DNA of 59,752 bases, counting the filler. It is 4 parts of 4 records of this genome, joined end to end, with 100 filler letters (N's around TTAATTAATTAA, not from the genome) between each part and the next. Parts side by side here need not be neighbours in the genome. Positions count along the whole stretch, not along the records: positions 31,676 to 53,015 come from SRR2962707_1183; 3 more parts are not named here. One strand, given 5' to 3'. This document shows, piece by piece, positions 1-59,752 of this stretch; within the stretch, counting starts at the first letter, position 1, and each line of letters starts with the position of its first letter. The notes below the pieces were generated by a model. The model was given only the letters and a program-made list of their open reading frames with translations. It did no database searches and was not told the DNA's origin. The translations under genes were made by a program, and so were the position numbers.

Positions 1-30
1 AAAGGGCGATGTGATCACATCGCCCTTTTT
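1..30. terminator. Intrinsic terminator downstream of clpB (perfect 28-bp palindrome)
   Basis: AAAGGGCGATGTGA/TCACATCGCCCTTT inverted repeat with A/T tracts, directly after the clpB stop. Confidence 0.8.
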
Positions 31-34
31 AATT

Positions 35-2638
35 TTAAGCAGCTTCGTCGTTTGCCGCTTTGATGGTTTTAAAGTTCAACCGGTCTGAACCGCTTAGTAC
101 TTTGACCGTCGTGCCATCCAATATGTCGCCACTTAGGATTTTCTCCGCGAGTGGATCTTGGACATATTTCTGGATCACCCGTTTAAGAGGACGTGCGCCA
201 TAGGCCGGATCATAGCCTTTATCGGCAATCCATTGACGTGCGCTCTCATCGAGCTGAAGCGTAATTTTGCGGTCAGCAAGCAAGGCTTCAAGTCGTTTCA
301 GTTGGATATCAACGATCTGGCCCATATCTTCGCGTTTTAGGCGATGGAACAAAATGGTATCATCCACACGGTTTAAGAACTCAGGACGGAATGCACCGCG
401 TAGCACATTCATCACGTCTTCTCGCACCAGCTCAACATCTTGATCCTCGGTCAGATTGACAAGAAACTCTGAACCAATGTTTGACGTCATGATGATCAGC
501 GTATTTTTGAAGTCGACTGTCCGGCCTTGACCATCTGTTAGGCGACCATCATCGAGAACTTGCAATAGAACGTTGAACACATCTGGATGGGCTTTTTCGA
601 TCTCGTCAAACAAGATGACCTGATAGGGACGACGACGCACCGCTTCTGTAAGCAAGCCGCCTTCGTCATAACCAACATAGCCTGGAGGCGCACCGATCAA
701 ACGTGAAACGGCATGTTTCTCCATGAATTCAGACATATCAATGCGTACCATCGCTTGATCATCATCAAACAGGAAGTTTGCCAATGCCTTGGTCAGCTCA
801 GTTTTACCAACGCCTGTTGGTCCCAAAAAGATAAATGAGCCCAGCGGACGGTTCGGATCTTGCAACCCTGCACGCGCACGCCGTACAGCTTTGGAAACTG
901 CTTGCACAGCTTCGCCTTGGCCAACGATGCGTTTTGCGATCTCGTCTTCCATGCGCAACAGTTTGCCACGCTCACCTTCAAGCATTTTATCGACAGGAAC
1001 GCCGGTCCAGCGCGAAACTATATGCGCGATGTGTTCAGGCGTTACAGTTTCTTCGACCATGTTTGTGTCATCATCATGGGCTGTTTCGGCTGTTGCAAGC
1101 TTGGCTTCCAACTCTGGGATCACACCATAGGTAAGCTCACCAGCGCGTTGAAACTCGCCTGTGCGCTGCGCTGTTGCCAACTGGTTGCGCGCATCCTCCA
1201 ATGCGCGTTTAAGGTCAGCTGCTGTCCCCAGTTTAGCCTTTTCAGCCTGCCAGTTCATCGTGATTGTCGATGATTTTTCTTCTAGCTCGACAAGCTCTGT
1301 TTCGAGTTTCTCAAGCCGGTCTTTTGATGCGGCATCTTTTTCGACACGCAAAGCTTCGCGCTCGATTTTTAGCTGCATAATGCGCCGGTCAATCTCGTCG
1401 AGCACTTCAGGTTTGGAATCGACCTGCATACGAAGACGTGATGCAGCTTCGTCCACCAAGTCGATTGCTTTGTCTGGCAAAAAGCGGTCGGTGATATAAC
1501 GATTAGACAAGGTCGCAGCGGATACGAGCGCTGTATCAGAGATACGCACTTTGTGGTGCTGCTCGTATTTTTCTTTCAAGCCGCGCAGAATTGAGATCGT
1601 GTCTTCAACCGATGGCTCATTGACCATGACCGGTTGGAAACGACGCGCGAGCGCGGGATCTTTTTCCACGTGCTTGCGGTACTCGTCTAGCGTTGTCGCG
1701 CCGACACAGTGCAGCTCACCGCGCGCAAGCGCAGGTTTCAGCAAGTTGGACGCATCCATCGCGCCATCGGCCTTACCGGCGCCGACAAGCGTGTGCATTT
1801 CGTCGATGAATAGGATGATTTGGCCAGCTTCTGCCTGCACTTCGTTGAGCACTGCTTTCAGACGCTCTTCAAACTCACCGCGATATTTTGCGCCCGCAAT
1901 CAGCGCGCCCATATCGAGCGCCATTAGCTTTTTATCGCGCAAAGATTCTGGCACATCACCATCGATAATGCGCTGTGCCAAGCCTTCGGCAATCGCTGTT
2001 TTACCAACGCCAGGTTCACCAATGAGCACAGGATTGTTTTTCGTGCGGCGCGATAAAACCTGCATTGCACGGCGAATTTCGTCGTCACGTCCAATGACTG
2101 GATCGAGGCGGCCATCCCGTGCGTCTGCTGTTAGGTCACGCGCATATTTTTTCAATGCGTCATAGCCTTGTTCGGCTGTGGCGCTGTCTGCTGTGCGGCC
2201 TTTTCTAATGTCATTGATCGCGATGTTTAGTCCGGCTGGCGTTACGCCCGCTTTGGCCAAAATATCAGCGGTTTTTGCCGATTTTTCCATCGCCAATGCC
2301 AATAATAGGCGTTCGACCGTAACAAAGCTGTCGCCAGCTTTTTTGGCTACTTCTTCAGCTGTTTTAAATACTTTGGCGAGTGGTGCAGCCATATATAGCT
2401 GGCCATTGCCGCCTTCAACTTTCGGCAATGCTTTAAGTGCAGCGTTGACGGCGAGGCGGACATCTTTTGACCGGCCACCGGCACGATCGATTAATCCAGC
2501 AGCCATGCCTTCATTGTCGTCCACGAGCACTTTGAGCAGGTGTTCCGGTGTAAACTGCTGGTGGCTTTCGCCCATCGCATAGGTTTGTGCGGATTGAATA
2601 AAACCACGCACGCGTTCTGAGTATAGTTCAATGTTCAT
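35..2638 (-). CDS. clpB: ATP-dependent chaperone ClpB
   Basis: Two AAA+ modules ([16 protein letters not shown]), middle coiled-coil domain, GARPLKR motif; ATG at 2638 (MNIE) follows a GGAG RBS. Confidence 0.97.
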
Positions 2639-2793
2639 TTCTGTCTCCAATCTGGCGGCCCCCTCTTAAGAGCAGTAGCCGGTTTGTGATCGATGACGGG
2701 TTCCCTAATGGCATTCGGGTCGGGCAAACTGTTTGATTGGTGTGCTCAAATTTTGAATGCTATCGTTGGCGGCAAACCCCTTCGTCTCATCTG

Positions 2794-2821
2794 ATATGGT
2801 ATCTCAAAGAGTGTTTGCAAA
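2794..2821 (-). promoter_or_regulatory. Putative RpoH (sigma32) promoter of clpB
   Basis: Minus strand reads TTTG-N18-CCATAT, close to the alphaproteobacterial RpoH consensus, upstream of a heat-shock gene. Confidence 0.5.
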
Positions 2822-2840
2822 GAGTTGACGGAAATAAAAC

Positions 2841-2875
2841 AAAGCCCGCCTGAACCAAATGTTCAAGCGGGCTTT
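2841..2875 (-). terminator. Intrinsic terminator after the DUF4167-like gene
   Basis: AAAGCCCGCcTGAAC-caaat-GTTCAaGCGGGCTTT hairpin. Confidence 0.75.
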
Positions 2876-2902
2876 AAAAAGTTTAGCGTTTAGAGGGCTG
2901 TG

Positions 2903-3673
2903 CTACTCAGCAGCAGGCTCAATTGAACGCTCCTCTTGCGCTTCCGCTGGTTTGGCAACTACTTCTTTAGGTACGCGTGGTTTGCGCGGTGCACGTTTTT
3001 TCGGCACGGCTACCTCTGCGGCAACTTCCGCGACAGCTTCAGGGGTTGGCTGTGCTGGTTGCAACGCAACAGTTTCAGGCTCGCTTGCAACCGGCTTTGG
3101 TTTAGGTGCTTTGCGCGGCGCTTCAGCGACTACTTGCTCATCGTTACCATTTGACTGACCGTCAGCGGCAATATCGTTTTCACGATTTTGGTCGCGGTTG
3201 TTATCGCGATTACGATTACGGTTGTTGCGGTTGCGATTATTGCGGTTGTTGTCCGGTTGGCCATCATTTTGGCCATTATTCGACTGACCATTGTTTGATT
3301 GGTTGTTGTTTGACTGATTATCGCTGTTGTTATTTGACTGCGAATTATCGTCGTCACCATCTGCATTGTCTGATTGATCGTCATCATCGCGCGGTTGCTG
3401 AACTGGCGTCGCGGCCATGATGATGCGCGTATAGTGCTCAGCATGTTGCAAATAATTTTCAGCCATTACCGGATCGCCAGCCGAAGTCGCATCACGCGCT
3501 AGCTGATTGTATTTATCAGCAATAATCTGCGGATTTCCCCGAATTTTAATATCTGGGCCGTTGCTTTCATAGCTACGTGATAGTGGATTTTGATTTCTAC
3601 GATTATTGTTATTGTTGTTATTATTATTGCTACCGCGATTTCGTGGGCGGCGACCCTGCTGTTGTGGTCTCAT
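2903..3673 (-). CDS. DUF4167-family protein with Asn/Arg-rich low-complexity regions
   Basis: YESNGPDIKIRG...AENYLQHAEHY motif; usual position between prmC and clpB in alphaproteobacteria. Confidence 0.88.
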   Translation of the reverse strand: MRPQQQGRRPRNRGSNNNNNNNNNRRNQNPLSRSYESNGPDIKIRGNPQIIADKYNQLARDATSAGDPVMAENYLQHAEHYTRIIMAATPVQQPRDDDDQSDNADGDDDNSQSNNNSDNQSNNNQSNNGQSNNGQNDGQPDNNRNNRNRNNRNRNRDNNRDQNRENDIAADGQSNGNDEQVVAEAPRKAPKPKPVASEPETVALQPAQPTPEAVAEVAAEVAVPKKRAPRKPRVPKEVVAKPAEAQEERSIEPAAE

Positions 3674-3926
3674 CTAAATCTCATTTTACCGTTTAGAAAT
3701 GGATGCATTGGCTTTCGCCATGCGTAAGTATTTTCAGTTTGCTATTCACTTTACGCGGAGTGTTCTTATGAGAAATTCTGCTTTCGGAGAAATTTCTATC
3801 GCGTTTTCAGTGAATTAGATTTCTGTTATTGGCCGGACTTTGGTCTCTCAGCCTTGTATAGAATTGGTAGCGTCCAACGACGCTGTTGCCAAGTGCTAAA
3901 TTGTTCTTTTTTACTCTTTTTTTAGA

Positions 3927-4796
3927 TTATGCGAAAAAAAGTGTACGATTTTGACCATTTAGGTCGTTTCTTGCATCTAATAAATTATATCCAGCGGCTT
4001 CAAAAAACGCTGTAACGCTTAATTTCTGATCATATCCGATTTCGACAGCGATTCGTCCGCTCGATTTGAGAAATGGTGCAGAATTTTTTGCGATTATTTT
4101 GTAGGCATCAAGCCCATCTGTGCCACCATCAAGGGCGAGCATTGGATCGTGGATACGTACATCAATCTCCAATTCTTCAATTATACTGCTCGCAATATAT
4201 GGCGGATTTGAGACGATGAGATCAAATTGACCTGAAACGGCTTCGAACCAGTTAGATTTTAGAGGGGTAAACCGTGCGTCTAAATTGTGCTTTACAGCAT
4301 TTTGCGCCGCGACTTGAAGAGCCGCTGCTTCCAGATCAACACCTGTTGCCAGCGCCTTTGGTTCTTGGCTTAGAATGGCAAGAGCGATAGCGCCAGTGCC
4401 CGTGCCCAAATCAAGTATAGTACAAGTGCCGGTTTCTAATATTCGTTCTTTCACAAAGGGCAGAACCATATCCACCAGAACTTCCGTGTCAGGTCTTGGA
4501 ATAAGCGTTGCTTCCCCCAGCTCTAATTCGAGGCCGTAGAAATCTCGATGACCAAGAATACGGTGCACCGGCTCACGCGCGGTGCGGCGTTCAACATAAT
4601 TTCCAAACCCAATTATTTGGCTTTCGTTCATGGGTCTATCGGGATTGGATATGCGATCAAGCCGCGTCGCACCGCAGGCATGTTCAAGCAGCAATGATGC
4701 GTCTAGGTCTGCCGTGGGCAGGTCTTCTTTTTTGAAAATCACACGCGCTTTTTGAAACGCGGCTTCAATTGTCAAAGGCAGTTCAAAAGCGCCCAT
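3927..4796 (-). CDS. prmC: Release factor glutamine methyltransferase
   Basis: LIPRPDTE, LDLGTGTG and SNPPYI motifs; directly downstream of prfA. Confidence 0.96.
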   Translation of the reverse strand: MGAFELPLTIEAAFQKARVIFKKEDLPTADLDASLLLEHACGATRLDRISNPDRPMNESQIIGFGNYVERRTAREPVHRILGHRDFYGLELELGEATLIPRPDTEVLVDMVLPFVKERILETGTCTILDLGTGTGAIALAILSQEPKALATGVDLEAAALQVAAQNAVKHNLDARFTPLKSNWFEAVSGQFDLIVSNPPYIASSIIEELEIDVRIHDPMLALDGGTDGLDAYKIIAKNSAPFLKSSGRIAVEIGYDQKLSVTAFFEAAGYNLLDARNDLNGQNRTLFFA

Positions 4797-4798
4797 CT

Positions 4799-5875
4799 TT
4801 AGCTGTCGAGATTTTCTGTCAGAAGATTGGTCTGATGATCTGCGATCAATGGGTTGATAATATCGGCCAAGTCCCCCTCCATCACACGGTCCAACTTGTA
4901 TAAAGTCAGGTTTATGCGGTGGTCAGTGACGCGCCCTTGCGGGAAGTTATATGTCCGAATGCGTTCTGACCTGTCGCCAGAGCCGACTTGCAGACGCCGG
5001 TTTTCTGAGCGTTCATCGGCGGCTTTTTGACGTTCCATATCATAAAGTCGCGCGCGCAGAACTTCCATCGCGCGGGCACGGTTTTGGTGTTGCGATTTTT
5101 CAGAGGACGTGACTACAACGCCAGAGGGGATGTGTGTAATGCGCACCGCACTGTCGGTGGTGTTAACGTGCTGTCCGCCTGCGCCTGATGCACGCATGGT
5201 GTCGATGCGAATATCTTCCGTGCGGATTTCGATATCAACGGATTCAGCGACCGGAAGAACGGCAACGGTTGCTGCTGATGTGTGAACACGGCCGCCGGAT
5301 TCTGTTTCTGGCACACGCTGAACGCGGTGAACGCCGGACTCAAATTTGAGCTTCGCAAACACATTGCGACCGGTGACTGTCGCGATGATCTCTTTATATC
5401 CGCCTGCATCGCCTTCACTTGAGGATAATACTTCAACCTTCCAACCATTTTCGGTCGCGAAACGCTCATACATGCGGAACAAATCACCAGCAAACATGGC
5501 GGCCTCTAGACCGCCCGTACCGGCGCGAATTTCCAAAATCGCACTTTTGCTGTCGGCTTCGTCTTTAGGCAAAAGCAGCAGGTGAATTTCATCTTGCAGC
5601 GTTTCGAGTTGCGTCGTCAGCTCGCGGTTTTCCGCTTCAGCCATCGCGCGCATTTCTTTATCTGTATCTGGGTCTTCCATCATATGGAGGATATCGACGA
5701 GTTCAGCAGATTTTTCGCGATAGGAACGAATTTTTTTCACGATTTCTTCGAGATCGGAATATTCGCTTGCTAATTTTACGTAGGTTTCCGCATCAGGGCC
5801 TTCAGCCATCTGCGCTTCGAGCATTTCGAAGCGCTTGACCATCTGATCCATTTTATCGCTGGGTAGTTCAATCAT
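4799..5875 (-). CDS. prfA: Peptide chain release factor 1
   Basis: GAGGQHVN (GGQ), [14 protein letters not shown] and RIRTYNFPQ motifs. Confidence 0.97.
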
Positions 5876-5904
5876 GTTTGATGCAAAATCTTTGGCTTAT
5901 CCGC

Positions 5905-8172
5905 CTAGAGCGGAATATTGTGCTGTTCGGCAAAATCTTCAATCAGGGTGCGCGCGCATACGGAACTTGTTTCATCTTCGAGCGCAGGCAAAAGTTCTGC
6001 CCGTAATAAAGCAATGTCTGTTTTTCGCAATGCGTCTTTTATCGGGCCAATAGCCGATGGAGACATCGATGTTTTTGTGATGCCCAATGCAAGGATCGCG
6101 AGCGCGGTGACGGGCCTGCCTGCAATTTCGCCGCAGAGCGTCAACGACGTTTGATGCTTATCTGCCTTTTCAGCGATTTTCTTAAGCGCGCGCAAAAATG
6201 GCAAGCCAAGCGTATCAAACCGGCCTGCAACGCGGATATTGCCGCGATCAGCCGCTGTGAAAAACTGGAATAAATCATTTGAGCCAATCGACACGAAGTC
6301 CGCTTCGCGCATTAGATTGTCCAAATCGAAAAGTAAGCTTGGCACTTCTAGCATAGCGCCAACTTCGATGTCCGTTGGCATTTCGTAGCCGAACTTGGAG
6401 AGATGTTCGATTTCGTGATCAATCAAATCGCGGGTTTGCTTGAGTTCCATCACTTCTGAAATCATGGGAACCATGACCCGAAGCGCACGGCCGCCGGAAG
6501 CGCGTAAAAGTCCGCGAATTTGTGTTTTAAATAGGCCTGGCCGGTCGAGGGCAAGGCGAATGGCCCGCCAACCCAATGCAGGGTTTTCCTCATCGGGTGA
6601 ATTGCGGAAATAGGGCAGCACTTTATCGCCGCCAATATCGAGCGTGCGGAATGTGACCGGCTTATCTTTTGCGCCATCCAAAACGGCGCGGTAAAATTTT
6701 TCCTGCGCTTCTGCTTTGGGGAATGTCGATGCGACCATAAATTGAAGCTCGGTGCGAAAGAGGCCAATGCCTTCTGCGCCAGACTCATCCAATTGCGGCA
6801 GGTCCACCATCAGGCCCGCGTTCATTTTCAATGAAAATGCTACGCCATCTTTAGTGACAGACGGCTCAAGGCGAAGCGCTTTATATTCTTCTTGCCTCTT
6901 GGCTCTAAAGCGAACCTTGTCCGCAAAGGATGCTTGAATGTCGGGCTGCGGTCTTACATGTACATCGCCATTAAGACCATCAACGATGATTGCATCATTG
7001 TTCTCACATACGGCAACGATTCCTTTTGCTTGGCCGACAACAGGAATACCCATTGCGCGCGCAACAATAACAATATGGCTCGTCGGGCCGCCATCTTCTA
7101 AGACTAGGCCGCGGATGTTTTCGCGTGGGTAATCGAGCAATTCAGCAGCGCCCATGGTCCGCGCTAATAAGATAGCATCGTCGGGTAGTTCGTGGCTTTT
7201 GCCTTCGCTATTGCCAATAAGCTGGCGCAGCAGCCGGTTTGCCAGATCGTCAAAATCGTTCAGGCGCTCGCGCAAAAACGGGTCCATGACATTGCCCATT
7301 TTAACGCGCATATCGCTTTGCACTTTTTCAACGCCAGCTTCTGCCGTCAGACCGTTATTAATTGCCTCTTCAAGCCGGCGCACCCAGCCTTTATCGTGGG
7401 CAAACATGCGATAAGTTTCGAGTATTTCGCGGTGTTCACCTTCAAAGGCGACATCGCGGCGCGACAACATATCGTCAATGGTGACGCGTAAACCGCGAAG
7501 CGCAGTATCAAGGCGCTCGATTTCGGCGTCAGAATCTTCGTTGAAGAGGTTTTTAACTTCAACACGAGGCTCGTGCAGGACAACATGGCCCAGGCCGATG
7601 CCGTCTGACAGAGATTTTCCCTTATGGGTAACGGGTCGATCAAGATCGAGTTCAACACCCGTTGAGGATAGGCCCTTCAAATCACCTTGAGCAATCAACT
7701 CACCAATGACCATCGCGACGGTCTCCATCGCTTCGGTTTCCATTTCGGTATAGGTCCGTGGATCGACGTTCTGGATAACGAGCACGCCGAGGGTGCGGCC
7801 AGCGCGCAAAATAGGCACGCCAAGAAACCCATTATAAAGTTCTTCGCCTGTCTCTGGCAGATATTGGAAAGCAGGGTGTTTTTGTGCATCTGACAGGTTA
7901 AGCGCACGTGATGACGCCGCGATCGTACCCACCAAACCTTGGCCGAGTTTCAATTGCGATAAGTGAACCGCATTCTTGTTCAAACCAACCGTCGCATATA
8001 GTTCAAGAACTCTGTCGGCGCGCAGAACATAGGTTGAGCACACTTCGGCGACCATCGAATGGGCGATTTGATCGACGATCTGGTCAAGACGGACTTGCGG
8101 CTCCATCGGCTCGGCCATGATAGCGCGAAGCCTTTTCAGCAATTGTCGTGGACCTGTGTCTACGTTTCGCAT
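5905..8172 (-). CDS. ptsP: GAF-containing PEP-protein phosphotransferase EI(Ntr)
   Basis: N-terminal GAF domain, TSH phospho-His motif, GIGLFRTE and SIGSNDL; lysC-ptsP-prfA synteny. Confidence 0.95.
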   Translation of the reverse strand: MRNVDTGPRQLLKRLRAIMAEPMEPQVRLDQIVDQIAHSMVAEVCSTYVLRADRVLELYATVGLNKNAVHLSQLKLGQGLVGTIAASSRALNLSDAQKHPAFQYLPETGEELYNGFLGVPILRAGRTLGVLVIQNVDPRTYTEMETEAMETVAMVIGELIAQGDLKGLSSTGVELDLDRPVTHKGKSLSDGIGLGHVVLHEPRVEVKNLFNEDSDAEIERLDTALRGLRVTIDDMLSRRDVAFEGEHREILETYRMFAHDKGWVRRLEEAINNGLTAEAGVEKVQSDMRVKMGNVMDPFLRERLNDFDDLANRLLRQLIGNSEGKSHELPDDAILLARTMGAAELLDYPRENIRGLVLEDGGPTSHIVIVARAMGIPVVGQAKGIVAVCENNDAIIVDGLNGDVHVRPQPDIQASFADKVRFRAKRQEEYKALRLEPSVTKDGVAFSLKMNAGLMVDLPQLDESGAEGIGLFRTELQFMVASTFPKAEAQEKFYRAVLDGAKDKPVTFRTLDIGGDKVLPYFRNSPDEENPALGWRAIRLALDRPGLFKTQIRGLLRASGGRALRVMVPMISEVMELKQTRDLIDHEIEHLSKFGYEMPTDIEVGAMLEVPSLLFDLDNLMREADFVSIGSNDLFQFFTAADRGNIRVAGRFDTLGLPFLRALKKIAEKADKHQTSLTLCGEIAGRPVTALAILALGITKTSMSPSAIGPIKDALRKTDIALLRAELLPALEDETSSVCARTLIEDFAEQHNIPL

Positions 8173-8238
8173 TAAGCCGCCATTTCCTCAGGGCATTGCC
8201 CTATTCGCAAGCCCTTTTATCGTAAAATGGGCTGTAAC

Positions 8239-9492
8239 TTACGCCTTGTCGAGGCCATAAACGCTGTGAAGTGTGCGCACAGCCAATTCAGCATAAGGGC
8301 CATCGATCAAAATCGAAATCTTTATTTCAGATGTCGTGATCGCGCGAATGTTAATGCCTTTTTGCGCAAGGGCTTTAAAGGCAGTTGCTGCGACACCAGC
8401 ATGCGAGCGCATGCCAATGCCAATAACAGAGACTTTAACAAGGCCAGCCTCTGATTGCACCTCATTGTAGCCAATTTCAGTTTTATTGGCGGCTAAAAGT
8501 GCTGTGGCCTTGTCCAAATCACCTGATGGAACGGTGAAGGTCATATCTGTGAAATTGCCATCACTTGATATGTTTTGAACGATCATATCGACGTTGATGC
8601 CACCATCGGCCATTGGACCAAAGATTGCAGCAGAAACGCCAGGCCGGTCATTTAAGCGACGTAAGGAAATTTGGGCTTCGTCTTTTGCATAGGCGATGCC
8701 GGTAACAGTCTGCTTTTCCACGATTTCATCCTCATCACAAATCAGCGTGCCGGGCGGATTGTCAAAATCACCCATTCCAGGCGCATCCGGTGCTTCAAAA
8801 CTTGAACGCACAAATGTGCGCACATTATGCAGCATAGCCAGCTCGACAGAGCGGACTTGCAAAACTTTTGCGCCCAGCGAAGCCATTTCCAACATTTCCT
8901 CGTAGGAAACTTTTGAAAGGCGGCGCGCGCGTGGCTCAATGCGTGGATCGGTCGTATAAACACCGTCCACATCCGTATAAATATCGCAGCGATCAGCTTT
9001 GATCGCGGCAGCCAGCGCTACAGCGCTTGTATCTGAACCGCCACGGCCCAGCGTTGCGATGCGGTTATCAGGGCCAATTCCTTGGAACCCGGCAACGACG
9101 GCGACCTGTCCCAATGAAAAACGGCGCACGAGTTCTGAGCCATCAATGTCTTGAATGCGCGCGGCACCATGGGCATTGTCGGTTTTGATCGGTATTTGCC
9201 ATCCCTGCCATGAGCGCGCATCAACACCCATGTGCTGCAGCGTGATCGCTAAAAGGCCGGCTGTTACTTGTTCGCCTGAGGCAACGATTGCATCATATTC
9301 GCGCGCATCATGCATCGGCGATGCTTCGCGGGTAAGCGCGACAAGCTCATTGGTCTTGCCAGCCATAGCTGAAACGACCACCGCAATTTGATGGCCAGCA
9401 TCAATTTCGCGTTTCACATGTCGTGCAACATTGCGAATGCGTTCAAGATCGGCGACGGAAGTGCCGCCAAATTTCATGACTATGCGTGCCAT
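8239..9492 (-). CDS. lysC: Aspartate kinase
   Basis: MARIVMKFGGTS start at 9492 (the ORF-track extension to 9765 is spurious), TLGRGGSD motif, C-terminal ACT domains. Confidence 0.95.
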   Translation of the reverse strand: MARIVMKFGGTSVADLERIRNVARHVKREIDAGHQIAVVVSAMAGKTNELVALTREASPMHDAREYDAIVASGEQVTAGLLAITLQHMGVDARSWQGWQIPIKTDNAHGAARIQDIDGSELVRRFSLGQVAVVAGFQGIGPDNRIATLGRGGSDTSAVALAAAIKADRCDIYTDVDGVYTTDPRIEPRARRLSKVSYEEMLEMASLGAKVLQVRSVELAMLHNVRTFVRSSFEAPDAPGMGDFDNPPGTLICDEDEIVEKQTVTGIAYAKDEAQISLRRLNDRPGVSAAIFGPMADGGINVDMIVQNISSDGNFTDMTFTVPSGDLDKATALLAANKTEIGYNEVQSEAGLVKVSVIGIGMRSHAGVAATAFKALAQKGINIRAITTSEIKISILIDGPYAELAVRTLHSVYGLDKA

Positions 9493-9661
9493 TTTAGAAT
9501 GCTCAAAATAATATTTATGTTCACGAACTTTAGTTGGGCGCTGCATAGCGAAAAGCGACGAGAACCGCAAGCGGCTCGCTATCGGATACACTGCGACCCT
9601 GTGCCCCTTGACTTTGAGGGTGCTAAGTTCAATTTCAACTGGATAGAAAAGGATTGAGCTT

Positions 9662-10405
9662 GTGAGTAATAAAGCAACGACAATTGACCAAGAAGATGTA
9701 GACCGTTTTTCGCGCATGGCTGCGGAATGGTGGGATCCAACAGGTAAATTTAAACCGCTGCACAAGTTTAATCCGGTGCGGCTGCGCTATATTCGCGAGA
9801 CCGTGCTTTCTCATTTTGGTTTGGATGGGACATCGCCAAAACCGTTTGAGGGTTTGCGATTACTCGACATTGGTTGCGGTGGTGGTTTGTTGTGCGAGCC
9901 GATGGCGCGGCTTGGCGCATCGGTTGTGGGCGCGGATGCGTCAGAGAAAAATATCGAAGTTGCTAAAATTCATGCGCGCCAATCAGATCTTGATATTGAT
10001 TACCGCGCGACAACGTCAGAAGCGATGGAAGCTGCTGGCGAAAAATTCGACGTCATTTTGAATATGGAAGTTGTCGAGCATGTGTCCGATGTGGATTTGT
10101 TCTTAAAATCCTGCGCGGCGATGGTAAAACCGGGCGGTCTGATCTTTATCGCCACCATAAATCGCACGCCAAAAGCCAGGGCATTGGCTATTTTCATGGC
10201 TGAGAATGTTCTGCGTTGGTTGCCGCGCGGCACCCATCAATATGAAAAACTGGTAAAACCAAGTGAAGTCGAAGCGGCTTTGTCCGATACAGGCGTTTCC
10301 ATTTTCAAGAAAAGCGGTGTCTTCTACCATCCTCTGGGTGATGAATGGCGCCTATCGAGTGATATGGATGTCAATTATATGGTCGTTGCCAAGCGCGAAG
10401 CTTAA
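9662..10405 (+). CDS. ubiG: Ubiquinone biosynthesis O-methyltransferase
   Basis: [26 protein letters not shown] and MEVVEHV motifs; divergent from lysC. Confidence 0.95.
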
Positions 10406-10534
10406 TTAATTTAGCTCTTCGGGCACATCGGGCAATGGCATGAGCGCGATACCTTCATCAAGCAATTCGGTAATATCGTTTGATGATGCGGTGCCATATA
10501 TGGAGCGCTTTTCGGTTTCGCCATAATGGATTTT
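10406..10534 (-). CDS. DUF1178-family protein, C-terminal fragment (contig edge)
   Basis: Manual translation KIHYGETEKRSIYGTASSNDITELLDEGIALMPLPDVPEELN*; convergent with ubiG as in Rhizobiales. Confidence 0.75.
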   Translation of the reverse strand, partial: KIHYGETEKRSIYGTASSNDITELLDEGIALMPLPDVPEELN

Positions 10535-10634
10535 NNNNNNNNNNNNNNNNNNNNNNNNNNNNNNNNNNNNNNNNNNNNTTAATTAATTAANNNNNNNNNN
10601 NNNNNNNNNNNNNNNNNNNNNNNNNNNNNNNNNN
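10535..10634. other. Artificial contig linker
   Basis: 44 N + TTAATTAATTAA (stops in all frames) + 44 N. Confidence 0.99.
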
Positions 10635-11268
10635 TTAGTTCGCGCAATTCGCCGATGAATACAAAATCAGCGGCATTGGCGTCCAACGCAACGGGCAAAA
10701 ATTCTTTTTCAGAAATGCCGTTATAGATTACACGCGTAGGGCAAGTCGGTTCGCCCACTTTGCTTATATATGTTTTTTGTTCGTGGGCAGCGACGAAGAC
10801 AATTTGATCCGTATAGCGCTCTAATCCGCGCTCGACCTTAAAATACAAATTTCCCGCGTTGGATTCTGGATCAAAGTGAAGGCTGCCGCCGTGAGGTGAA
10901 TAAATGCGCGCTGGCTTTTTGCCTTTAACGCGCGTTAGCGTGCCACACAACCTCGAAAATAGTCCACCTTTTGCGCCATGCCCATGAACGACATCTGGAC
11001 TATGTTTTGCGAGTATATTACGAATTCTCGCGGCTGCGAAAATATCTCTTGCGCCGACATTTTTATCCATAGAGACGCGCGTTACGCCTAGCGCAATTTT
11101 CTCGGATAGTTTTTCAAGCATTGCTTCATTGTAACCGGAATTACCTGCGACATCGCAGATTACGCCGACATTATGCCCTTGCGCGGTGTGTGCGAGCGCT
11201 AGATCACGAACATGGCGAAGAACCCCGCCCATTGGAGCGCGAAGTATATGGATAATCGTCAAACTCAT
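10635..11268 (-). CDS. GT4 glycosyltransferase, UppD-like, truncated by contig end
   Basis: RAPMGGVLRHV, HGHGAKGG, YSPHGGSLH and FIGELR motifs; position in an upp-type cluster. Confidence 0.85.
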
Positions 11269-11297
11269 ATTACCCGCCCCGTTAAATTTTCAGGATA

Positions 11298-11870
11298 TTA
11301 AAATATCCGTTCGCGCACGTAAATGGTGTCGCCCGGCAAGACAGGGTCAGAGATTCGAACCCGTCCAGTCATCACCTTACCATTAATTTGGCGCGTAATA
11401 TCAGCATTTTGTTGATTGGCCCGTGTTGTAAAGCCACCGGCACCAGCAACAGCCATCTGCATTGTCATGCCTGGGCGATACGCATATTGGCCAGCTGCAC
11501 CCACTTCACCCATAACGAAAATTGTGCGGTAGGCGGCAACTTCAACGGAAACGTCGGGATCGCGCAAATAGCCGGATTTTAATTTGGCGGCAATATCGCC
11601 TTCCATCTGCTGCACTGTTCGCCCACGGGCCGCAACGGCACCAACCAATGGGAATGATATATAGCCGGATTGATCAACATTATAGGAATTTGTTAGGTCA
11701 GCTTGACCGAACACGGTAACGCGAACCTGATCGCCAGCATCTAACAGGTAGGGTTGATTGATCGCCTCGTGAAAAGCAGGAGGCGCGGGCCGATATCCAG
11801 TACAGCCGCTTATGCCCACTAGGCTTGCGGCTAAAAACAAAGCTCCAAGATTTTGTTTAAGGTTAATCAT
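11298..11870 (-). CDS. Polysaccharide export lipoprotein (Wza/UppC-like)
   Basis: Lipobox ISGC, YLLDAGD..VTVFGQ Poly_export motif, SLBB domain. Confidence 0.9.
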   Translation of the reverse strand: MINLKQNLGALFLAASLVGISGCTGYRPAPPAFHEAINQPYLLDAGDQVRVTVFGQADLTNSYNVDQSGYISFPLVGAVAARGRTVQQMEGDIAAKLKSGYLRDPDVSVEVAAYRTIFVMGEVGAAGQYAYRPGMTMQMAVAGAGGFTTRANQQNADITRQINGKVMTGRVRISDPVLPGDTIYVRERIF

Positions 11871-12146
11871 AACGCGTCCTAATTGCTATCGAGGGCAATC
11901 GCACCCACGGTCTCTTTCATCCTTTATCTATCTGTTAGGGTTAATGGCCGGTAAAGGAGCGGCGTCAGACTGCTGATTTTGTTGCTGAACGCTTATATTT
12001 CCAGCGCAAAGCATTAACTTCGTGGTTACTTCTCCGAAGAAAGTCTTAAGGCTCGGTTTACCTGATGGTTACCATAATGATTTACGGTACTGCCAACTGA
12101 TGTGCCTTTGTACGCGCACATCGCGTAAGTGTTGGAGTATCTTAGT

Positions 12147-14264
12147 ATGTCGAGTTATCAATTTCAGCAGAACGATGCGGATATCGATATCGGTCGCCTT
12201 TTTACGGCAATCTGGAAGAACAAGTTCCGTTTACTCTTCGGATCATTGGCCATTACGGTCGTTATGTTTCTTGTTTTGAGCATGATGACGCCGACATTTA
12301 AAGCCAATACGCGGGTCCTTATTGATAGCAATGAGTCCATTTTTACGCGCCCGCAAGGTGAGCAACCAGTTGATAACCAGCGTTTGGATGATCAGCAGAG
12401 CATAACCAGCCAAGTTGAGATTATTAGCTCGACAGATTTGCTGCTTAAAGTGGCAGACGAATTGGATTTGGGAAACCGAGTCGAGTTCGATAATTCTAAA
12501 GACATGTCAGCATTAAAGCTTGGCCTTGTCTCTTTTGGCCTAGTGGCCGATCCGGCGCAAATGCCTTCAGAGCAGCGCATATTGCGCGCCATGCGAGAAA
12601 GGCTCAATGTTTATCCGGTTGAAAATTCACGTGTGATCGTCATTGAGTTTAAATCGGAAGATCCTGAGCTTGCGGCGCAGGTGCCAAATGCACTGGCCAA
12701 AGCCTATGTTTCTTTGGAAAGCCGTTCTCAGTTGGATAATACGGGGCAGGCCGCTGATTATCTGTCAAAAGAAATCGAAGCGCTTCAAACCAGCTTGCGC
12801 AAAGCTGAAAGCGCCGTGGAAGACTATCGTTCATCGTCTGGCCTATTTGCTGGTGGTAACGATGAATCACTCGCTACACAGCAGCTATCACAATTATCAA
12901 CAGAGCTAACAACCGTGCGCGCCGAGCGTTCGAGCCTCGAAGCGCGCGTGCGCTCTGTAGAAAACTCACTGAAAAATGGCGCTGACGTCGATACACTGCC
13001 AGATGTGATTAATTCTGATTTAATTGGCCGTCTACGCGAGCAGCAGATTAGGCTTAATGCGCAAGTTGCAGATTTGTCGACGACTTTGTTGCCAGAGCAT
13101 CCGCGTATCAAGGCGCTTCGTTCGCAGCTAGATAGATTGAGTACACAGATACAAGATCAGGCGCAAAAGGTTTTGCAAGGTTTGCGCAATCAAGCCAAAA
13201 CAAGCCGTGATCGCGAAGAAGAGCTCGTTTCAGACTTGAACGAGCTTAAGGCTGCATCATCGCAGGCCGGATCGAGTGAAGTTGAATTGCGTGCATTAGA
13301 GCGCGAAGCTGCATCACAACGTGCGCTGCTTGAGAGCTATCTTATTCGCTACCGCGAAGCGCAATCGCGTGATGATACAAATTACGCGCCAGCAAATGCC
13401 CGCCTGATTTCTCGCGCGACAACACCAATCGAACCGGCATTCCCGAAAATGCTCCCACTTTTGGCAGCCACATTTTTCGGCTCGCTGATTTTGCTCAGCT
13501 TAGTCACAATGATGCGTGAACTGTTGTCGGGCAGGGCACTTGTGCCTGCAATGGGCGCAGCTTCTGAACAGCCAATTAATGTTCAAGCTAGCGCCGGTAC
13601 ACGCGATCCGATTTATGCTCCTAGCCTTGCGGATAAGCCGGTTACCATTGGGCCTGCCAATGATAATTATTCAATTGCAAATATTGCCAATGAACTTATC
13701 GAAAAAGGTGCGGGACGCGCAATCATTGTATCGCCCGAAGGCTCACAAGGTTCGCTCTGCTCTGTTGGGATAGCGCGTGCGCTGGCCGATCAGGGACTTC
13801 GCACTATGCTCGTTGACCTTACAGGTGCGGCAGCTGCAACTCAGCACATGCTTGAAAATGGGAAGGCGCTTGGTATTACAGATCTACTATGTGCGAAAGC
13901 GTCTTATCCCGATGTGATCCATAATGATGTTTTGACGCAGGCCCACATCATCCCAACGGGCAATGCTGATCCTATGCTAGCGATGGGCGCAGTAGAGCGT
14001 TTGCCAATGATCATGAATGCGCTCAGCGGTGCCTATGATGTTGTTGTTATCGATTGCGGTAACACCGACGCAAGCGGCTTAAAGCGCCTGACCGGTGAAG
14101 ACAGTGAAATTATCTTGACGATGGTTGACCCTCAGTCGACTGCAATTCACGATGCAACAAAAGATTTTGTTGATGCCGGCTATCGCGATTTTATGATCGT
14201 AACTGCTGCGGATTTGGATGTGCCAACGCCGCCAGAAAATCGTCAACAGCAGGCAGCGATTTAG
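12147..14264 (+). CDS. Polysaccharide chain-length determinant (GumC/Wzc/UppB-like)
   Basis: Two TM segments flanking a coiled-coil periplasmic region, Pro-rich PIEPAFPK motif, degenerate C-terminal kinase-like domain; ATG 12147 after GGAG. Confidence 0.88.
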   Translation: MSSYQFQQNDADIDIGRLFTAIWKNKFRLLFGSLAITVVMFLVLSMMTPTFKANTRVLIDSNESIFTRPQGEQPVDNQRLDDQQSITSQVEIISSTDLLLKVADELDLGNRVEFDNSKDMSALKLGLVSFGLVADPAQMPSEQRILRAMRERLNVYPVENSRVIVIEFKSEDPELAAQVPNALAKAYVSLESRSQLDNTGQAADYLSKEIEALQTSLRKAESAVEDYRSSSGLFAGGNDESLATQQLSQLSTELTTVRAERSSLEARVRSVENSLKNGADVDTLPDVINSDLIGRLREQQIRLNAQVADLSTTLLPEHPRIKALRSQLDRLSTQIQDQAQKVLQGLRNQAKTSRDREEELVSDLNELKAASSQAGSSEVELRALEREAASQRALLESYLIRYREAQSRDDTNYAPANARLISRATTPIEPAFPKMLPLLAATFFGSLILLSLVTMMRELLSGRALVPAMGAASEQPINVQASAGTRDPIYAPSLADKPVTIGPANDNYSIANIANELIEKGAGRAIIVSPEGSQGSLCSVGIARALADQGLRTMLVDLTGAAAATQHMLENGKALGITDLLCAKASYPDVIHNDVLTQAHIIPTGNADPMLAMGAVERLPMIMNALSGAYDVVVIDCGNTDASGLKRLTGEDSEIILTMVDPQSTAIHDATKDFVDAGYRDFMIVTAADLDVPTPPENRQQQAAI

Positions 14265-14309
14265 TCGCTGGCTAGACATTTAAACTCATACAAAACGCTG
14301 AGCCTATGC

Positions 14310-15488
14310 TCAGCGTTTTGCTATAAAGCCCAAAATTTTACGAAGTGATTTTGTCGCCGACCAAAGGCGTTTATCGCGCTTAATTGTCGAAATTATCTTG
14401 CTGCGTAACCGCTTTGCGGCGGCCTGAACGCGGCCCTTTGAGGTGACGGCGATAAATGTATCGTAGTGCCACGTTTCAATGTCACACCAGCTTCGTTTAT
14501 AACACTCATCACCGACGCCAAAATCAAAGATCTTAAATCCTTTTTCGCAAGCATCTTCAATCGCGTGGTAGAAAAGAAGATCGCCCGGACCTGCATGCGC
14601 ATATTTTTCGTCAAACGTCCCAAACTCAACCGTGATCCGGTCTCCATTCATCATGCAGCCAATAATCGAAATAGGTTCGTCGTTGAGCATGATGGCTTTA
14701 AGCTGGCGCAGCGGTTTGGGCGATCCGCAGCTTGCCATCAATGTTTGCACAAACATGTTTTTGACTGACTGCTCAGCAAATACATCATGAATGCCAGCTT
14801 CTTTGAATCGAGATGCTTTCATGTCGAAGAATTTATAGAGCGTTTGTTTCACTTGTTCGCATGGAACGTCCTGGACGATTGTGACATTGCCCAATTCCTC
14901 AAGCTTTCGCATTTGCGAGCGCTGCCGTTTGCGTTTGCGCTTTCCGCTATGGTCTTGAAGTACCTTTTTAAATCCGCCGTCAGTGGATAGGCTAAGCGCA
15001 ACATTTGGGCTTTTCGAGCTATTAGAAAAGACAAATGGATTTGCAATGCCTTGCCACTCTGCATATTGCCGCTCAAGAAACAGCGCATCTGGTGGGCCCT
15101 TTTGCGTGGCAGTTAAATAGCGCAATTCATCCGCATTCATCTGCCCGAGCGCGAGTATGTCTTCTTTATAACCAACTGGAAAATTTCCGTTGGCATGAGT
15201 TTTGCCAAAATAGGCCGCTGCGCCGTTTTCCAGAATTTCAAGCGGCATGAGGACTGGTCCAAAACCTTGTTTGGAAAATATATAGAAGAGGGGGCGCGCG
15301 TTCTCTTGCGCGAGCCACGCAAGCAGGAATGATTTTGATTGATGACCCGTACAAACAAGATCATCAGGCATGGCTTGAACATAGGTCAACGCTTCAAGCC
15401 GATTAGTAATCGTTTGAATAGATATTTCAAGCGCTTTGACTTGGCTTTGATCGCTCAAACTTAAACTATGTGCCGTTAAATCAACCAT
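14310..15488 (-). CDS. GNAT-family acetyltransferase (BcsL/UppA-like)
   Basis: GPGDLLF...FDFGVGDECYKRSWC motif; start placed at 15488 to avoid overlap with the divergent gene. Confidence 0.82.
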   Translation of the reverse strand: MVDLTAHSLSLSDQSQVKALEISIQTITNRLEALTYVQAMPDDLVCTGHQSKSFLLAWLAQENARPLFYIFSKQGFGPVLMPLEILENGAAAYFGKTHANGNFPVGYKEDILALGQMNADELRYLTATQKGPPDALFLERQYAEWQGIANPFVFSNSSKSPNVALSLSTDGGFKKVLQDHSGKRKRKRQRSQMRKLEELGNVTIVQDVPCEQVKQTLYKFFDMKASRFKEAGIHDVFAEQSVKNMFVQTLMASCGSPKPLRQLKAIMLNDEPISIIGCMMNGDRITVEFGTFDEKYAHAGPGDLLFYHAIEDACEKGFKIFDFGVGDECYKRSWCDIETWHYDTFIAVTSKGRVQAAAKRLRSKIISTIKRDKRLWSATKSLRKILGFIAKR

Positions 15489-15589
15489 GTATAAATCCTT
15501 TGTAGGATAGTTTGGCATATAAGGGTTTGAATTTTTTTAATCTCAGGCCAGTTTTTCGCAATTTTGCGCCAACACATAAGATAAGTGAA

Positions 15590-16645
15590 ATGTCAGTTTC
15601 TAAAACCTTAATGCGCAAAAGCTTTATGATTGGCGCCAGATATACCGGCTTGACCCATCTTGCTGCGCCCATTTTGCGCGGCCAAGGCGCTATTTTGATG
15701 CTTCACCGCGTCGGTAGACCCATCAATAAATCGGGAATAAATAATTTCCTCTCCGTCGATGGCGGGTTTCTCAACCTCCTATTGGGAGAGCTTAAAAAGT
15801 CAGGGATTCGCTTTGTATCGATGGATGAAGTGGTTGACCGCATAAAGTCCGGCTATCGTGATGAACGATTTGCAACTGTGACGCTCGATGATGGTTATCG
15901 CGATAATTTATTGACGGCAGCGCCCATATTCCAAAAGCATAACGTGCCTTACACAATATTTGCCTGCCCGGGCTTTTCCAGCGGAACAACCGTGCTCTGG
16001 TGGGAGGTTTTGGCGCAGATTATCGATCAGCAAAAGCATATTTCATTCGCAACGCCCTCTGGCATGCAGTCGCTTGACTGTTCAACGAACGCTAAAAAGA
16101 ACAATGCCTATAATGTGCTTACGCATTATCTTTATACAGATGTAGATGAGCATACTCAGCGTCAATTTACACGTGATTTAGCCCACACATATCATGTTGA
16201 TCCTCTGGCCTATAGCCGCCATGCGGTCATGAACTGGTCCGAATTGCGAAAGGCTGCGCATGATCCATTGTGCACGATTGGCGCTCATACGCTTAATCAT
16301 TTTCATTTGGCGCGTTTATCGCGTGAAGAAGCATTGTTTGAATGCGCGCAATCGGCAGATGTATTGAAAGTGGAACTGGGCGTAAAGCCGGTCCATTTTG
16401 CTTATCCTTACGGAGGGAAGCTGGCCGTTGGCGAACGCGAAGTGGAAATTGCAAAAGAAATTGGGTTCGCATCAGCCGTTACGACACGCCACGGCCTAAT
16501 TCAAAAGCGGCACAAAAACCATCTGCACGCATTGCCGCGCATATCTGTAAACGGCAATTATCAAAATGTTGATTATGTGAAAACGATGCTGAGCGGAATA
16601 ACTGTTCCTGTTGCCAATTATGGCCGGAAAACTGTTACCGTCTAA
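15590..16645 (+). CDS. Polysaccharide deacetylase (CE4/NodB-like)
   Basis: ILMLHRV, TLDDGYRDN, IGAHTLNH, FAYPYG and LPRI motifs; start uncertain (15512 or 15590). Confidence 0.9.
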   Translation: MSVSKTLMRKSFMIGARYTGLTHLAAPILRGQGAILMLHRVGRPINKSGINNFLSVDGGFLNLLLGELKKSGIRFVSMDEVVDRIKSGYRDERFATVTLDDGYRDNLLTAAPIFQKHNVPYTIFACPGFSSGTTVLWWEVLAQIIDQQKHISFATPSGMQSLDCSTNAKKNNAYNVLTHYLYTDVDEHTQRQFTRDLAHTYHVDPLAYSRHAVMNWSELRKAAHDPLCTIGAHTLNHFHLARLSREEALFECAQSADVLKVELGVKPVHFAYPYGGKLAVGEREVEIAKEIGFASAVTTRHGLIQKRHKNHLHALPRISVNGNYQNVDYVKTMLSGITVPVANYGRKTVTV

Positions 16646-16651
16646 ATCAAA

Positions 16652-16870
16652 TTATTCCTTCGGCTCTTTTTTAGCTTTCAGCATCCAGCTGACAATGAAC
16701 ATTGCCGGTATCACCCAGACCAAGCCTGAAAGGGCGAAAAACGTCAAATGCACATACCATTCGCTTTCGGCAAGGCGGTATGTCGCAATCGTGGTTCCAA
16801 CCAGCGCGTAAACGATAACAAGCGTGACAAGCAGGATCATTCCGATAAAGGATCGCAATTTTGGTGGCAT
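16652..16870 (-). CDS. DUF2842-like small membrane protein
   Basis: 72 aa, two TM helices, GLVWVIP motif; sits next to ctaA. Confidence 0.8.
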   Translation of the reverse strand: MPPKLRSFIGMILLVTLVIVYALVGTTIATYRLAESEWYVHLTFFALSGLVWVIPAMFIVSWMLKAKKEPKE

Positions 16871-17027
16871 CTTTATTTCCTATTGGCAGCTTTGTTTAAC
16901 CCGTAGCCCTATATGCTATAAATCCCAGCGGGCATAGCCATGAGGCCGCGACAAAGCGGCACTTGATGCAACGCTTATGATTTGCCAAATAGGCGCACCG
17001 ACTTTTACTCTCTGGAAGAAAAATTAG

Positions 17028-18104
17028 ATGGCAAGCTATGCTGACCCAACAGAACTAGCCTATCGCGCGCAAATTCGCAGCTGGCTTTATTTTACGGCAT
17101 TTGTGCTTTTATGTTTGGTCGTTGTTGGCGGCGCAACGCGCCTTACGGATTCGGGCCTCTCAATCACAGAGTGGAAACCAATACATGGTTTCATTCCGCC
17201 GTTAAGCGCTTCTGATTGGGCGGAAGAATTTGCCAAATACAAGCTTATTCCCGAATATGAATTGGTCAATAAGGGCATGACGCTTGCAGCGTTTAAATCC
17301 ATTTTTTGGTGGGAGTGGGCGCACAGATTTCTAGCGCGCAGCCTTGGTATTATCGTTGGCCTACCGCTGATTTTCTTTTGGGTCACCGGCCGTTTGGATT
17401 CGCGCCTTAAATTGCCTTTGGTTGGTTTATTTGCCTTGGGCGGTCTGCAAGGTTTTATTGGCTGGTGGATGGTTTCATCTGGCCTGACCGAACGGGTAGA
17501 CGTTAGCCATTATCGTTTAGCGACCCATCTTTGTATGGCTGCGCTAATTATGATCACTATGATTTATATTGCGCGTTCTATCGCGCCTCATGCGGGCGAG
17601 CCTATGGCTGGGAAACATCGCAAAATTGCAGGATTTCTTGTTCTTCTGGTGTTCTTACAAATCGGCCTTGGCGCACTCGTTGCGGGCCTTGATGCAGGCT
17701 TGGTTTATAATGAGTGGCCTCATATGGGCGAGGGTTATTTCCCAAGTATCATGTGGGAAAGCGCATTGGGTAGGCACAATTGGGTCGAGAACCATGCCAT
17801 CGTTCAGTTTGTTCACCGCACCGGCGCTTATGTGTTGACGGCAGCAGTATTAATCCACGCCATTTGGATGTGGATTGATGCACCGCGCACGCCGCATGCT
17901 TGGCGTGCGTTGTTGTTTGTTGTTTTGGTATTGCTGCAAGCAACGCTCGGTGTTTTGACATTGCTGACCTATGTCAAACTCGATGTGGCGTTGTCACACC
18001 AAGCACTGGCGTTTATCCTGCTTGCCTATGCAACAGCGCATTGGCGCGGATTTAGAGGCGCTATGCCACTTGAAAACGGCACGCGCCACACACCAGCTCA
18101 TTAA
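17028..18104 (+). CDS. ctaA: Heme A synthase (COX15/CtaA)
   Basis: GGATRLTDSGLSITEWKP and EWAHR motifs, conserved His residues, multiple TM helices. Confidence 0.94.
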   Translation: MASYADPTELAYRAQIRSWLYFTAFVLLCLVVVGGATRLTDSGLSITEWKPIHGFIPPLSASDWAEEFAKYKLIPEYELVNKGMTLAAFKSIFWWEWAHRFLARSLGIIVGLPLIFFWVTGRLDSRLKLPLVGLFALGGLQGFIGWWMVSSGLTERVDVSHYRLATHLCMAALIMITMIYIARSIAPHAGEPMAGKHRKIAGFLVLLVFLQIGLGALVAGLDAGLVYNEWPHMGEGYFPSIMWESALGRHNWVENHAIVQFVHRTGAYVLTAAVLIHAIWMWIDAPRTPHAWRALLFVVLVLLQATLGVLTLLTYVKLDVALSHQALAFILLAYATAHWRGFRGAMPLENGTRHTPAH

Positions 18105-19027
18105 GCCTGCAACATCAAATCCAAGTTCTGGACAGCTGCGCCCGATGCGCCTTTGCCCAGATTATCAAGTGATGCAATCAGATTTATCTGCGCACCATCT
18201 TTGCGGCCGCACACATATAGCTTCATGCGGTCTGTTCCGGCCAATTCAGTCGGGTCAATGCGCGGAAGTTCGTCGGTCGCTTCATTGCTCACAACTTCGA
18301 CAATGTTTTGGCCTGCATAATGTTTGGCCAAAGCATCGTGAATGCTGGCCCGCGTTGCATTATTGAGCAGTGCCGTGTGCAGCGGAATTTGAACCAACAT
18401 ACCTTGCGCAAAATTGCCAACATTTGGAGTGAATATCGGTTCACGCGAAAGGCCGCTACGGGCAATAATCTCAGGCACATGTTTGTGAGCAAGGCTCAAT
18501 GCATAGGCAAAATAGGGCGCGCTAATGGCATCATCACGCGTTTTATCTTCCATTTGCGCAATCATTTGCTTGCCGCCGCCTGAATAGCCGGACACAGCAT
18601 TGATTGTCAGCGGATAGTCAGCAGGCAATAAGCCAGCCAAAACCAATGGGCGAAGCAGCCCAATAGCGCCTGTCGAATAACAACCAGGGTTAGACACATA
18701 TTGCGCATGGATAATCTTTTCGCGCTGGCCAGGTTCGCTTTCTGCAAAACCATAGACCCAGCCTTCTGCAACACGGTGTGCTGTCGACGCATCAATAAAA
18801 CGCGTGCCATGACCATCGGCTAAAGCAACAGCTTCGCGCGCTGCATCATCAGGCAAGCACAAAATCGCAATATCAGCATCGCGCAGCATGGCCGCGCGTT
18901 TTTCATTGTCTCGGCGATCTTCCATCGCGAGCGATAGAAGTGTGATATCTGTGCGGCTTTGCAGGCGCTCTACGATTTGTAGGCCTGTTGTACCGTGTTC
19001 GCCGTCAATGAAAACTGACTTAGTCAT
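18101..19027 (-). CDS. argC: N-acetyl-gamma-glutamyl-phosphate reductase (type 2)
   Basis: FIDGEHGTTG, NPGCY and DNLGKGASGAAVQN motifs. Confidence 0.95.
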   Translation of the reverse strand: MTKSVFIDGEHGTTGLQIVERLQSRTDITLLSLAMEDRRDNEKRAAMLRDADIAILCLPDDAAREAVALADGHGTRFIDASTAHRVAEGWVYGFAESEPGQREKIIHAQYVSNPGCYSTGAIGLLRPLVLAGLLPADYPLTINAVSGYSGGGKQMIAQMEDKTRDDAISAPYFAYALSLAHKHVPEIIARSGLSREPIFTPNVGNFAQGMLVQIPLHTALLNNATRASIHDALAKHYAGQNIVEVVSNEATDELPRIDPTELAGTDRMKLYVCGRKDGAQINLIASLDNLGKGASGAAVQNLDLMLQA

Positions 19028-19078
19028 TTTACTTCAATTCCAATTACTTACCGCAAGAAGCGGAATCAATATGTGATG

Positions 19079-20026
19079 TTACTTACGTCTTTGTTCCGCC
19101 AGAAGACCAAGATAGTGCATCGCAACGCTAGCGCCCGCGATGGCTGTTATATCGGCATGGTCATAGGCCGGTGCAACCTCTACTATATCAGCGCCAACAA
19201 TATTCAAGCTTCCAAGCTGTCTTAAAACACCGAGCATCTTCGATGTTGATGGCCCGCCAGCAACAGGCGTGCCTGTACCTGGCGCATAGGCTGGGTCAAG
19301 GCAGTCAATGTCAAAGGTGATATAGCAAGGCATGTCGCCCACGCGCTCTTTGATAGCATCTACGATTTCTGCGATGCGCATTTCCTCCACATCATACCCA
19401 TAAAGCATCTTGATGCCGCAATCTTCTGGCGCGTGTGTCCGAATGCCGATCTGGATAGAATGATCTGCATCAATTGTGCCATCGCGCACGGCACGGACAA
19501 CAAAAGAGCCATGGTCAATGCGTTTGCCATCATCGAACCAAGTGTCTTGGTGCGCATCAAACTGAACTAGCGCCATTTTACCATATTTGGCAAAATGCGC
19601 TTTCAGGATAGGCCAAGTCACATAGTGATCGCCGCCGATGGATAAAAGTTTTGCACCGGCGTTCAGAACTTCTTGCGCCGCTTTTTCGATTTTAGCAGGC
19701 GTATCTTGGTGATTCCCATAATCAAGCAGCACATCACCCCGATCAACAACGGCTAGGTTTTCAAACAAATCAGCATTGAATGGATATTGCGGATCATTAT
19801 CGAAAATGGCCGAAGCGCGGCGCACGGCCTGCGGTCCAAAACGCGCACCCGGACGGTTAGATACTGCTGCATCAAACGGAATTCCAAGCACAGCAACATC
19901 CACACCCTCAAGCGACTTTGAATATTTCCGGCGCATAAAGGAAAGGGCGCCCGCATGTGTCGGGTCTTCAGCCGCATCATAAAGATTGAGCGCGGTGAAA
20001 GCATTATCGATTTTATTTGACGGCAT
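19079..20026 (-). CDS. speB: Agmatinase
   Basis: GGDH, DAHQD and TFDIDCLDP ureohydrolase motifs; usual rpsI-speB-argC order. Confidence 0.9.
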   Translation of the reverse strand: MPSNKIDNAFTALNLYDAAEDPTHAGALSFMRRKYSKSLEGVDVAVLGIPFDAAVSNRPGARFGPQAVRRASAIFDNDPQYPFNADLFENLAVVDRGDVLLDYGNHQDTPAKIEKAAQEVLNAGAKLLSIGGDHYVTWPILKAHFAKYGKMALVQFDAHQDTWFDDGKRIDHGSFVVRAVRDGTIDADHSIQIGIRTHAPEDCGIKMLYGYDVEEMRIAEIVDAIKERVGDMPCYITFDIDCLDPAYAPGTGTPVAGGPSTSKMLGVLRQLGSLNIVGADIVEVAPAYDHADITAIAGASVAMHYLGLLAEQRRK

Positions 20027-20289
20027 TTTCTTATCCCAATTAATGCGGGTGTTTTACAGCAATGGCTCGAAGTTACCAATTACAATTTATGGAATTTGGA
20101 TGTGTTGAACAGCACGATCTTATATTTCGCAGCGCGTTCGAATGAACTTTTTGTCACTATATTAGCTAAAATGCGAATGACTTGGTTTATATATCGTTTA
20201 CTAATTACCAACCTTTTGAAATCGTTATTAGTTTCTTGGCAGGTGCTACTGTATAAAGTGTCTCAAAATGGTGACTTGGGGCCTTCGCA

Positions 20290-21348
20290 ATGCAAAGTAG
20301 CGGCAAGCTTTATCAGATACAATATTTAAGAGCGCTGGCAGCAGTCGCTGTCGTTTTTTATCATATTAACGCCACCCTGCAGGGCAAGGCGGGCATCGGT
20401 GCAGTTAATCCATTTACTGTTGGCGCCGCAGGCGTGGACCTGTTTTTTGTTATCTCCGGTTTTATCATGGCCTATGTCGCTTCAGGCCCTAAGCAATATA
20501 CATCCGTTCAGTTTTTGCGTGAGCGGTTAGTACGCGTTGCGCCTCTATATTATCTAGTCACATTGTTTGTTTTTGCGTGCCTCTTGATTGTGCCCCAGCT
20601 GTTTTATTCGAGCACCGCCCATATGGAGCAGCTCTTCGATTCGCTGCTCTTCTTGCCATTCCAGCACGAAGAGGGGTGGATTGCGTCAACTGTGACTGTG
20701 GGCTGGACGCTGAATTACGAAATGATGTTCTATGTGCTTGTCGCACTCTCGGTGGGTGTTTTTAGAGATCGTCAGCTAATAACGACTTGCGCAATACTTT
20801 TCAGTCTATTTGTACTCGGTCGTATCATCCATTTTGATAACAAATTCGGCCGAGTTTACACGGACCCGATTATCCTAGAATTTGTGCTTGGTATTGCTTC
20901 TTTCCATATTTACCGCTCGGCTACCAAACTATCGGGAAAGGTTTTATTCCCTGTTTTATTGGTGAGCGGAATAGCAATTTTGCTAATGCAAAATGGCGCT
21001 GAATATGAAACGTCACGCCTGTGGCGCTTTGGTATTCCGTCGGCAATGATTTTGCTCGCATTGGTCAATATGCCGATGCGGGAATATGGGATGCTTAGCA
21101 ATATAGGCGATTGGTCATACTCGCTCTATCTAACCCATATCTTCATTGTGGCGATCATGTTGCGTCTTGTGACGCCTTATCTCGATCAGCACGGGCTTGC
21201 CGGGTTTGCCGTTCAATTGATTATTGCATTCATCGCAGTCTGCGCGGCGGCGCTAACCCACATGATGATAGAAAAGCCAATTGCCGCCATTCATCGCAAT
21301 GGAATGAAGCGGGCTCAATCAAATCCAGAATCCGTCAAAGTCGCTTGA
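20290..21348 (+). CDS. Acyltransferase_3 (ExoZ/OafA-like) membrane acyltransferase
   Basis: IQYLRALAA..VV.YH, GVDLFFVISGF, GWTLNYEM.FY and SYSLYLTH motifs. Confidence 0.88.
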   Translation: MQSSGKLYQIQYLRALAAVAVVFYHINATLQGKAGIGAVNPFTVGAAGVDLFFVISGFIMAYVASGPKQYTSVQFLRERLVRVAPLYYLVTLFVFACLLIVPQLFYSSTAHMEQLFDSLLFLPFQHEEGWIASTVTVGWTLNYEMMFYVLVALSVGVFRDRQLITTCAILFSLFVLGRIIHFDNKFGRVYTDPIILEFVLGIASFHIYRSATKLSGKVLFPVLLVSGIAILLMQNGAEYETSRLWRFGIPSAMILLALVNMPMREYGMLSNIGDWSYSLYLTHIFIVAIMLRLVTPYLDQHGLAGFAVQLIIAFIAVCAAALTHMMIEKPIAAIHRNGMKRAQSNPESVKVA

Positions 21349-21392
21349 TTAGATTTCACTAAAACCTGCCTACATTTCAAAATCAGCGCAAC

Positions 21393-21421
21393 AAAAAAGC
21401 GGAGCTGAAAGCCCCGCTTTT
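21393..21421. terminator. Bidirectional terminator between the acyltransferase and rpsI
   Basis: AAAAAAGCGGaGC-tgaaa-GCcCCGCTTTT hairpin between convergent genes. Confidence 0.8.
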
Positions 21422-21442
21422 GATAGTCGATGTAAAAACGTA

Positions 21443-21997
21443 TTAGCGTTTTGAGAACTGGAATGAACGGCGAGCTTTTGCCTTACCGTATTTCTTACGT
21501 TCAACAATACGGCTATCGCGTGTTAGGAAGCCAGCCGGCTTAAGAACGCTGCGAAGACCTGGTTCCATGTAAGTCAAAGCTTTTGAAATGCCGTGACGTA
21601 CTGCGCCAGCCTGACCTGAAAGGCCGCCGCCGCTTACAGTGATAACAACGTCATACTGTGTTTCGCGGTTTGCTGCGATCAATGGTTGTTTAATAACCAT
21701 CTGCAAAACAGGACGAGCAAAATATTCTGCAAAGTCGCGAGACTTAACAGCTTTTGCTTTTTCTTTACGTGCCTTAGCGCGTACTTCAAGTTTCTTAGGC
21801 TCACCATTGATAGTGATTTTGCCTGTGCCTGGTTTTAGCCAAACGCGTGCAACAGCGTCTTTACGTTTGCCAGTTGCGTAAGCACGGCCCTGCGCATCAA
21901 CTTTTTTCTCATAAGTTGGTGCTGCTTGAACTGCAGCTTCAGCAGAAACGGTGCCAGTTGCGGCGCCTAGTTCTTCGAGTGAATTAATTTCAACCAT
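21443..21997 (-). CDS. rpsI: 30S ribosomal protein S9, carrying a 21-aa insertion
   Basis: [22 protein letters not shown] and C-terminal FQFSKR. Confidence 0.97.
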
Positions 21998-22002
21998 AGT
22001 GA

Positions 22003-22467
22003 TCAACCAGCCTTCCGGTTTTTCTTATTCATTGCGCCTACATCAAGCGTTTCAGCCTGCTGTGCTTCATGAGGATGTTCTGTGCCTGCATAAACGCGAA
22101 GGTTTTTCATCTGGCGACGGCCAAGCGGACCACGAGGGATCATACGCTCAACAGCTTTTTCAAGCACGCGCTCAGGGAAACGACCAACAAGAAGCTGATC
22201 CGCTGTACGCTGTTTGATGCCGCCTGGGTGGCCAGTGTGCCAGTAGTAAACTTTGTCGTCGCGTTTTTTGCCAGTGAAGGCAACTTTGTCCGCATTGATG
22301 ACGATGATGTTGTCGCCGTCGTCAACATGCGGTGTAAATGTTGGTTTGTGCTTGCCGCGAAGGCGGTTAGCAATAATGGATGCAAGACGTCCGACCACTA
22401 GGCCTTCAGCGTCGATAATCACCCATTTTTTTTCCACCTCGAGAGGCTTCTGCGAAAATGTACGCAT
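22003..22467 (-). CDS. rplM: 50S ribosomal protein L13
   Basis: MRTFSQKP start, [28 protein letters not shown]. Confidence 0.97.
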
Positions 22468-22701
22468 TGATTTATCCTTAAATTCAGATCCGTCACCAAA
22501 AAGTTCAGGCTTTTTTTGTTGCTTGTATTGGTTTTGACCGAATGGCCGAACCAAAAATAAACCGCGCAAAACGGGTGTTGAGCGCGATTGGTGGTCGTTT
22601 AAGCGTATAAAATGAAGCTGTCAAGCACAGAAAATGGACATTAAAACAATTTACATATATAAAACAATAGCTTAATTATGTGGTATTATTTTACCGCGCA
22701 T

Positions 22702-23133
22702 TTATTGGGGTGGAATTGAGTAGGTCGCGGTCGCTTGGGCCACCAAAGTGCCAACTTCATCAACAATATGACACTCGACCACTGCAAGGCGTTTGCCCAG
22801 TTTTAGGAGCGTTGAATGGCAAAATAGGGGGCCAGGCTTCGGCTTGTGCATAAAATTGATGTTGAGGTTCGTCGTAACCGTGTGCTTCTTAGGGCCAATA
22901 TGAGCAAGGATCGCCAAATAAGCACCCACATCAGCCAATGTGAACAATGTAGGGCCGGAAATCGTGCCGCCGGGGCGTAAATGACGCGCAATCGGGTCAA
23001 GGCGCAGTGTCGACTTTGAAGGAGAGACATCCGCCACTGAAAAGACACGGCCATCCACATGAACTTCGGCAAATTCCGTATCAAGGAAGTGTTCAAGATC
23101 TGCAGCCGTCATAATTGGGGTGAGGGTTGTCAT
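22702..23133 (-). CDS. PaaI-family thioesterase
   Basis: HLRPGGTISGP..LAD hotdog-fold motif. Confidence 0.88.
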   Translation of the reverse strand: MTTLTPIMTAADLEHFLDTEFAEVHVDGRVFSVADVSPSKSTLRLDPIARHLRPGGTISGPTLFTLADVGAYLAILAHIGPKKHTVTTNLNINFMHKPKPGPLFCHSTLLKLGKRLAVVECHIVDEVGTLVAQATATYSIPPQ

Positions 23134-23210
23134 AATATTCTCTTCAAAATGTCTTGGTTCATGCGAGCCACACTGTTACCTATTTGTGGTTCGATTCAAA
23201 AGGTGAATTC

Positions 23211-24020
23211 ATGTCAGAAAATTCAAAACCCGCCGACGCGCTTGTTTTATCAATGCAAAAAGACAGCATTTTGCACCTCACGCTGAACAAAGCGCCAGCA
23301 AATGCACTTTCCATAGCGCTGATGACACAGCTTCGCGATTGTGTTTTGGCGGCAGCGCAAGACGATAGCGTGCGCGTTATTGTGTTGGGCCATGTTGGTA
23401 AGGTGTTTTCGGCTGGCCATGATCTAAAGGAACTGACAGCGCGGCGCGCGGATGCCGATGGCGGTAAAGCATTTTTCGAGGAAACTTTTGCGCTTTGCGC
23501 CGATCTGATGAAAACGATCATCAACTGCCCAAAGCCGGTGATTGCCGTTATAAATGGATTGGCGACAGCGGCGGGCTGCCAGCTTGTTGCGACATGCGAT
23601 CTGGCGATTGCCACTGATAAAGCGACTTTTTGTACGCCCGGCGTCAATATTGGCCTGTTCTGCTCTACGCCAATGGTGGCTTTAACGCGCAATGTGCACC
23701 GCAAACAGGCGATGGAAATGCTGCTCACCGGTGAAACAATCGAAGCTGGTGATGCCAAAGAATATGGCCTGATAAACCGCATTGTTCCTGAAGATTATCT
23801 CGATCAGGTGGTTACCAAATATGCCAAGGCGATTGCTGCCAAATCGTCCCATGTGGTGAAAATCGGTAAGCAAGCATTTTATGAGCAAGCCGAAATGAGT
23901 TTGAGCGATGCCTATGACTATACAGCGCGCGTGATGACTGAAAACATGCTGGCGGGCGATGCCTGCGAGGGCATTGATGCGTTTTTGAACAAACGTCATG
24001 CAATTTGGAGCGATCACTAA
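23211..24020 (+). CDS. Enoyl-CoA hydratase family protein
   Basis: FSAGHDL, AAGCQLVATCD and TPGVNIGLFCSTP motifs. Confidence 0.9.
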   Translation: MSENSKPADALVLSMQKDSILHLTLNKAPANALSIALMTQLRDCVLAAAQDDSVRVIVLGHVGKVFSAGHDLKELTARRADADGGKAFFEETFALCADLMKTIINCPKPVIAVINGLATAAGCQLVATCDLAIATDKATFCTPGVNIGLFCSTPMVALTRNVHRKQAMEMLLTGETIEAGDAKEYGLINRIVPEDYLDQVVTKYAKAIAAKSSHVVKIGKQAFYEQAEMSLSDAYDYTARVMTENMLAGDACEGIDAFLNKRHAIWSDH

Positions 24021-24451
24021 TGGCCTTTGAACCACGTTTGACCATAGTAACGCTTGGCGTTGCAGACATTGCAAAATCAACCGCTTTCTATGAAAAATTG
24101 GGTTTTAAGAAATCTTCCGCGAGCCAAGACGCCGTGACGTTTTTCATCACGCAGGGCACGGTCCTTGGCCTTTTTGGCCGCGCGGCTCTGGCTGAAGATG
24201 CAGGCGTTGAGGACACACCAAGCGCCTATCGCGGGGTTTCGATTTCCTACAATGTAGATAGCGAAGCAGACGTTGATGCGGCCTATGCCCATGCAATTGC
24301 CTGCGGTGCGATACAAACAAAATCGCCCAAAAAAGTGTTTTGGGGCGGCTATTCGGGCTATTTCGCTGACCCTGATGGACATTTATGGGAAGTTGCGTAC
24401 AACCCATTTGCGCCGCTTGATGCAAATCGCAACATGCCGCTTCCGGAGTAG
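24020..24451 (+). CDS. VOC/glyoxalase family protein
   Basis: TLGVAD and WGGYSGYFADPDGHLWEVA motifs; TAATG stop/start overlap with the upstream gene. Confidence 0.9.
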   Translation: MAFEPRLTIVTLGVADIAKSTAFYEKLGFKKSSASQDAVTFFITQGTVLGLFGRAALAEDAGVEDTPSAYRGVSISYNVDSEADVDAAYAHAIACGAIQTKSPKKVFWGGYSGYFADPDGHLWEVAYNPFAPLDANRNMPLPE

Positions 24452-24456
24452 CCTAA

Positions 24457-24885
24457 ATGGACCACGATTTGTATTCAGATGATCTTATTCGCGAGATCCT
24501 CACGAGCGTTAAAACGATAGCCGTTGTTGGCGCTTCGGCAAACCGTGATCGGCCGAGCAATAAGGTGATCGGCTTTTTGGTGTCAAAGGGATTTGAGGTT
24601 TTTGCGGTTAATCCGGGCCATTCAGGGCGTATTATTAACAAAGCGATGACTTATGCGTCGCTGGCAGATATTCCTGTGCCCATTGATATGGTCGATGTAT
24701 TTCGCGCACCAGAACATTTGATGGGTGTGGTTGACGAAGCGCTCGATTTGGTGCCGCAACCTAAATATATTTGGGGCCAATTGGGTGTGCGTGATGATAA
24801 AGCTGCCGCTTTTGCAGAAGCATCTGGCCTTACCGTCATTCAAGATCGATGCCCCGCCATAGAAATGCCGCGGCTTCGTCTCTAA
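24457..24885 (+). CDS. CoA-binding protein (YccU-like)
   Basis: IAVVGAS, VNP, IDMVDVFR, WGQLGV and DRCPAIE motifs. Confidence 0.9.
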   Translation: MDHDLYSDDLIREILTSVKTIAVVGASANRDRPSNKVIGFLVSKGFEVFAVNPGHSGRIINKAMTYASLADIPVPIDMVDVFRAPEHLMGVVDEALDLVPQPKYIWGQLGVRDDKAAAFAEASGLTVIQDRCPAIEMPRLRL

Positions 24886-25022
24886 AAAGCGGAAAAAGAA
24901 ATTCTCTAAATCACCGATATTTAGTGTGAATAGAGTAGGAAAGTGACCATGGCGCAAATCCATTCTTTGCGGAGCGCTTTCAAATAAACGATAACTTGGG
25001 AAACAATTCTGGAGGACTTACA

Positions 25023-26306
25023 ATGTCAACACATACACCTGGTTTCGAAACGCTTGCGGTACATGCGGGCGCAGCGCCTGATCCAACAACTGGCGCGCGC
25101 GCAACGCCTATCTACCAAACAACAGCCTATGTGTTTGATGACACAGACCACGCGGCTGCATTGTTCGGTCTTGCAAAATTCGGCAACATCTACACGCGCC
25201 TAATGAACCCAACTTCTGCGGTTTTGGAAGAAAAAATCGCAGCGCTTGAAGGCGGCACAGCCGCCCTTGCAACAGCATCTGGCCATGCGGCTCAATTGTT
25301 GATTTTCCACACAATCATGTCACCGGGTGATAACTTCATCGCGGCAAACCGCCTTTATGGTGGTTCGATCAACCAGTTCAACCATGCATTTAAGAGCTTT
25401 GATTGGCATGTGCGTTGGGGCGATATGGATGATGCGGCTTCTATCGAAGCGCAGATTGACGAAAAAACAAAAGCGATCTTCTGCGAAAGCTTGGCAAACC
25501 CAGGCGGCGTTGTTACCGATCTTGAGGCGATCTCTGCGGTTGCTAAAAAGCACGGCATTCCGCTTATCGTTGATAACACGATGGCGACACCATATTTGAT
25601 CCGTCCTTTTGATCATGGCGCGGACATTGTTGTTCACTCACTAACAAAATTCATCGGTGGTCACGGCAATTCTATGGGCGGCATCATCATTGATGGCGGC
25701 ACATTTGATTGGTCTGCAACGGATAAATATCCAATGTTGTCAAAACCACGCACCGAATATGGCGGCGTTGTGCTGCATGAAGCGCTCGGCAATATCGCTT
25801 TCGCAATTGCGTGCCGCGTGCTGGGTATGCGCGACTTCGGCCCAACGATTTCACCGTTCAACTCGTTCCAGCTTTTAACCGGTGCAGAAACTTTGTCACT
25901 GCGTATGCAGCGTCATTGCGATAACGCCCTTGCGGTTGCACAGCACCTGCAAAAGCATGATAAAGTGGCTTGGGTTCGCTATGCTGGTCTAAGCGATGAT
26001 AAATATCACGCATTGCAGCAAAAATACGCGCCGAATGGAGCAGGGGCTGTGTTTACCCTTGGTCTTAAAGGTGGCTTTGATGCAGGCGTGAAGTTTGTTG
26101 AAGGCTTGGAGATGATTTCCCATCTTGCCAATATCGGCGACACGCGCTCACTGGTTATCCACCCAGCATCAACAACACACCGCCAATTGACCGATGAGCA
26201 GCGCGAAGCAGCTGGCGCTGGCAATGATGTTGTGCGTCTTTCTGTTGGTATTGAAAGCGTTGCTGATATCATCGCAGATATCGATCAGGCACTCGCAAAA
26301 GCCTAA
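25023..26306 (+). CDS. O-acetylhomoserine aminocarboxypropyltransferase (MetY-like)
   Basis: YTRLMNPT, HSLTKF (PLP lysine) and HLANIGD..SLVIHPASTTH motifs; ATG after GGAGG. Confidence 0.92.
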   Translation: MSTHTPGFETLAVHAGAAPDPTTGARATPIYQTTAYVFDDTDHAAALFGLAKFGNIYTRLMNPTSAVLEEKIAALEGGTAALATASGHAAQLLIFHTIMSPGDNFIAANRLYGGSINQFNHAFKSFDWHVRWGDMDDAASIEAQIDEKTKAIFCESLANPGGVVTDLEAISAVAKKHGIPLIVDNTMATPYLIRPFDHGADIVVHSLTKFIGGHGNSMGGIIIDGGTFDWSATDKYPMLSKPRTEYGGVVLHEALGNIAFAIACRVLGMRDFGPTISPFNSFQLLTGAETLSLRMQRHCDNALAVAQHLQKHDKVAWVRYAGLSDDKYHALQQKYAPNGAGAVFTLGLKGGFDAGVKFVEGLEMISHLANIGDTRSLVIHPASTTHRQLTDEQREAAGAGNDVVRLSVGIESVADIIADIDQALAKA

Positions 26307-26374
26307 AATCGTCTACATTAAGGTTAATTCCTATATACGCATGCCCCGCCGTTTCGTTTCAGCTACGGTGGGGC

Positions 26375-27502
26375 ATGGAAAACAACCGCTCATATCTGTC
26401 AAACCTTGATCTATTGCGTTTTTTGGCTGCGCTTTACGTGGTCGCAACGCATTATGGTTTTATCGGCCCGCAATGGGGCATGACAGGATATGCAGCGCCG
26501 ACAGGCTGGATTTCTGAAGTCTTCCGGCTTGGTTATGTCGGTGTCCCAATCTTCTTCGCTCTTTCCGGTTTTTTGATTGCGCATGTAACGCAAAAAACGG
26601 ACGCAGTGCGTTTTGGCGTCAACCGTGTCTTACGTCTGATGCCGGGCTTCTGGGCATCGATGACGCTGAGTTTTATCATTTTGATGGTACTGGGTAGTGC
26701 ACAGGACATGTCTATTATGACATGGGTTGCCAACCTGTTTTTGCTACCACAGGCCTTTGGCCAACCCTTCGTTGATGGTGTTTACTGGACGCTGGTTTAT
26801 GAATTCGTCTTCTATGCTTGGGTCGCCGCGTTCATCTTCTTTGGGATTTTTCACCGACATATATTGCTCATCGGCGCGGCATGGCTTGCGATTGCATTCG
26901 CTAATGTCTTTTTGCTCAATAGCGGAATTTTGGACCGTCTACTAATCACCAAATTTGCGGGCGCATTTATTGTCGGGATGGCGTTCTGGCATATTTATGC
27001 CAAGGGCAGATCATACGGTGCTTTGGCGCTCATTGCACTCGCCACAATTCATCTTGCTTTTGGTTTAAAGATTATGTCTGCGCAGGATTTTCTGCCCAAT
27101 CCGCCACAGGCACTGTCAATAACTGCTTCCATCCTCGTTTCGGTGACGATTACTGGCTTGGTTGCCCTTGCGGTCTTTGGACCGCAAATCAAAGGCAAGG
27201 GTCAATTGCTCACCACGCTAGGCGCAATTTCCTATCCGCTCTATCTCATCCATCAAGAAATTGGATATGCGGTTTTCAGGAACATTGCATTCCTCAACAT
27301 GCCGCTAATATCAGTTGTGGCGATGGTGGCCGTCAGTATTTATCTGGCCTATGTCATTCACGAATTTGCAGAAACGCCGCTGCGCAAATTCCTGCAAAAA
27401 CGCATCATGCCACTGTCAAACCAAGTAGCAGACCGTGTTGAAGCAGCTAAGCGTAGCGTTAGTGATCGGTCTAAGTCTTCGCCGGTTCAAGTCGCCGAAT
27501 GA
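26375..27502 (+). CDS. Acyltransferase_3 (OafA-like) membrane acyltransferase
   Basis: LDLLRFLAA, FFALSGF, YWTL.YE..FY and SYPLYLIH motifs. Confidence 0.88.
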   Translation: MENNRSYLSNLDLLRFLAALYVVATHYGFIGPQWGMTGYAAPTGWISEVFRLGYVGVPIFFALSGFLIAHVTQKTDAVRFGVNRVLRLMPGFWASMTLSFIILMVLGSAQDMSIMTWVANLFLLPQAFGQPFVDGVYWTLVYEFVFYAWVAAFIFFGIFHRHILLIGAAWLAIAFANVFLLNSGILDRLLITKFAGAFIVGMAFWHIYAKGRSYGALALIALATIHLAFGLKIMSAQDFLPNPPQALSITASILVSVTITGLVALAVFGPQIKGKGQLLTTLGAISYPLYLIHQEIGYAVFRNIAFLNMPLISVVAMVAVSIYLAYVIHEFAETPLRKFLQKRIMPLSNQVADRVEAAKRSVSDRSKSSPVQVAE

Positions 27503-27735
27503 TTTGTGCGGGCATCCATTTCTGCTTGCGCTTGATCGTCAGCTTCGACGCATAGAATGTGCTGGCGCAAATAGTATTTGCGCTTCCCTTCACACCATAA
27601 TTCTAAAAATTCATTCTCGCCGCTGATTGCTGAAAGGAGGCCCGGTGTTGCGCCGGGCGTGACTTCACAATGAATTTTCTTACCATCGATGAAAGAAACA
27701 ATCGTGGGAAGTTTAGATTTAGAACCACCAAACAT
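27487..27735 (-). CDS. Small hypothetical protein (82 aa)
   Basis: ATG at 27735 preceded by an AGGCGG-like RBS; fills the gap downstream of the patB-like gene. Confidence 0.5.
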   Translation of the reverse strand: MFGGSKSKLPTIVSFIDGKKIHCEVTPGATPGLLSAISGENEFLELWCEGKRKYYLRQHILCVEADDQAQAEMDARTNHSAT

Positions 27736-27811
27736 GATAAGCCGCCTTTTCTGTTGCGGCGACCATAGCTCAATCTTCTTAACGAAGGCTGCCGGTTTGA
27801 AATTTCTTCGC

Positions 27812-28984
27812 CTATTGCATATCGCTGAAAGCTGCTTGCATGCGGCGCACTGCGTCTTTAATGACAGAGCGCGGAGCGCCAAGGTTAAACCGCAGGAAGC
27901 TCTCGCCGCCAGAGCCAAATGTGAAACCGCGATTTGTTGCGATTTTCGCGCCTTTTTCCACCCGATCAGTGAACTCCTCTGAGCTCATTCCCGTGCCGGT
28001 AAAATCCACCCATGCCAGATACGTCGCTTCCAAATTCATCGAACGCAGGCCCGGAATGGCATTGATACCGGCATCGAACACGCGTTTGTTTTCAGCGATA
28101 TAGGCGACCTGTTCGTCCACCCATTCATCGCCAAAATTATAGGCCGCTTCCACAGCCACTAGGCCAAAGCTGTTCGGCGAGATGCCATTGGCTTTAATCG
28201 TTTTGTCAAACTGTGCCCGCAGGGTCTTGTCTTCAATAATGACATTGCCGCAATGCGTGCCTGCAATATTGAAGGTTTTTGACGCGGCTGTGAGCATCAC
28301 CAAACGGCTTTTAATCTCGCTGGAAACGTGAGGCATTGGAATATGTTTAGACCCAGCAAAAACAAGATCGTGATGAATTTCATCGCTCACCAAGATAATG
28401 TCATGCTTGGTACAGAAATCGCTAATGGATTTCAGTTCTTCCCGCGACCATACGCGGCCACCTGGATTATGAGGCGAACAGAAGATCATCATCTTTTCGT
28501 CGCCCGTTAGATTTTGCTCTAACGTTTCCATATCAAGTTCATAATACCCATCATTGTTGATCAGCACGCTTTCAAGCACACGGCGATCATTGGCTTTCAC
28601 GTAACGCGCAAAGGCGTGATAAACGGGTGTAAATAGAATGACGGCGTCATTTGGCTTGGTCCAAGTTTGAACACTCATCGCAATGGCATTGCCGAGGCCT
28701 TGGGTCGTGAATATCCACGAAGGATCAATCGTCCAATTATGGCGGCGCTGCATCCAACCGCAAATTGCGTTGAGGTATGAGGTCTGGTCACCGTAATAAC
28801 CAAAGATGCCATGCTCATTCGTTGCGCTAATTGCATCGCGCACCGCTTGCGGCGCTTTAAAGTCTGTATCTGCGACCCACATTGCGAGGCCATCATCGGC
28901 ATCAATATTGTAGGTAGAGGTAAGTGCGTCCCATTTATTGGAGTGTGTGCCAATGCGATTGATGCGTTCGTCGAAGATACTCAT
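27812..28984 (-). CDS. MalY/PatB-family PLP-dependent beta C-S lyase
   Basis: MWVAD.DF, CSPHNPGG, SDEIH and SKTFNIAG motifs. Confidence 0.92.
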   Translation of the reverse strand: MSIFDERINRIGTHSNKWDALTSTYNIDADDGLAMWVADTDFKAPQAVRDAISATNEHGIFGYYGDQTSYLNAICGWMQRRHNWTIDPSWIFTTQGLGNAIAMSVQTWTKPNDAVILFTPVYHAFARYVKANDRRVLESVLINNDGYYELDMETLEQNLTGDEKMMIFCSPHNPGGRVWSREELKSISDFCTKHDIILVSDEIHHDLVFAGSKHIPMPHVSSEIKSRLVMLTAASKTFNIAGTHCGNVIIEDKTLRAQFDKTIKANGISPNSFGLVAVEAAYNFGDEWVDEQVAYIAENKRVFDAGINAIPGLRSMNLEATYLAWVDFTGTGMSSEEFTDRVEKGAKIATNRGFTFGSGGESFLRFNLGAPRSVIKDAVRRMQAAFSDMQ

Positions 28985-29022
28985 ATTTATATCCAGCTAG
29001 TCGAATTCAAAATACATAAGTG

Positions 29023-30279
29023 TCACGCGAGAGTGACTTTTTCCAGCCCATGAAAGTGGAAAATATCGCGATATTTTAGATCGTTACTTAAGCGCAGGTG
29101 AGGGCGCTGATTAAACAAGGTTGAAAGTCCGATTTGAAGCTCAAGTTTTGCAAGCGGTGCCCCGATGCAAAAATGAATGCCCGCACCAAAAGACACATTG
29201 CCTTGAACGCTGCGCTTCGGATCAAATGCGTCTGGCGAAGCAAATTTGCGCGGATCGCGGTTCGCTGCGCCAAGCAGCATGGCGATCTCTTCGCCTTTCT
29301 TGAGGTGAATGACAGCCCCATCGAGTTCCAAAGTCATGTCCTCAAGGCAGTAGCGTGTAAACATGTGCAGCGGTGCATCATGGCGAATGCACTCTTCGAC
29401 GGTCGCGATCGTTGACGCGTCATTTTTAAAGAGGTCTCTTGGATCAAGACCGCTTTCCATAATCGATTTCACGGCATTGCCAAGCTGATGAACCGTTGCC
29501 TCATGGCCTGCATTGAGCAGCACAACGACGGTTGAGATGAGCTCATCTTCAGTTAGCCTGTCGCCATCCTCTGTCGCTGCGATCAGCGTAGAGAGCAGAT
29601 CATCTTTGGGGCTGAGCTTATGTTCGCCAATGTGCTTGCGCAAAAATGCGGTAAATTCGGCTGATGCATTGTCGGCCGCGATCTGGTCTTCCATGGAGGG
29701 ATCAAGCACATACATTTTCACGATGGCATGCGACCAATCAAGAAGCTGTTGTCCCGCTGACACAGGAACGCCGAGCAGGCGGCATATTGTCGTGAGCGGC
29801 AGCGGCGTCGCATAATCTGCCAAAAGCTCTGTTTCAGATGAAAACTCAGCGATAATGGACTCGCAAAGTTGCATAATTTGCGGCCTCAATAATTCAACCT
29901 GCCGCGATACAAAGGCCCGATTGACCAATTTACGTAGCCGCGTGTGCGCTGGCGGTTCTAGTTCTAAAAGCGAATGCTGCTCAACTGCGTCGAAGTTTTT
30001 AAGATGGGAGGGGCGCGGTGGCCAGCCTAGCTCATCACGCGTTGCAACATGTAATATCTGCCGGCCTAGACGCCTGTCGCGAAACAATGTGTTGACCGCA
30101 TCAAAGCCAGCAAAACACCAAACGCCATATTCTTTCCAATAAAATACCGGTTTCCCCGCGTCAAACAAAGCAGCATAAGCGCGGTAGGGGTTTTGAACGA
30201 ATGCTGGTTCATGGGGATCAATTGACACATGAGTGCCATCGGTTTCTTCAGCCAGTTTTAAATAGTCGGGAAGCGGCAT
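29023..30279 (-). CDS. Cytochrome P450
   Basis: AGHEAT I-helix, EECIR (ExxR) and FGAGIHFCIG heme-binding motifs; start approximate. Confidence 0.95.
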   Translation of the reverse strand: MPLPDYLKLAEETDGTHVSIDPHEPAFVQNPYRAYAALFDAGKPVFYWKEYGVWCFAGFDAVNTLFRDRRLGRQILHVATRDELGWPPRPSHLKNFDAVEQHSLLELEPPAHTRLRKLVNRAFVSRQVELLRPQIMQLCESIIAEFSSETELLADYATPLPLTTICRLLGVPVSAGQQLLDWSHAIVKMYVLDPSMEDQIAADNASAEFTAFLRKHIGEHKLSPKDDLLSTLIAATEDGDRLTEDELISTVVVLLNAGHEATVHQLGNAVKSIMESGLDPRDLFKNDASTIATVEECIRHDAPLHMFTRYCLEDMTLELDGAVIHLKKGEEIAMLLGAANRDPRKFASPDAFDPKRSVQGNVSFGAGIHFCIGAPLAKLELQIGLSTLFNQRPHLRLSNDLKYRDIFHFHGLEKVTLA

Positions 30280-30530
30280 TAAATTAATCATTCTTCGTTG
30301 GGGCAAGATTAGCCTTTATTAGTGGTTCGAAGAGCCAAGGCAAAGCATGAAACGCAGCCTAAAGGCTAGGTTTTTTTAATGCCATTAATCAAAGTTTAGG
30401 CTATCCCTTGCAGAACCGCCTTGTGACATCCTATTTATTGGTCAGTAATCCAACTGATTCCACGATGACTGTCTGCGTGGGCGAATTCCCCCAAAGGTTC
30501 TGAGGCAGCAGAACGCATCAAAGGTGACGA

Positions 30531-31157
30531 ATGAGCAAGACAATTGATACAGCGATGAACCTTGTACCGATGGTTGTCGAACAGTCAGCGCGCGGCGAAC
30601 GCGCATACGACATTTTTTCAAGACTTCTAAAAGAACGCATTATTTTTATTTCCGGTCCAATTGAAGACGGCATGGCAACTTTGGTTTGTGCTCAGCTTTT
30701 GTTCCTAGAAGCAGAAAATCCGAAAAAAGAAATTTCTATGTACATCAATTCGCCAGGCGGTGTCGTAACATCAGGCATGGCGATTTATGATACAATGCAG
30801 TTCATCAAATCTCCTGTTTCGACACTTTGTGTCGGTCAGGCTGCGTCTATGGGCTCGCTTTTGCTGGCTGCAGGCGAAAAAGATCTACGCTTTGCTTTGC
30901 CTAACGCGTCTATCATGGTTCACCAGCCTTCTGGCGGTTATCAGGGGCAGGCGACAGACATTATGATCCATGCGCAATTTACCGAGCGCTTGAAACGCCG
31001 CCTAAACGAGATATATGTAAAGCATACAGGTAACGACTACGACACAATCGAAGCCGCTCTTGAACGTGATAATTTCATGTCTTCACAAGAGGCAAAAGAT
31101 TTTGGTCTTATCGATGTGGTGAGCACAACACGCGCCGCTCTTGAAAGTGAAAAATAG
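30531..31157 (+). CDS. clpP: Clp protease proteolytic subunit
   Basis: [24 protein letters not shown] and MVHQP motifs. Confidence 0.97.
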
Positions 31158-31431
31158 ATTTTACCATTAAGCGAATAACGATGATTGATTGCCGTACATC
31201 GCAGATCCGAATGGACTGCGGTGTACGCATTTGCGGCAAAAATTAATATCGTTAATCGGTTGTTGGCAATTTCGAGCGCAGGATTGATATGATTCGGAGT
31301 AGAATGTGTTGTTTTTTGGCAATGCTGAGTATCAATTCTTGGTAATTAGACCGAAAATTGGCGTTCAGGGGCTGTATTTGCAGTCAAACTCTGCATTTGT
31401 ATAAATAGTGCGGAAACGTAAGGACAAAAAG

Positions 31432-31575
31432 ATGAGTAAAGTAGGCAATACAAGTGGTGGTTCAGGCGGCGACGCTAAGAACACGCTTTACTGCTCTTTC
31501 TGCGGCAAGAGCCAACACGAAGTTCGCAAGCTAATTGCAGGACCAACCGTATTCATCTGCGATGAATGCGTCGAA
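31432..31575 (+). CDS. clpX: ClpX, N-terminal fragment (contig edge)
   Basis: [27 protein letters not shown] zinc finger; follows clpP. Confidence 0.93.
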
Positions 31576-31675
31576 NNNNNNNNNNNNNNNNNNNNNNNNN
31601 NNNNNNNNNNNNNNNNNNNTTAATTAATTAANNNNNNNNNNNNNNNNNNNNNNNNNNNNNNNNNNNNNNNNNNNN
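31576..31675. other. Artificial contig linker (change of organism)
   Basis: N44-TTAATTAATTAA-N44; sharp drop in GC content afterwards. Confidence 0.99.
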
Positions 31676-31769
31676 GAACCGCAAAGAAACATATTGAAAA
31701 CTTCAGTTTCCATTTCCAAGAAATTAAGTAATAGAGCTGAAACTCTTTTATAACATTACTATAATTCAT
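31676..31769 (-). CDS. Possible N-terminus of a divergent gene running off the contig
   Basis: Open frame MNYSNVIKEFQLYYLISWKWKLKFSICFFAV... up to the contig end. Confidence 0.35.
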
Positions 31770-31853
31770 TTTAATTTTACAAAGCGCTTTTAAAAACTAT
31801 TGGCCATAGATTCTGTGATATTCTAAATTTTAGTAAAATCTGTATTAAAAAAT

Positions 31854-31900
31854 ATCATTAAATACCGTGAGAACAAAAATTGGAATTACTGTTATATTGC
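31854..31900 (+). promoter_or_regulatory. Regulon promoter 1 (box + -7 element)
   Basis: ATCATTAAATACCGTGAG (31854-71), 21-bp gap, TATATTGC (31893-900). Confidence 0.7.
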
Positions 31901-31968
31901 AAACAATTATCACCATTTTTAAGAGGTGAATAACTCATGTTTATGATAGGTATAAAGCAATACAAGAT

Positions 31969-34900
31969 ATGATTCCAATAGAAGACGCTAATAAATACAT
32001 CGAAAAACATCAAAAACCAGAAGTAGACCGTTTTGAATTTCGGTTGTTCTCTGAACCTTATAAAATTTTAGGGAAAATATTAGGAAGAATCGAAAAAGAA
32101 GAAAGAGTATGGTATAATGTTTCAGATTTTATTGCAGCATTTGATGATCCGCTTACTATAAATCCTTGGTCGAATGAAGAAGGTATGCGCCTAGCAATGC
32201 AACTTTACGGGGTGGTACATGCACCTTATCTAGCTGGCATGTGGGATTTTATGAACACACTACCTTATCAAAAAGGTTATGATAGACAAGCATTTAGATC
32301 AAAACCATCAAAAGATATTTTAATTAATAAAATAAATTACTTAATCCGATTTTTACAATTTAGTAGAATGGGTTATAATGGATTAACACTTCAAGAACAC
32401 TTTATATACAGTACGTATCATCCTAATTTTAGCAGTTATTTTTTAGCCTCAGTTCTTCACAATGCCGAAGGAGTTTTCGATGAATTACTAGACAATATTA
32501 TTCAAGGTGAAGATGAAATTGGAGGAATTAGTGCAGATATTATTAAAGCGCTGTTACTTTCTGATGAGGAAAAACATTGGGAGATGGTCTCTAAATTATT
32601 ACTTGCGGCTCAACGCCAAGAAGGTTTAAGGCAAACCATTTTAGAATCGCTAGACGAGTCTAGTCTTGGTGCGCTTAAACATATAATCAATGTGGTATTA
32701 GAAAATGATTTAACACGCTTTAGTAGTGTAACTAGAGCTGTTAGTACTTGGTTTGGCTTAAGATGGGATCTCCCTAAAAAACCAGTTATAAATCGTGTTT
32801 TAACACTTGCACAATCTTTAATTTTAAATTTAAAAGAAGTAGATGGCTATCTTAAAAGTAAAGACAATTTAGAAGTTTTAGTCGGTTTATGGGCTATAGG
32901 AATTTTAGACGTCGATACAGCAAATAGGAAAGCACTAGATATAGTTTTCTCTTCCGAAGATAGAAACAAGAAGATTTTAGCATTGTATTTTATTTGGAAA
33001 ACAGAGCGTACTAATGATGCCTTAGTACCATATTTTACTAAAGAGCTAGGAAAAGATTATGCATTAGACCATTGGATGGCGGTAAACTTACCTCCTACCA
33101 CATTAAATAATGATACTTTTGAGCGCCTATTAACGGTTGCAAAATCTGTGACAGAAAAAGGCAAAACCTTCGAAAGTAAAATATTCTCGTGGTGGAGCTT
33201 TACACCTGAACCAACGTATTTCTTCCAGTTTATTATCAATAGCGCTACAGAAGCACAATTAGAGTTAATGGCGAACGATTTTGAAGAATTTCCTACAGAA
33301 TATAGAGAAACCTATATTCGTAAAGTATTTCCTTTACATTATAGCTATTCTTTTAATAATTATCAGCAACAGTCTAAGAAAAAAGAGCGCCTCAATTATG
33401 ACCAAAATTTTTGGAAAAGAGCTTTAGCTAGACGTGCTATTTATAACCGAAATGAGGTAGTTATGGCTACGGGATTGAATTTATTTAGTAAAATGCATTT
33501 GTATGACGCAGATTTGGAAATTGCTGAAGATTTACTAAGACGAAAACATAAAGGATTACGTACCTCTTTAATTCAGTTGTTGGTTGACTTGCCAGTAGAC
33601 CGCTTAAGAAAGAGTGTTACAAATTTAGTAACAGCAAAAAATATTGATCAGCGATTAGCTGGTTTAGAAGTATTAACTATTTTACACGACGCCAATAGAC
33701 AATCGGATTTTATTGAAACGCAAATAAGCCTTTATAACGAGCGTCCTAAAATCTCTAAAAACGAACAAGTCTATTTAGATAAGTTTTCAAACAATACGCA
33801 AGAATATAATTATAATAATGGTTTTGGAGCGGTAAATTATGATGATTTATCACCACTTTATATTCCACAATCTCATTTTAAAACAAAAACTAGTTTTTTA
33901 GATAAATTAGGAATTTCAACCTCAGACTCTTCATCCTTTAAGTTTAAAGAATTTATTAATGTCAACAAAATAGTTACTCAAGTAAATCTATTGATTGCTC
34001 TTGTTACCGAAAACCGACATTATGAATACCAAATGGAAGGGTATCAAGGAGAAATGCATACTACATATATAGAGAAAGGGCTTCACCAAATAAAAGAATT
34101 GAGGGATGATGCTACAGCAGAAGACCATTTGCATAATATTCCTTTAGCCCACTTATGGATAGAATGGTATAAAAAAAGTGAGCTCAATGATTTTGAAATG
34201 TATGCTGCCATACGTTATATCAATAATAGTAGTTACCCTTACGGATATTATAAAATATTAGAACCATTTTTAAGGCAATATTACCCAGACTTATCTGGAT
34301 TAAGTATAGGAAATAAAGACACCCATTACTCTAGGTTAAATAGTTATAACAAAATTTTAAAGCGTTTATTTAGGGCATATGTAGACACCAGCACAGTAGC
34401 CGACTTTAAACTTCATATGTTCGAAGACATGATTGCTAATTTCCCTGATAAATTTAAATTAATAAAGTTTCAAGATAATGGTTACCATTATACAACAACT
34501 TATAATTGGACAAGTATAATACTTCAATTAACCCCAAATTTTAGTGTCAATAATTTAAACCAACTTACTTCAGAGCAACTTTTAAAGTACTGGAATATTA
34601 AAATGTATTTAATAGCACAAAACATTACACACCCTACAGTTGCTTCAAATATTAAAGTGCTTACTGATAATTCAGAAAAAAGAAGTAATCTGGAATTTCC
34701 TGAGATTGAAACCACCTTAAAACTATATGAAAACGGTTTAATTAACAACGATGATTTACTTCTCCAAGCTTTAAATAAAAATCAATTAATAACCATTATT
34801 GATGGTGGTTTTAATTATAGGATGAATTACAAAAATGGATTAAAGCAAAATACAATTCCTAAAGAAGTCTTTCTCCCTTTAAAAACCAATTTATTAGAAA

Positions 34901-36969
34901 CAGAGTTAGAACGAGGAGATTTGGCAACACCTGCTTCTAATTACATTAATGCAATTCATAGAGTTGAAGGTGTTGATTATGTATTCAGAGTTCTAGAACG
35001 TTTAGGAGAAGAAACTTTTGAGCGCGGGTACAGCTATTATGGAGATAGTAAAAAGTCTAAGTTTAGTGCTATCCTCAAAATGACCCAGTTTAAAGACACC
35101 GAATCTTATGCTGATTTTGCTAGTCTTGCAGATGCTTTAAAAATTAGCAAAATACGTTTTATAGAATTGGCGTGTTATGCTACGCAGTGGGCTAGTGTTG
35201 TGGGCCAATATTTAAAAATTGATAATTTAGAAAATGCTGTTTGGTGGTTTCAAGCGCACGCTTCAGATTATATGAATAGCGAAAAAGAAACTATTATTTC
35301 CCGGTACTCTAACATCCCAAAAAACGATTTCTCGTTAGGCGCAATAGATATCGATTGGTTTAATAAAGTATATAATAGCTTAGGTAAAGCAAACTGGAAA
35401 CTACTTCATAAGGCTGCAAAATATATTACAGATGGTAATGGACACAGACAAGTAAAATTATACTCTAGTGTTATACTAGGGGAAGTTAAAATTACCGAAA
35501 CCCTACAAAAAATTAAAGAAAAACGTGATAAAGATTACGTGCGCGCATTAGGATTAATTCCTTTAAGTAAAACCGTTCCAGAAAAAGATTTATTAAAACG
35601 CTACAATCTACTACAAGACTTTTTAAAAGAAAGTAAACAGTTTGGTCAACAACGACAAGAAAGCGAAGCTATTGCAGTGGAGATTGCTTTAGATAATTTA
35701 TCTCGAAATGCGGGCTACCAAGATCGTGTGCGTTTTAGTTGGGCTATGGAAGCAAAAGCTACCCAAGCAATAATGAAAAATGCAGTTATAACCATAGATG
35801 AAACGGTTATAGAACTCGTCATTACAAACCATGGTAAAACAGAGATTAAGGTTTCCAAAGCTGGAAAATTATTAAAAAATATTCCAGCCAAACTACGCAA
35901 AGAAAAACAGGTTATAGCCTTAAAAGACAACAAAACCTATCTTTCTAGACAATACAGTAGAACACGTTTATCATTAGAAAACGCAATGGTCAACGAAGAT
36001 GAATTTACTGCTTTAGAAATTCATAGTATGATGCAACATCCTATTGTACAAGTGATGTTGAGTAAGTTAGTAATGTACGTTCCTCAAAAAGAGATTTCAG
36101 GTTTTTATGATGAAGGTATTTTAACAGATTTTCATGGAAAAACACATTCGTTAGCTGAAGATGATGTTTTGCTTATTGCACATGCTTCTCATTTGTTCCA
36201 AGTAGTTGAATGGGATAGCTACCAAAAATATTTATTTGCAGAACGGATTACCCAACCATTTAAACAAGTTTTTAGAGAATTATATTTAATAACCAATGAT
36301 GAGCGTGAACATAGTAACCGCTCAGAACGTTACCAAGGATATCAAATTCAGCCTAAAAAAACCGTAGCACTTTTAAGAGGTCGTGGTTGGACCGTGAGTA
36401 TGGAAGATGGCTTACAAAAAGTTTATCATAAATACGGTTTTATAGCTACAATGTATGCTATGGCCGACTGGTATTCCCCATCAGATGCCGAAGCACCAAC
36501 CTTGGAGGATATTCGTTTTCACTCTATAGAAAACTATAAAACCATTCCTCTCTCTGAAATTCCACCGGTAATATTTAGTGAAATAATGAGAGACATCGAT
36601 CTTGTAGTTAGTGTTGCTCACGTTGGTGGAGTAGATCCAGAAGCCAGCCATAGTACTATACAAATGCGTGCTGCATTGGCTACAGCTTCAGCAAGCTTAT
36701 TCAAACTTAAAAATAGTACCGTAAAAGAACGTTACATATTTATAAAAGGTACATTTGGCGAATACACCATACATTTAGGAAGTGGTCAGGTAAGCAAAAA
36801 CGGACTTGCATTATCTATCATTCCAGTGCATAGTCAGCATAGAGGTCGTATGTTTTTACCATTTATAGACGACGACCCCAAATCAGCAGAAATTATTTCT
36901 AAAATGAAATTACTTTCAGAAGATCATAAAATACAAGATCCAACAATTTTAGCGCAAATAAATAGCTAA
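31969..36969 (+). CDS. Large DUF4132-family protein (DUF5724/DUF4132-type, 1666 aa)
   Basis: QRQEGLRQTILE, SKQFGQQRQESE, QPFKQVFRELY and FSEIMRDIDLVVSVAHVGGVDPEASHST motifs typical of DUF4132 proteins. Confidence 0.85.
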   Translation: MIPIEDANKYIEKHQKPEVDRFEFRLFSEPYKILGKILGRIEKEERVWYNVSDFIAAFDDPLTINPWSNEEGMRLAMQLYGVVHAPYLAGMWDFMNTLPYQKGYDRQAFRSKPSKDILINKINYLIRFLQFSRMGYNGLTLQEHFIYSTYHPNFSSYFLASVLHNAEGVFDELLDNIIQGEDEIGGISADIIKALLLSDEEKHWEMVSKLLLAAQRQEGLRQTILESLDESSLGALKHIINVVLENDLTRFSSVTRAVSTWFGLRWDLPKKPVINRVLTLAQSLILNLKEVDGYLKSKDNLEVLVGLWAIGILDVDTANRKALDIVFSSEDRNKKILALYFIWKTERTNDALVPYFTKELGKDYALDHWMAVNLPPTTLNNDTFERLLTVAKSVTEKGKTFESKIFSWWSFTPEPTYFFQFIINSATEAQLELMANDFEEFPTEYRETYIRKVFPLHYSYSFNNYQQQSKKKERLNYDQNFWKRALARRAIYNRNEVVMATGLNLFSKMHLYDADLEIAEDLLRRKHKGLRTSLIQLLVDLPVDRLRKSVTNLVTAKNIDQRLAGLEVLTILHDANRQSDFIETQISLYNERPKISKNEQVYLDKFSNNTQEYNYNNGFGAVNYDDLSPLYIPQSHFKTKTSFLDKLGISTSDSSSFKFKEFINVNKIVTQVNLLIALVTENRHYEYQMEGYQGEMHTTYIEKGLHQIKELRDDATAEDHLHNIPLAHLWIEWYKKSELNDFEMYAAIRYINNSSYPYGYYKILEPFLRQYYPDLSGLSIGNKDTHYSRLNSYNKILKRLFRAYVDTSTVADFKLHMFEDMIANFPDKFKLIKFQDNGYHYTTTYNWTSIILQLTPNFSVNNLNQLTSEQLLKYWNIKMYLIAQNITHPTVASNIKVLTDNSEKRSNLEFPEIETTLKLYENGLINNDDLLLQALNKNQLITIIDGGFNYRMNYKNGLKQNTIPKEVFLPLKTNLLETELERGDLATPASNYINAIHRVEGVDYVFRVLERLGEETFERGYSYYGDSKKSKFSAILKMTQFKDTESYADFASLADALKISKIRFIELACYATQWASVVGQYLKIDNLENAVWWFQAHASDYMNSEKETIISRYSNIPKNDFSLGAIDIDWFNKVYNSLGKANWKLLHKAAKYITDGNGHRQVKLYSSVILGEVKITETLQKIKEKRDKDYVRALGLIPLSKTVPEKDLLKRYNLLQDFLKESKQFGQQRQESEAIAVEIALDNLSRNAGYQDRVRFSWAMEAKATQAIMKNAVITIDETVIELVITNHGKTEIKVSKAGKLLKNIPAKLRKEKQVIALKDNKTYLSRQYSRTRLSLENAMVNEDEFTALEIHSMMQHPIVQVMLSKLVMYVPQKEISGFYDEGILTDFHGKTHSLAEDDVLLIAHASHLFQVVEWDSYQKYLFAERITQPFKQVFRELYLITNDEREHSNRSERYQGYQIQPKKTVALLRGRGWTVSMEDGLQKVYHKYGFIATMYAMADWYSPSDAEAPTLEDIRFHSIENYKTIPLSEIPPVIFSEIMRDIDLVVSVAHVGGVDPEASHSTIQMRAALATASASLFKLKNSTVKERYIFIKGTFGEYTIHLGSGQVSKNGLALSIIPVHSQHRGRMFLPFIDDDPKSAEIISKMKLLSEDHKIQDPTILAQINS

Positions 36970-36983
36970 TCTAAAAATCATAA

Positions 36984-37072
36984 GGGCGTTACCTCGCTTA
37001 GGCGGGGTCGGGCTTTCTGTTGCAAGTCCTCGTGCTATCGCACTATGGGCTTTTCACGACAATCCCTAACGC
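36984..37072 (+). ncRNA. Flavo-1-like structured RNA / Flavobacterial intergenic repeat
   Basis: GC-rich island GGGCGTTACC...GGTCGGGCTTTC...CAAGTCCTCG...TGGGCTTTTCA...CAATCCCTAACGC with closing stem GCGTTA/TAACGC; matches my recollection of the Flavo-1 motif. Confidence 0.7.
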
Positions 37073-37090
37073 AAAAAAAATCCGTATACT

Positions 37091-37504
37091 ATGGAACTTA
37101 CATTACAACTAAAAAAACTCGGGAAGAAAAAAGTAAAAGAAGTTCCTTTTACCTTAGAAGAATCACCTAAAAACTTAGAAGCCTTATTAGTTGGTTGTGT
37201 AAAACATCAAGTTGAGGCTTTTAATGCAAAACTACAAGAAGTCAATGTTATTGGTTTTTTAAGTCCAGCCGAAATACAAGAACAAGCGCAAAAGGGTAAA
37301 GTAGATTTTGGAGAAATAACCAACACCGATTTAGCAAATCTGCAAAAAGCAATCGACAATGTTTTATTAGCCTTTAAAGACGGACTCTTTGTAGTCTTTA
37401 TAGACAATAAGGAAATTACCGATTTAAAAACGCCGCTAAAACTAACTTCGAAAAGTATTGTTACCTTTATTAGAATGACATTTTTAGTGGGTACGTATTG
37501 GTAA
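37091..37504 (+). CDS. Conserved hypothetical protein, probable partner of the DUF4132 gene
   Basis: 137 aa; GKVDFG, AFKDGLFVVFID and TFIRMTFLVG segments; same strand directly downstream. Confidence 0.8.
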   Translation: MELTLQLKKLGKKKVKEVPFTLEESPKNLEALLVGCVKHQVEAFNAKLQEVNVIGFLSPAEIQEQAQKGKVDFGEITNTDLANLQKAIDNVLLAFKDGLFVVFIDNKEITDLKTPLKLTSKSIVTFIRMTFLVGTYW

Positions 37505-37584
37505 TTTCTTTTAATTAATTATGAAAGAAGGTTGTCTTTACAATCTATTCTGAATTTGTTTCATTTAATTTAAGCATCCACTAT

Positions 37585-38490
37585 TTACAACCATTCTGTA
37601 TCAATACCCATTTCAATAAACTCATCATAAATAGTATCTTTAGCATAGCATAAGGTTGCTTTTTTTAAATTAGGGAACTGTTTTGCATCGGTACTGTGTT
37701 CAATATCCCAATACTCCACTGCTCCACCAGAAAAAGGAGCTAAATTCATATAAATTTCGTTTCCGCCATCTTGATAGATTTCTGTAACTTCTTCAGCCAA
37801 ACGCTTTGGGATTGGTAAATCTTTAAAATATTGTTCTACTTCAGCAATAGGCCCGTAACCTTCCTCATCAATATCTATCTCGCGACCTCTATACCATTTT
37901 GCAAATTCGTGAATATCAAATTGAGGCTTCAACAATTCTTTAGTATACATTAGCTCTTCAATAACCGATAATTTAAATCCAAAATCTTCGAAAGTAATAA
38001 CTTCTTCATCAAGTCGCTTAATTTTGTATTTATCTTCCGGTATTCCTTCCCAACGCACATACGGTTTGTAAGCACTTATTTCTATTGCGCTAACGGTGTC
38101 TTCGTTCATATCAAACCAAGCACTAATGCCATTCGAGACTAAAGCACCACTATCATCATTTTTAAATAATTTTATATGCTGGTTTTTATGCGATTTATAG
38201 TAGCTTACAATTTCTTGATTGTTGTAATGAAATATCCCTGAAAATGCTTTTTTTGGACTAAAGTCATAGGTTTCAGGTTGTAATTCTATAATTATAGATT
38301 CTATAAGTTCCCCACTTTTTGAGTAAGCCAATATTCCTAGATCATCCCAAGTAAAAATAGTATTGTTTTTCTTCTTTAAGGTTCGATAATTTTTAGTTAA
38401 ATGGTCTTTTAACACATCCAAAGACACTGGAAACTCAACCATTCTTGAATTTATTTGAAAACCTTTTGGAGATAAATGTAACGCAATCAT
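37585..38490 (-). CDS. Two-domain protein with C-terminal DUF6892-like domain (putative immunity protein)
   Basis: FEDFGFKLSVIEELMY...YFKDLPIP...IYQDGGNEIY...FPNLKK motif pattern. Confidence 0.65.
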   Translation of the reverse strand: MIALHLSPKGFQINSRMVEFPVSLDVLKDHLTKNYRTLKKKNNTIFTWDDLGILAYSKSGELIESIIIELQPETYDFSPKKAFSGIFHYNNQEIVSYYKSHKNQHIKLFKNDDSGALVSNGISAWFDMNEDTVSAIEISAYKPYVRWEGIPEDKYKIKRLDEEVITFEDFGFKLSVIEELMYTKELLKPQFDIHEFAKWYRGREIDIDEEGYGPIAEVEQYFKDLPIPKRLAEEVTEIYQDGGNEIYMNLAPFSGGAVEYWDIEHSTDAKQFPNLKKATLCYAKDTIYDEFIEMGIDTEWL

Positions 38491-38508
38491 AAGTCTATTT
38501 TAAGATTT

Positions 38509-38555
38509 CAAAAATAATAGCTTAATCTATATTTTTAATCCCTATCTTCCGTGAT
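38509..38555 (-). promoter_or_regulatory. Regulon promoter 2
   Basis: Minus strand ATCACGGAAGATAGGGAT (38555-38538), 21-bp gap, TATTTTTG (38516-38509). Confidence 0.75.
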
Positions 38556-38622
38556 ATTTTATATCTTGAAGCTATTCCTTTTTAGAATTATTTAAATTAA
38601 CGCATATACTAAAAAGCCAAAA

Positions 38623-38669
38623 ATCCCCTATTTCGGGGATAAAATCTAAAAAGATTAGCTCTAAATTTG
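38623..38669 (+). promoter_or_regulatory. Regulon promoter 3 (vWA/PurA-like operon)
   Basis: ATCCCCTATTTCGGGGAT with perfect 6-bp arms (38623-40), 21-bp gap, TAAATTTG (38662-69). Confidence 0.8.
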
Positions 38670-38685
38670 TTGAAAACCTTTTATT

Positions 38686-39036
38686 ATGGAAGATCAAGTA
38701 AAGAGTGCAGCGTTTATAGCATCATTAAAACGCAATAACGAAAAAATAAGAGACGATCGTGCGCATGCAATTGCAGAAGATGCACAATTAATGTACAAAC
38801 GTGAAACCGAAGATTTGGCATTATCGCTAAAACGCTTAAAACGTGAACAAGAAAATATGCTTGATATGAGCCCTACAGATGCCAACAGTCTGGTCTTAGC
38901 ATCCGATTTTAATGCGAAAGATTACGTAGCAAAAGACATCGAAATGTCTGTAAAAATAAGGAACTTAGAAATAAAATTAGAATTAGCCAAAAAACGTTAT
39001 TTACATTTATTTGGTGGAACAATAAACGAATTATAA
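38686..39036 (+). CDS. Small alpha-helical/coiled-coil hypothetical protein
   Basis: 116 aa with heptad-like charged helices; ends 2 bp before the vWA gene. Confidence 0.85.
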   Translation: MEDQVKSAAFIASLKRNNEKIRDDRAHAIAEDAQLMYKRETEDLALSLKRLKREQENMLDMSPTDANSLVLASDFNAKDYVAKDIEMSVKIRNLEIKLELAKKRYLHLFGGTINEL

Positions 39037-39038
39037 CT

Positions 39039-39905
39039 ATGGGAGGAGGAAGATTTAGTCACGATGCGTATTCTCGATTGAGAAAATCTAAAGGCTACAG
39101 TAATAAATCTAGAGAAGAAATTTTTACGGCTAGACAAATAGATCCTGAAATGGATCCTACAAAAGTAATAGTTAGAGAGTCTCGAGATTCTGAGGAACAT
39201 CCTGAAACGCTTTCTATTATTGTTGCTTTAGATGTAACAGGAAGTATGGGGTTTGTGCCAGAGCATATTGTAAAAGAAGCTTTGCCAGACCTTATTGGTT
39301 CTTTAATGGAAGCTGGTATTGAACATCCACAAGTGTTATTTTTAGGCATTGGAGATTTTATTTATGATAATGCACCATTACAAGTTGGACAATTTGAGTC
39401 ATCAGCAGAGTTATTAGACCGTTGGTTAACCCGAGTTTATTTAGAAGGTGGCGGAGGTGGAAACAATCAAGAAGGCTATAATCTAGCACATTTATTTGCT
39501 GCAAGACATACATCGATTGATTGTTGGGAAAAAAGACAACAAAAAGGATTTTTATTTACCATTGGTGATGAACCTGTTTCTTCTGACATTCCTGCTGAAA
39601 TTATAAAGAGATATACCCTTGCAGATGAGGCAGAAACCATAACTACAGAAGCCATTATTAAAGAGGCTCAAGAGAAATACAATGTTTTTCATATGCATTT
39701 AGAACATAATGAATTGTCTAAGCAAGAAAAACGTAAGGGAAATTGGAAAACGCTTTTAGGCGAAAATTATATGGAAATACCAGATTTTAAATCCGTGGCA
39801 AAACGGATTGCAGAAGTGGTCATTAACAACCATAAACCAGGTGCCGCTACCAATAGATTTAATGCTTCTGGGAGTTCAGATATTAAAGTAGAGAATATGC
39901 TATAA
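39039..39905 (+). CDS. vWA-domain protein
   Basis: MIDAS-like IIVALDVTGSMG, plus FLGIGD, EGGGGGNNQEGY and FTIGDE. Confidence 0.85.
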   Translation: MGGGRFSHDAYSRLRKSKGYSNKSREEIFTARQIDPEMDPTKVIVRESRDSEEHPETLSIIVALDVTGSMGFVPEHIVKEALPDLIGSLMEAGIEHPQVLFLGIGDFIYDNAPLQVGQFESSAELLDRWLTRVYLEGGGGGNNQEGYNLAHLFAARHTSIDCWEKRQQKGFLFTIGDEPVSSDIPAEIIKRYTLADEAETITTEAIIKEAQEKYNVFHMHLEHNELSKQEKRKGNWKTLLGENYMEIPDFKSVAKRIAEVVINNHKPGAATNRFNASGSSDIKVENML

Positions 39906-41039
39906 ATGCAAAAATGTAGTCTTGTTATAGATTTGGGATTTGGTGATGCCGGAAAAGGCTTAACAACAGATTTTCTGGCATCTCAGTGTCCTCAAAAAAG
40001 TATCATCGTTCGATTTTCTGGAGGTCATCAAATTGGCCATACTGTTAGCACAAAAGAACTTACGCATACCTTTAGTAATTTTGGTTCGGGTACGTTATTA
40101 GGAGTACCTACTTATTATACTGAAAATACCACTCTTTTCCCACCTGGGATTCTAAAAGAAGGGAATTTTCTAAAAACATACCAGCCTAAATTATACTTAA
40201 ATCCATTGGCTATGGTAACTACCATTTATGACATAGCCTATAATCGAGCCATTGAAAAACAACAACATCACGGGTCTTGTGGCTTGGGCTTTGGAACAAC
40301 AATCGCTCGAAACAAGGAAGAAGTTTATTTATATGCCAATGATTTAAAATTTCAATGGGTTTTGAAGCAGCGTTTACAAAGCATTAAAACCTACTACCAA
40401 CATAAACTAAAAACCGAGAACAAAAGTGTTCAAGCGTATTACCATAATGAATTAAAAGAATACGATGAAGACTTCTTCATAAATTGCTGTATAGCCATCC
40501 AGAAGTTTTATAATGTAGCCTCACTTTCAGAGTTAGCATTCACTTATGAGCATTTTATTTTTGAAGGTAGTCAGGGTATTCTATTAGATACCCAACACGG
40601 TTTTTATCCACATACCACTTGGAGCTACACCACATCTAAAAATGCTATTCAGCTTATAAAAAAACATTTAAGTGTTTCAGCGGAAATAGACATCTATTAC
40701 ATTACGCGTTGTTATCAAACCCGTCATGGTAATGGACCTATGTCTAACACGGAAGCTGTAACACTTTTGAATAATGAAAATGAAGCAAATATCACCAACG
40801 AATTTCAAGGGGAGTTTAGGACCAAGGCATTGGATCATGAATTACTTAATTACGCCTTAAGTTGTGACTCTATTCATTATCAAAATTTAAAAATTAATAA
40901 ATATTTAATATTGACATGCCTAGATCAACTTCCGGATTTTTCATGTGAAAGCTTACTTCAAAAAGTAAAAACTAAATTCAAAACAGTTTACGGTAGTTAT
41001 GGACCTAAACGCCAATGTATCAAAGTTATTTCAAAATAA
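39906..41039 (+). CDS. Divergent adenylosuccinate-synthetase-like protein (PurA paralog)
   Basis: GFGDAGKG, GGHQIGHT, FEGSQG, YPHTT, TRHGNGP, TCLD and SYGP are collinear with PurA motifs; aspartate-binding loop altered. Confidence 0.88.
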   Translation: MQKCSLVIDLGFGDAGKGLTTDFLASQCPQKSIIVRFSGGHQIGHTVSTKELTHTFSNFGSGTLLGVPTYYTENTTLFPPGILKEGNFLKTYQPKLYLNPLAMVTTIYDIAYNRAIEKQQHHGSCGLGFGTTIARNKEEVYLYANDLKFQWVLKQRLQSIKTYYQHKLKTENKSVQAYYHNELKEYDEDFFINCCIAIQKFYNVASLSELAFTYEHFIFEGSQGILLDTQHGFYPHTTWSYTTSKNAIQLIKKHLSVSAEIDIYYITRCYQTRHGNGPMSNTEAVTLLNNENEANITNEFQGEFRTKALDHELLNYALSCDSIHYQNLKINKYLILTCLDQLPDFSCESLLQKVKTKFKTVYGSYGPKRQCIKVISK

Positions 41040-41185
41040 ATCAGTATGCCAATTGCCAACGCATTAGGCATTTTATAAAAAATGTATTTTTAGATCCAAG
41101 GCAAGCCTTGGTGTATTTAAATTTCCATTATACCGTAAAGTAATTCTGATGCATCACTCTCTAGAAGTATTTCGTTATTTTCAAA

Positions 41186-41232
41186 ATCATTAGTTTCAGG
41201 GATAAAGAACTCATTAGTTCAAAGTACCTTAG
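41186..41232 (+). promoter_or_regulatory. Regulon promoter 4 (operon containing the two-component system)
   Basis: ATCATTAGTTTCAGGGAT (41186-203), 21-bp gap, TACCTTAG (41225-32). Confidence 0.72.
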
Positions 41233-41256
41233 TTGCTTTAAACAACAATAGAGAAA

Positions 41257-42309
41257 ATGAACAATCCCATATTATATTCAGAAGGTTTTAAAGCACTGAA
41301 GTGGAATGATTTTAATTTCAAAACTATTCAAATAAACACCCTTTCAGCTCTTAAAGATCCAAGACACTATAACAACTGTTTTATTTTTAGAGATTCACTT
41401 ATAAAGGCCGTTGAAGAAGTATCTGGAAAGAAAGTTTCTAAGCTTCTTTTCATTACTCCAGATTATAAAACTGTTTATAAATTCTACATAATTGCTTATT
41501 TAGAAGGTAAAATAGTTTTCCCGCTTACAATAGAAAACACGCCATTATTTAAAGAATGGTTTACGGCTATAGATGATGAAAAGGATAAAGATCTTATTTC
41601 TACTATTTATAACTTCAGTCATAGTAGTTATAGCTCACAACCGATTACTAATTTAGAGCATATGACTTTTCATGAAAATACAGGGGATTTTATTAATCAA
41701 TTTATTCCAAATGAGTTTATAGCTGAACAATTGGCTAAAGAAAAGGCTGATTTTTTAAATCCTTATATTCAATTAAAAGCACAAATTAATATTGAAGAAG
41801 TAAAGCAAACCTTTGAAACCTTAATTAAGGCTAAAGGGTTAACCATAAATTCTCCGACAAATAACGATGCCATTTATGATGCTTTTGAAAAAGAAGCGGG
41901 ATTTCCTTTTCCACAAATTATCAAAGCGTACCTAAGCTTGCATAATGGTATTGACAGATGCGCCATAATGGGTGCTGAAACAATTTACAAAGAATGGAAA
42001 CAATGGAAAGCTATCTATGATGATTGGACGCAAGAAGAGTTGCTAGATACGTACACTACAAATCAAGGAAAAGCATTATTAATGTACACTACCCCTTATT
42101 GGATTCCATTTTTTGATTTAAGTAATGGCAATTTTTTAGCCTTCGATTTTGCACCTAATACCAAAGGTACTGCTGGGCAAATTATTCGTTATGGTGCCGA
42201 TCAAGAAATTGGATATATCCATGCAGACAACTTACATACATTTCTAAAAAGTTTACTAAATAATGAAGGTGAAATTGAGGATCATGAATGGTTTTATACA
42301 GCCCAGTAG
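41257..42309 (+). CDS. SMI1/KNR4 (SUKH) domain protein with an unknown N-terminal domain
   Basis: FEKEAGFPFP..IKAYLSLHNG and WIPF...NGNFLAFDFAP..KGT.GQII motifs. Confidence 0.85.
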   Translation: MNNPILYSEGFKALKWNDFNFKTIQINTLSALKDPRHYNNCFIFRDSLIKAVEEVSGKKVSKLLFITPDYKTVYKFYIIAYLEGKIVFPLTIENTPLFKEWFTAIDDEKDKDLISTIYNFSHSSYSSQPITNLEHMTFHENTGDFINQFIPNEFIAEQLAKEKADFLNPYIQLKAQINIEEVKQTFETLIKAKGLTINSPTNNDAIYDAFEKEAGFPFPQIIKAYLSLHNGIDRCAIMGAETIYKEWKQWKAIYDDWTQEELLDTYTTNQGKALLMYTTPYWIPFFDLSNGNFLAFDFAPNTKGTAGQIIRYGADQEIGYIHADNLHTFLKSLLNNEGEIEDHEWFYTAQ

Positions 42310-42351
42310 ATGTATTAAAAAAGAAAATAATTTTTGATTAACACCCAGCAA

Positions 42352-44835
42352 ATGTCTACTATTTTTAAAGAGCACATAATTCCTAAATTAAATATAAAAT
42401 CATTTAAAGGCGCTGAAATAAAAGCATTACTTCAGATATTAAAATTAATGCATGCCACCGACAATGAAATCTATAAGAATGCAAAAAAGGATTTTGATAC
42501 AAATACTACAACCCCTAATTTTACTAATAATCTATCCCAAAGTATTTACTTACACCCAAAAATATATGCCAAGGAAAGACAAGGCTTAAAATTTGTTGAG
42601 TCTTGGCTTCCACTCTTGGAAAATGGTTTTTATCCTGATAAAAAAAGTACTAGAAAACTTCTTGAATTTTTACACTTCAATCTCAGTTATTTTCAGTCAG
42701 AAGATACCTCAGAAATAGAAAAAATTCAACTTTTTAAAGTTTTAAAATTGCTGATTCAGAGTAAATCTGAAGCCTCTCTTCCTGTGGCGTGTTTTTTAAT
42801 TCATAGGATTTTTGATATTCGAGATGTATTGAACTCAGATTTTATAATTCAGCATTGCCTCAAACATCAGCTATTAACAGAAGGATATACCATTAAAAAT
42901 ACAGATCTTTCGATAAGTACAATTCCGTTTGCCATTGATAAGCATTTTATCACGCATTTTTTTGATGGCAATTGGCATCTATTTATCACAAAGTTTCATC
43001 AATTATTACCTGTGGGTCTTGTATATGCTCCATCCGCTTACGATTTGATGTCATCCTGGTTTAGTTTTGATTTAGCGTCTTTTTATGAAAGCCACCAAGA
43101 GATGGCCATTTTCGCAAATCAAGCACTAAAAGAACGTATTATTTGGGGAGAAACTAAAAGCTTAGAACTGCTAAATATCCAAACTAAGAACGGTAATTAT
43201 CCCTTAATAAATGTTTTAGCCAAAAAAACTTGGGATGCTGGTGATGTATTACTATTCAACAATCGAGATAAAAACATACCGCAGCAACAGTTAGATAGTT
43301 GTTATTTAAATTTTTTAGATTGGTTACTAGTAGATGCTGGAAGCAATTTGAATTCGGAAGCTTTTACTGGTTACGGAATTAAAATTTTAAGTGAGTGCAC
43401 AGCAGAAGCACTTCCGTTAGAATGCATTCCATTTTGGCTTCACAAATGTCATCCAAAAACTAGTCATAAAAATCAGAGGGAACTATTAAATCCCATATTC
43501 ACCAAGTTACTACTAGAAACAACGCACGCAACACTTCCTGCAATGCGTTTTGAAGGAGCAGATTTTCAAGTCAAAGGAACATTTTTAATTTCCGAAATAT
43601 TCAAGACAGAAAATAACCTAAAAGAGTGGCTTGAAGACTTTAAAAAGGAAGGTATTAAAAACCCATTAAATCAATTTTTAATACGCATCTATTATGATGC
43701 TAATGAAGAACTAACTTTAATATACACTAAAGAAGAACAAGAATATTTACAGTTATATTTAATAGAATTAGCATACTCTTCTAGATATGTAAGTGATTCT
43801 ATTAGAAAGAAAAATCTACCTATCCTTGTAAAAACTCTTGCTAAATTATGTGCAGAACCAGTAAATTTCTCACGTGTTAACGAGATTTGGGCACTAAAAA
43901 ATATTGATGTTTGTATTATAGATATTTGTAACAATTTTGCTCGAGAACACTATATCAATGAAAATAGTCCGTTAAACTTAAATCTTATACAAGCTTGGTT
44001 TAATTATTTAGGCGATTATTTCTATAGTCTAACCAAGGAGGCTGTTTGGGTATCAGAAGCATTAACCACTCAAGGCTTACGCACAGCAAATTTCTTCAAT
44101 ATAGAAAAAGAAGATGTTAGCTATTTTTTAGAAAGATTAATTAACCGTATCATTGATTTTCATAAACGATGTAAGCTCAAGGAAGAAACCAATCCTATAT
44201 TCAATAATATTTCTAAACAAATTGAATTGTATTTAACCGATTTTCTTATAGCATTAAAAGAAGAAAAACTAAATATAAATACTATAAACTATCTCTATAA
44301 TTATTGTAAAAGTGATGGAGCTGGTTTAATAAAACAATCCAAATTAATTACTGCTATTAATAATTTACATCAATTTCATTTTAAAGAAGAATTATCAACA
44401 GAAACCGATTATGAAGTATCACAATTACCTGTCTCTAAAGTTGAAATTGAAATCGTTGAGATTAATAAAAAGTATGTAGATGCCGTACTTCATAATCTAG
44501 AAAATTATAAAGAGGAAGGATGCGACACCCAGTTATTAACAGGTTTATATGAAAAGATAGACGACTTTAAAATCTGGATAAATTGTGATAAAACTGGAAT
44601 CGAAACACGATTTAGTCAAGCCCTTTATAAGACGTTGCTCGATACAAATTTAACCCCTAAAACAGATTTAAAAACCTACGGCACGCTTTGCAGAAACCTA
44701 TTTGTGTATTTAGTAAAAGGAACTAAAATGTCCGATTCCTACGTAATGGGATTAAAGGCTATGACAAAATCTGGAGTCTATCCAGAACATATAACAGCTA
44801 ATCTACGGCAAGTGGTTAAAGATTTAAATGTTTAA
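42352..44835 (+). CDS. Large hypothetical protein (about 830 aa, probably alpha-helical)
   Basis: Long ORF in an operon; no motif recognised; start either TTG 42334 or ATG 42352. Confidence 0.8.
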   Translation: MSTIFKEHIIPKLNIKSFKGAEIKALLQILKLMHATDNEIYKNAKKDFDTNTTTPNFTNNLSQSIYLHPKIYAKERQGLKFVESWLPLLENGFYPDKKSTRKLLEFLHFNLSYFQSEDTSEIEKIQLFKVLKLLIQSKSEASLPVACFLIHRIFDIRDVLNSDFIIQHCLKHQLLTEGYTIKNTDLSISTIPFAIDKHFITHFFDGNWHLFITKFHQLLPVGLVYAPSAYDLMSSWFSFDLASFYESHQEMAIFANQALKERIIWGETKSLELLNIQTKNGNYPLINVLAKKTWDAGDVLLFNNRDKNIPQQQLDSCYLNFLDWLLVDAGSNLNSEAFTGYGIKILSECTAEALPLECIPFWLHKCHPKTSHKNQRELLNPIFTKLLLETTHATLPAMRFEGADFQVKGTFLISEIFKTENNLKEWLEDFKKEGIKNPLNQFLIRIYYDANEELTLIYTKEEQEYLQLYLIELAYSSRYVSDSIRKKNLPILVKTLAKLCAEPVNFSRVNEIWALKNIDVCIIDICNNFAREHYINENSPLNLNLIQAWFNYLGDYFYSLTKEAVWVSEALTTQGLRTANFFNIEKEDVSYFLERLINRIIDFHKRCKLKEETNPIFNNISKQIELYLTDFLIALKEEKLNINTINYLYNYCKSDGAGLIKQSKLITAINNLHQFHFKEELSTETDYEVSQLPVSKVEIEIVEINKKYVDAVLHNLENYKEEGCDTQLLTGLYEKIDDFKIWINCDKTGIETRFSQALYKTLLDTNLTPKTDLKTYGTLCRNLFVYLVKGTKMSDSYVMGLKAMTKSGVYPEHITANLRQVVKDLNV

Positions 44836-44838
44836 ATA

Positions 44839-45498
44839 ATGACACAAGATATCACACCCAAAATTCAGAACCAATTAAATTTATCGGCCTTGATTTTGAA
44901 GAAAAATCATAAAAACGCAGCCTTAAAAAGTTGGTCGGGTTTTAACCTAAAAGATGCAATGCACGTTAAGCATGCGGAAAGACTTTTAACTATGTACGGT
45001 ATTAAATCAGGCTTGCATTTACGGAACAGTTTACAACGTTACGAGAGCGGACAAATGGTATCTCATACTTTTGAAAAATTAGCCGCAGCGTTTCGCAATG
45101 ATACCAGTAAGACTTTTGAAGCTAAATACCAAGCTCTAGAAAGTCCTAAAACCAAAAACACCTACAAAATGGTGTGGAAATATCGTTTCAGTTTAAAAAA
45201 TCAAAAACTCAGAGGATATGAAATGGCAATGTACATTTTTCAAATGAGATTAGGCCTCGTCTTAGACTTTATAACAACAGAAGAAATGATGTTGCGTTTA
45301 GAAGAAGCCTACAATATTACAAAGTCCACGTTTTCTAGTTGGGGAGAATTTCACCGCAACGTGTGCTTGGGAGATGAGTACGTTTTAGGGGCTACAGAAC
45401 TCGATGTTAGTAAATTCCCAGGGACAGAAACACTTTGGGAGCACTACCAACGCTTACATATAGCACATGCCGATTGGTTTAAAGAATGGAAAAAATGA
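44839..45498 (+). CDS. DUF1266-like protein
   Basis: LLTMYGI...GYEMA...TFSSWGEF..N..LG pattern resembles DUF1266. Confidence 0.6.
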   Translation: MTQDITPKIQNQLNLSALILKKNHKNAALKSWSGFNLKDAMHVKHAERLLTMYGIKSGLHLRNSLQRYESGQMVSHTFEKLAAAFRNDTSKTFEAKYQALESPKTKNTYKMVWKYRFSLKNQKLRGYEMAMYIFQMRLGLVLDFITTEEMMLRLEEAYNITKSTFSSWGEFHRNVCLGDEYVLGATELDVSKFPGTETLWEHYQRLHIAHADWFKEWKK

Positions 45499-47738
45499 GG
45501 ATAACAGAACAAGAGCTTATACAACAAATTGAGCGTGCAGAACAACTGTACAAGACCAACCTTTATATGCATTTACAGCCTGTAATTAGTAATATACAAG
45601 AGCACCTAGAGCTTTTAACTAATAATTCAGACTATGCCAAATATTACCGCATTTATATGCTGTATATTGGGATTTATGAAGAACTGAATATGCAAGTTTT
45701 GCAGTCTTATTTACAAGCATTAATTAACATTAATGAAGTAGAAGCATCAGATTACGAATACGTTTGTAGTTATTACAAACAATGTGAAGAAACAGTGTAC
45801 CAAGAAGCTTTAATGCTATATCCATACAACGAAACTTTACACCTACATTACGCTTTAAAATTACAAGAAGATAAACGTTTTAAAGAAGCTATTGTTACTT
45901 TAAAATATATCCTAGAATGTTATCCTGCCTCCACAGAAGCTCGATTCTTACTTTGGGATATTGAAGCAACTCAATTAGCACATTTATGTGCATCAAACGA
46001 AGAAGCAAACTGCTATGAACTTTTAGAATTAGCTTCGGCTACTCATAATGAAGAAGTTTTAAAAGGATTACAATTAGATCATCGATTAGATAAAGCAAAT
46101 CAAACTTTAGCCTATATACAGGTTGCACTGTGGGAAGAAAGGTCTACTGAAATAAAACAACATTGGAATACAGAATGGAAACTTTTAGAATTGACAGCAG
46201 TAACACGTATGCTCTTGGCAGATTATGCAAAATCTTTTATGATGTACGATATGGTATCTCAAGTTTTAAAAGCACCTTCAGAACCAGAGTTTCCAGAAGA
46301 AGAGTATAGTAATTTTGAGGAATATCAAACGTTTATCAAGGCGTTTGCTACTTCTGGCTGGCAATTGGCACAACATCAATATGTATTGATAGGAAATTCG
46401 GCATATTTTTATTCAAAAAATAAAGAAATCTTAGATATTAGTGTAGAAAGAGGCTTAGCTTTAAATCCTAAAAACCCATTACTATTGGTATTAAAGGCAA
46501 AATCCTTTTTTTTTGTCAATAATTATAACGAGACCGGAGTAAATTACCACGAAGCATTTAAAAACGGTCTCCGTTTGAGTGAATATCTATTTTATTTACT
46601 AGAAGTAAATAGTAGAATTGAAAATTGGCAAGGTATATTAGATATTGTTGCTCAGTTTCATAAAGGGACTCCTCCTACACTTAAAACCTTATTTTTTAAA
46701 GCACGTGCACTCGTCAAATTAAGACAATTTGATGAAGCTCTGGAAACGATTAATGTAGCGCTTTCTGATTTTCCGTTACCACCTCATTCTTACGCACCAT
46801 GGTTGTATAACTTAAGAATGATTATTCATAAACAAAACCATAACTACACGGCTTTTTTTGAAGATATGCAGTCAGAAATCAATTATTATACTATTGGCGA
46901 CTCAGAATATTGTAGCACAATGAATATGTGTATTGAAGCCCTTATTGAAATGGGCAATTATCAAGAATGTTACAAATATGCCATATATAACCACGAACAA
47001 GGACAATTATTACCAGAATTATATCCTGTGTTTCTGTGGATTTGTTTTTATGATTATTTAGAAAAACCTGATGATATAGCAGACGCTTCAGAACTAGATT
47101 TAATACAAGAACCTTCTACTTTTATAGAATACAGAACCAATGGTTTAATATATTGGATGCTAGGTAACATCTGTGCTGCTACAAATGCATTACAACAAGC
47201 GGCACAACTAGCCACAAACAAAGCTTACTATTTAAAACTAGCATTAAGTTGCGCTAAAGAGGATTTTAATACTACAAAAAGTATTGCTGCTTGCCAAATT
47301 ATTAAAACCCAGATACCAGAATCTAGTGACTGGAAAACAGACTATCTGTTAGCCGATTTATTAAAAACAGGGAAGCATTATAAAAAAGCATTAGCTAGTT
47401 TTAACCAATTATTACAAAGCTATCCAGACTATTCGTTTTTTGAATTTCCAAAAGACAATAATAATATGATGCTAGCCACACTTAAAACATTATCTAAAGC
47501 TATAGAGAATGAAGGAGATTACATCAAATACAACGCTATGCTTTTAAGTAAAGAGAATCCTTCTGCTAACGCATTATTAGAACATTTAGAGGTCGTACAA
47601 ACGCACTTTGAAACTGATAAATTCCTTCTGCATAATTTATTAGAACAAATTTTCAAGTTAAATATTGATTTAGAAAATAATGAATTAGAATTGTTAAAAG
47701 ACATCAAATCTAAAATAAGAACCTCATATTTCAATTAA
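45486..47738 (+). CDS. Tetratricopeptide repeat protein
   Basis: Repeated helical motifs (KARALVKLRQFDEALE, LADLLKTGKHYKKALASFNQLL..YP). Confidence 0.78.
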   Translation: MEKMRITEQELIQQIERAEQLYKTNLYMHLQPVISNIQEHLELLTNNSDYAKYYRIYMLYIGIYEELNMQVLQSYLQALININEVEASDYEYVCSYYKQCEETVYQEALMLYPYNETLHLHYALKLQEDKRFKEAIVTLKYILECYPASTEARFLLWDIEATQLAHLCASNEEANCYELLELASATHNEEVLKGLQLDHRLDKANQTLAYIQVALWEERSTEIKQHWNTEWKLLELTAVTRMLLADYAKSFMMYDMVSQVLKAPSEPEFPEEEYSNFEEYQTFIKAFATSGWQLAQHQYVLIGNSAYFYSKNKEILDISVERGLALNPKNPLLLVLKAKSFFFVNNYNETGVNYHEAFKNGLRLSEYLFYLLEVNSRIENWQGILDIVAQFHKGTPPTLKTLFFKARALVKLRQFDEALETINVALSDFPLPPHSYAPWLYNLRMIIHKQNHNYTAFFEDMQSEINYYTIGDSEYCSTMNMCIEALIEMGNYQECYKYAIYNHEQGQLLPELYPVFLWICFYDYLEKPDDIADASELDLIQEPSTFIEYRTNGLIYWMLGNICAATNALQQAAQLATNKAYYLKLALSCAKEDFNTTKSIAACQIIKTQIPESSDWKTDYLLADLLKTGKHYKKALASFNQLLQSYPDYSFFEFPKDNNNMMLATLKTLSKAIENEGDYIKYNAMLLSKENPSANALLEHLEVVQTHFETDKFLLHNLLEQIFKLNIDLENNELELLKDIKSKIRTSYFN

Positions 47739-47759
47739 AGGTATTAAGTTTACATTTTA

Positions 47760-49727
47760 ATGAAGTTATCTCTTACATATTTTATATTCAATTTCTTCTT
47801 TTATATAGGAATTAGCACCTTGTCTTATGCTCAAGACATAGATAGTACGATTGAATTAGATTCTCTTGCAAACATTTATTATACCAATATTTATACGCAA
47901 CCCCAAATTGCAAAATTAGCCGCTACAAAATGGCTCGAAGGAAGCAAAAATTCAGATTTGGGACTTCAAGAAGCAAGTGCCTTGTATGCATTAGGAAACC
48001 TTAGTAATATTATTGGAGAATATAAAAACACCATAAAATATACAAATCAAGCTATTGATTTACTTAAAAAACTGGACACTAAAAAAGGATTAGCGGCTTG
48101 TTATAATATCCTCGCTTCTGCCTATAAAAATTTAGGTGAATATCCGAAAGCTATTGACTGTTTTATGAATTGCTTAAAGTATTCAAAACAAACCAATAGC
48201 CAAATACAGGAAGCTAATGCATATCTAAATATAGCAACATTGTATCTGCTTCAAAAAGATTATAAAAAATCAGCAGAAAATCTAGATCGTGCTGCCAATC
48301 TCTATCGCTCTTTAGGAGATGATGATGGAGTGCTCACAACGCTATTTAATTTTGCAAATATTTTAAAAGAACAAGGTAAGTTTAGTCAAGCAAGAAAGCA
48401 TTACCAAACCGTTTTAGATTACAGAGAAAAAGAAGGTAATAAAGCGGCTGTTGCCTATGTAAATATAAATCTTTCGCAAATGTTAGTGGAAGAAGGTAAG
48501 TGTAAAGAAGCTGTTGTAGCTCTAAAAAAAACATTAGCTCTTTTAGAAGAGCTAAAATTTAATTCAGACATTAGTATTGTTTTAAACGATTTAGGTTTAT
48601 GCGAAACAAAATTAGGTAATACAATTGCAGCGATAAATTATTTTCAACGCGCTTTAGCTATTGGCGAAGAACAATCGCTACACCCATACAGTTCCGACAT
48701 ATACAAGAATCTGGCAAATTTATATCAAAAAGAAAACAATTATAAAAAAGCATTTGAATTCTATCAAAAAGGAGTGGCAAGTACTGCGGAGCAAAACTCA
48801 CTTGATAAAAAGGTATATGTAGCTGAAATACAAGAACGCTATGAAACAGCATTAAAGGAAGCTAGAATTCAATTATTAGAAAAAGAACAAAAATTAGGAG
48901 AAACAGAATTGCAAAAAGTAGAGCTCACTGTAAAACGCCAACGCTTAGTTAGAAATGTTTTAATAGCTGGATTTATATTGGTTTTTATTACTTTAATTAT
49001 TTTAAGGGTTTCTCATATTAAAAGACTACGCATTCAAAAAGAATTGAGTATCCAGCAAGAGGAAAATGCTAAGCAGCAAATAAATAAAATGATAAATGAT
49101 CATAAACTATCTGTTATTGAGCGCTATCAAGAAGGTCAAGATGAAGAACGTTCAAGACTTGCTCGGGAAATTCATGATGGTATTGGCAGCGATTTAGCAA
49201 GCATCAAAATAGCGTTCGAGCAGTATTCAGAACAACACCATGATGATTTCCAATCTAGGAGAATCGCTTCTGCTATTAATAATGCTTGTGCGGATGTTCG
49301 TAGCCTTTCTCATCAATTACACCCGCTCCCCTTTTCAAAAATAGGATTCACTAGTTTTTTAAGTGATTTTATTGATCAAATAACTAAAAAAACAGCTACT
49401 GAAATTCAAACTTTTTTCTTTCCAGAAGAAGCGATTGATGAGTTACCTGATTTCTTACTAGCAGACGTATACCGTATTGTACAAGAATTAATTAATAATA
49501 TTCTAAAACATGCAGAAGCCAAGCATGCTGCTGTTCAACTCACCATGCATGAAGATCATTTAAATATTGTTATAAACGATGATGGTATAGGTTTTCAAAA
49601 TAACAAAAAATCGGGAATAGGGCTTCGAAATATAAAAGAACGCTTACATAAAATTCAAGGTAGTTTAGAAATCGATTGTAGCCCAGGACGCGGAACATCA
49701 ATTACCATTGACATACCAGTAAATTAA
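47760..49727 (+). CDS. TPR-containing sensor histidine kinase (HisKA_3 type)
   Basis: Signal peptide, TPR array, TM helix, EERSRLAREIHDGIG, QELINNILKHA, DDGIGF and GIGLRNI. Confidence 0.93.
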   Translation: MKLSLTYFIFNFFFYIGISTLSYAQDIDSTIELDSLANIYYTNIYTQPQIAKLAATKWLEGSKNSDLGLQEASALYALGNLSNIIGEYKNTIKYTNQAIDLLKKLDTKKGLAACYNILASAYKNLGEYPKAIDCFMNCLKYSKQTNSQIQEANAYLNIATLYLLQKDYKKSAENLDRAANLYRSLGDDDGVLTTLFNFANILKEQGKFSQARKHYQTVLDYREKEGNKAAVAYVNINLSQMLVEEGKCKEAVVALKKTLALLEELKFNSDISIVLNDLGLCETKLGNTIAAINYFQRALAIGEEQSLHPYSSDIYKNLANLYQKENNYKKAFEFYQKGVASTAEQNSLDKKVYVAEIQERYETALKEARIQLLEKEQKLGETELQKVELTVKRQRLVRNVLIAGFILVFITLIILRVSHIKRLRIQKELSIQQEENAKQQINKMINDHKLSVIERYQEGQDEERSRLAREIHDGIGSDLASIKIAFEQYSEQHHDDFQSRRIASAINNACADVRSLSHQLHPLPFSKIGFTSFLSDFIDQITKKTATEIQTFFFPEEAIDELPDFLLADVYRIVQELINNILKHAEAKHAAVQLTMHEDHLNIVINDDGIGFQNNKKSGIGLRNIKERLHKIQGSLEIDCSPGRGTSITIDIPVN

Positions 49728-49733
49728 TAAATT

Positions 49734-50369
49734 GTGGAGAAAACAAACATTATAATTGCAGACGATCATTTAATGTTCATTGAAGGGATCAATACCATTT
49801 TAAAAAATATGGACGAAATTGGAGAAGTGCATATTGCAACTGAAGGGAAACAGGTTATTAGATTACTCTCTCAGTTTAAAATTGGTTTAATTATAAGCGA
49901 CATTAGTATGCCCAAAATGGACGGTATAGAATTGCTTACAGAAATTAAAAAAAAGCATAAAGACGTAAAAATAATCATGTTGAGCATGCTCGACAATCAT
50001 AGAACAGTACATAAAGTCATACAAAAAGGGGCAGACGGTTTTGTTCCGAAGTTTACAAGTAAAGAAGAGCTACAAAAAGCGGTACGTTCCGTTTTAAATG
50101 ATGAACAATACTTTTCTGAACTCATAAAACAACGATATATGGAAAGTGTTTTTGAACGCAAAAAATATAAAAACATCGAACTATCACCAAGAGAGAAGGA
50201 TGTCTTAGCGCTTTTAGGAGAAGAGCTTACTTCTAAAGAGATTTCAGAAAAATTATTTATCTCTGTAAATACAGTAGAAACGCATAGAAAAAATATCCTA
50301 TTAAAAACAGGTTCTAAAACTACAACTGGCGCAGTACGATTTGCAATAGAGTCTGGACTATTTGATTAA
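49734..50369 (+). CDS. NarL/LuxR-family response regulator
   Basis: IADDH, SDISMP, and LSPREKDVL...ISEKLFISVNTVETHRKNI helix-turn-helix. Confidence 0.95.
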   Translation: MEKTNIIIADDHLMFIEGINTILKNMDEIGEVHIATEGKQVIRLLSQFKIGLIISDISMPKMDGIELLTEIKKKHKDVKIIMLSMLDNHRTVHKVIQKGADGFVPKFTSKEELQKAVRSVLNDEQYFSELIKQRYMESVFERKKYKNIELSPREKDVLALLGEELTSKEISEKLFISVNTVETHRKNILLKTGSKTTTGAVRFAIESGLFD

Positions 50370-50456
50370 AAAAGCGGCTGTATAAAAAGTGAATTTATAG
50401 TTTCAAACTGAGTTTAGACACTTATTATTTAGTCACTTTTTTGTTTTTTTAAACTA

Positions 50457-51440
50457 CTATTCCGTTCTAATATCATAAAAGGCCAAAGCAGCTCTAATCT
50501 CTTTTAATTCCTTATTAGATGTAGTTATATCATTCTTTTCTGTAAGCATCTCTCCGCGATAAATAAACCTTGATTCCAAATCAAAATAAACAATATAAAT
50601 TCCCTTTAAAGGGTTTTGATATTTCTCATTTTCTTTATTATTTATTCTAGTATCTTCTAAATATTGAACCCAGGCTCCCTTAGATAAAGAAGATTTATCC
50701 AAGAATATTTTTCTATACTCACTAATTTTATAATAAGGATACGTGAGCTCCAATTTGGTTTGAATATTATTTTCAATTTTAGTTTTAAAAAGTTCAAAAT
50801 TAGTTACATTTTCAGATAAGTGAAAAGCATGTACTTTCCACATATTGTCTTCTAATTTCAAAGGCACTGTTATGAATCCTTCAGGGTAACTAGGTGTTTT
50901 AACTAATAAGCTGTGTTCATAACCATTATTTAATACGTCATAGGAAGCATTCAATTTATCAACAAATTTGGTAATTATTTCTTCCAATGTATCTGAAGTT
51001 AGTGCTTCTTTAAAAATTAATTCAATCACCGCTAAACCATATTTTACATCTAGAATATCACTTTTAAAATCTACAATTACCGCTTGTTTAGCTTCATGAT
51101 ATTTCAATGCTTTTTGATATAGATCATTAAATTCTATGTGATATGAAGCTATATAATCGGCAATCAATATTTTTTTAGCATCAAAATATGTGTAAAACTC
51201 TATATCAGGATTTTTTTTATGATATATATGTACAGAAAATGAATTAGGATTCATAGTAGCTGCATTAAAAAATCTATTTAAATTTTTATAAGTAAGCTCA
51301 CCATTATACTCTCTTTCAAGATATTCTTCTAAATTTTTAGAGGCTTGTTTCTTAGATATTCCACCCACTATTTGTGCGCAATTAGTAAAAAGAAGTAAGA
51401 TTCCTAATAAGCAAAGACCTATAATAATTATAGTTTTCAT
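50457..51440 (-). CDS. Hypothetical exported protein, possible lipoprotein
   Basis: MKTIIIIGLCLLGILLLFTNC signal with a lipobox-like Cys; start at 51440 fits the promoter spacing. Confidence 0.75.
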   Translation of the reverse strand: MKTIIIIGLCLLGILLLFTNCAQIVGGISKKQASKNLEEYLEREYNGELTYKNLNRFFNAATMNPNSFSVHIYHKKNPDIEFYTYFDAKKILIADYIASYHIEFNDLYQKALKYHEAKQAVIVDFKSDILDVKYGLAVIELIFKEALTSDTLEEIITKFVDKLNASYDVLNNGYEHSLLVKTPSYPEGFITVPLKLEDNMWKVHAFHLSENVTNFELFKTKIENNIQTKLELTYPYYKISEYRKIFLDKSSLSKGAWVQYLEDTRINNKENEKYQNPLKGIYIVYFDLESRFIYRGEMLTEKNDITTSNKELKEIRAALAFYDIRTE

Positions 51441-51460
51441 AAATGATATTTTATACCATA

Positions 51461-51507
51461 TAAATTTAAGTCTGTTCAAGTTTTAAACGCTCACTGTTTT
51501 CCGTGAA
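51461..51507 (-). promoter_or_regulatory. Regulon promoter 5
   Basis: Minus strand TTCACGGAAAACAGTGAG (51507-51490), 21-bp gap, TAAATTTA (51468-51461). Confidence 0.7.
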
Positions 51508-51515
51508 TTTATATT

Positions 51516-51562
51516 ATCACTTAAATGAGGTGTTTATTTGAGAATGTGTTCTAATATCTTTG
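51516..51562 (+). promoter_or_regulatory. Regulon promoter 6
   Basis: ATCACTTAAATGAGGTGT (51516-33, weaker right arm), 21-bp gap, TATCTTTG (51555-62). Confidence 0.65.
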
Positions 51563-51591
51563 AATTATAAAATAATACTAATATAAATATC

Positions 51592-51987
51592 ATGGGATTA
51601 CAAGAAAAAAGAGCTGCAAAGGCTATAGAAGATCAATATTTAGGAGATTATCAAAAAGAAATTAATGAGGTGGTTGGTAAAGAATTACCTATAAACATTA
51701 ATTGGGATACTTTTGAAATGGATTTCATAAAATTTGTTCCTAGTGTATGCTTGCAACGCCTTACTGATGGTTTAAGAGAAGTTTGTAAAGATGCTATGGG
51801 AAAAGAAGCTGTTCAAGAGGTTGTTAACTCTATAAAGGTTTATTGCATTCCAAATGAAGGAGCTGAAGAAAAAAAGGGACTTAATCTAGAAAACGGTGTG
51901 TTTTCTTTAACTGCTTGTTGGGGAGGCCATCACAGTGGATACTTTACAGACTTAGTAATACGCGAATATTTAGAGAATAACTTATAA
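51592..51987 (+). CDS. Hypothetical protein (131 aa), paralogous to the C-terminal half of 52178-52867
   Basis: Clean ORF with its own promoter and terminator; D.MGKEA motif. Confidence 0.85.
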   Translation: MGLQEKRAAKAIEDQYLGDYQKEINEVVGKELPININWDTFEMDFIKFVPSVCLQRLTDGLREVCKDAMGKEAVQEVVNSIKVYCIPNEGAEEKKGLNLENGVFSLTACWGGHHSGYFTDLVIREYLENNL

Positions 51988-52014
51988 AATATAATGACAT
52001 TATTTTGAGGGGTC

Positions 52015-52053
52015 AAAAAAGCCTTTAAGAAATTCATCTTAAAGGCTTTTTTT
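52015..52053. terminator. Bidirectional intrinsic terminator
   Basis: AAAAAAGCCTTTAAGA-aattca-TCTTAAAGGCTTTTTTT between convergent genes. Confidence 0.88.
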
Positions 52054-52177
52054 CATCAGAATAACATTCCATGTTAAAACTGTAATCACATTGGCTTAAT
52101 ACAAGTGTTTTTTTGTATTCTTATTTTTTTATATTAATAACTCTATTCTACTAACTACATTAGATTCTTACTTAATT

Positions 52178-52867
52178 TTATAAATGAGCTTCTATTTGTT
52201 CTTGTAATTGGATTGCATTTGGAAAACTTCTAAATACTTTAGAAGTGTCTATTGTAATAAAAAGTACACCTTCTACTATTCTAGTTTTATTCTCTTTAGC
52301 TAGATTAAATTCAATTTTTGAAACTGAAGTTATAAAAGCTTCTTTAGCCAATGAATCTGAAGCTATTCTAGAAATTGTTTCTTTGAGTAAAACTAATACT
52401 TTTAATGCATAATATTTCCCTGTATCTTCTGGTGTATTCTTATCATTATAAACTATGGAAATTTCTTTATCTATAATAGACTTTACTACTAACTCTAAAT
52501 CTTTGATATCTTTTTTTAGCTGAAGTATAGTTGGTATTTCTTCATCTTCAGGAATGAAAGGAATTTTTCCGTCAGATAAAAGGTAGGCATATTTATTAAT
52601 GTTACTTATTGAAATTGAAGAAATAGCATGAGCTGATATGTAATTAAATTGAGCCTTCCCGTCAAATAAATCACATAATAAAATTGCTTTCTTGTCAGAA
52701 TCATAATTCACAAAAAAACCAGAAGTACTATCTAAATTCATACTAATGGTAACTTGTGGCATTTGTGGTCTTTCCTTATCTCTTTCTATAGCTGCAATCT
52801 CTAGAAGCATTTCTAAAACTTGATTATTATCTAATACTGGTAATTGGAGCATTGTTTTAAAATCCAT
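52178..52867 (-). CDS. Hypothetical two-domain protein (229 aa)
   Basis: Clean ORF; C-terminal half resembles the 131-aa neighbour (DSLAKEA, VEGV, IEAHL). Confidence 0.82.
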   Translation of the reverse strand: MDFKTMLQLPVLDNNQVLEMLLEIAAIERDKERPQMPQVTISMNLDSTSGFFVNYDSDKKAILLCDLFDGKAQFNYISAHAISSISISNINKYAYLLSDGKIPFIPEDEEIPTILQLKKDIKDLELVVKSIIDKEISIVYNDKNTPEDTGKYYALKVLVLLKETISRIASDSLAKEAFITSVSKIEFNLAKENKTRIVEGVLFITIDTSKVFRSFPNAIQLQEQIEAHL

Positions 52868-52892
52868 ATTTACTTTAATTTAAGTTTAATTA

Positions 52893-52939
52893 CAAAGTTG
52901 GCGCAATGCACTACATTTTAAGTAACCAATTTCAGTGAT
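52893..52939 (-). promoter_or_regulatory. Regulon promoter 7
   Basis: Minus strand ATCACTGAAATTGGTTAC (52939-52922), 21-bp gap, CAACTTTG (52900-52893). Confidence 0.68.
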
Positions 52940-53015
52940 ATTTAGATTTGGCTTATGTACAGTAGAAAAATGAGAAGATTATAATATTCTTATGCTAGCT
53001 ACCCTAAAAATTAAC

Positions 53016-53115
53016 NNNNNNNNNNNNNNNNNNNNNNNNNNNNNNNNNNNNNNNNNNNNTTAATTAATTAANNNNNNNNNNNNNNNNNNNNNNNNNNNNN
53101 NNNNNNNNNNNNNNN
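53016..53115. other. Artificial contig linker (change of organism)
   Basis: N44-TTAATTAATTAA-N44. Confidence 0.99.
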
Positions 53116-53116
53116 T

Positions 53117-53635
53117 AATAAAAGCGCCTCGATTTTAGTGGCCACCGATGTTGCGGCACGCGGTTTAGATATTGATGATATGGACATGGTGATCAACTAC
53201 CATCTTGCTCACGATCCACAAACCCATGTACACCGTATTGGTCGTACCGGTCGCGCAGGTAAAAAAGGTATCGCTTGTTCAATTTATGGTGACGCAGAGC
53301 AATTTAAAGTGGCGCAAATTGGTGACCATTACGAATGTGATTTCTTACCAGAACAATTACCGCCATTTAGCTTACTTGAAAAGCCACCGTATAAGCCGCA
53401 AATGGTCACCCTGATGATTGATGCAGGTAAAAAACAAAAAGTACGTGCTGGTGATATTTTAGGGGCGTTAACTGGCAAAGATGGTGTAGCAGGGCGTCAG
53501 GTTGGTAAAATTAACGTACTTGATAACGTGGCTTTTGTTGCTGTTGAACGTAATTCTTCAAAACCAGCACTACGCAAATTAACTGAAGGTAATATTAAAG
53601 GCCGTAAAATACGCGCCCGTCGCCTAACTCGTTAA
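53117..53635 (+). CDS. dbpA: ATP-dependent RNA helicase DbpA, C-terminal fragment
   Basis: [22 protein letters not shown] and the C-terminal [16 protein letters not shown] DbpA RNA-binding domain. Confidence 0.9.
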
Positions 53636-54222
53636 TTATCGACTGTTGAGCAGCTTGCCTTGAGCTGCTCATATTCATTCTTTAATTCTTTAAATTTTTC
53701 TGTATCGCCAGTTTCTTTATCAGGGTGGTACTGCATTGCCAGTTGTCGCCAGCGTTTCTGTATATCCTTCAAACTACATTGTTTCGTCAATTGCCAGCGT
53801 TGTAGCAGCTTGTTATGCGTTTTGCTATCCAGTGCTTGCTGCGGTTTTTTATTGCCAGCAAAACGTTGCCAGAAGTCATTAAGCAACTCTTGGATTTCAT
53901 TGCTGGATGTTTCATAGTTTTGCCAATCTAGATAATAGTCGCGCAGCGGATCAAGGTGCTGCACTGAACTATGAGGGTCTGCATCTGTGAGAGTTATTCG
54001 TAAGCTGGCGATAGCCAAATACTGAGCTGGTTGAAGTTGCTGCTGTAGTTGATACAGGGCGTTCATGATTAAAAAGTTACGTTTAAATAAATCACGTTCT
54101 GGTTGGGCGTCAAGCGTACCGATAGAGCCTTGTTGTTGTAATTTCAATGCTAAAGTATGAACCATCCATGTGTCTTGCGTTAGAATAAGCTCAAAAATCT
54201 CATCTATCAGTGGGTTAAGCAT
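53632..54222 (-). CDS. DnaJ-related protein with C-terminal J domain
   Basis: [16 protein letters not shown] and [13 protein letters not shown] segments; HPD motif. Confidence 0.88.
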
Positions 54223-54301
54223 TGTTTGCAGTCTAGTTATTAGTGTATCTTGACTAAATTATCATAGCTTAACACTACTAACAAAATTCCAAGGAAAAAT
54301 T

Positions 54302-57121
54302 ATGCTAGGTCAGTTCAAGCACCTACTATTTATTTGCTTTATTATTGTACTTGGCGTTTTTTCTCAATTTAGTCATGCTCAGCAGCAAGTAACGCTGTTG
54401 GAGCAATTTAAGCTTACCGATGAATGGTCAGAGAAACAGCAGCTAGCAAACCAACTACTTGCTACAGAACTTGCAAACTCACAACAAGTTGAGATTTATG
54501 CGAGTTTAGCTGAGCGTGCGTTTGAACTAAGTAATTACCCCCAAGCATTGCATTATTACCAGTTATTAGAGCAAAGCAGCACATTTGAAAGGCAGCCTGA
54601 GTTACATTTTAGAGCAATAAAAATGCAGGGTGTAGTGCAGTATTTTCAAGGTTTATTGCAACCAGCTATTATTAGTTATAACCGAGCCTTAAATTTTGCT
54701 GTGCGCTTAAAAAGCCCATTAAAGCAAGCTAACTTATTGAGCAATATTGGTTTAGCGTATTTTAATATGCATAACATGGAGCTTGCGTTAGAGCATTATC
54801 AACAGGCTAAAGCATTTTATGAAAACGACGGGAGTGAAAAAGATAAGGCCGATATTCTGCATAATATTGCCGGCGTCTACATTCGTTTATCTCGTTATGA
54901 TTCAGCACTTGAAATATACCGTCAAGTAATTGATGTGTTTCAACAGTTAGGTGATGAAGAGGGGGTTGCCCGTGCCCATGGCAATATGGCTGTTGCTTAT
55001 GCCGAGTCAGGTCAAAATCAATTAGCGCTGCATTATTATCAACTCGCTCTACGTTATTATCAAAGCGTCAATGATGCCTACCAGCTGTCAGTCCAGCATA
55101 CAAATTTAGCGAGTATAAACTTAAAAATAGTTGAGCTAGATGCCGCGTTATATCATGCTGAAGCGGCTCAAAAATACGCTAAGCAAATTGATAATCAATC
55201 ATTACGATTAGCGGCTCTACAGGTTTTAGCTAAAGTGCAATTAGTTATGGGGGATATTGATACCGCCAAACAGAATTTAGAGCAATCAATCGCACTGGCA
55301 AAAGAATATAAAGATGAGTTACGTGTCACAGATGGCTTAGGTATTGAAGCGTTATTAAGCGCTGGAACAGGTGATTACAAGCGAGCGATTCAGTTACACC
55401 AGCAGTTTATTGATTATCAGCGCAGTATAACTAGTGAAGAAGTTATGAAAGCGTTACGTACATTTCAGTCGCAGTTTCAATCGAGCCAGTTAAATCAGGA
55501 GATTAAACAGCTTAAACAAGAACGCAGCTTACAAGAGCTAAAAATCGAAAAACGTTCACAATTGACTATTTTGTTATCAATTGTATTGGTGCTGGTGTTG
55601 ATTTGTGCGGTTGCATTATATCGTCGTGCAGTTGAGAAAAATGCTAAAACTCAATTAGAGCAAAAAGTTGAGCAACGTACTCAAGAGTTACAATATGTGG
55701 CACAAGAATTACGCGCTGCGAATCAAGTAAAGAGCCAATTTTTGGCAAATATTAGTCATGAGATCCGCACACCGCTTACAGCAATATTGGGGCAAACAGA
55801 TGATCTATTGAATGGATTGTATCAGCCTCAACAGCTACAAGCAGAGTTGTTGGTTATTAAGAAGCACAGTGATCATTTAAAAGGTCTGATCAATGATGTG
55901 CTCGATCTAAGTAAAATAGAAGCTAACCGCTTAGATTTAGATGTTAGCGAGTTTGACCTCGTGGTTATTGTTAACGATGTTTACGCTATGTCGAGTATGC
56001 AGGCTAAAAACAAAGGGTTAACACTCTTATTAGAAAATAACTTAGGGTCAAGCTTTTGGACTAAACTCGATTTGATCCGAGTAAAGCAAATCCTGATTAA
56101 CTTACTAACCAATGCGATTAAATTCACTGAGAGCGGTTTTGTCACTTTACATATTGATGCTACTGAGCAAGGCGTTTGTTTTAAAGTTGTCGATACTGGG
56201 ATTGGAATGACGACAGCGCAAATAAAAAATATTTTTGAATGCTTTCAACAAGGTGATAATACTATTAGTCGAAGGTTTGGTGGTTCAGGACTTGGGTTAA
56301 GTCTCTCCCAACAATTAGCGATTATGATGGGCGGTTATATTAGTGTTGAAAGTGAATTGAAAAAAGGCAGTGAATTTACTTTTAATGTGCCATGTAAACA
56401 ATATCCGCCAGCAAAAGTTTCTACTGAGGCCGCAATACCAGAAAATACAACGGGTCTTGTTGGCAGGGTGTTGTTAGCTGAAGATCATCCAGACAATCGC
56501 AGACTAATAACGCGTTTTTTAAAGTCGACAGGACTTGAAGTGATCTGCGCAAGTAATGGTGAACAAGCTGTTGAGCTTTGCCTTAGTGAGTTCCCTGATA
56601 TTGTTTTATTAGACATACAAATGCCCGTAATGGACGGCCTGAGTGCGTTTGAATTATTGAAAAAATGTGGGTTTGATAAACCAACCTTCGCATTAACGGC
56701 TAACGCGATGAGCCATGAAATAGATGAATATTTAGCTATGGGGTTCACAGGCTATTTAAGCAAACCGATCGAGAAAGAAACCTTCTATCGTACACTTGCC
56801 TTGTATTTGGATAGCCCAGTAGTGTTACCTTCAACTAACCCTGATATTAGTGATTTAGTGAGCAGTTTTATCGCCAGTTTTGATGACGAAATTAAGTTAT
56901 TAACAGCGAATTTTGCAGCAAAGGACTTTATAGCGCTACAGCAAGATAGCCATCGAATTCTTGGCGCAGCACAAATATTTACACTCACAAGTGTGGCAGA
57001 TGCAGCGATGAACTTAGATAAGGCGTTATTAGCGAAAGATCAACCTGCAACTAATGCCGAAATAGCTGCGTTGGTAGATGAATTAATCCAGCAATTATCA
57101 AAATCATCTGCTGTAGGGTAA
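54302..57121 (+). CDS. TPR-containing hybrid sensor kinase (HisKA-HATPase-REC-Hpt)
   Basis: Signal peptide, TPRs, TM helix, FLANISHEIRTPL, NAIKFT, DTGIG, GSGLGL, LAEDH/LDIQMP receiver, SHRILGAA Hpt. Confidence 0.92.
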   Translation: MLGQFKHLLFICFIIVLGVFSQFSHAQQQVTLLEQFKLTDEWSEKQQLANQLLATELANSQQVEIYASLAERAFELSNYPQALHYYQLLEQSSTFERQPELHFRAIKMQGVVQYFQGLLQPAIISYNRALNFAVRLKSPLKQANLLSNIGLAYFNMHNMELALEHYQQAKAFYENDGSEKDKADILHNIAGVYIRLSRYDSALEIYRQVIDVFQQLGDEEGVARAHGNMAVAYAESGQNQLALHYYQLALRYYQSVNDAYQLSVQHTNLASINLKIVELDAALYHAEAAQKYAKQIDNQSLRLAALQVLAKVQLVMGDIDTAKQNLEQSIALAKEYKDELRVTDGLGIEALLSAGTGDYKRAIQLHQQFIDYQRSITSEEVMKALRTFQSQFQSSQLNQEIKQLKQERSLQELKIEKRSQLTILLSIVLVLVLICAVALYRRAVEKNAKTQLEQKVEQRTQELQYVAQELRAANQVKSQFLANISHEIRTPLTAILGQTDDLLNGLYQPQQLQAELLVIKKHSDHLKGLINDVLDLSKIEANRLDLDVSEFDLVVIVNDVYAMSSMQAKNKGLTLLLENNLGSSFWTKLDLIRVKQILINLLTNAIKFTESGFVTLHIDATEQGVCFKVVDTGIGMTTAQIKNIFECFQQGDNTISRRFGGSGLGLSLSQQLAIMMGGYISVESELKKGSEFTFNVPCKQYPPAKVSTEAAIPENTTGLVGRVLLAEDHPDNRRLITRFLKSTGLEVICASNGEQAVELCLSEFPDIVLLDIQMPVMDGLSAFELLKKCGFDKPTFALTANAMSHEIDEYLAMGFTGYLSKPIEKETFYRTLALYLDSPVVLPSTNPDISDLVSSFIASFDDEIKLLTANFAAKDFIALQQDSHRILGAAQIFTLTSVADAAMNLDKALLAKDQPATNAEIAALVDELIQQLSKSSAVG

Positions 57122-57188
57122 CTGTAACGCTTGAGGTTTGACATTAACTTGCCGCTTTTTTATAAAGCTTCAATAAGGAATTTTTGGC

Positions 57189-57218
57189 AAAAAAAATGCC
57201 TGTATTAACAGGCATTTT
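57189..57218. terminator. Terminator between convergent rho and sensor kinase genes
   Basis: AAAAAAAATGCCTGT-atta-ACAGGCATTTT. Confidence 0.82.
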
Positions 57219-57236
57219 AGAATTCTGTAAACGGAA

Positions 57237-58496
57237 TTACTGACGTTTCATCGAATCAAAAAACTCATCATTGGTTTTGCTCATAGAGAGTTTATCAATT
57301 AAAAACTCCATCGCATCAATTTCAGACATTTCATGAACGATCTTACGTAAAATCCACATTTTTTGTAGCTCGTCTGGTTTCGTCAGCAATTCTTCACGAC
57401 GGGTACCAGAACGGTTAAAGTCGATCGCAGGGAATACACGCTTTTCAGCAATCTTACGATTTAAGTGTAATTCCATATTACCGGTACCTTTAAACTCTTC
57501 GTAGATTACTTCATCCATCTTAGAGCCAGTATCGATAAGCGCAGTTGCGATAATAGTTAAACTACCACCTTCTTCAACGTTACGTGCAGCACCAAAGAAA
57601 CGCTTTGGTTTATGTAGTGCGTTAGCATCAACACCACCGGTAAGTACTTTACCTGATGAAGGGATAACGGTGTTGTATGCACGTGCTAAACGAGTGATTG
57701 AATCAAGTAGGATGATGACATCTTTTTTATGTTCAACTAGGCGTTTGGCTTTTTCGATTACCATTTCAGCAACTTGTACGTGACGGCTCGCTGGCTCATC
57801 AAACGTTGATGCAATTACTTCACCTTTTACAAGGCGCTGCATTTCAGTTACTTCCTCTGGACGCTCATCGATAAGTAATACCATCAAGGTTGCATCAGGG
57901 TGGTTATGAGTAATTGATTGGGCAATGTTTTGCAGTAGCATTGTTTTACCCGCTTTTGGCGGCGCTACTAATAAACCACGTTGACCACGGCCAATTGGTG
58001 AAGCTAAATCTAGTACTCGAGCGGTAATATCTTCTGTACTGCCATTACCACGTTCCATGCGCAAGCGCTCGTTGGCATGTAATGGAGTAAGGTTTTCAAA
58101 AAGGATTTTAGTACGGGAGTTTTCTGGTCTATCAAAGTTTACTTCGTTTACTTTTAGTAATGCAAAGTAACGTTCACCGTCTTTAGGCGGACGTATCAGA
58201 CCCATTATTGAGTCACCAGTACGCATACTAAAACGACGAATTTGGCTAGGTGATATATAAATGTCATCAGGGCCAGCAAGGTAAGAAGCTTCTGATGATC
58301 TTAAGAAACCAAAACCATCCTGTAAGATTTCTAGTACACCACCGCCAAAAATGTTCTCTCCACTTTTGGCGTGGGCTTTAAGGATAGCAAAGATAATATC
58401 TTGCTTTCTTAAGCGGGCTACGTTTTCGAGCCCCATGGACTCAGCTAAGTCTACAAGTTCTTTGATCGACTTGTCTTTTAATTCGCGTAAATGCAT
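57237..58496 (-). CDS. rho: Transcription termination factor Rho
   Basis: 419 aa; [25 protein letters not shown] and [11 protein letters not shown]. Confidence 0.98.
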
Positions 58497-58637
58497 ATTG
58501 GTGGGTTCTTTATTACAGTTATCATGCTCATATAATCGATATCGATTAGTGAGAGAGGTTTGTTGGTAAACTAAGGATTAGTTGGCTTTATAAACTAGCA
58601 GGTCACTGGCTAGGCGTCCAGTCTTTATACAAAAAAA

Positions 58638-58670
58638 ATGTAAAAAAGGGCAAAAAGCCCTTTTTTACAT
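58638..58670 (-). terminator. Terminator hairpin between trxA and rho
   Basis: ATGTAAAAAAGGGC-aaaaa-GCCCTTTTTTACAT, followed by a T-tract on the minus strand. Confidence 0.82.
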
Positions 58671-58676
58671 CTGTAT

Positions 58677-59003
58677 TTAGATGTTGTTTTCTAAAAACTC
58701 AACTAGTTGAGTTTTAGAAAGTGCACCCACTTTAGTTGCTGCAACTTGGCCTTCTTTAAAAAGAAGTAGCGTAGGGATACCACGGATACCAAATTTAGGT
58801 GGTGTGCCCGCATTTTGGTCGATGTTTAATTTACCGATCACAACACGGCCATCAAATTCATCTGCTACTTCATTAAGAATAGGTGCGATCATTTTACATG
58901 GTCCACACCATTCAGCCCAAAAATCAACTAAAACAGGCTTGTCTGATTGTAATACGTCAGCTTCAAAGCCATCGTCAGTTAATTGAATAATTTTCTCGCT
59001 CAT
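58677..59003 (-). CDS. trxA: Thioredoxin 1
   Basis: WCGPC active site; start MSEKII at 59003 after GGAG; rhlB-trxA-rho synteny. Confidence 0.97.
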
Positions 59004-59093
59004 TGCGCTCTCCGATAAGTTAGGCGAATTATTTAATGCGTATTTAAACACTCTTGTTTCTTATTGCAAGTTTAAACGTTATGCTTAAACGCT

Positions 59094-59752
59094 ATGACTA
59101 AGACACATTTGACCGATAAAAAGTTTTCAGACTTTGCTATTGCACCGGAAGTGGTTGCCGGGTTAACCGAAAGTGGGTTTGAATATTGCACACCCATACA
59201 AGCTAAATGCCTACCTTTTATTTGTGATGGCCGCGATATTGCGGGCCAAGCACAGACAGGTACAGGCAAAACGTTGGCGTTTTTAACCGCCACGTGCCAT
59301 CGGTTATTACAATCTAGCAAAGCACCTAGTAAACATCCAAGAGCCCTGATCATGGCCCCTACTCGGGAGCTTGCGATTCAGATCCACAAAGATGCAAAAA
59401 TTTTAGCGCCACACTGTAATCTTAACTTAGGTTTAGTATATGGTGGCGAAGATTACGAAAAACAACGTGCACAGTTAGAAAAAGGCGTTGATATTTTAAT
59501 TGGCACCACAGGTCGCTTAATCGATTTATATAAACAAGGGTGTTACACCCTAAATGAAATCGAAGTAGTGGTCCTTGATGAAGCCGATCGTATGTTTGAT
59601 TTGGGTTTTATTAAAGACATTCGTTATATGTTCCGTCGCATGCCGGATACATCGCAACGTCTTAACTTATTATTCTCTGCAACATTATCGTATCGCGTAC
59701 AAGAATTGGCGTTTGAACATATGACAAACCCAGAGCATGTACAAATTGAACC
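59094..59752 (+). CDS. rhlB: ATP-dependent RNA helicase RhlB, runs off the window end (absent from the ORF track)
   Basis: Manual translation [14 protein letters not shown]...CTPIQ...AQTGTGKT...PTRELA...[12 protein letters not shown]; divergent from trxA. Confidence 0.93.

Follow-up and report, generated by a model that had tools for sequence, protein, structure and literature searches.

Does an 18-bp palindrome that recurs ahead of promoters in a contig of a marine flavobacterium mark a genuine regulon and, if so, which regulator reads it? The contig lies within the 59,752-nucleotide stretch of DNA analyzed here (the window), in which contigs are joined by artificial linkers (N44-linker-N44). 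An earlier note had described seven such boxes, and all seven, together with their -7-like octamers, are present at the reported coordinates and strands, with a gap of 21 bp in each case (Table 1). The box consensus is ATCMCTG-N4-CAGKGAT.

Gene content of the cluster

The 21,340-bp contig has a GC content of 31.8%, compared with 48% and 40% for the unrelated flanking contigs, and its appearance as a low-GC island results from the joining of unrelated contigs. The earlier description of a 21-kb island is not supported by base composition, but cross-genome comparison shows a patchy accessory cluster. Positions 33100-53015 are matched by contigs of four runs with zero differences, and in three of these runs the match is a single 21,340-bp piece that may be the source of the contig. 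The locus is a seven-operon accessory gene cluster of a marine flavobacterium.

Table 1. Boxes, octamers and genes of the flavobacterial contig (window coordinates)
Feature	Position	Strand	Remarks
Whole Flavobacteriaceae contig	31676..53015		Artificial linkers at 31576-31675 and 53016-53115
Box 1 promoter	31854..31900	+	Box 31854-31871, 21-bp spacer, -7-like octamer 31893-31900; heads DUF5724/DUF4132 unit
DUF5724-DUF4132-DUF7737 protein	31969..36969	+	1666 aa
137-aa protein	37091..37504	+	No family; conserved partner of DUF4132 gene
DUF7738-DUF6892 protein	37585..38490	-	301 aa
Box 2 promoter	38509..38555	-	Box 38538-38555, octamer 38509-38516; heads DUF7738/DUF6892 gene
Box 3 promoter	38623..38669	+	Box 38623-38640, octamer 38662-38669; heads 116-aa/vWA-like/adenylosuccinate-synthetase-like unit; box also called as terminator-like hairpin, minus strand
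116-aa protein, 288-aa protein with MIDAS-like motif, adenylosuccinate-synthetase-like protein	38686..41039	+
Box 4 promoter	41186..41232	+	Box 41186-41203, octamer 41225-41232; heads SMI1-to-regulator unit
SMI1/KNR4 (SUKH) protein, 826-aa unknown, DUF1266 protein, 750-aa TPR protein	41257..47738	+
Sensor kinase	47760..49727	+	TPR region, HisKA_3, HATPase_c
NarL/FixJ-type response regulator	49734..50369	+	Receiver and GerE helix-turn-helix; candidate binder
327-aa gene	50457-51440	-	No known family
Box 5 promoter	51461..51507	-	Box 51490-51507 (strongest), octamer 51461-51468; heads 327-aa gene
Box 6 promoter	51516..51562	+	Box 51516-51533 (weak secondary site), octamer 51555-51562; heads 131-aa gene
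131-aa gene	51592-51987	+	No known family
229-aa gene	52178-52867	-	No known family
Box 7 promoter	52893..52939	-	Box 52922-52939, octamer 52893-52900; heads 229-aa gene

Seven of the 15 proteins encoded in the contig lack any Pfam family. The 288-aa protein, for which no match was found in Pfam or the PDB, appears vWA-like from a MIDAS-like motif read by eye, and the adenylosuccinate-synthetase-like protein scores under the purA and purZ cut-offs. The regulator encoded at 49734-50369 (hereafter, the island regulator) contains receiver (PF00072) and LuxR-type GerE helix-turn-helix (PF00196) domains, both above cut-off, and the acidic pocket, phospho-acceptor Asp and Lys of the receiver can be read from the translation. 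In the neighboring kinase, PF07730 and PF02518 were identified, the H-box could be aligned, and a single transmembrane-like stretch spans approximately residues 395-421.

Motif, spacing and conservation

The seven boxes are the top 7 of 21,323 contig positions when scored with a matrix of 77 boxes from genomes without the island regulator (core-only boxes), although this ranking test is not fully independent because those boxes were themselves chosen by a matrix seeded with the window sites. In leave-one-out scoring, with matrices likewise seeded from the window's own sites, every held-out box ranks in the top 4-7 among 1,357 intergenic positions. Motif and spacing together exceed random expectation: under the core-only matrix, the seven upstream regions are all positive at spacer 21 alone (sum 68.8; spacers 15-27), and none of 1500 dinucleotide shuffles reaches this sum at any spacer from 19 to 23, the best attaining -71.5. 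The octamers match TAnnTTTG at 4, 6, 6, 5, 5, 6 and 5 of 6 positions, respectively.

Boxes in the contig score 4.6-19.7 bits and are more degenerate than those in relatives. The lowest value belongs to box 6; the strong box at 51490, 26 bp away, is probably the main site for the divergent 131-aa gene, too; this strong-plus-weak pair was found again at all four orthologous loci shown.

Spacer 21 also stands out beyond this contig. Among 75 intergenic boxes considered in both orientations, it yields 44 octamer matches, whereas none of the other spacers among the 24 tried yields more than 4, and nine boxes inside coding DNA yield none at spacer 21. The box is retained upstream of orthologous first genes: 9/10 for box 1, 9/9 for box 4, 10/11 for box 5 and 9/9 for box 7. 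For box 2, 6/9 orthologs have it directly upstream, and two of the misses have it further up, ahead of inserted genes; for box 3, 4/8 pass at spacer 21, the others comprising three strong boxes whose octamer seems to lie one base farther away and one weak box. By contrast, the corresponding counts for internal genes are 0/7, 0/8, 0/7, 0/8, 0/8, 0/11 and 0/8. A palindromic site at a fixed distance, over the -35-equivalent, is the arrangement of class II activator-dependent promoters, and the activator-like placement over the -33 position suggested for all seven units is borne out by a site that is real and conserved.

Distribution of the box and its regulators

Regulators of the clade to which the island regulator belongs, NarL-type and paired with TPR-domain kinases, are present in 34 of 301 sampled Flavobacteriaceae genomes, about one in nine. 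At least three box sites were found in 10 of these 34 genomes and in none of the other 267, and in Winogradskyella (97 genomes), each of the nine that encode the island regulator contains 7-10 sites, compared with 0-2 in the other 88; the genomes compared are related, and Fisher P values for such contrasts therefore overstate certainty. A box of at least 13 bits adjoins 28/35 regulator genes of the core clade, but only 3/28 other NarL-type genes. At the conserved locus of the core paralog, a box lies ahead of the kinase gene and a strong-plus-weak pair follows the regulator gene; this locus also encodes a 140-aa membrane protein, for which the only lead is TP_0070, on 13-15% of members. The box is predicted to mark a regulon that extends across the family and is governed by a conserved, paralogous two-component system.

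The box also varies with the recognition helix of the regulator. Five genomes with Glu in this helix, picked for many G-type matches, contain 34 G-type and 4 A-type matches, whereas five with Asn, one of which was the source of the A-type pattern, contain 0 and 21, respectively; reversed-pattern controls gave near-zero counts. In a phylum-level set of 13 genomes whose regulators matched less well, clear G-type sites were found mainly in G582. Site, spacing, conservation, co-occurrence and this helix-box co-variation are all direct readings of the sequences. Branching among the island, core and variant clades in the regulator tree is weakly supported, and a metagenome scan recovered only two close island regulators among the 80 loci kept.

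Candidate binders of the box

The earlier note had proposed that the whole cluster is co-activated, most likely by the island regulator. This protein remains the likeliest candidate binder, and the link to NarL/LuxR-type regulators stands, but the box is not private to the cluster. Of the 15 genomes that encode the island regulator, 13 also carry the core paralog, which occurs in 32 of the 301 genomes of the family sample, and orthologs of four genes of the contig are box-headed in G164 and G280, both without the island regulator; thus, the binder is not uniquely assignable. We nevertheless consider it likely that the island regulator recognizes the box as a class II activator site, and that cross-talk from the core paralog is probable.

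Under this model, the box would be bound by a dimeric NarL/FixJ-type regulator belonging to a single Bacteroidota clade whose partners are HisKA_3 kinases with TPR domains. From this position, 21 bp ahead of the -7 element and covering the site of the -33 element, the dimer would recruit RNA polymerase carrying the housekeeping sigma factor. If transcription starts approximately 5 nt after the octamer, the box would be centered at about -42. The island kinase (47760) would phosphorylate the island regulator (49734), which would then turn on all seven units, including its own; with box 4 heading the unit that extends to the regulator, the island two-component system would be autoregulated, in a positive feedback. 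The conserved chromosomal paralog would read nearly the same box and probably cross-activate the cluster wherever both occur. Binding, activation, start sites and phosphotransfer are all predicted steps.

The strongest competitor, which we consider unlikely, is that the core paralog alone binds the box, so that the cluster is plugged into a host regulon and the island two-component system forms a second tier with other targets. The box arrangement at the core locus, the frequent presence of the core paralog alongside the island regulator, the boxes ahead of orthologs in core-only genomes and the top ranking of the window boxes under the core-only matrix would all fit this scenario. However, G594 and G130 retain the island regulator and boxes, and no core regulator was detected in either (69/69 and 51/51 candidates scored), although both genomes may be incomplete. 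In the diverged G594 cluster (64% for the kinase and 81% for the regulator), four boxes score 22-26 bits, whereas the G130 cluster is 83-94% identical to that of G003, so its boxes could be a recent carry-over. Furthermore, boxes occur in G018, where a third paralog is the only one present, and the island regulator is 81-92% identical in every cluster seen, even where neighbors were lost. Finally, positions 2 and 4 distinguish island boxes from core-only boxes, with T at position 2 in 97/98 island half-sites, counts that come from orthologous promoters and are not independent, and in 92/154 half-sites of core-only genomes.

The same regulator family could instead act by repression, blocking the -33 region until released by a signal. 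The box does cover that position, and the missing -33 element does not discriminate (1/44 box promoters vs 12/117 others, P = 0.12); the control set shows no -33 peak, and a study of Flavobacterium johnsoniae reported finding no -33 motif (PMC7366714). A repressor, however, would not need a single exact spacer, tandem sites hold their proximal copy at 21 bp, and many octamers are off-consensus, which makes repression improbable. Marginally less probable still is recognition of the box by another co-segregating factor, for example an unlinked transcription factor or an ECF sigma factor, given that the palindrome is paired with a housekeeping -7 octamer, occurs at the clade regulators' own loci and varies with their recognition helix. 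A LytTR system of some Winogradskyella clusters was also considered as the binder and rejected, being absent from the contig and from several box-bearing clusters. Chance occurrence in AT-rich DNA or terminator hairpins can practically be dismissed, notwithstanding the hairpin call at box 3, in view of the shuffles, the conservation limited to first genes and the near-zero reversed-pattern controls. General scans for sigma-70 promoters (77 vs 92.5) and terminators (9 vs 8.4) were at chance level.

Comparison with known systems

In LuxR/TraR/NarL/VraR/DosR-type class II systems, primary and secondary sites, their positions and cooperativity are familiar features. The present promoters resemble LuxR (lux box), TraR (tra box), NarL, VraR and DosR class II activation in having an 18-20-bp palindrome, a predicted dimer site, that abuts the -35-equivalent, and in combining primary with secondary sites, but differ in the box sequence, the Bacteroidota -7 partner and the TPR-domain sensor. 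The closest solved structures to the island regulator are VraR and NarL, and all named NCBIfam models score far under their cut-offs. Within the Bacteroidota, FimS/FimR of Porphyromonas gingivalis likewise consists of a sensor kinase carrying a TPR domain and a regulator of the LuxR type, FimR; however, the window kinase matches the FimS model over its TPR part only and reaches 60 bits where the cut-off is 600, placing it outside that equivalog, and the targets differ.

Gac acts via Rsm small RNAs, whereas the boxes described here directly precede protein genes. The window regulator scores 99 bits against the GacA model (cut-off 280), below the level of a GacA-type protein. What the Pseudomonas system shares with the present one is a single two-component system with a NarL-family regulator in control of variable, poorly annotated defense genes; Gac/Rsm danger sensing coordinates arc1-3, and one protein encoded by arc2 has a von Willebrand domain (Ting 2022, PMC8926400; for arc1-3, also Brinkley 2025, 10.1101/2025.02.26.640152). 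Defense in the present case is predicted from sequence.

We found no description of the box motif or regulon in the literature searched, mostly open-access main texts without supplements. The mechanism would be of a familiar kind; what is gained is a testable motif for a two-component clade, along with the geometry of the promoters and a list of predicted targets. A natural helix-box variant pair is available within this clade. Dozens of hypothetical gene families would be tied into one inducible program.

Possible role in defense

Genes for SUKH, SuFu, ankyrin, LRR and EndoV proteins occur in related clusters, a hint of inducible anti-toxin defense. Protection against attack by other bacteria is a conceivable output of the regulon, although we hold it only tentatively. 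A little more speculative is a Bacteroidota danger-sensing immune regulon, in which TPR-sensor kinases would sense attack by rivals or envelope damage and directly induce protective genes via one box. The induced set would comprise orphan immunity proteins (SUKH, SuFu, ankyrin, LRR), lesion repair by EndoV and a 2OG-Fe(II) oxygenase, alpha-2-macroglobulin protease traps and many unnamed families, and mobile clusters, the present one among them, would bring a second sensor acting on the same box and so feed an additional signal into the response; the sensing region of the island sensor is 16-21% identical to that of the other sensor. Should the program indeed defend against antagonistic bacteria, the Bacteroidota would have their own equivalent of Pseudomonas danger sensing, and the program would offer a route to new protective genes, with the box, if danger sensing holds, a tool for finding defense genes among hypothetical proteins phylum-wide.

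The related clusters resemble heterogeneous polyimmunity loci in carrying SUKH, SuFu, ankyrin and LRR genes in close, same-strand runs that differ from strain to strain; for such loci, the available part of the source describes no dedicated regulator or box (Zhang 2012, PMC3482391; SUKH: Zhang 2011, PMC3113570). The contig itself has one recognized immunity domain (SUKH) among 15 proteins rather than several families, and its seven units lie on both strands. No toxin family was identified among these 15 proteins, seven of which lack a Pfam family, and PADLOC produced one match among 13 proteins (SMI1 domain, PDC-M40A). In relatives, single operons do form same-strand, short-gap, strain-variable runs, and G001 encodes SUKH, SuFu and an ankyrin-bearing DUF2314 protein within one box-headed run, a partial likeness to a polyimmunity locus.

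The 131-aa protein, which belongs to atlas clusters without names, has a confident predicted fold (pLDDT 95.5) with no Foldseek match at E <= 0.001; the best structural similarity (Z 6.4, rmsd 3.3 over 100 residues) was to zincin-like and other folds. Relatives of this protein and of the 229-aa protein also adjoin related regulators in other genomes.

The box, the octamer and their spacing

The seven 18-bp palindromic boxes and the seven octamers resembling a -7 element (TAnnTTTG) that the earlier note had listed were all found as described. The contig at 31676-53015 has seven plausible transcription units, each with a box at its start. The octamer ends 16-29 bp before the start codon in six units and 68 bp before it in one. 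In leave-one-out scoring, each held-out box fell within the top 4-7 of 1,357 intergenic positions, and a matrix from 77 sites in genomes lacking the island regulator (the NarL/FixJ-type response regulator of this contig), only partly independent because its sites were selected with a window-seeded matrix, ranked the seven boxes 1-7 of 21,323 contig positions. With this matrix, the claimed 21-bp spacing was recovered: only at spacer 21 did every one of the seven promoters score positive, and none of 1500 shuffles approached that result. Matches of at least 11 bits number seven in this contig versus one in the remaining three contigs. We consider the shared box observation real. A 16-bit match inside a hybrid kinase gene of a gammaproteobacterial contig is taken as chance.

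The box consensus is ATCMCTG-N4-CAGKGAT. Ortholog counts for six genes are tabulated below; internal genes of the units were never preceded by a box and octamer with this spacing (0/7 to 0/11 orthologs). The 137-aa gene is box-headed in 1/10 orthologs, the one in which it opens its operon. For the 131-aa gene, 1/14 orthologs passed in the script, a low count that arose because the script chose the strong shared box; in each of the orthologs inspected (4/4), a weak box and its octamer can be made out at the proximal position. Spacers were surveyed in 721,617 bases, a set retrieved through protein homology or by the extent of clusters, these extents having been set after pattern hits were seen. 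Of 84 strong boxes in it, 75 were intergenic; octamers agreeing with TAnnTTTG at 5 of 6 positions numbered 44 at spacer 21 and no more than four at any other spacer from 10 to 33. TAnnTTTG (-7) with TTTG (about -33) is the housekeeping promoter of Bacteroides, and PMC7366714 reports no -33 motif for Flavobacterium johnsoniae.

Features of the window and of loci in compared genomes, with the fraction of orthologous loci that have a box and an octamer 21 bp apart
Feature	Coordinates	Box and octamer at 21 bp
Artificial N44-linker-N44 spacer	10535-10634	
Artificial N44-linker-N44 spacer	31576-31675	
Artificial N44-linker-N44 spacer	53016-53115	
Conserved three-gene unit	38686-41039	
Island kinase	47760-49727 (+)	
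Island regulator	49734-50369 (+)	
Box 5, strong	51490-51507 (-)	
Box 6, weak	51516-51533 (+)	
Contig end	52986-53015	
16-bit matrix match	56837	
DUF4132 gene		9/10
DUF6892 gene		6/9
116-aa gene		4/8; three more apparently at 22
SMI1 gene		9/9
327-aa gene		10/11
229-aa gene		9/9
TssD (Hcp)-like gene, Winogradskyella	L071:3506-3898	
140-aa membrane protein gene	L167:6473-6895	
Two boxes of a further paralog, genome G232	L176:4025-4050	
Tandem genes, G594 cluster	L256:1203-3249	
Injection-system-like genes near G594 cluster	L257:2586-18000	
G737 cluster with insertion	L340:4233-5810	

Contig and cluster status

The window consists of four unrelated contigs joined by artificial spacers, and the finding is confined to one of 21,340 bp (GC 31.8%), whose left neighbour carries clpP and the start of clpX and whose right neighbour carries rho and trxA. 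The GC contrast of the previously described 21-kb island is therefore an artefact, composition shifts in the window being contig boundaries. Its accessory status follows from relatives, though it is not demonstrable from the window alone: the cluster is syntenic in three Winogradskyella genomes, the island regulator occurs in 9/97 genomes of that genus, and close relatives of the 131-aa protein, itself 99% identical to a Galbibacter orientalis protein, are scattered over genera of Flavobacteriaceae and Cytophagales. Public contigs from four runs are identical to 33100-53015 (zero differences). About 30 bp at the contig end recur in a 63-bp public contig whose depth is about double, so a repeat broke the assembly there.

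The cluster of G130, a genome outside the Winogradskyella genus list, is 83-94% identical to that of the Winogradskyella genome G003, the window's being 67-75% (L173-L174 versus L071-L073), which suggests recent transfer between genera. In the G737 cluster, several genes, including a 525-aa gene that may encode a transposase, are inserted after the regulator, and boxes are retained on both sides.

A regulator clade associated with the box

Box sites are not restricted to the cluster: in 301 Flavobacteriaceae genomes, a pattern scan picked up dispersed ones. With no more than 10 candidates scored per genome, 32/301 carry a core system, a conserved paralogous pair whose regulator is ~40% identical to the window regulator and whose kinase is likewise of TPR-HisKA_3 type. 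At least three box sites occur in 10/34 genomes with regulators of this clade (32 core and two with other paralogs only) versus 0/267 others, relatedness uncorrected, and in 7/30 once four genomes with the island regulator (island genomes) are removed. Using a matrix partly trained on these loci, a box of at least 13 bits adjoins 28/35 core-clade regulator genes versus 3/28 other NarL-type genes. Downstream of the core regulator, a strong box is often followed 24 bp later by a weak one, with the octamer 21 bp past the weak box; window boxes 5 and 6 share this design.

In NarL, the recognition-helix residue at the Glu/Asn position contacts bases. The helix reads TVETH in the window regulator and TIESY in the core regulator (Glu) versus TVNTH in a sister regulator group (Asn). 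An A-type pattern, defined by A in position 7 of the half-site, gave 21 hits in five Asn-type genomes (18 intergenic; two pairs are one palindrome read both ways), where its reversed control gave 2 and the G-type pattern 0, and five Glu-type genomes had 4 A-type and 34 G-type hits; the test is only partly blind, because abundant G-type hits had guided the choice of Glu-type genomes and G578 had supplied the A-type pattern. Together, the site, neighbourhood and helix-box results, all read from sequence, connect the box with this NarL-type regulator clade.

Directly 3' of the core regulator, behind tandem boxes, many genomes encode a 140-aa membrane protein without a family, likely the most conserved target. 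In G232, where the core regulator was not detected, a further paralog has two boxes at divergent promoters upstream of its own kinase.

Two candidate readers of the box

The island regulator, which the earlier note had proposed as the activator, stands as a candidate reader, not as the sole one: sequence comparison leads us to judge that the core paralog reads the box too. In G164 and G280, two genomes without the island regulator, four orthologs of window genes still have an upstream box: those of the DUF4132 and 137-aa genes (50-51% identity), of the 229-aa gene (25%) and of the 131-aa gene (35%). Both regulators occur in 13/15 island genomes, the core call for six Winogradskyella genomes being based on score and length. 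The core paralog was, however, not detected in G594 and G130, where boxes are kept (the diverged G594 cluster has four of 22-26 bits, three with the octamer at 21), and G018 has boxes with a third paralog only. Winogradskyella genomes hold 7-10 sites with the island regulator versus 0-1 with a weaker match only, and T at half-site position 2 is found in 97/98 island half-sites versus 92/154 in core-only genomes, orthologous sites being non-independent. The island and core kinases share 34-35% identity in the cytoplasmic part versus 16-21% in the sensing part, so that different signals probably feed into the same promoter design.

The G594 cluster adjoins genes resembling a phage-tail-like contractile injection system, as read from translations, among which no box was found; it also contains three tandem near-identical genes (213-215 aa, no family).

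Proposed mechanism and possible role

A signal would be received on the periplasmic TPR region of the kinase, followed by autophosphorylation and phosphate transfer to the regulator, a dimer of which would bind the palindrome, contact RNA polymerase at the -33 position and drive transcription from the -7 promoter. Since only one spacer is allowed, activation is favoured over repression; the position of the box resembles that of lux and tra boxes near -42. Box 4 heads the operon that ends with the kinase and regulator genes, so the regulator would raise its own operon in a positive loop. A circuit of this type is nothing new. The motif, its reach across the family, the helix-box variant and the pairing of two sensors seem to lack a published description; none of the box or regulon turned up in the part of the literature covered.

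Targets in the window include DUF5724/4132/7737, DUF7738/6892, SUKH, DUF1266 and TPR proteins, an adenylosuccinate-synthetase-like module and, in box-headed units, seven proteins without any Pfam family. Box-headed operons of larger related clusters add SuFu, DUF1963, DUF2262, DUF2314, DUF1444, LRR, endonuclease V, 2OG-Fe(II) oxygenase, HD and TssD (Hcp)-like proteins to SUKH. By analogy, a role in defence against antagonism is tentatively proposed: PMC3482391 and PMC3113570 count SUKH, SuFu, ankyrin and LRR proteins among the immunity families of polyimmunity loci, an EndoV is described in 10.64898/2026.09.29.755374 as shielding Bacillus subtilis from a deaminase toxin, and Pseudomonas links danger sensing to such defence genes (PMC8926400; 10.1101/2025.02.26.640152). 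Against defence, the window holds one recognised immunity domain, and many core targets resemble general envelope or surface proteins; a response to envelope stress is judged almost as likely as defence. Targets in core-only genomes comprise ankyrin and LRR-DUF1963 proteins, alpha-2-macroglobulin, CAP, M48 and M57 peptidases, T9SS cargo and numerous unnamed exported proteins.

In Winogradskyella clusters, an orphan gene resembling TssD (the Bacteroidota Hcp), absent from the window, follows the 229-aa ortholog in a box-headed unit. The window itself has a box-controlled conserved trio of a 116-aa, a vWA-like and an adenylosuccinate-synthetase-like protein; the last scores below the purA and purZ cut-offs, and its substrate may be other than IMP.

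Follow-up and report, generated by a model that had tools for sequence, protein, structure and literature searches.

The three-gene cassette at positions 38686-41039 of the window (the whole stretch of DNA analysed, 59,752 nucleotides with filler) pairs a gene for a PurA-like ligase with one for a vWA-like protein, and we consider it about an even call that the two products form a mobile, two-subunit purine-C6 ligase which uses an acceptor other than aspartate, has its acceptor site supplied or controlled by the vWA subunit and is not the purA of the cell. Three open reading frames follow one another on the + strand with intergenic gaps of 2 bp and then 0 bp, matching to the nucleotide the compact cassette delineated in a first-pass annotation of this DNA; the claim that it forms a transcription unit of its own likewise holds, with a promoter 5' and a terminator-like hairpin 3' of the open reading frames. 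The features of the cassette and its flanks are as follows.

38540-38559, + strand: upstream copy of the box motif, CCCTATCTTCCGTGATATTT (motif scan, alignment)
38623-38644, + strand: promoter box ATCCCC-N6-GGGGAT plus AAAA, the palindrome being 38623-38640
38662-38669, + strand: Bacteroidetes-type -7 element TAAATTTG (sequence, alignment)
38686-39036, + strand: putative coiled-coil (cc) protein of the first-pass annotation, 116 aa, small, charged and helical, no family
39039-39905, + strand: vWA-fold protein of 288 aa (AlphaFold2 model, fold matches)
39906-41039, + strand: truncated PurA-family ligase of 377 aa (PF00709, AlphaFold2, motif comparison)
41096-41121, + strand: terminator-like hairpin CCAAGG-CAAG-CCTTGG with T-rich tail (consensus scan only)
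41188-41207, + strand: second copy of the promoter box, 5' of the SMI1/KNR4 gene (matrix score 16.3 bits)
41257-42309: SMI1/KNR4 (SUKH-type) gene adjoining the cassette

Based on the consensus TAnnTTTG, we take TAAATTTG at 38662-38669 to be a Bacteroidetes-type promoter element; TA..TTTG was kept in all 24 aligned upstream regions. The conserved core of the box, TTTC(A/G)GGGATAAAA, is located about 21 nt 5' of this -7 element, and a position-weight matrix (24 sites) gave 22.4 bits for the box at 38623-38644. Across the 24 aligned upstream regions, its upstream copy retains the form ..CTGTATTCCGTGAT... The symmetric regulator box described in the first-pass annotation is present as ATCCCC-N6-GGGGAT, but its palindromy is special to this window, the conserved part in 23 related loci being the asymmetric YTTTCAGGGATAAA. 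TCCCC-N4-8-GGGGA matched once in the window, as compared to 0.06 matches expected, and at least once in 6 of 100 shuffles. We do not read the palindrome as a terminator of the - strand, since it coincides with the end of no gene on that strand and its symmetry is not conserved. The second box has a counterpart at the same place, 5' of the SMI1/KNR4 gene, in 20 of 23 related loci; the cassette and the neighbouring SUKH-type gene have a conserved promoter box in common. The operator of NrtR is a 21-bp palindrome with a GT-N7-AC core, according to PMC2330246; such a palindrome was found in none of 36 bacterial upstream regions, and a Nudix box occurred in one of 36 bacterial sequences (the window and 35 loci). 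The stem-loop of the terminator-like hairpin (41096-41111) lies 57 nt 3' of the stop codon. A 168-nt contig from one metatranscriptome library maps to 39726-39893, too little to claim transcription. Neighbours of the cassette include SUKH, DUF4132, DUF6892 and DUF1266 genes, and the literature searched held no description of the DUFs of this island. In agreement with the first-pass annotation, no purine-biosynthesis genes are found among the annotated neighbours between 27.8 and 58.5 kb.

The third gene product matched PF00709 with an E value of 1.4e-34 and 120 bits (gathering score, 27), and its AlphaFold2 model (pLDDT 95.6) retrieved 43 PDB fold matches at E≤0.001, all of them PurA or PurZ, with TM-scores of up to 0.76. 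The description of the protein as PurA-like is thus upheld by the family match and by fold matches that are exclusively of the PurA/PurZ type. It scored far below the cut-offs of the purA equivalog models of NCBIfam (96.5 vs. 402 bits and 81 vs. 395.55 bits) and of the PurZ model NF038379 (34.2 vs. 300 bits); phrog_1211 matched at 1.2e-50. Residues G13, D14, K17 and G18 of the P-loop were kept in 70 of 71 aligned relatives, and H45, E220, Q223, D228, R273 and G275 in all of them. The Asp and Lys of the P-loop, the catalytic His and the Gln of EGxQG, which we take to be the phosphotransfer residues, are present in 70-71 of the 71 sequences. However, compared with canonical PurA (sequences from four related genomes), the aspartate loop GATTGRxRRCGW has been replaced by [FYW]-Q-G-x-F-[RK] in the 71 relatives, His takes the place of the Val that precedes the conserved Gly of TRVG in 71/71, and the C-terminus is shorter by about 60 residues. 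R303 of the E. coli enzyme and the TT tip of the loop take part in aspartate binding, as stated in PMC8342488. In the PurA-like family, the position of R303 is variable (E in 29 sequences, K in 10, N in 10, and others), while Q301 is kept in 70/71. A basic residue, R/K305, survives in the replaced loop of all 71 relatives, so that the substrate may yet be a carboxylate-bearing one, even aspartate.

The genomes of all five cassette-bearing relatives examined contain a separate canonical purA (553-580 bits), which agrees with the earlier proposal of a non-housekeeping gene and suggests that the PurA-like gene of the cassette is probably not the purA of its own cell.

The identity of the second gene product as a vWA protein rests on fold matches to vWA domains and on a MIDAS-type motif, and the first-pass assignment stands despite the lack of a Pfam match. 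Its AlphaFold2 model (pLDDT 92.8) yielded 274 PDB fold matches at E≤0.001, the best 50 of which are domains of the vWA/integrin-I type or proteins that contain such a domain. At the sequence level, none of the Pfam vWA models matched the protein from the window at E≤0.1, PF00092 was weakly matched by two of 65 relatives, NCBIfam provided no family, and a PDB sequence search gave no matches at E≤10; searches of the ESM Atlas with two cassette proteins returned "hypothetical protein" clusters only. phrog_2971, in turn, matched at 1.8e-44, and homologues at E≤0.001 comprise 1597 representative clusters (50% identity). D65-x-T67-x-S69 and D177 are invariant, and this DxTxS...D arrangement, a variant form of DxSxS...T...D, is presumably a MIDAS motif forming a predicted metal site. 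M1 and G2 are likewise invariant (71/71), and an N-terminal extension (MG..., RESRDS) and a GGGGGN loop are specific to the family. With its many invariant polar residues beyond the MIDAS, the protein looks more like a subunit than like a loose adaptor.

Neither Pfam nor NCBIfam offers a family for the 116-aa cc protein, whose invariants are F10, R16, R25, R39, E42, D43, D60, S62, P63 and L108 (34 sequences). The vWA-like gene is immediately preceded by the cc gene in 28 of 35 bacterial loci; the same holds for 42 of 80 viral ones. The proposed three-gene module therefore needs qualification: the three genes do co-occur widely, but the third position can be filled by at least three different partners, of which the cc gene is one. 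Another encodes a J-domain-like HPD motif ahead of a kinase-like region, and two sets encode Met/Gly-rich proteins. Profile comparison revealed no relationship for the cc and J-like families (probability ≤0.7%); only the two Met/Gly-rich sets are related to each other (87%). We regard the 116-aa helical protein as an accessory partner that can be exchanged.

The vWA-like and PurA-like genes, in contrast, are adjacent in 35/35 bacterial loci and in 72 of 80 viral contigs, all eight misses being at contig ends, so the co-occurrence in bacteria and phages suggested for the cassette is borne out for this pair. Among isolated phages, 218 records contain the vWA-like and 238 the PurA-like gene, with matching genus tallies; the pair is adjacent in Vibrio, Rhizobium and Mycobacterium phages, and the well-studied cluster C mycobacteriophages are among its carriers. 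In nine of 25 longer homologues, both domains reside in one protein. Three of six fusions examined look clean; P0158 and P0162 resemble gene calls affected by frameshift or read-through, and the P-loop part is absent from P0154. Three of the 25 have the vWA-like domain fused to U-box/zf-Nse domains of the ubiquitin-ligase type. Found in at least 563 viral stretches, the module is mainly one of large phages and far commoner in phages than in bacteria. Within the Flavobacteriaceae, its distribution is patchy (6 of 301 genomes), and the island is syntenic across genera; identities between genera are 91-94% for the cc and 83-92% for the vWA-like protein, as compared to 77-92% for housekeeping PurA. 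One clade spans three phyla in a quick tree, on which the phylogeny rests. R2K ATP-grasp peptide ligases neighbour the module in 14 viral loci, the Vibrio phage locus adjoins ribonucleotide reductase genes, and annotated NMNAT/Nudix and PRTase genes were seen at the Rhizobium phage locus only; none of ten recurrent viral neighbours scanned belongs to a NAD-salvage family. Phage records annotate the PurA-like gene as adenylosuccinate synthetase. The literature searched described neither the pair nor any characterised system with the architecture of the cassette, in line with what the first-pass annotation had asserted.

An altered PurA relative that always occurs with a vWA protein probably points to an uncharacterised nucleotide-ligation reaction. 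The operon would be a mobile module, mostly phage-borne, of which the window holds a bacterial copy. Its PurA-family catalytic subunit may use a nucleoside triphosphate, probably GTP, for phosphorylation of the C6 oxygen of a 6-oxopurine nucleotide, the function of the L-aspartate loop presumably being lost, and the second subunit would supply or control the acceptor site through its vWA/MIDAS domain. The expected product is a purine nucleotide carrying at N6 an amine that is not free aspartate; the acceptor might be a small amine with a carboxylate or phosphate group or, less likely, a protein amine. Complex formation, chemistry, acceptor and biological role are the parts of this explanation that we infer. 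All characterised PurA-family enzymes known to us use free aspartate, which counts against it, and the two genes might be adjacent for reasons of regulation and not because their products share an active site. A complex prediction for the PurA-like and vWA-like proteins with GTP and Mg, run without supplied alignments, scored 0.00 and is evidence neither way.

With PurA (EC 6.3.4.4, PF00709), the cassette protein shares the fold, the P-loop GDxGKG, the catalytic His, EGxQG and TRxGxG, at 19-22% identity to bacterial structures (E. coli, H. pylori and Yersinia among the matches listed; others are lower). It differs in the replaced aspartate loop, the Val-to-His exchange, the missing C-terminal residues, scores far below the equivalog cut-offs and the constant pairing with a vWA protein. 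Phage PurZ, a deoxyguanylosuccinate synthase, is likewise a phage-borne short PurA-family enzyme of similar fold (7odx, 6fko, 7vf6). MoxR-vWA chaperone pairs, TerY/TerF of the Ter system and RGLG-type vWA-RING proteins resemble the second subunit in the vWA fold and the DxTxS...D motif; these comparisons draw partly on general background. RGLG1, a eukaryotic vWA-RING ligase among the fold matches, is also reminiscent of the U-box-fused relatives. Unlike such partners, the cassette protein has no Pfam vWA match and possesses its own N-terminal extension and GGGGGN loop. Moreover, the cassette lacks an AAA+ MoxR partner and Ter genes, which sets it apart from the MoxR-vWA pairs and Ter systems as outlined in PMC7824862.

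A genuine adenylosuccinate synthetase isozyme, boosting AMP during phage infection or stress with the vWA protein as regulator or chaperone, would account for the retained fold and phosphotransfer residues, the conserved R/K305, the annotation in phage records and the ribonucleotide reductase genes beside the Vibrio phage locus. We nevertheless regard it as unlikely, given the replaced TT tip, the variable R303 position, the His found in place of Val in 71/71, the 96.5 bits against a cut-off of 402, an obligate vWA-like pairing that is absent from ordinary purA, and the canonical purA already present in the hosts tested. Synthesis of 2-aminoadenine (Z) nucleotides for DNA modification by a PurZ-type enzyme is suggested by the PurZ-derived PHROGs label of the family and by PurZ structures among the fold matches (TM-score 0.66-0.68). 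It is very improbable in view of the 34.2 bits obtained with a model requiring 300, the occurrence of the module in bacterial chromosomes, a vWA partner instead of a datZ/mazZ context among the neighbours scanned, and the lack of any datZ, mazZ or dpoZ type gene among the annotated neighbours in the window (general family scan). The tip of the aspartate loop, strictly conserved in PurZ and contacting aspartate according to PMC8342488, is also absent here.

The product might instead be a protein whose amine is joined to the purine C6/N6, i.e. the N-terminal Gly of the vWA-like protein or the lysine of a MIDAS-held target. The invariant M1-G2, the U-box/zf-Nse fusions, the third partner with J-domain-like HPD motif and kinase-like region, the R2K ATP-grasp ligases at 14 viral loci and the lost C-terminal sub-domain of the PurA-like protein are consistent with this protein nucleotidylation; if true, it would serve large phages in taking over the host and would have been borrowed by a few marine bacteria. 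It appears quite doubtful: we know of no PurA-family enzyme that acts on proteins, and the strong conservation of the replaced loop suits a defined small substrate. As to the bacterial side, a location among SUKH, DUF4132, DUF6892 and DUF1266 genes, one of which has the promoter box in common, the patchy distribution (6/301 genomes) and the three phyla within one clade would suit a system of anti-phage defence or conflict (abortive infection) which, once triggered, drains or poisons the nucleotide pool. However, no analysis run here pointed to a signal, a toxin or a role in defence: PADLOC 2.0, applied to five proteins, gave a single match, AbiEii, over 70 residues of the vWA-like protein at a weak, chance-level E value of 0.0015, and none for the other four. 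The module is also far commoner in phages, its cc and vWA-like proteins differ less from genus to genus than housekeeping PurA does, and the island is syntenic across genera, unlike fast-turning defence islands; a defence role thus has a small chance of being correct.

Returning to the two-subunit ligase, the pair is a very common one without described function, with 1597 clusters, at least 563 viral stretches and about 220 isolated phages. Since the activation chemistry of PurA appears to be kept and its aspartate site does not, the product is probably an N6-linked purine not known so far. Working out what the pair does would reveal a further reaction of nucleotide biochemistry, account for one accessory function of large phages and show why a phage-type copy is retained by marine Flavobacteriaceae under a dedicated regulon.

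The cassette consists of three plus-strand open reading frames with intergenic gaps of 2 bp and then 0 bp; ORF calling returned the positions and packing that the first-pass annotation had described. These frames and the promoter elements treated below are:

38623–38640, palindrome ATCCCC-N6-GGGGAT, upstream of the cassette
38662–38669, TAAATTTG, a Bacteroidetes-type -7 element (consensus TAnnTTTG), upstream of the cassette
38686–39036, + strand, small protein, 116 aa
39039–39905, + strand, vWA-like protein, 288 aa
39906–41039, + strand, PurA-like protein, 377 aa
41188–41207, second box copy, located with the box matrix, upstream of the SMI1/KNR4 gene

A terminator-like hairpin is located 57 nt 3' of the final stop codon. 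Near 30.5 kb the G+C content of the window drops, from about 49% to about 32%; the low-GC portion contains the cassette. Annotated neighbours between 27.8 and 58.5 kb are a giant DUF5724-DUF4132-DUF7737 protein, a DUF7738-DUF6892 protein, SMI1/KNR4, DUF1266 and TPR proteins; a TPR histidine kinase and a LuxR-type response regulator are also encoded in the island. Purine-synthesis genes are absent from these annotated neighbours, as previously remarked. The giant protein (1666 aa, 31969–36969; 942 bits to DUF5724) has no counterpart upstream of the cassette in 35 related loci.

The low-GC portion (31000–54000) resembles Flavobacteriaceae loci. The high-GC portion (1–31000), with P450, aminotransferase and other genes, may be of foreign origin or stem from a chimeric assembly; in one isolate run, the cassette region is on a record of just 19.8 kb. 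In a 165-aa ORF at 53138–53635, preceded by a box-like motif at 52930, Helicase_C is represented by no more than its final 40 positions, together with a DbpA RNA-binding domain; the ORF resembles a C-terminal piece of a DEAD-box helicase. A marine metatranscriptome contig of 168 nt is identical to 39726–39893, the 3' end of the vWA-like gene; DNA carry-over is possible, and a single contig does not suffice to show that the cassette is expressed.

When one genome per species was scanned, the vWA-like and PurA-like genes were neighbours in all 35 bacterial loci recovered, with a spacing of about 1.5 kb in one of them (L033). The small protein is encoded directly 5' of the pair in 28 of these loci (L004–L031) and is missing there in seven Saprospiraceae-type loci; the distant loci have no conserved genes besides the module. 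Vibrio, Rhizobium and cluster C Mycobacterium phages likewise carry the two genes next to each other. Among isolated-phage records, 218 contain the vWA-like gene and 238 the PurA-like gene, with concordant genus tallies, and a scan of IMG/VR yielded at least 563 viral stretches with the module. In the best 80 of these, the PurA-like gene adjoins the vWA-like gene in 72 loci, and in the other eight every contig stops within about 2.2 kb downstream; the small protein is upstream in 42. The three genes, whose co-occurrence the first-pass annotation had set as a check, do occur together widely, the small protein being one of at least three alternative third partners. That annotation had overlooked that the pair is the constant core of a widespread module of large phages.

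The upstream position is occupied by exchangeable partners. In 24 viral loci it encodes a 294-aa protein that resembles Rizal gp250 and combines a J-domain-like HPD motif with a kinase-like region, and in five viral loci as well as the Vibrio and Rhizobium phages a Met/Gly-rich family. Profile comparison indicated no relationship between the small-protein and J-like families, nor a detectable one of either to the Met/Gly-rich family. PF00709 occurs in the same protein as the vWA-like domain in 9 of 25 longer homologues. Six of these fusions were read individually: P0153, P0156 and P0159 are apparently clean, P0154 is without the P-loop part, and P0158 and P0162 appear frameshifted. Three other longer homologues (P0165, P0169, P0172; about 510 aa, MIDAS motif intact) carry two U-box/zf-Nse ubiquitin-ligase-type domains instead of PF00709.

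Recurrent viral neighbours of the module are of accessory type: HAD_SAK_2, R2K ATP-grasp, ATP-dependent ligase, PNKP-like ligase, Ro60/TROVE and UvsX/RecA-like genes. GIY-YIG homing endonuclease genes recur as well, as insertions that separate the pair: GIY-YIG/NUMOD genes were seen in 13 viral loci, in many of them between the two core genes (e.g. L050, L070, L082, L093, L096, L098). A Ro60-type protein with TROVE and vWA domains is encoded within a few kb of the module in L056 (8346–9866) and four other viral loci. In the Rhizobium phage, the genes annotated at the locus include NMNAT/Nudix and phosphoribosyltransferase; in the Vibrio phage, the locus has an anaerobic ribonucleotide reductase. 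No single consistent pathway was seen among the recurrent phage neighbours; the Ro60/TROVE, HAD_SAK_2, PNKP-like ligase and R2K ATP-grasp genes have an RNA-repair flavour that could not be linked to the module. Among the 35 bacterial loci and the window, the only Nudix signature near the module is in a Bacteroidota MAG (L036, about 6103, + strand, about 1.9 kb 5' of the vWA-like gene).

The bacterial copies fall into two separate clades in a quick maximum-likelihood tree built from 86 vWA-like proteins and rooted for drawing only. One (support 99), associated with the small protein and comprising Flavobacteriaceae, two Pseudomonadota MAGs and one Treponemataceae MAG, is nested in the viral half that has small-protein or Met/Gly-rich partners; the other, of Saprospiraceae (support 100), is next to the J-type viral clade. 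Partner type follows this tree, with 13 label changes as compared to 45.8 in shuffles. The cassette was found in only 6 of 301 sampled Flavobacteriaceae genomes. Across four genera, identities are 91–94% for the small protein, 83–92% for the vWA-like protein, 70–83% for the PurA-like protein and 77–92% for canonical PurA, and the wider island is syntenic in 22 loci. Given the patchy distribution, high identity and synteny, the island is therefore a patchy accessory element which is tightly constrained, recently spread, or both.

The palindrome occurs once in the window; a looser pattern was expected 0.06 times and matched at least once in 6 of 100 shuffles. The symmetry stressed in the first-pass annotation is present, but is peculiar to this window: the element conserved in 24 aligned upstream regions is asymmetric, ...TTTC(A/G)GGGATAAAA, about 21 nt 5' of TAnnTTTG, with a second, weaker copy about 70 nt farther upstream. 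A matrix derived from these 24 sites (threshold 14 bits) found two sites in the window, at the cassette promoter and at 41188, before the SMI1/KNR4 gene (41257–42309). The latter position is occupied in 20 of 23 related loci, and further sites in L004–L026 precede upstream minus-strand genes; mononucleotide shuffles of the 23 loci gave three matches altogether. This recurrence suggests that the box-bearing genes may form a small regulon, and the proposed co-regulation with immunity-type genes was probably right in kind, the SUKH-type neighbour having the same box. The NrtR operator, given in PMC2330246 as a 21-bp palindrome with GT-N7-AC, was rejected as an identity for the box, fitting 0 of 36 bacterial upstream regions.

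Pfam, NCBIfam and PDB sequence searches gave no match for the vWA-like protein, yet it matches phrog_2971 (1.8e-44), and a full-library HMMER search returned 1597 representative clusters at E ≤ 0.001 (506 at ≤ 1e-30). Comparison of its AlphaFold2 model (pLDDT 92.8) with the PDB gave 274 matches at E ≤ 0.001; each of the 50 listed is a vWA/integrin-I type domain or a protein that includes such a domain. The MIDAS-type D65-x-T67-x-S69 and D177 are invariant in all 71 family sequences, as are M1-G2, R46, E47, D50, S51, D106, Q115, Q118, E120, G139-G140, E145, H218 and W236. Fold and motif thus bear out the vWA assignment despite the missing Pfam match. The small protein belongs to no Pfam or NCBIfam family; its relatives share a well-conserved residue pattern.

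The PurA-like protein scores 120 bits against PF00709, 96.5 and 81 bits on purA equivalog models (cut-offs 402 and 395), and 34 bits on the PurZ model (cut-off 300). Its PDB sequence alignments span residues 5–285 only, and all 43 PDB chains matching its AlphaFold2 model (built from 71 relatives; pLDDT 95.6) at E ≤ 0.001 are PurA or PurZ, with TM-scores up to 0.76, confirming the PurA-like fold. Five of five genomes of cassette-bearing relatives contain a canonical purA (553–580 bits) at another locus, as compared to 110–152 bits for the cassette copy. The designation as a non-housekeeping nucleotide-modifying module was probably right in kind.

When the 71 sequences were aligned with canonical PurA of four related genomes, the P-loop GDxGKG, the GGxQxGH histidine, EGsQG...LD and TRxGNG were retained in 70–71. 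In place of the canonical aspartate loop GATTGRxRRCGW the family has [FYW]-Q-G-x-F-[RK]; Val of TRVG has given way to His (71/71) and Lys of (T/M)KxD to either Cys or His, and the C-terminus is shorter by about 60 residues. PMC8342488 describes E. coli R303 as contacting both the ribose of IMP and free aspartate, and the aspartate-contacting loop tip as strictly conserved in PurZ. Since the core motifs are kept and the aspartate loop is replaced, the activation chemistry, judged from sequence, looks intact and the aspartate site does not.

Literature searches on the vWA-like/PurA-like pair, the RNA-repair context and the island DUFs gave no description, in line with the earlier view that no system of this architecture had been characterized; the available portions of a jumbo-phage survey (PMC7824862) do not mention PurA. 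The best-supported mechanism is that the cassette core would act as a heteromeric ligase that depends on GTP, works at purine C6 and uses an acceptor other than aspartate; we infer the complex, the substrate and the role.
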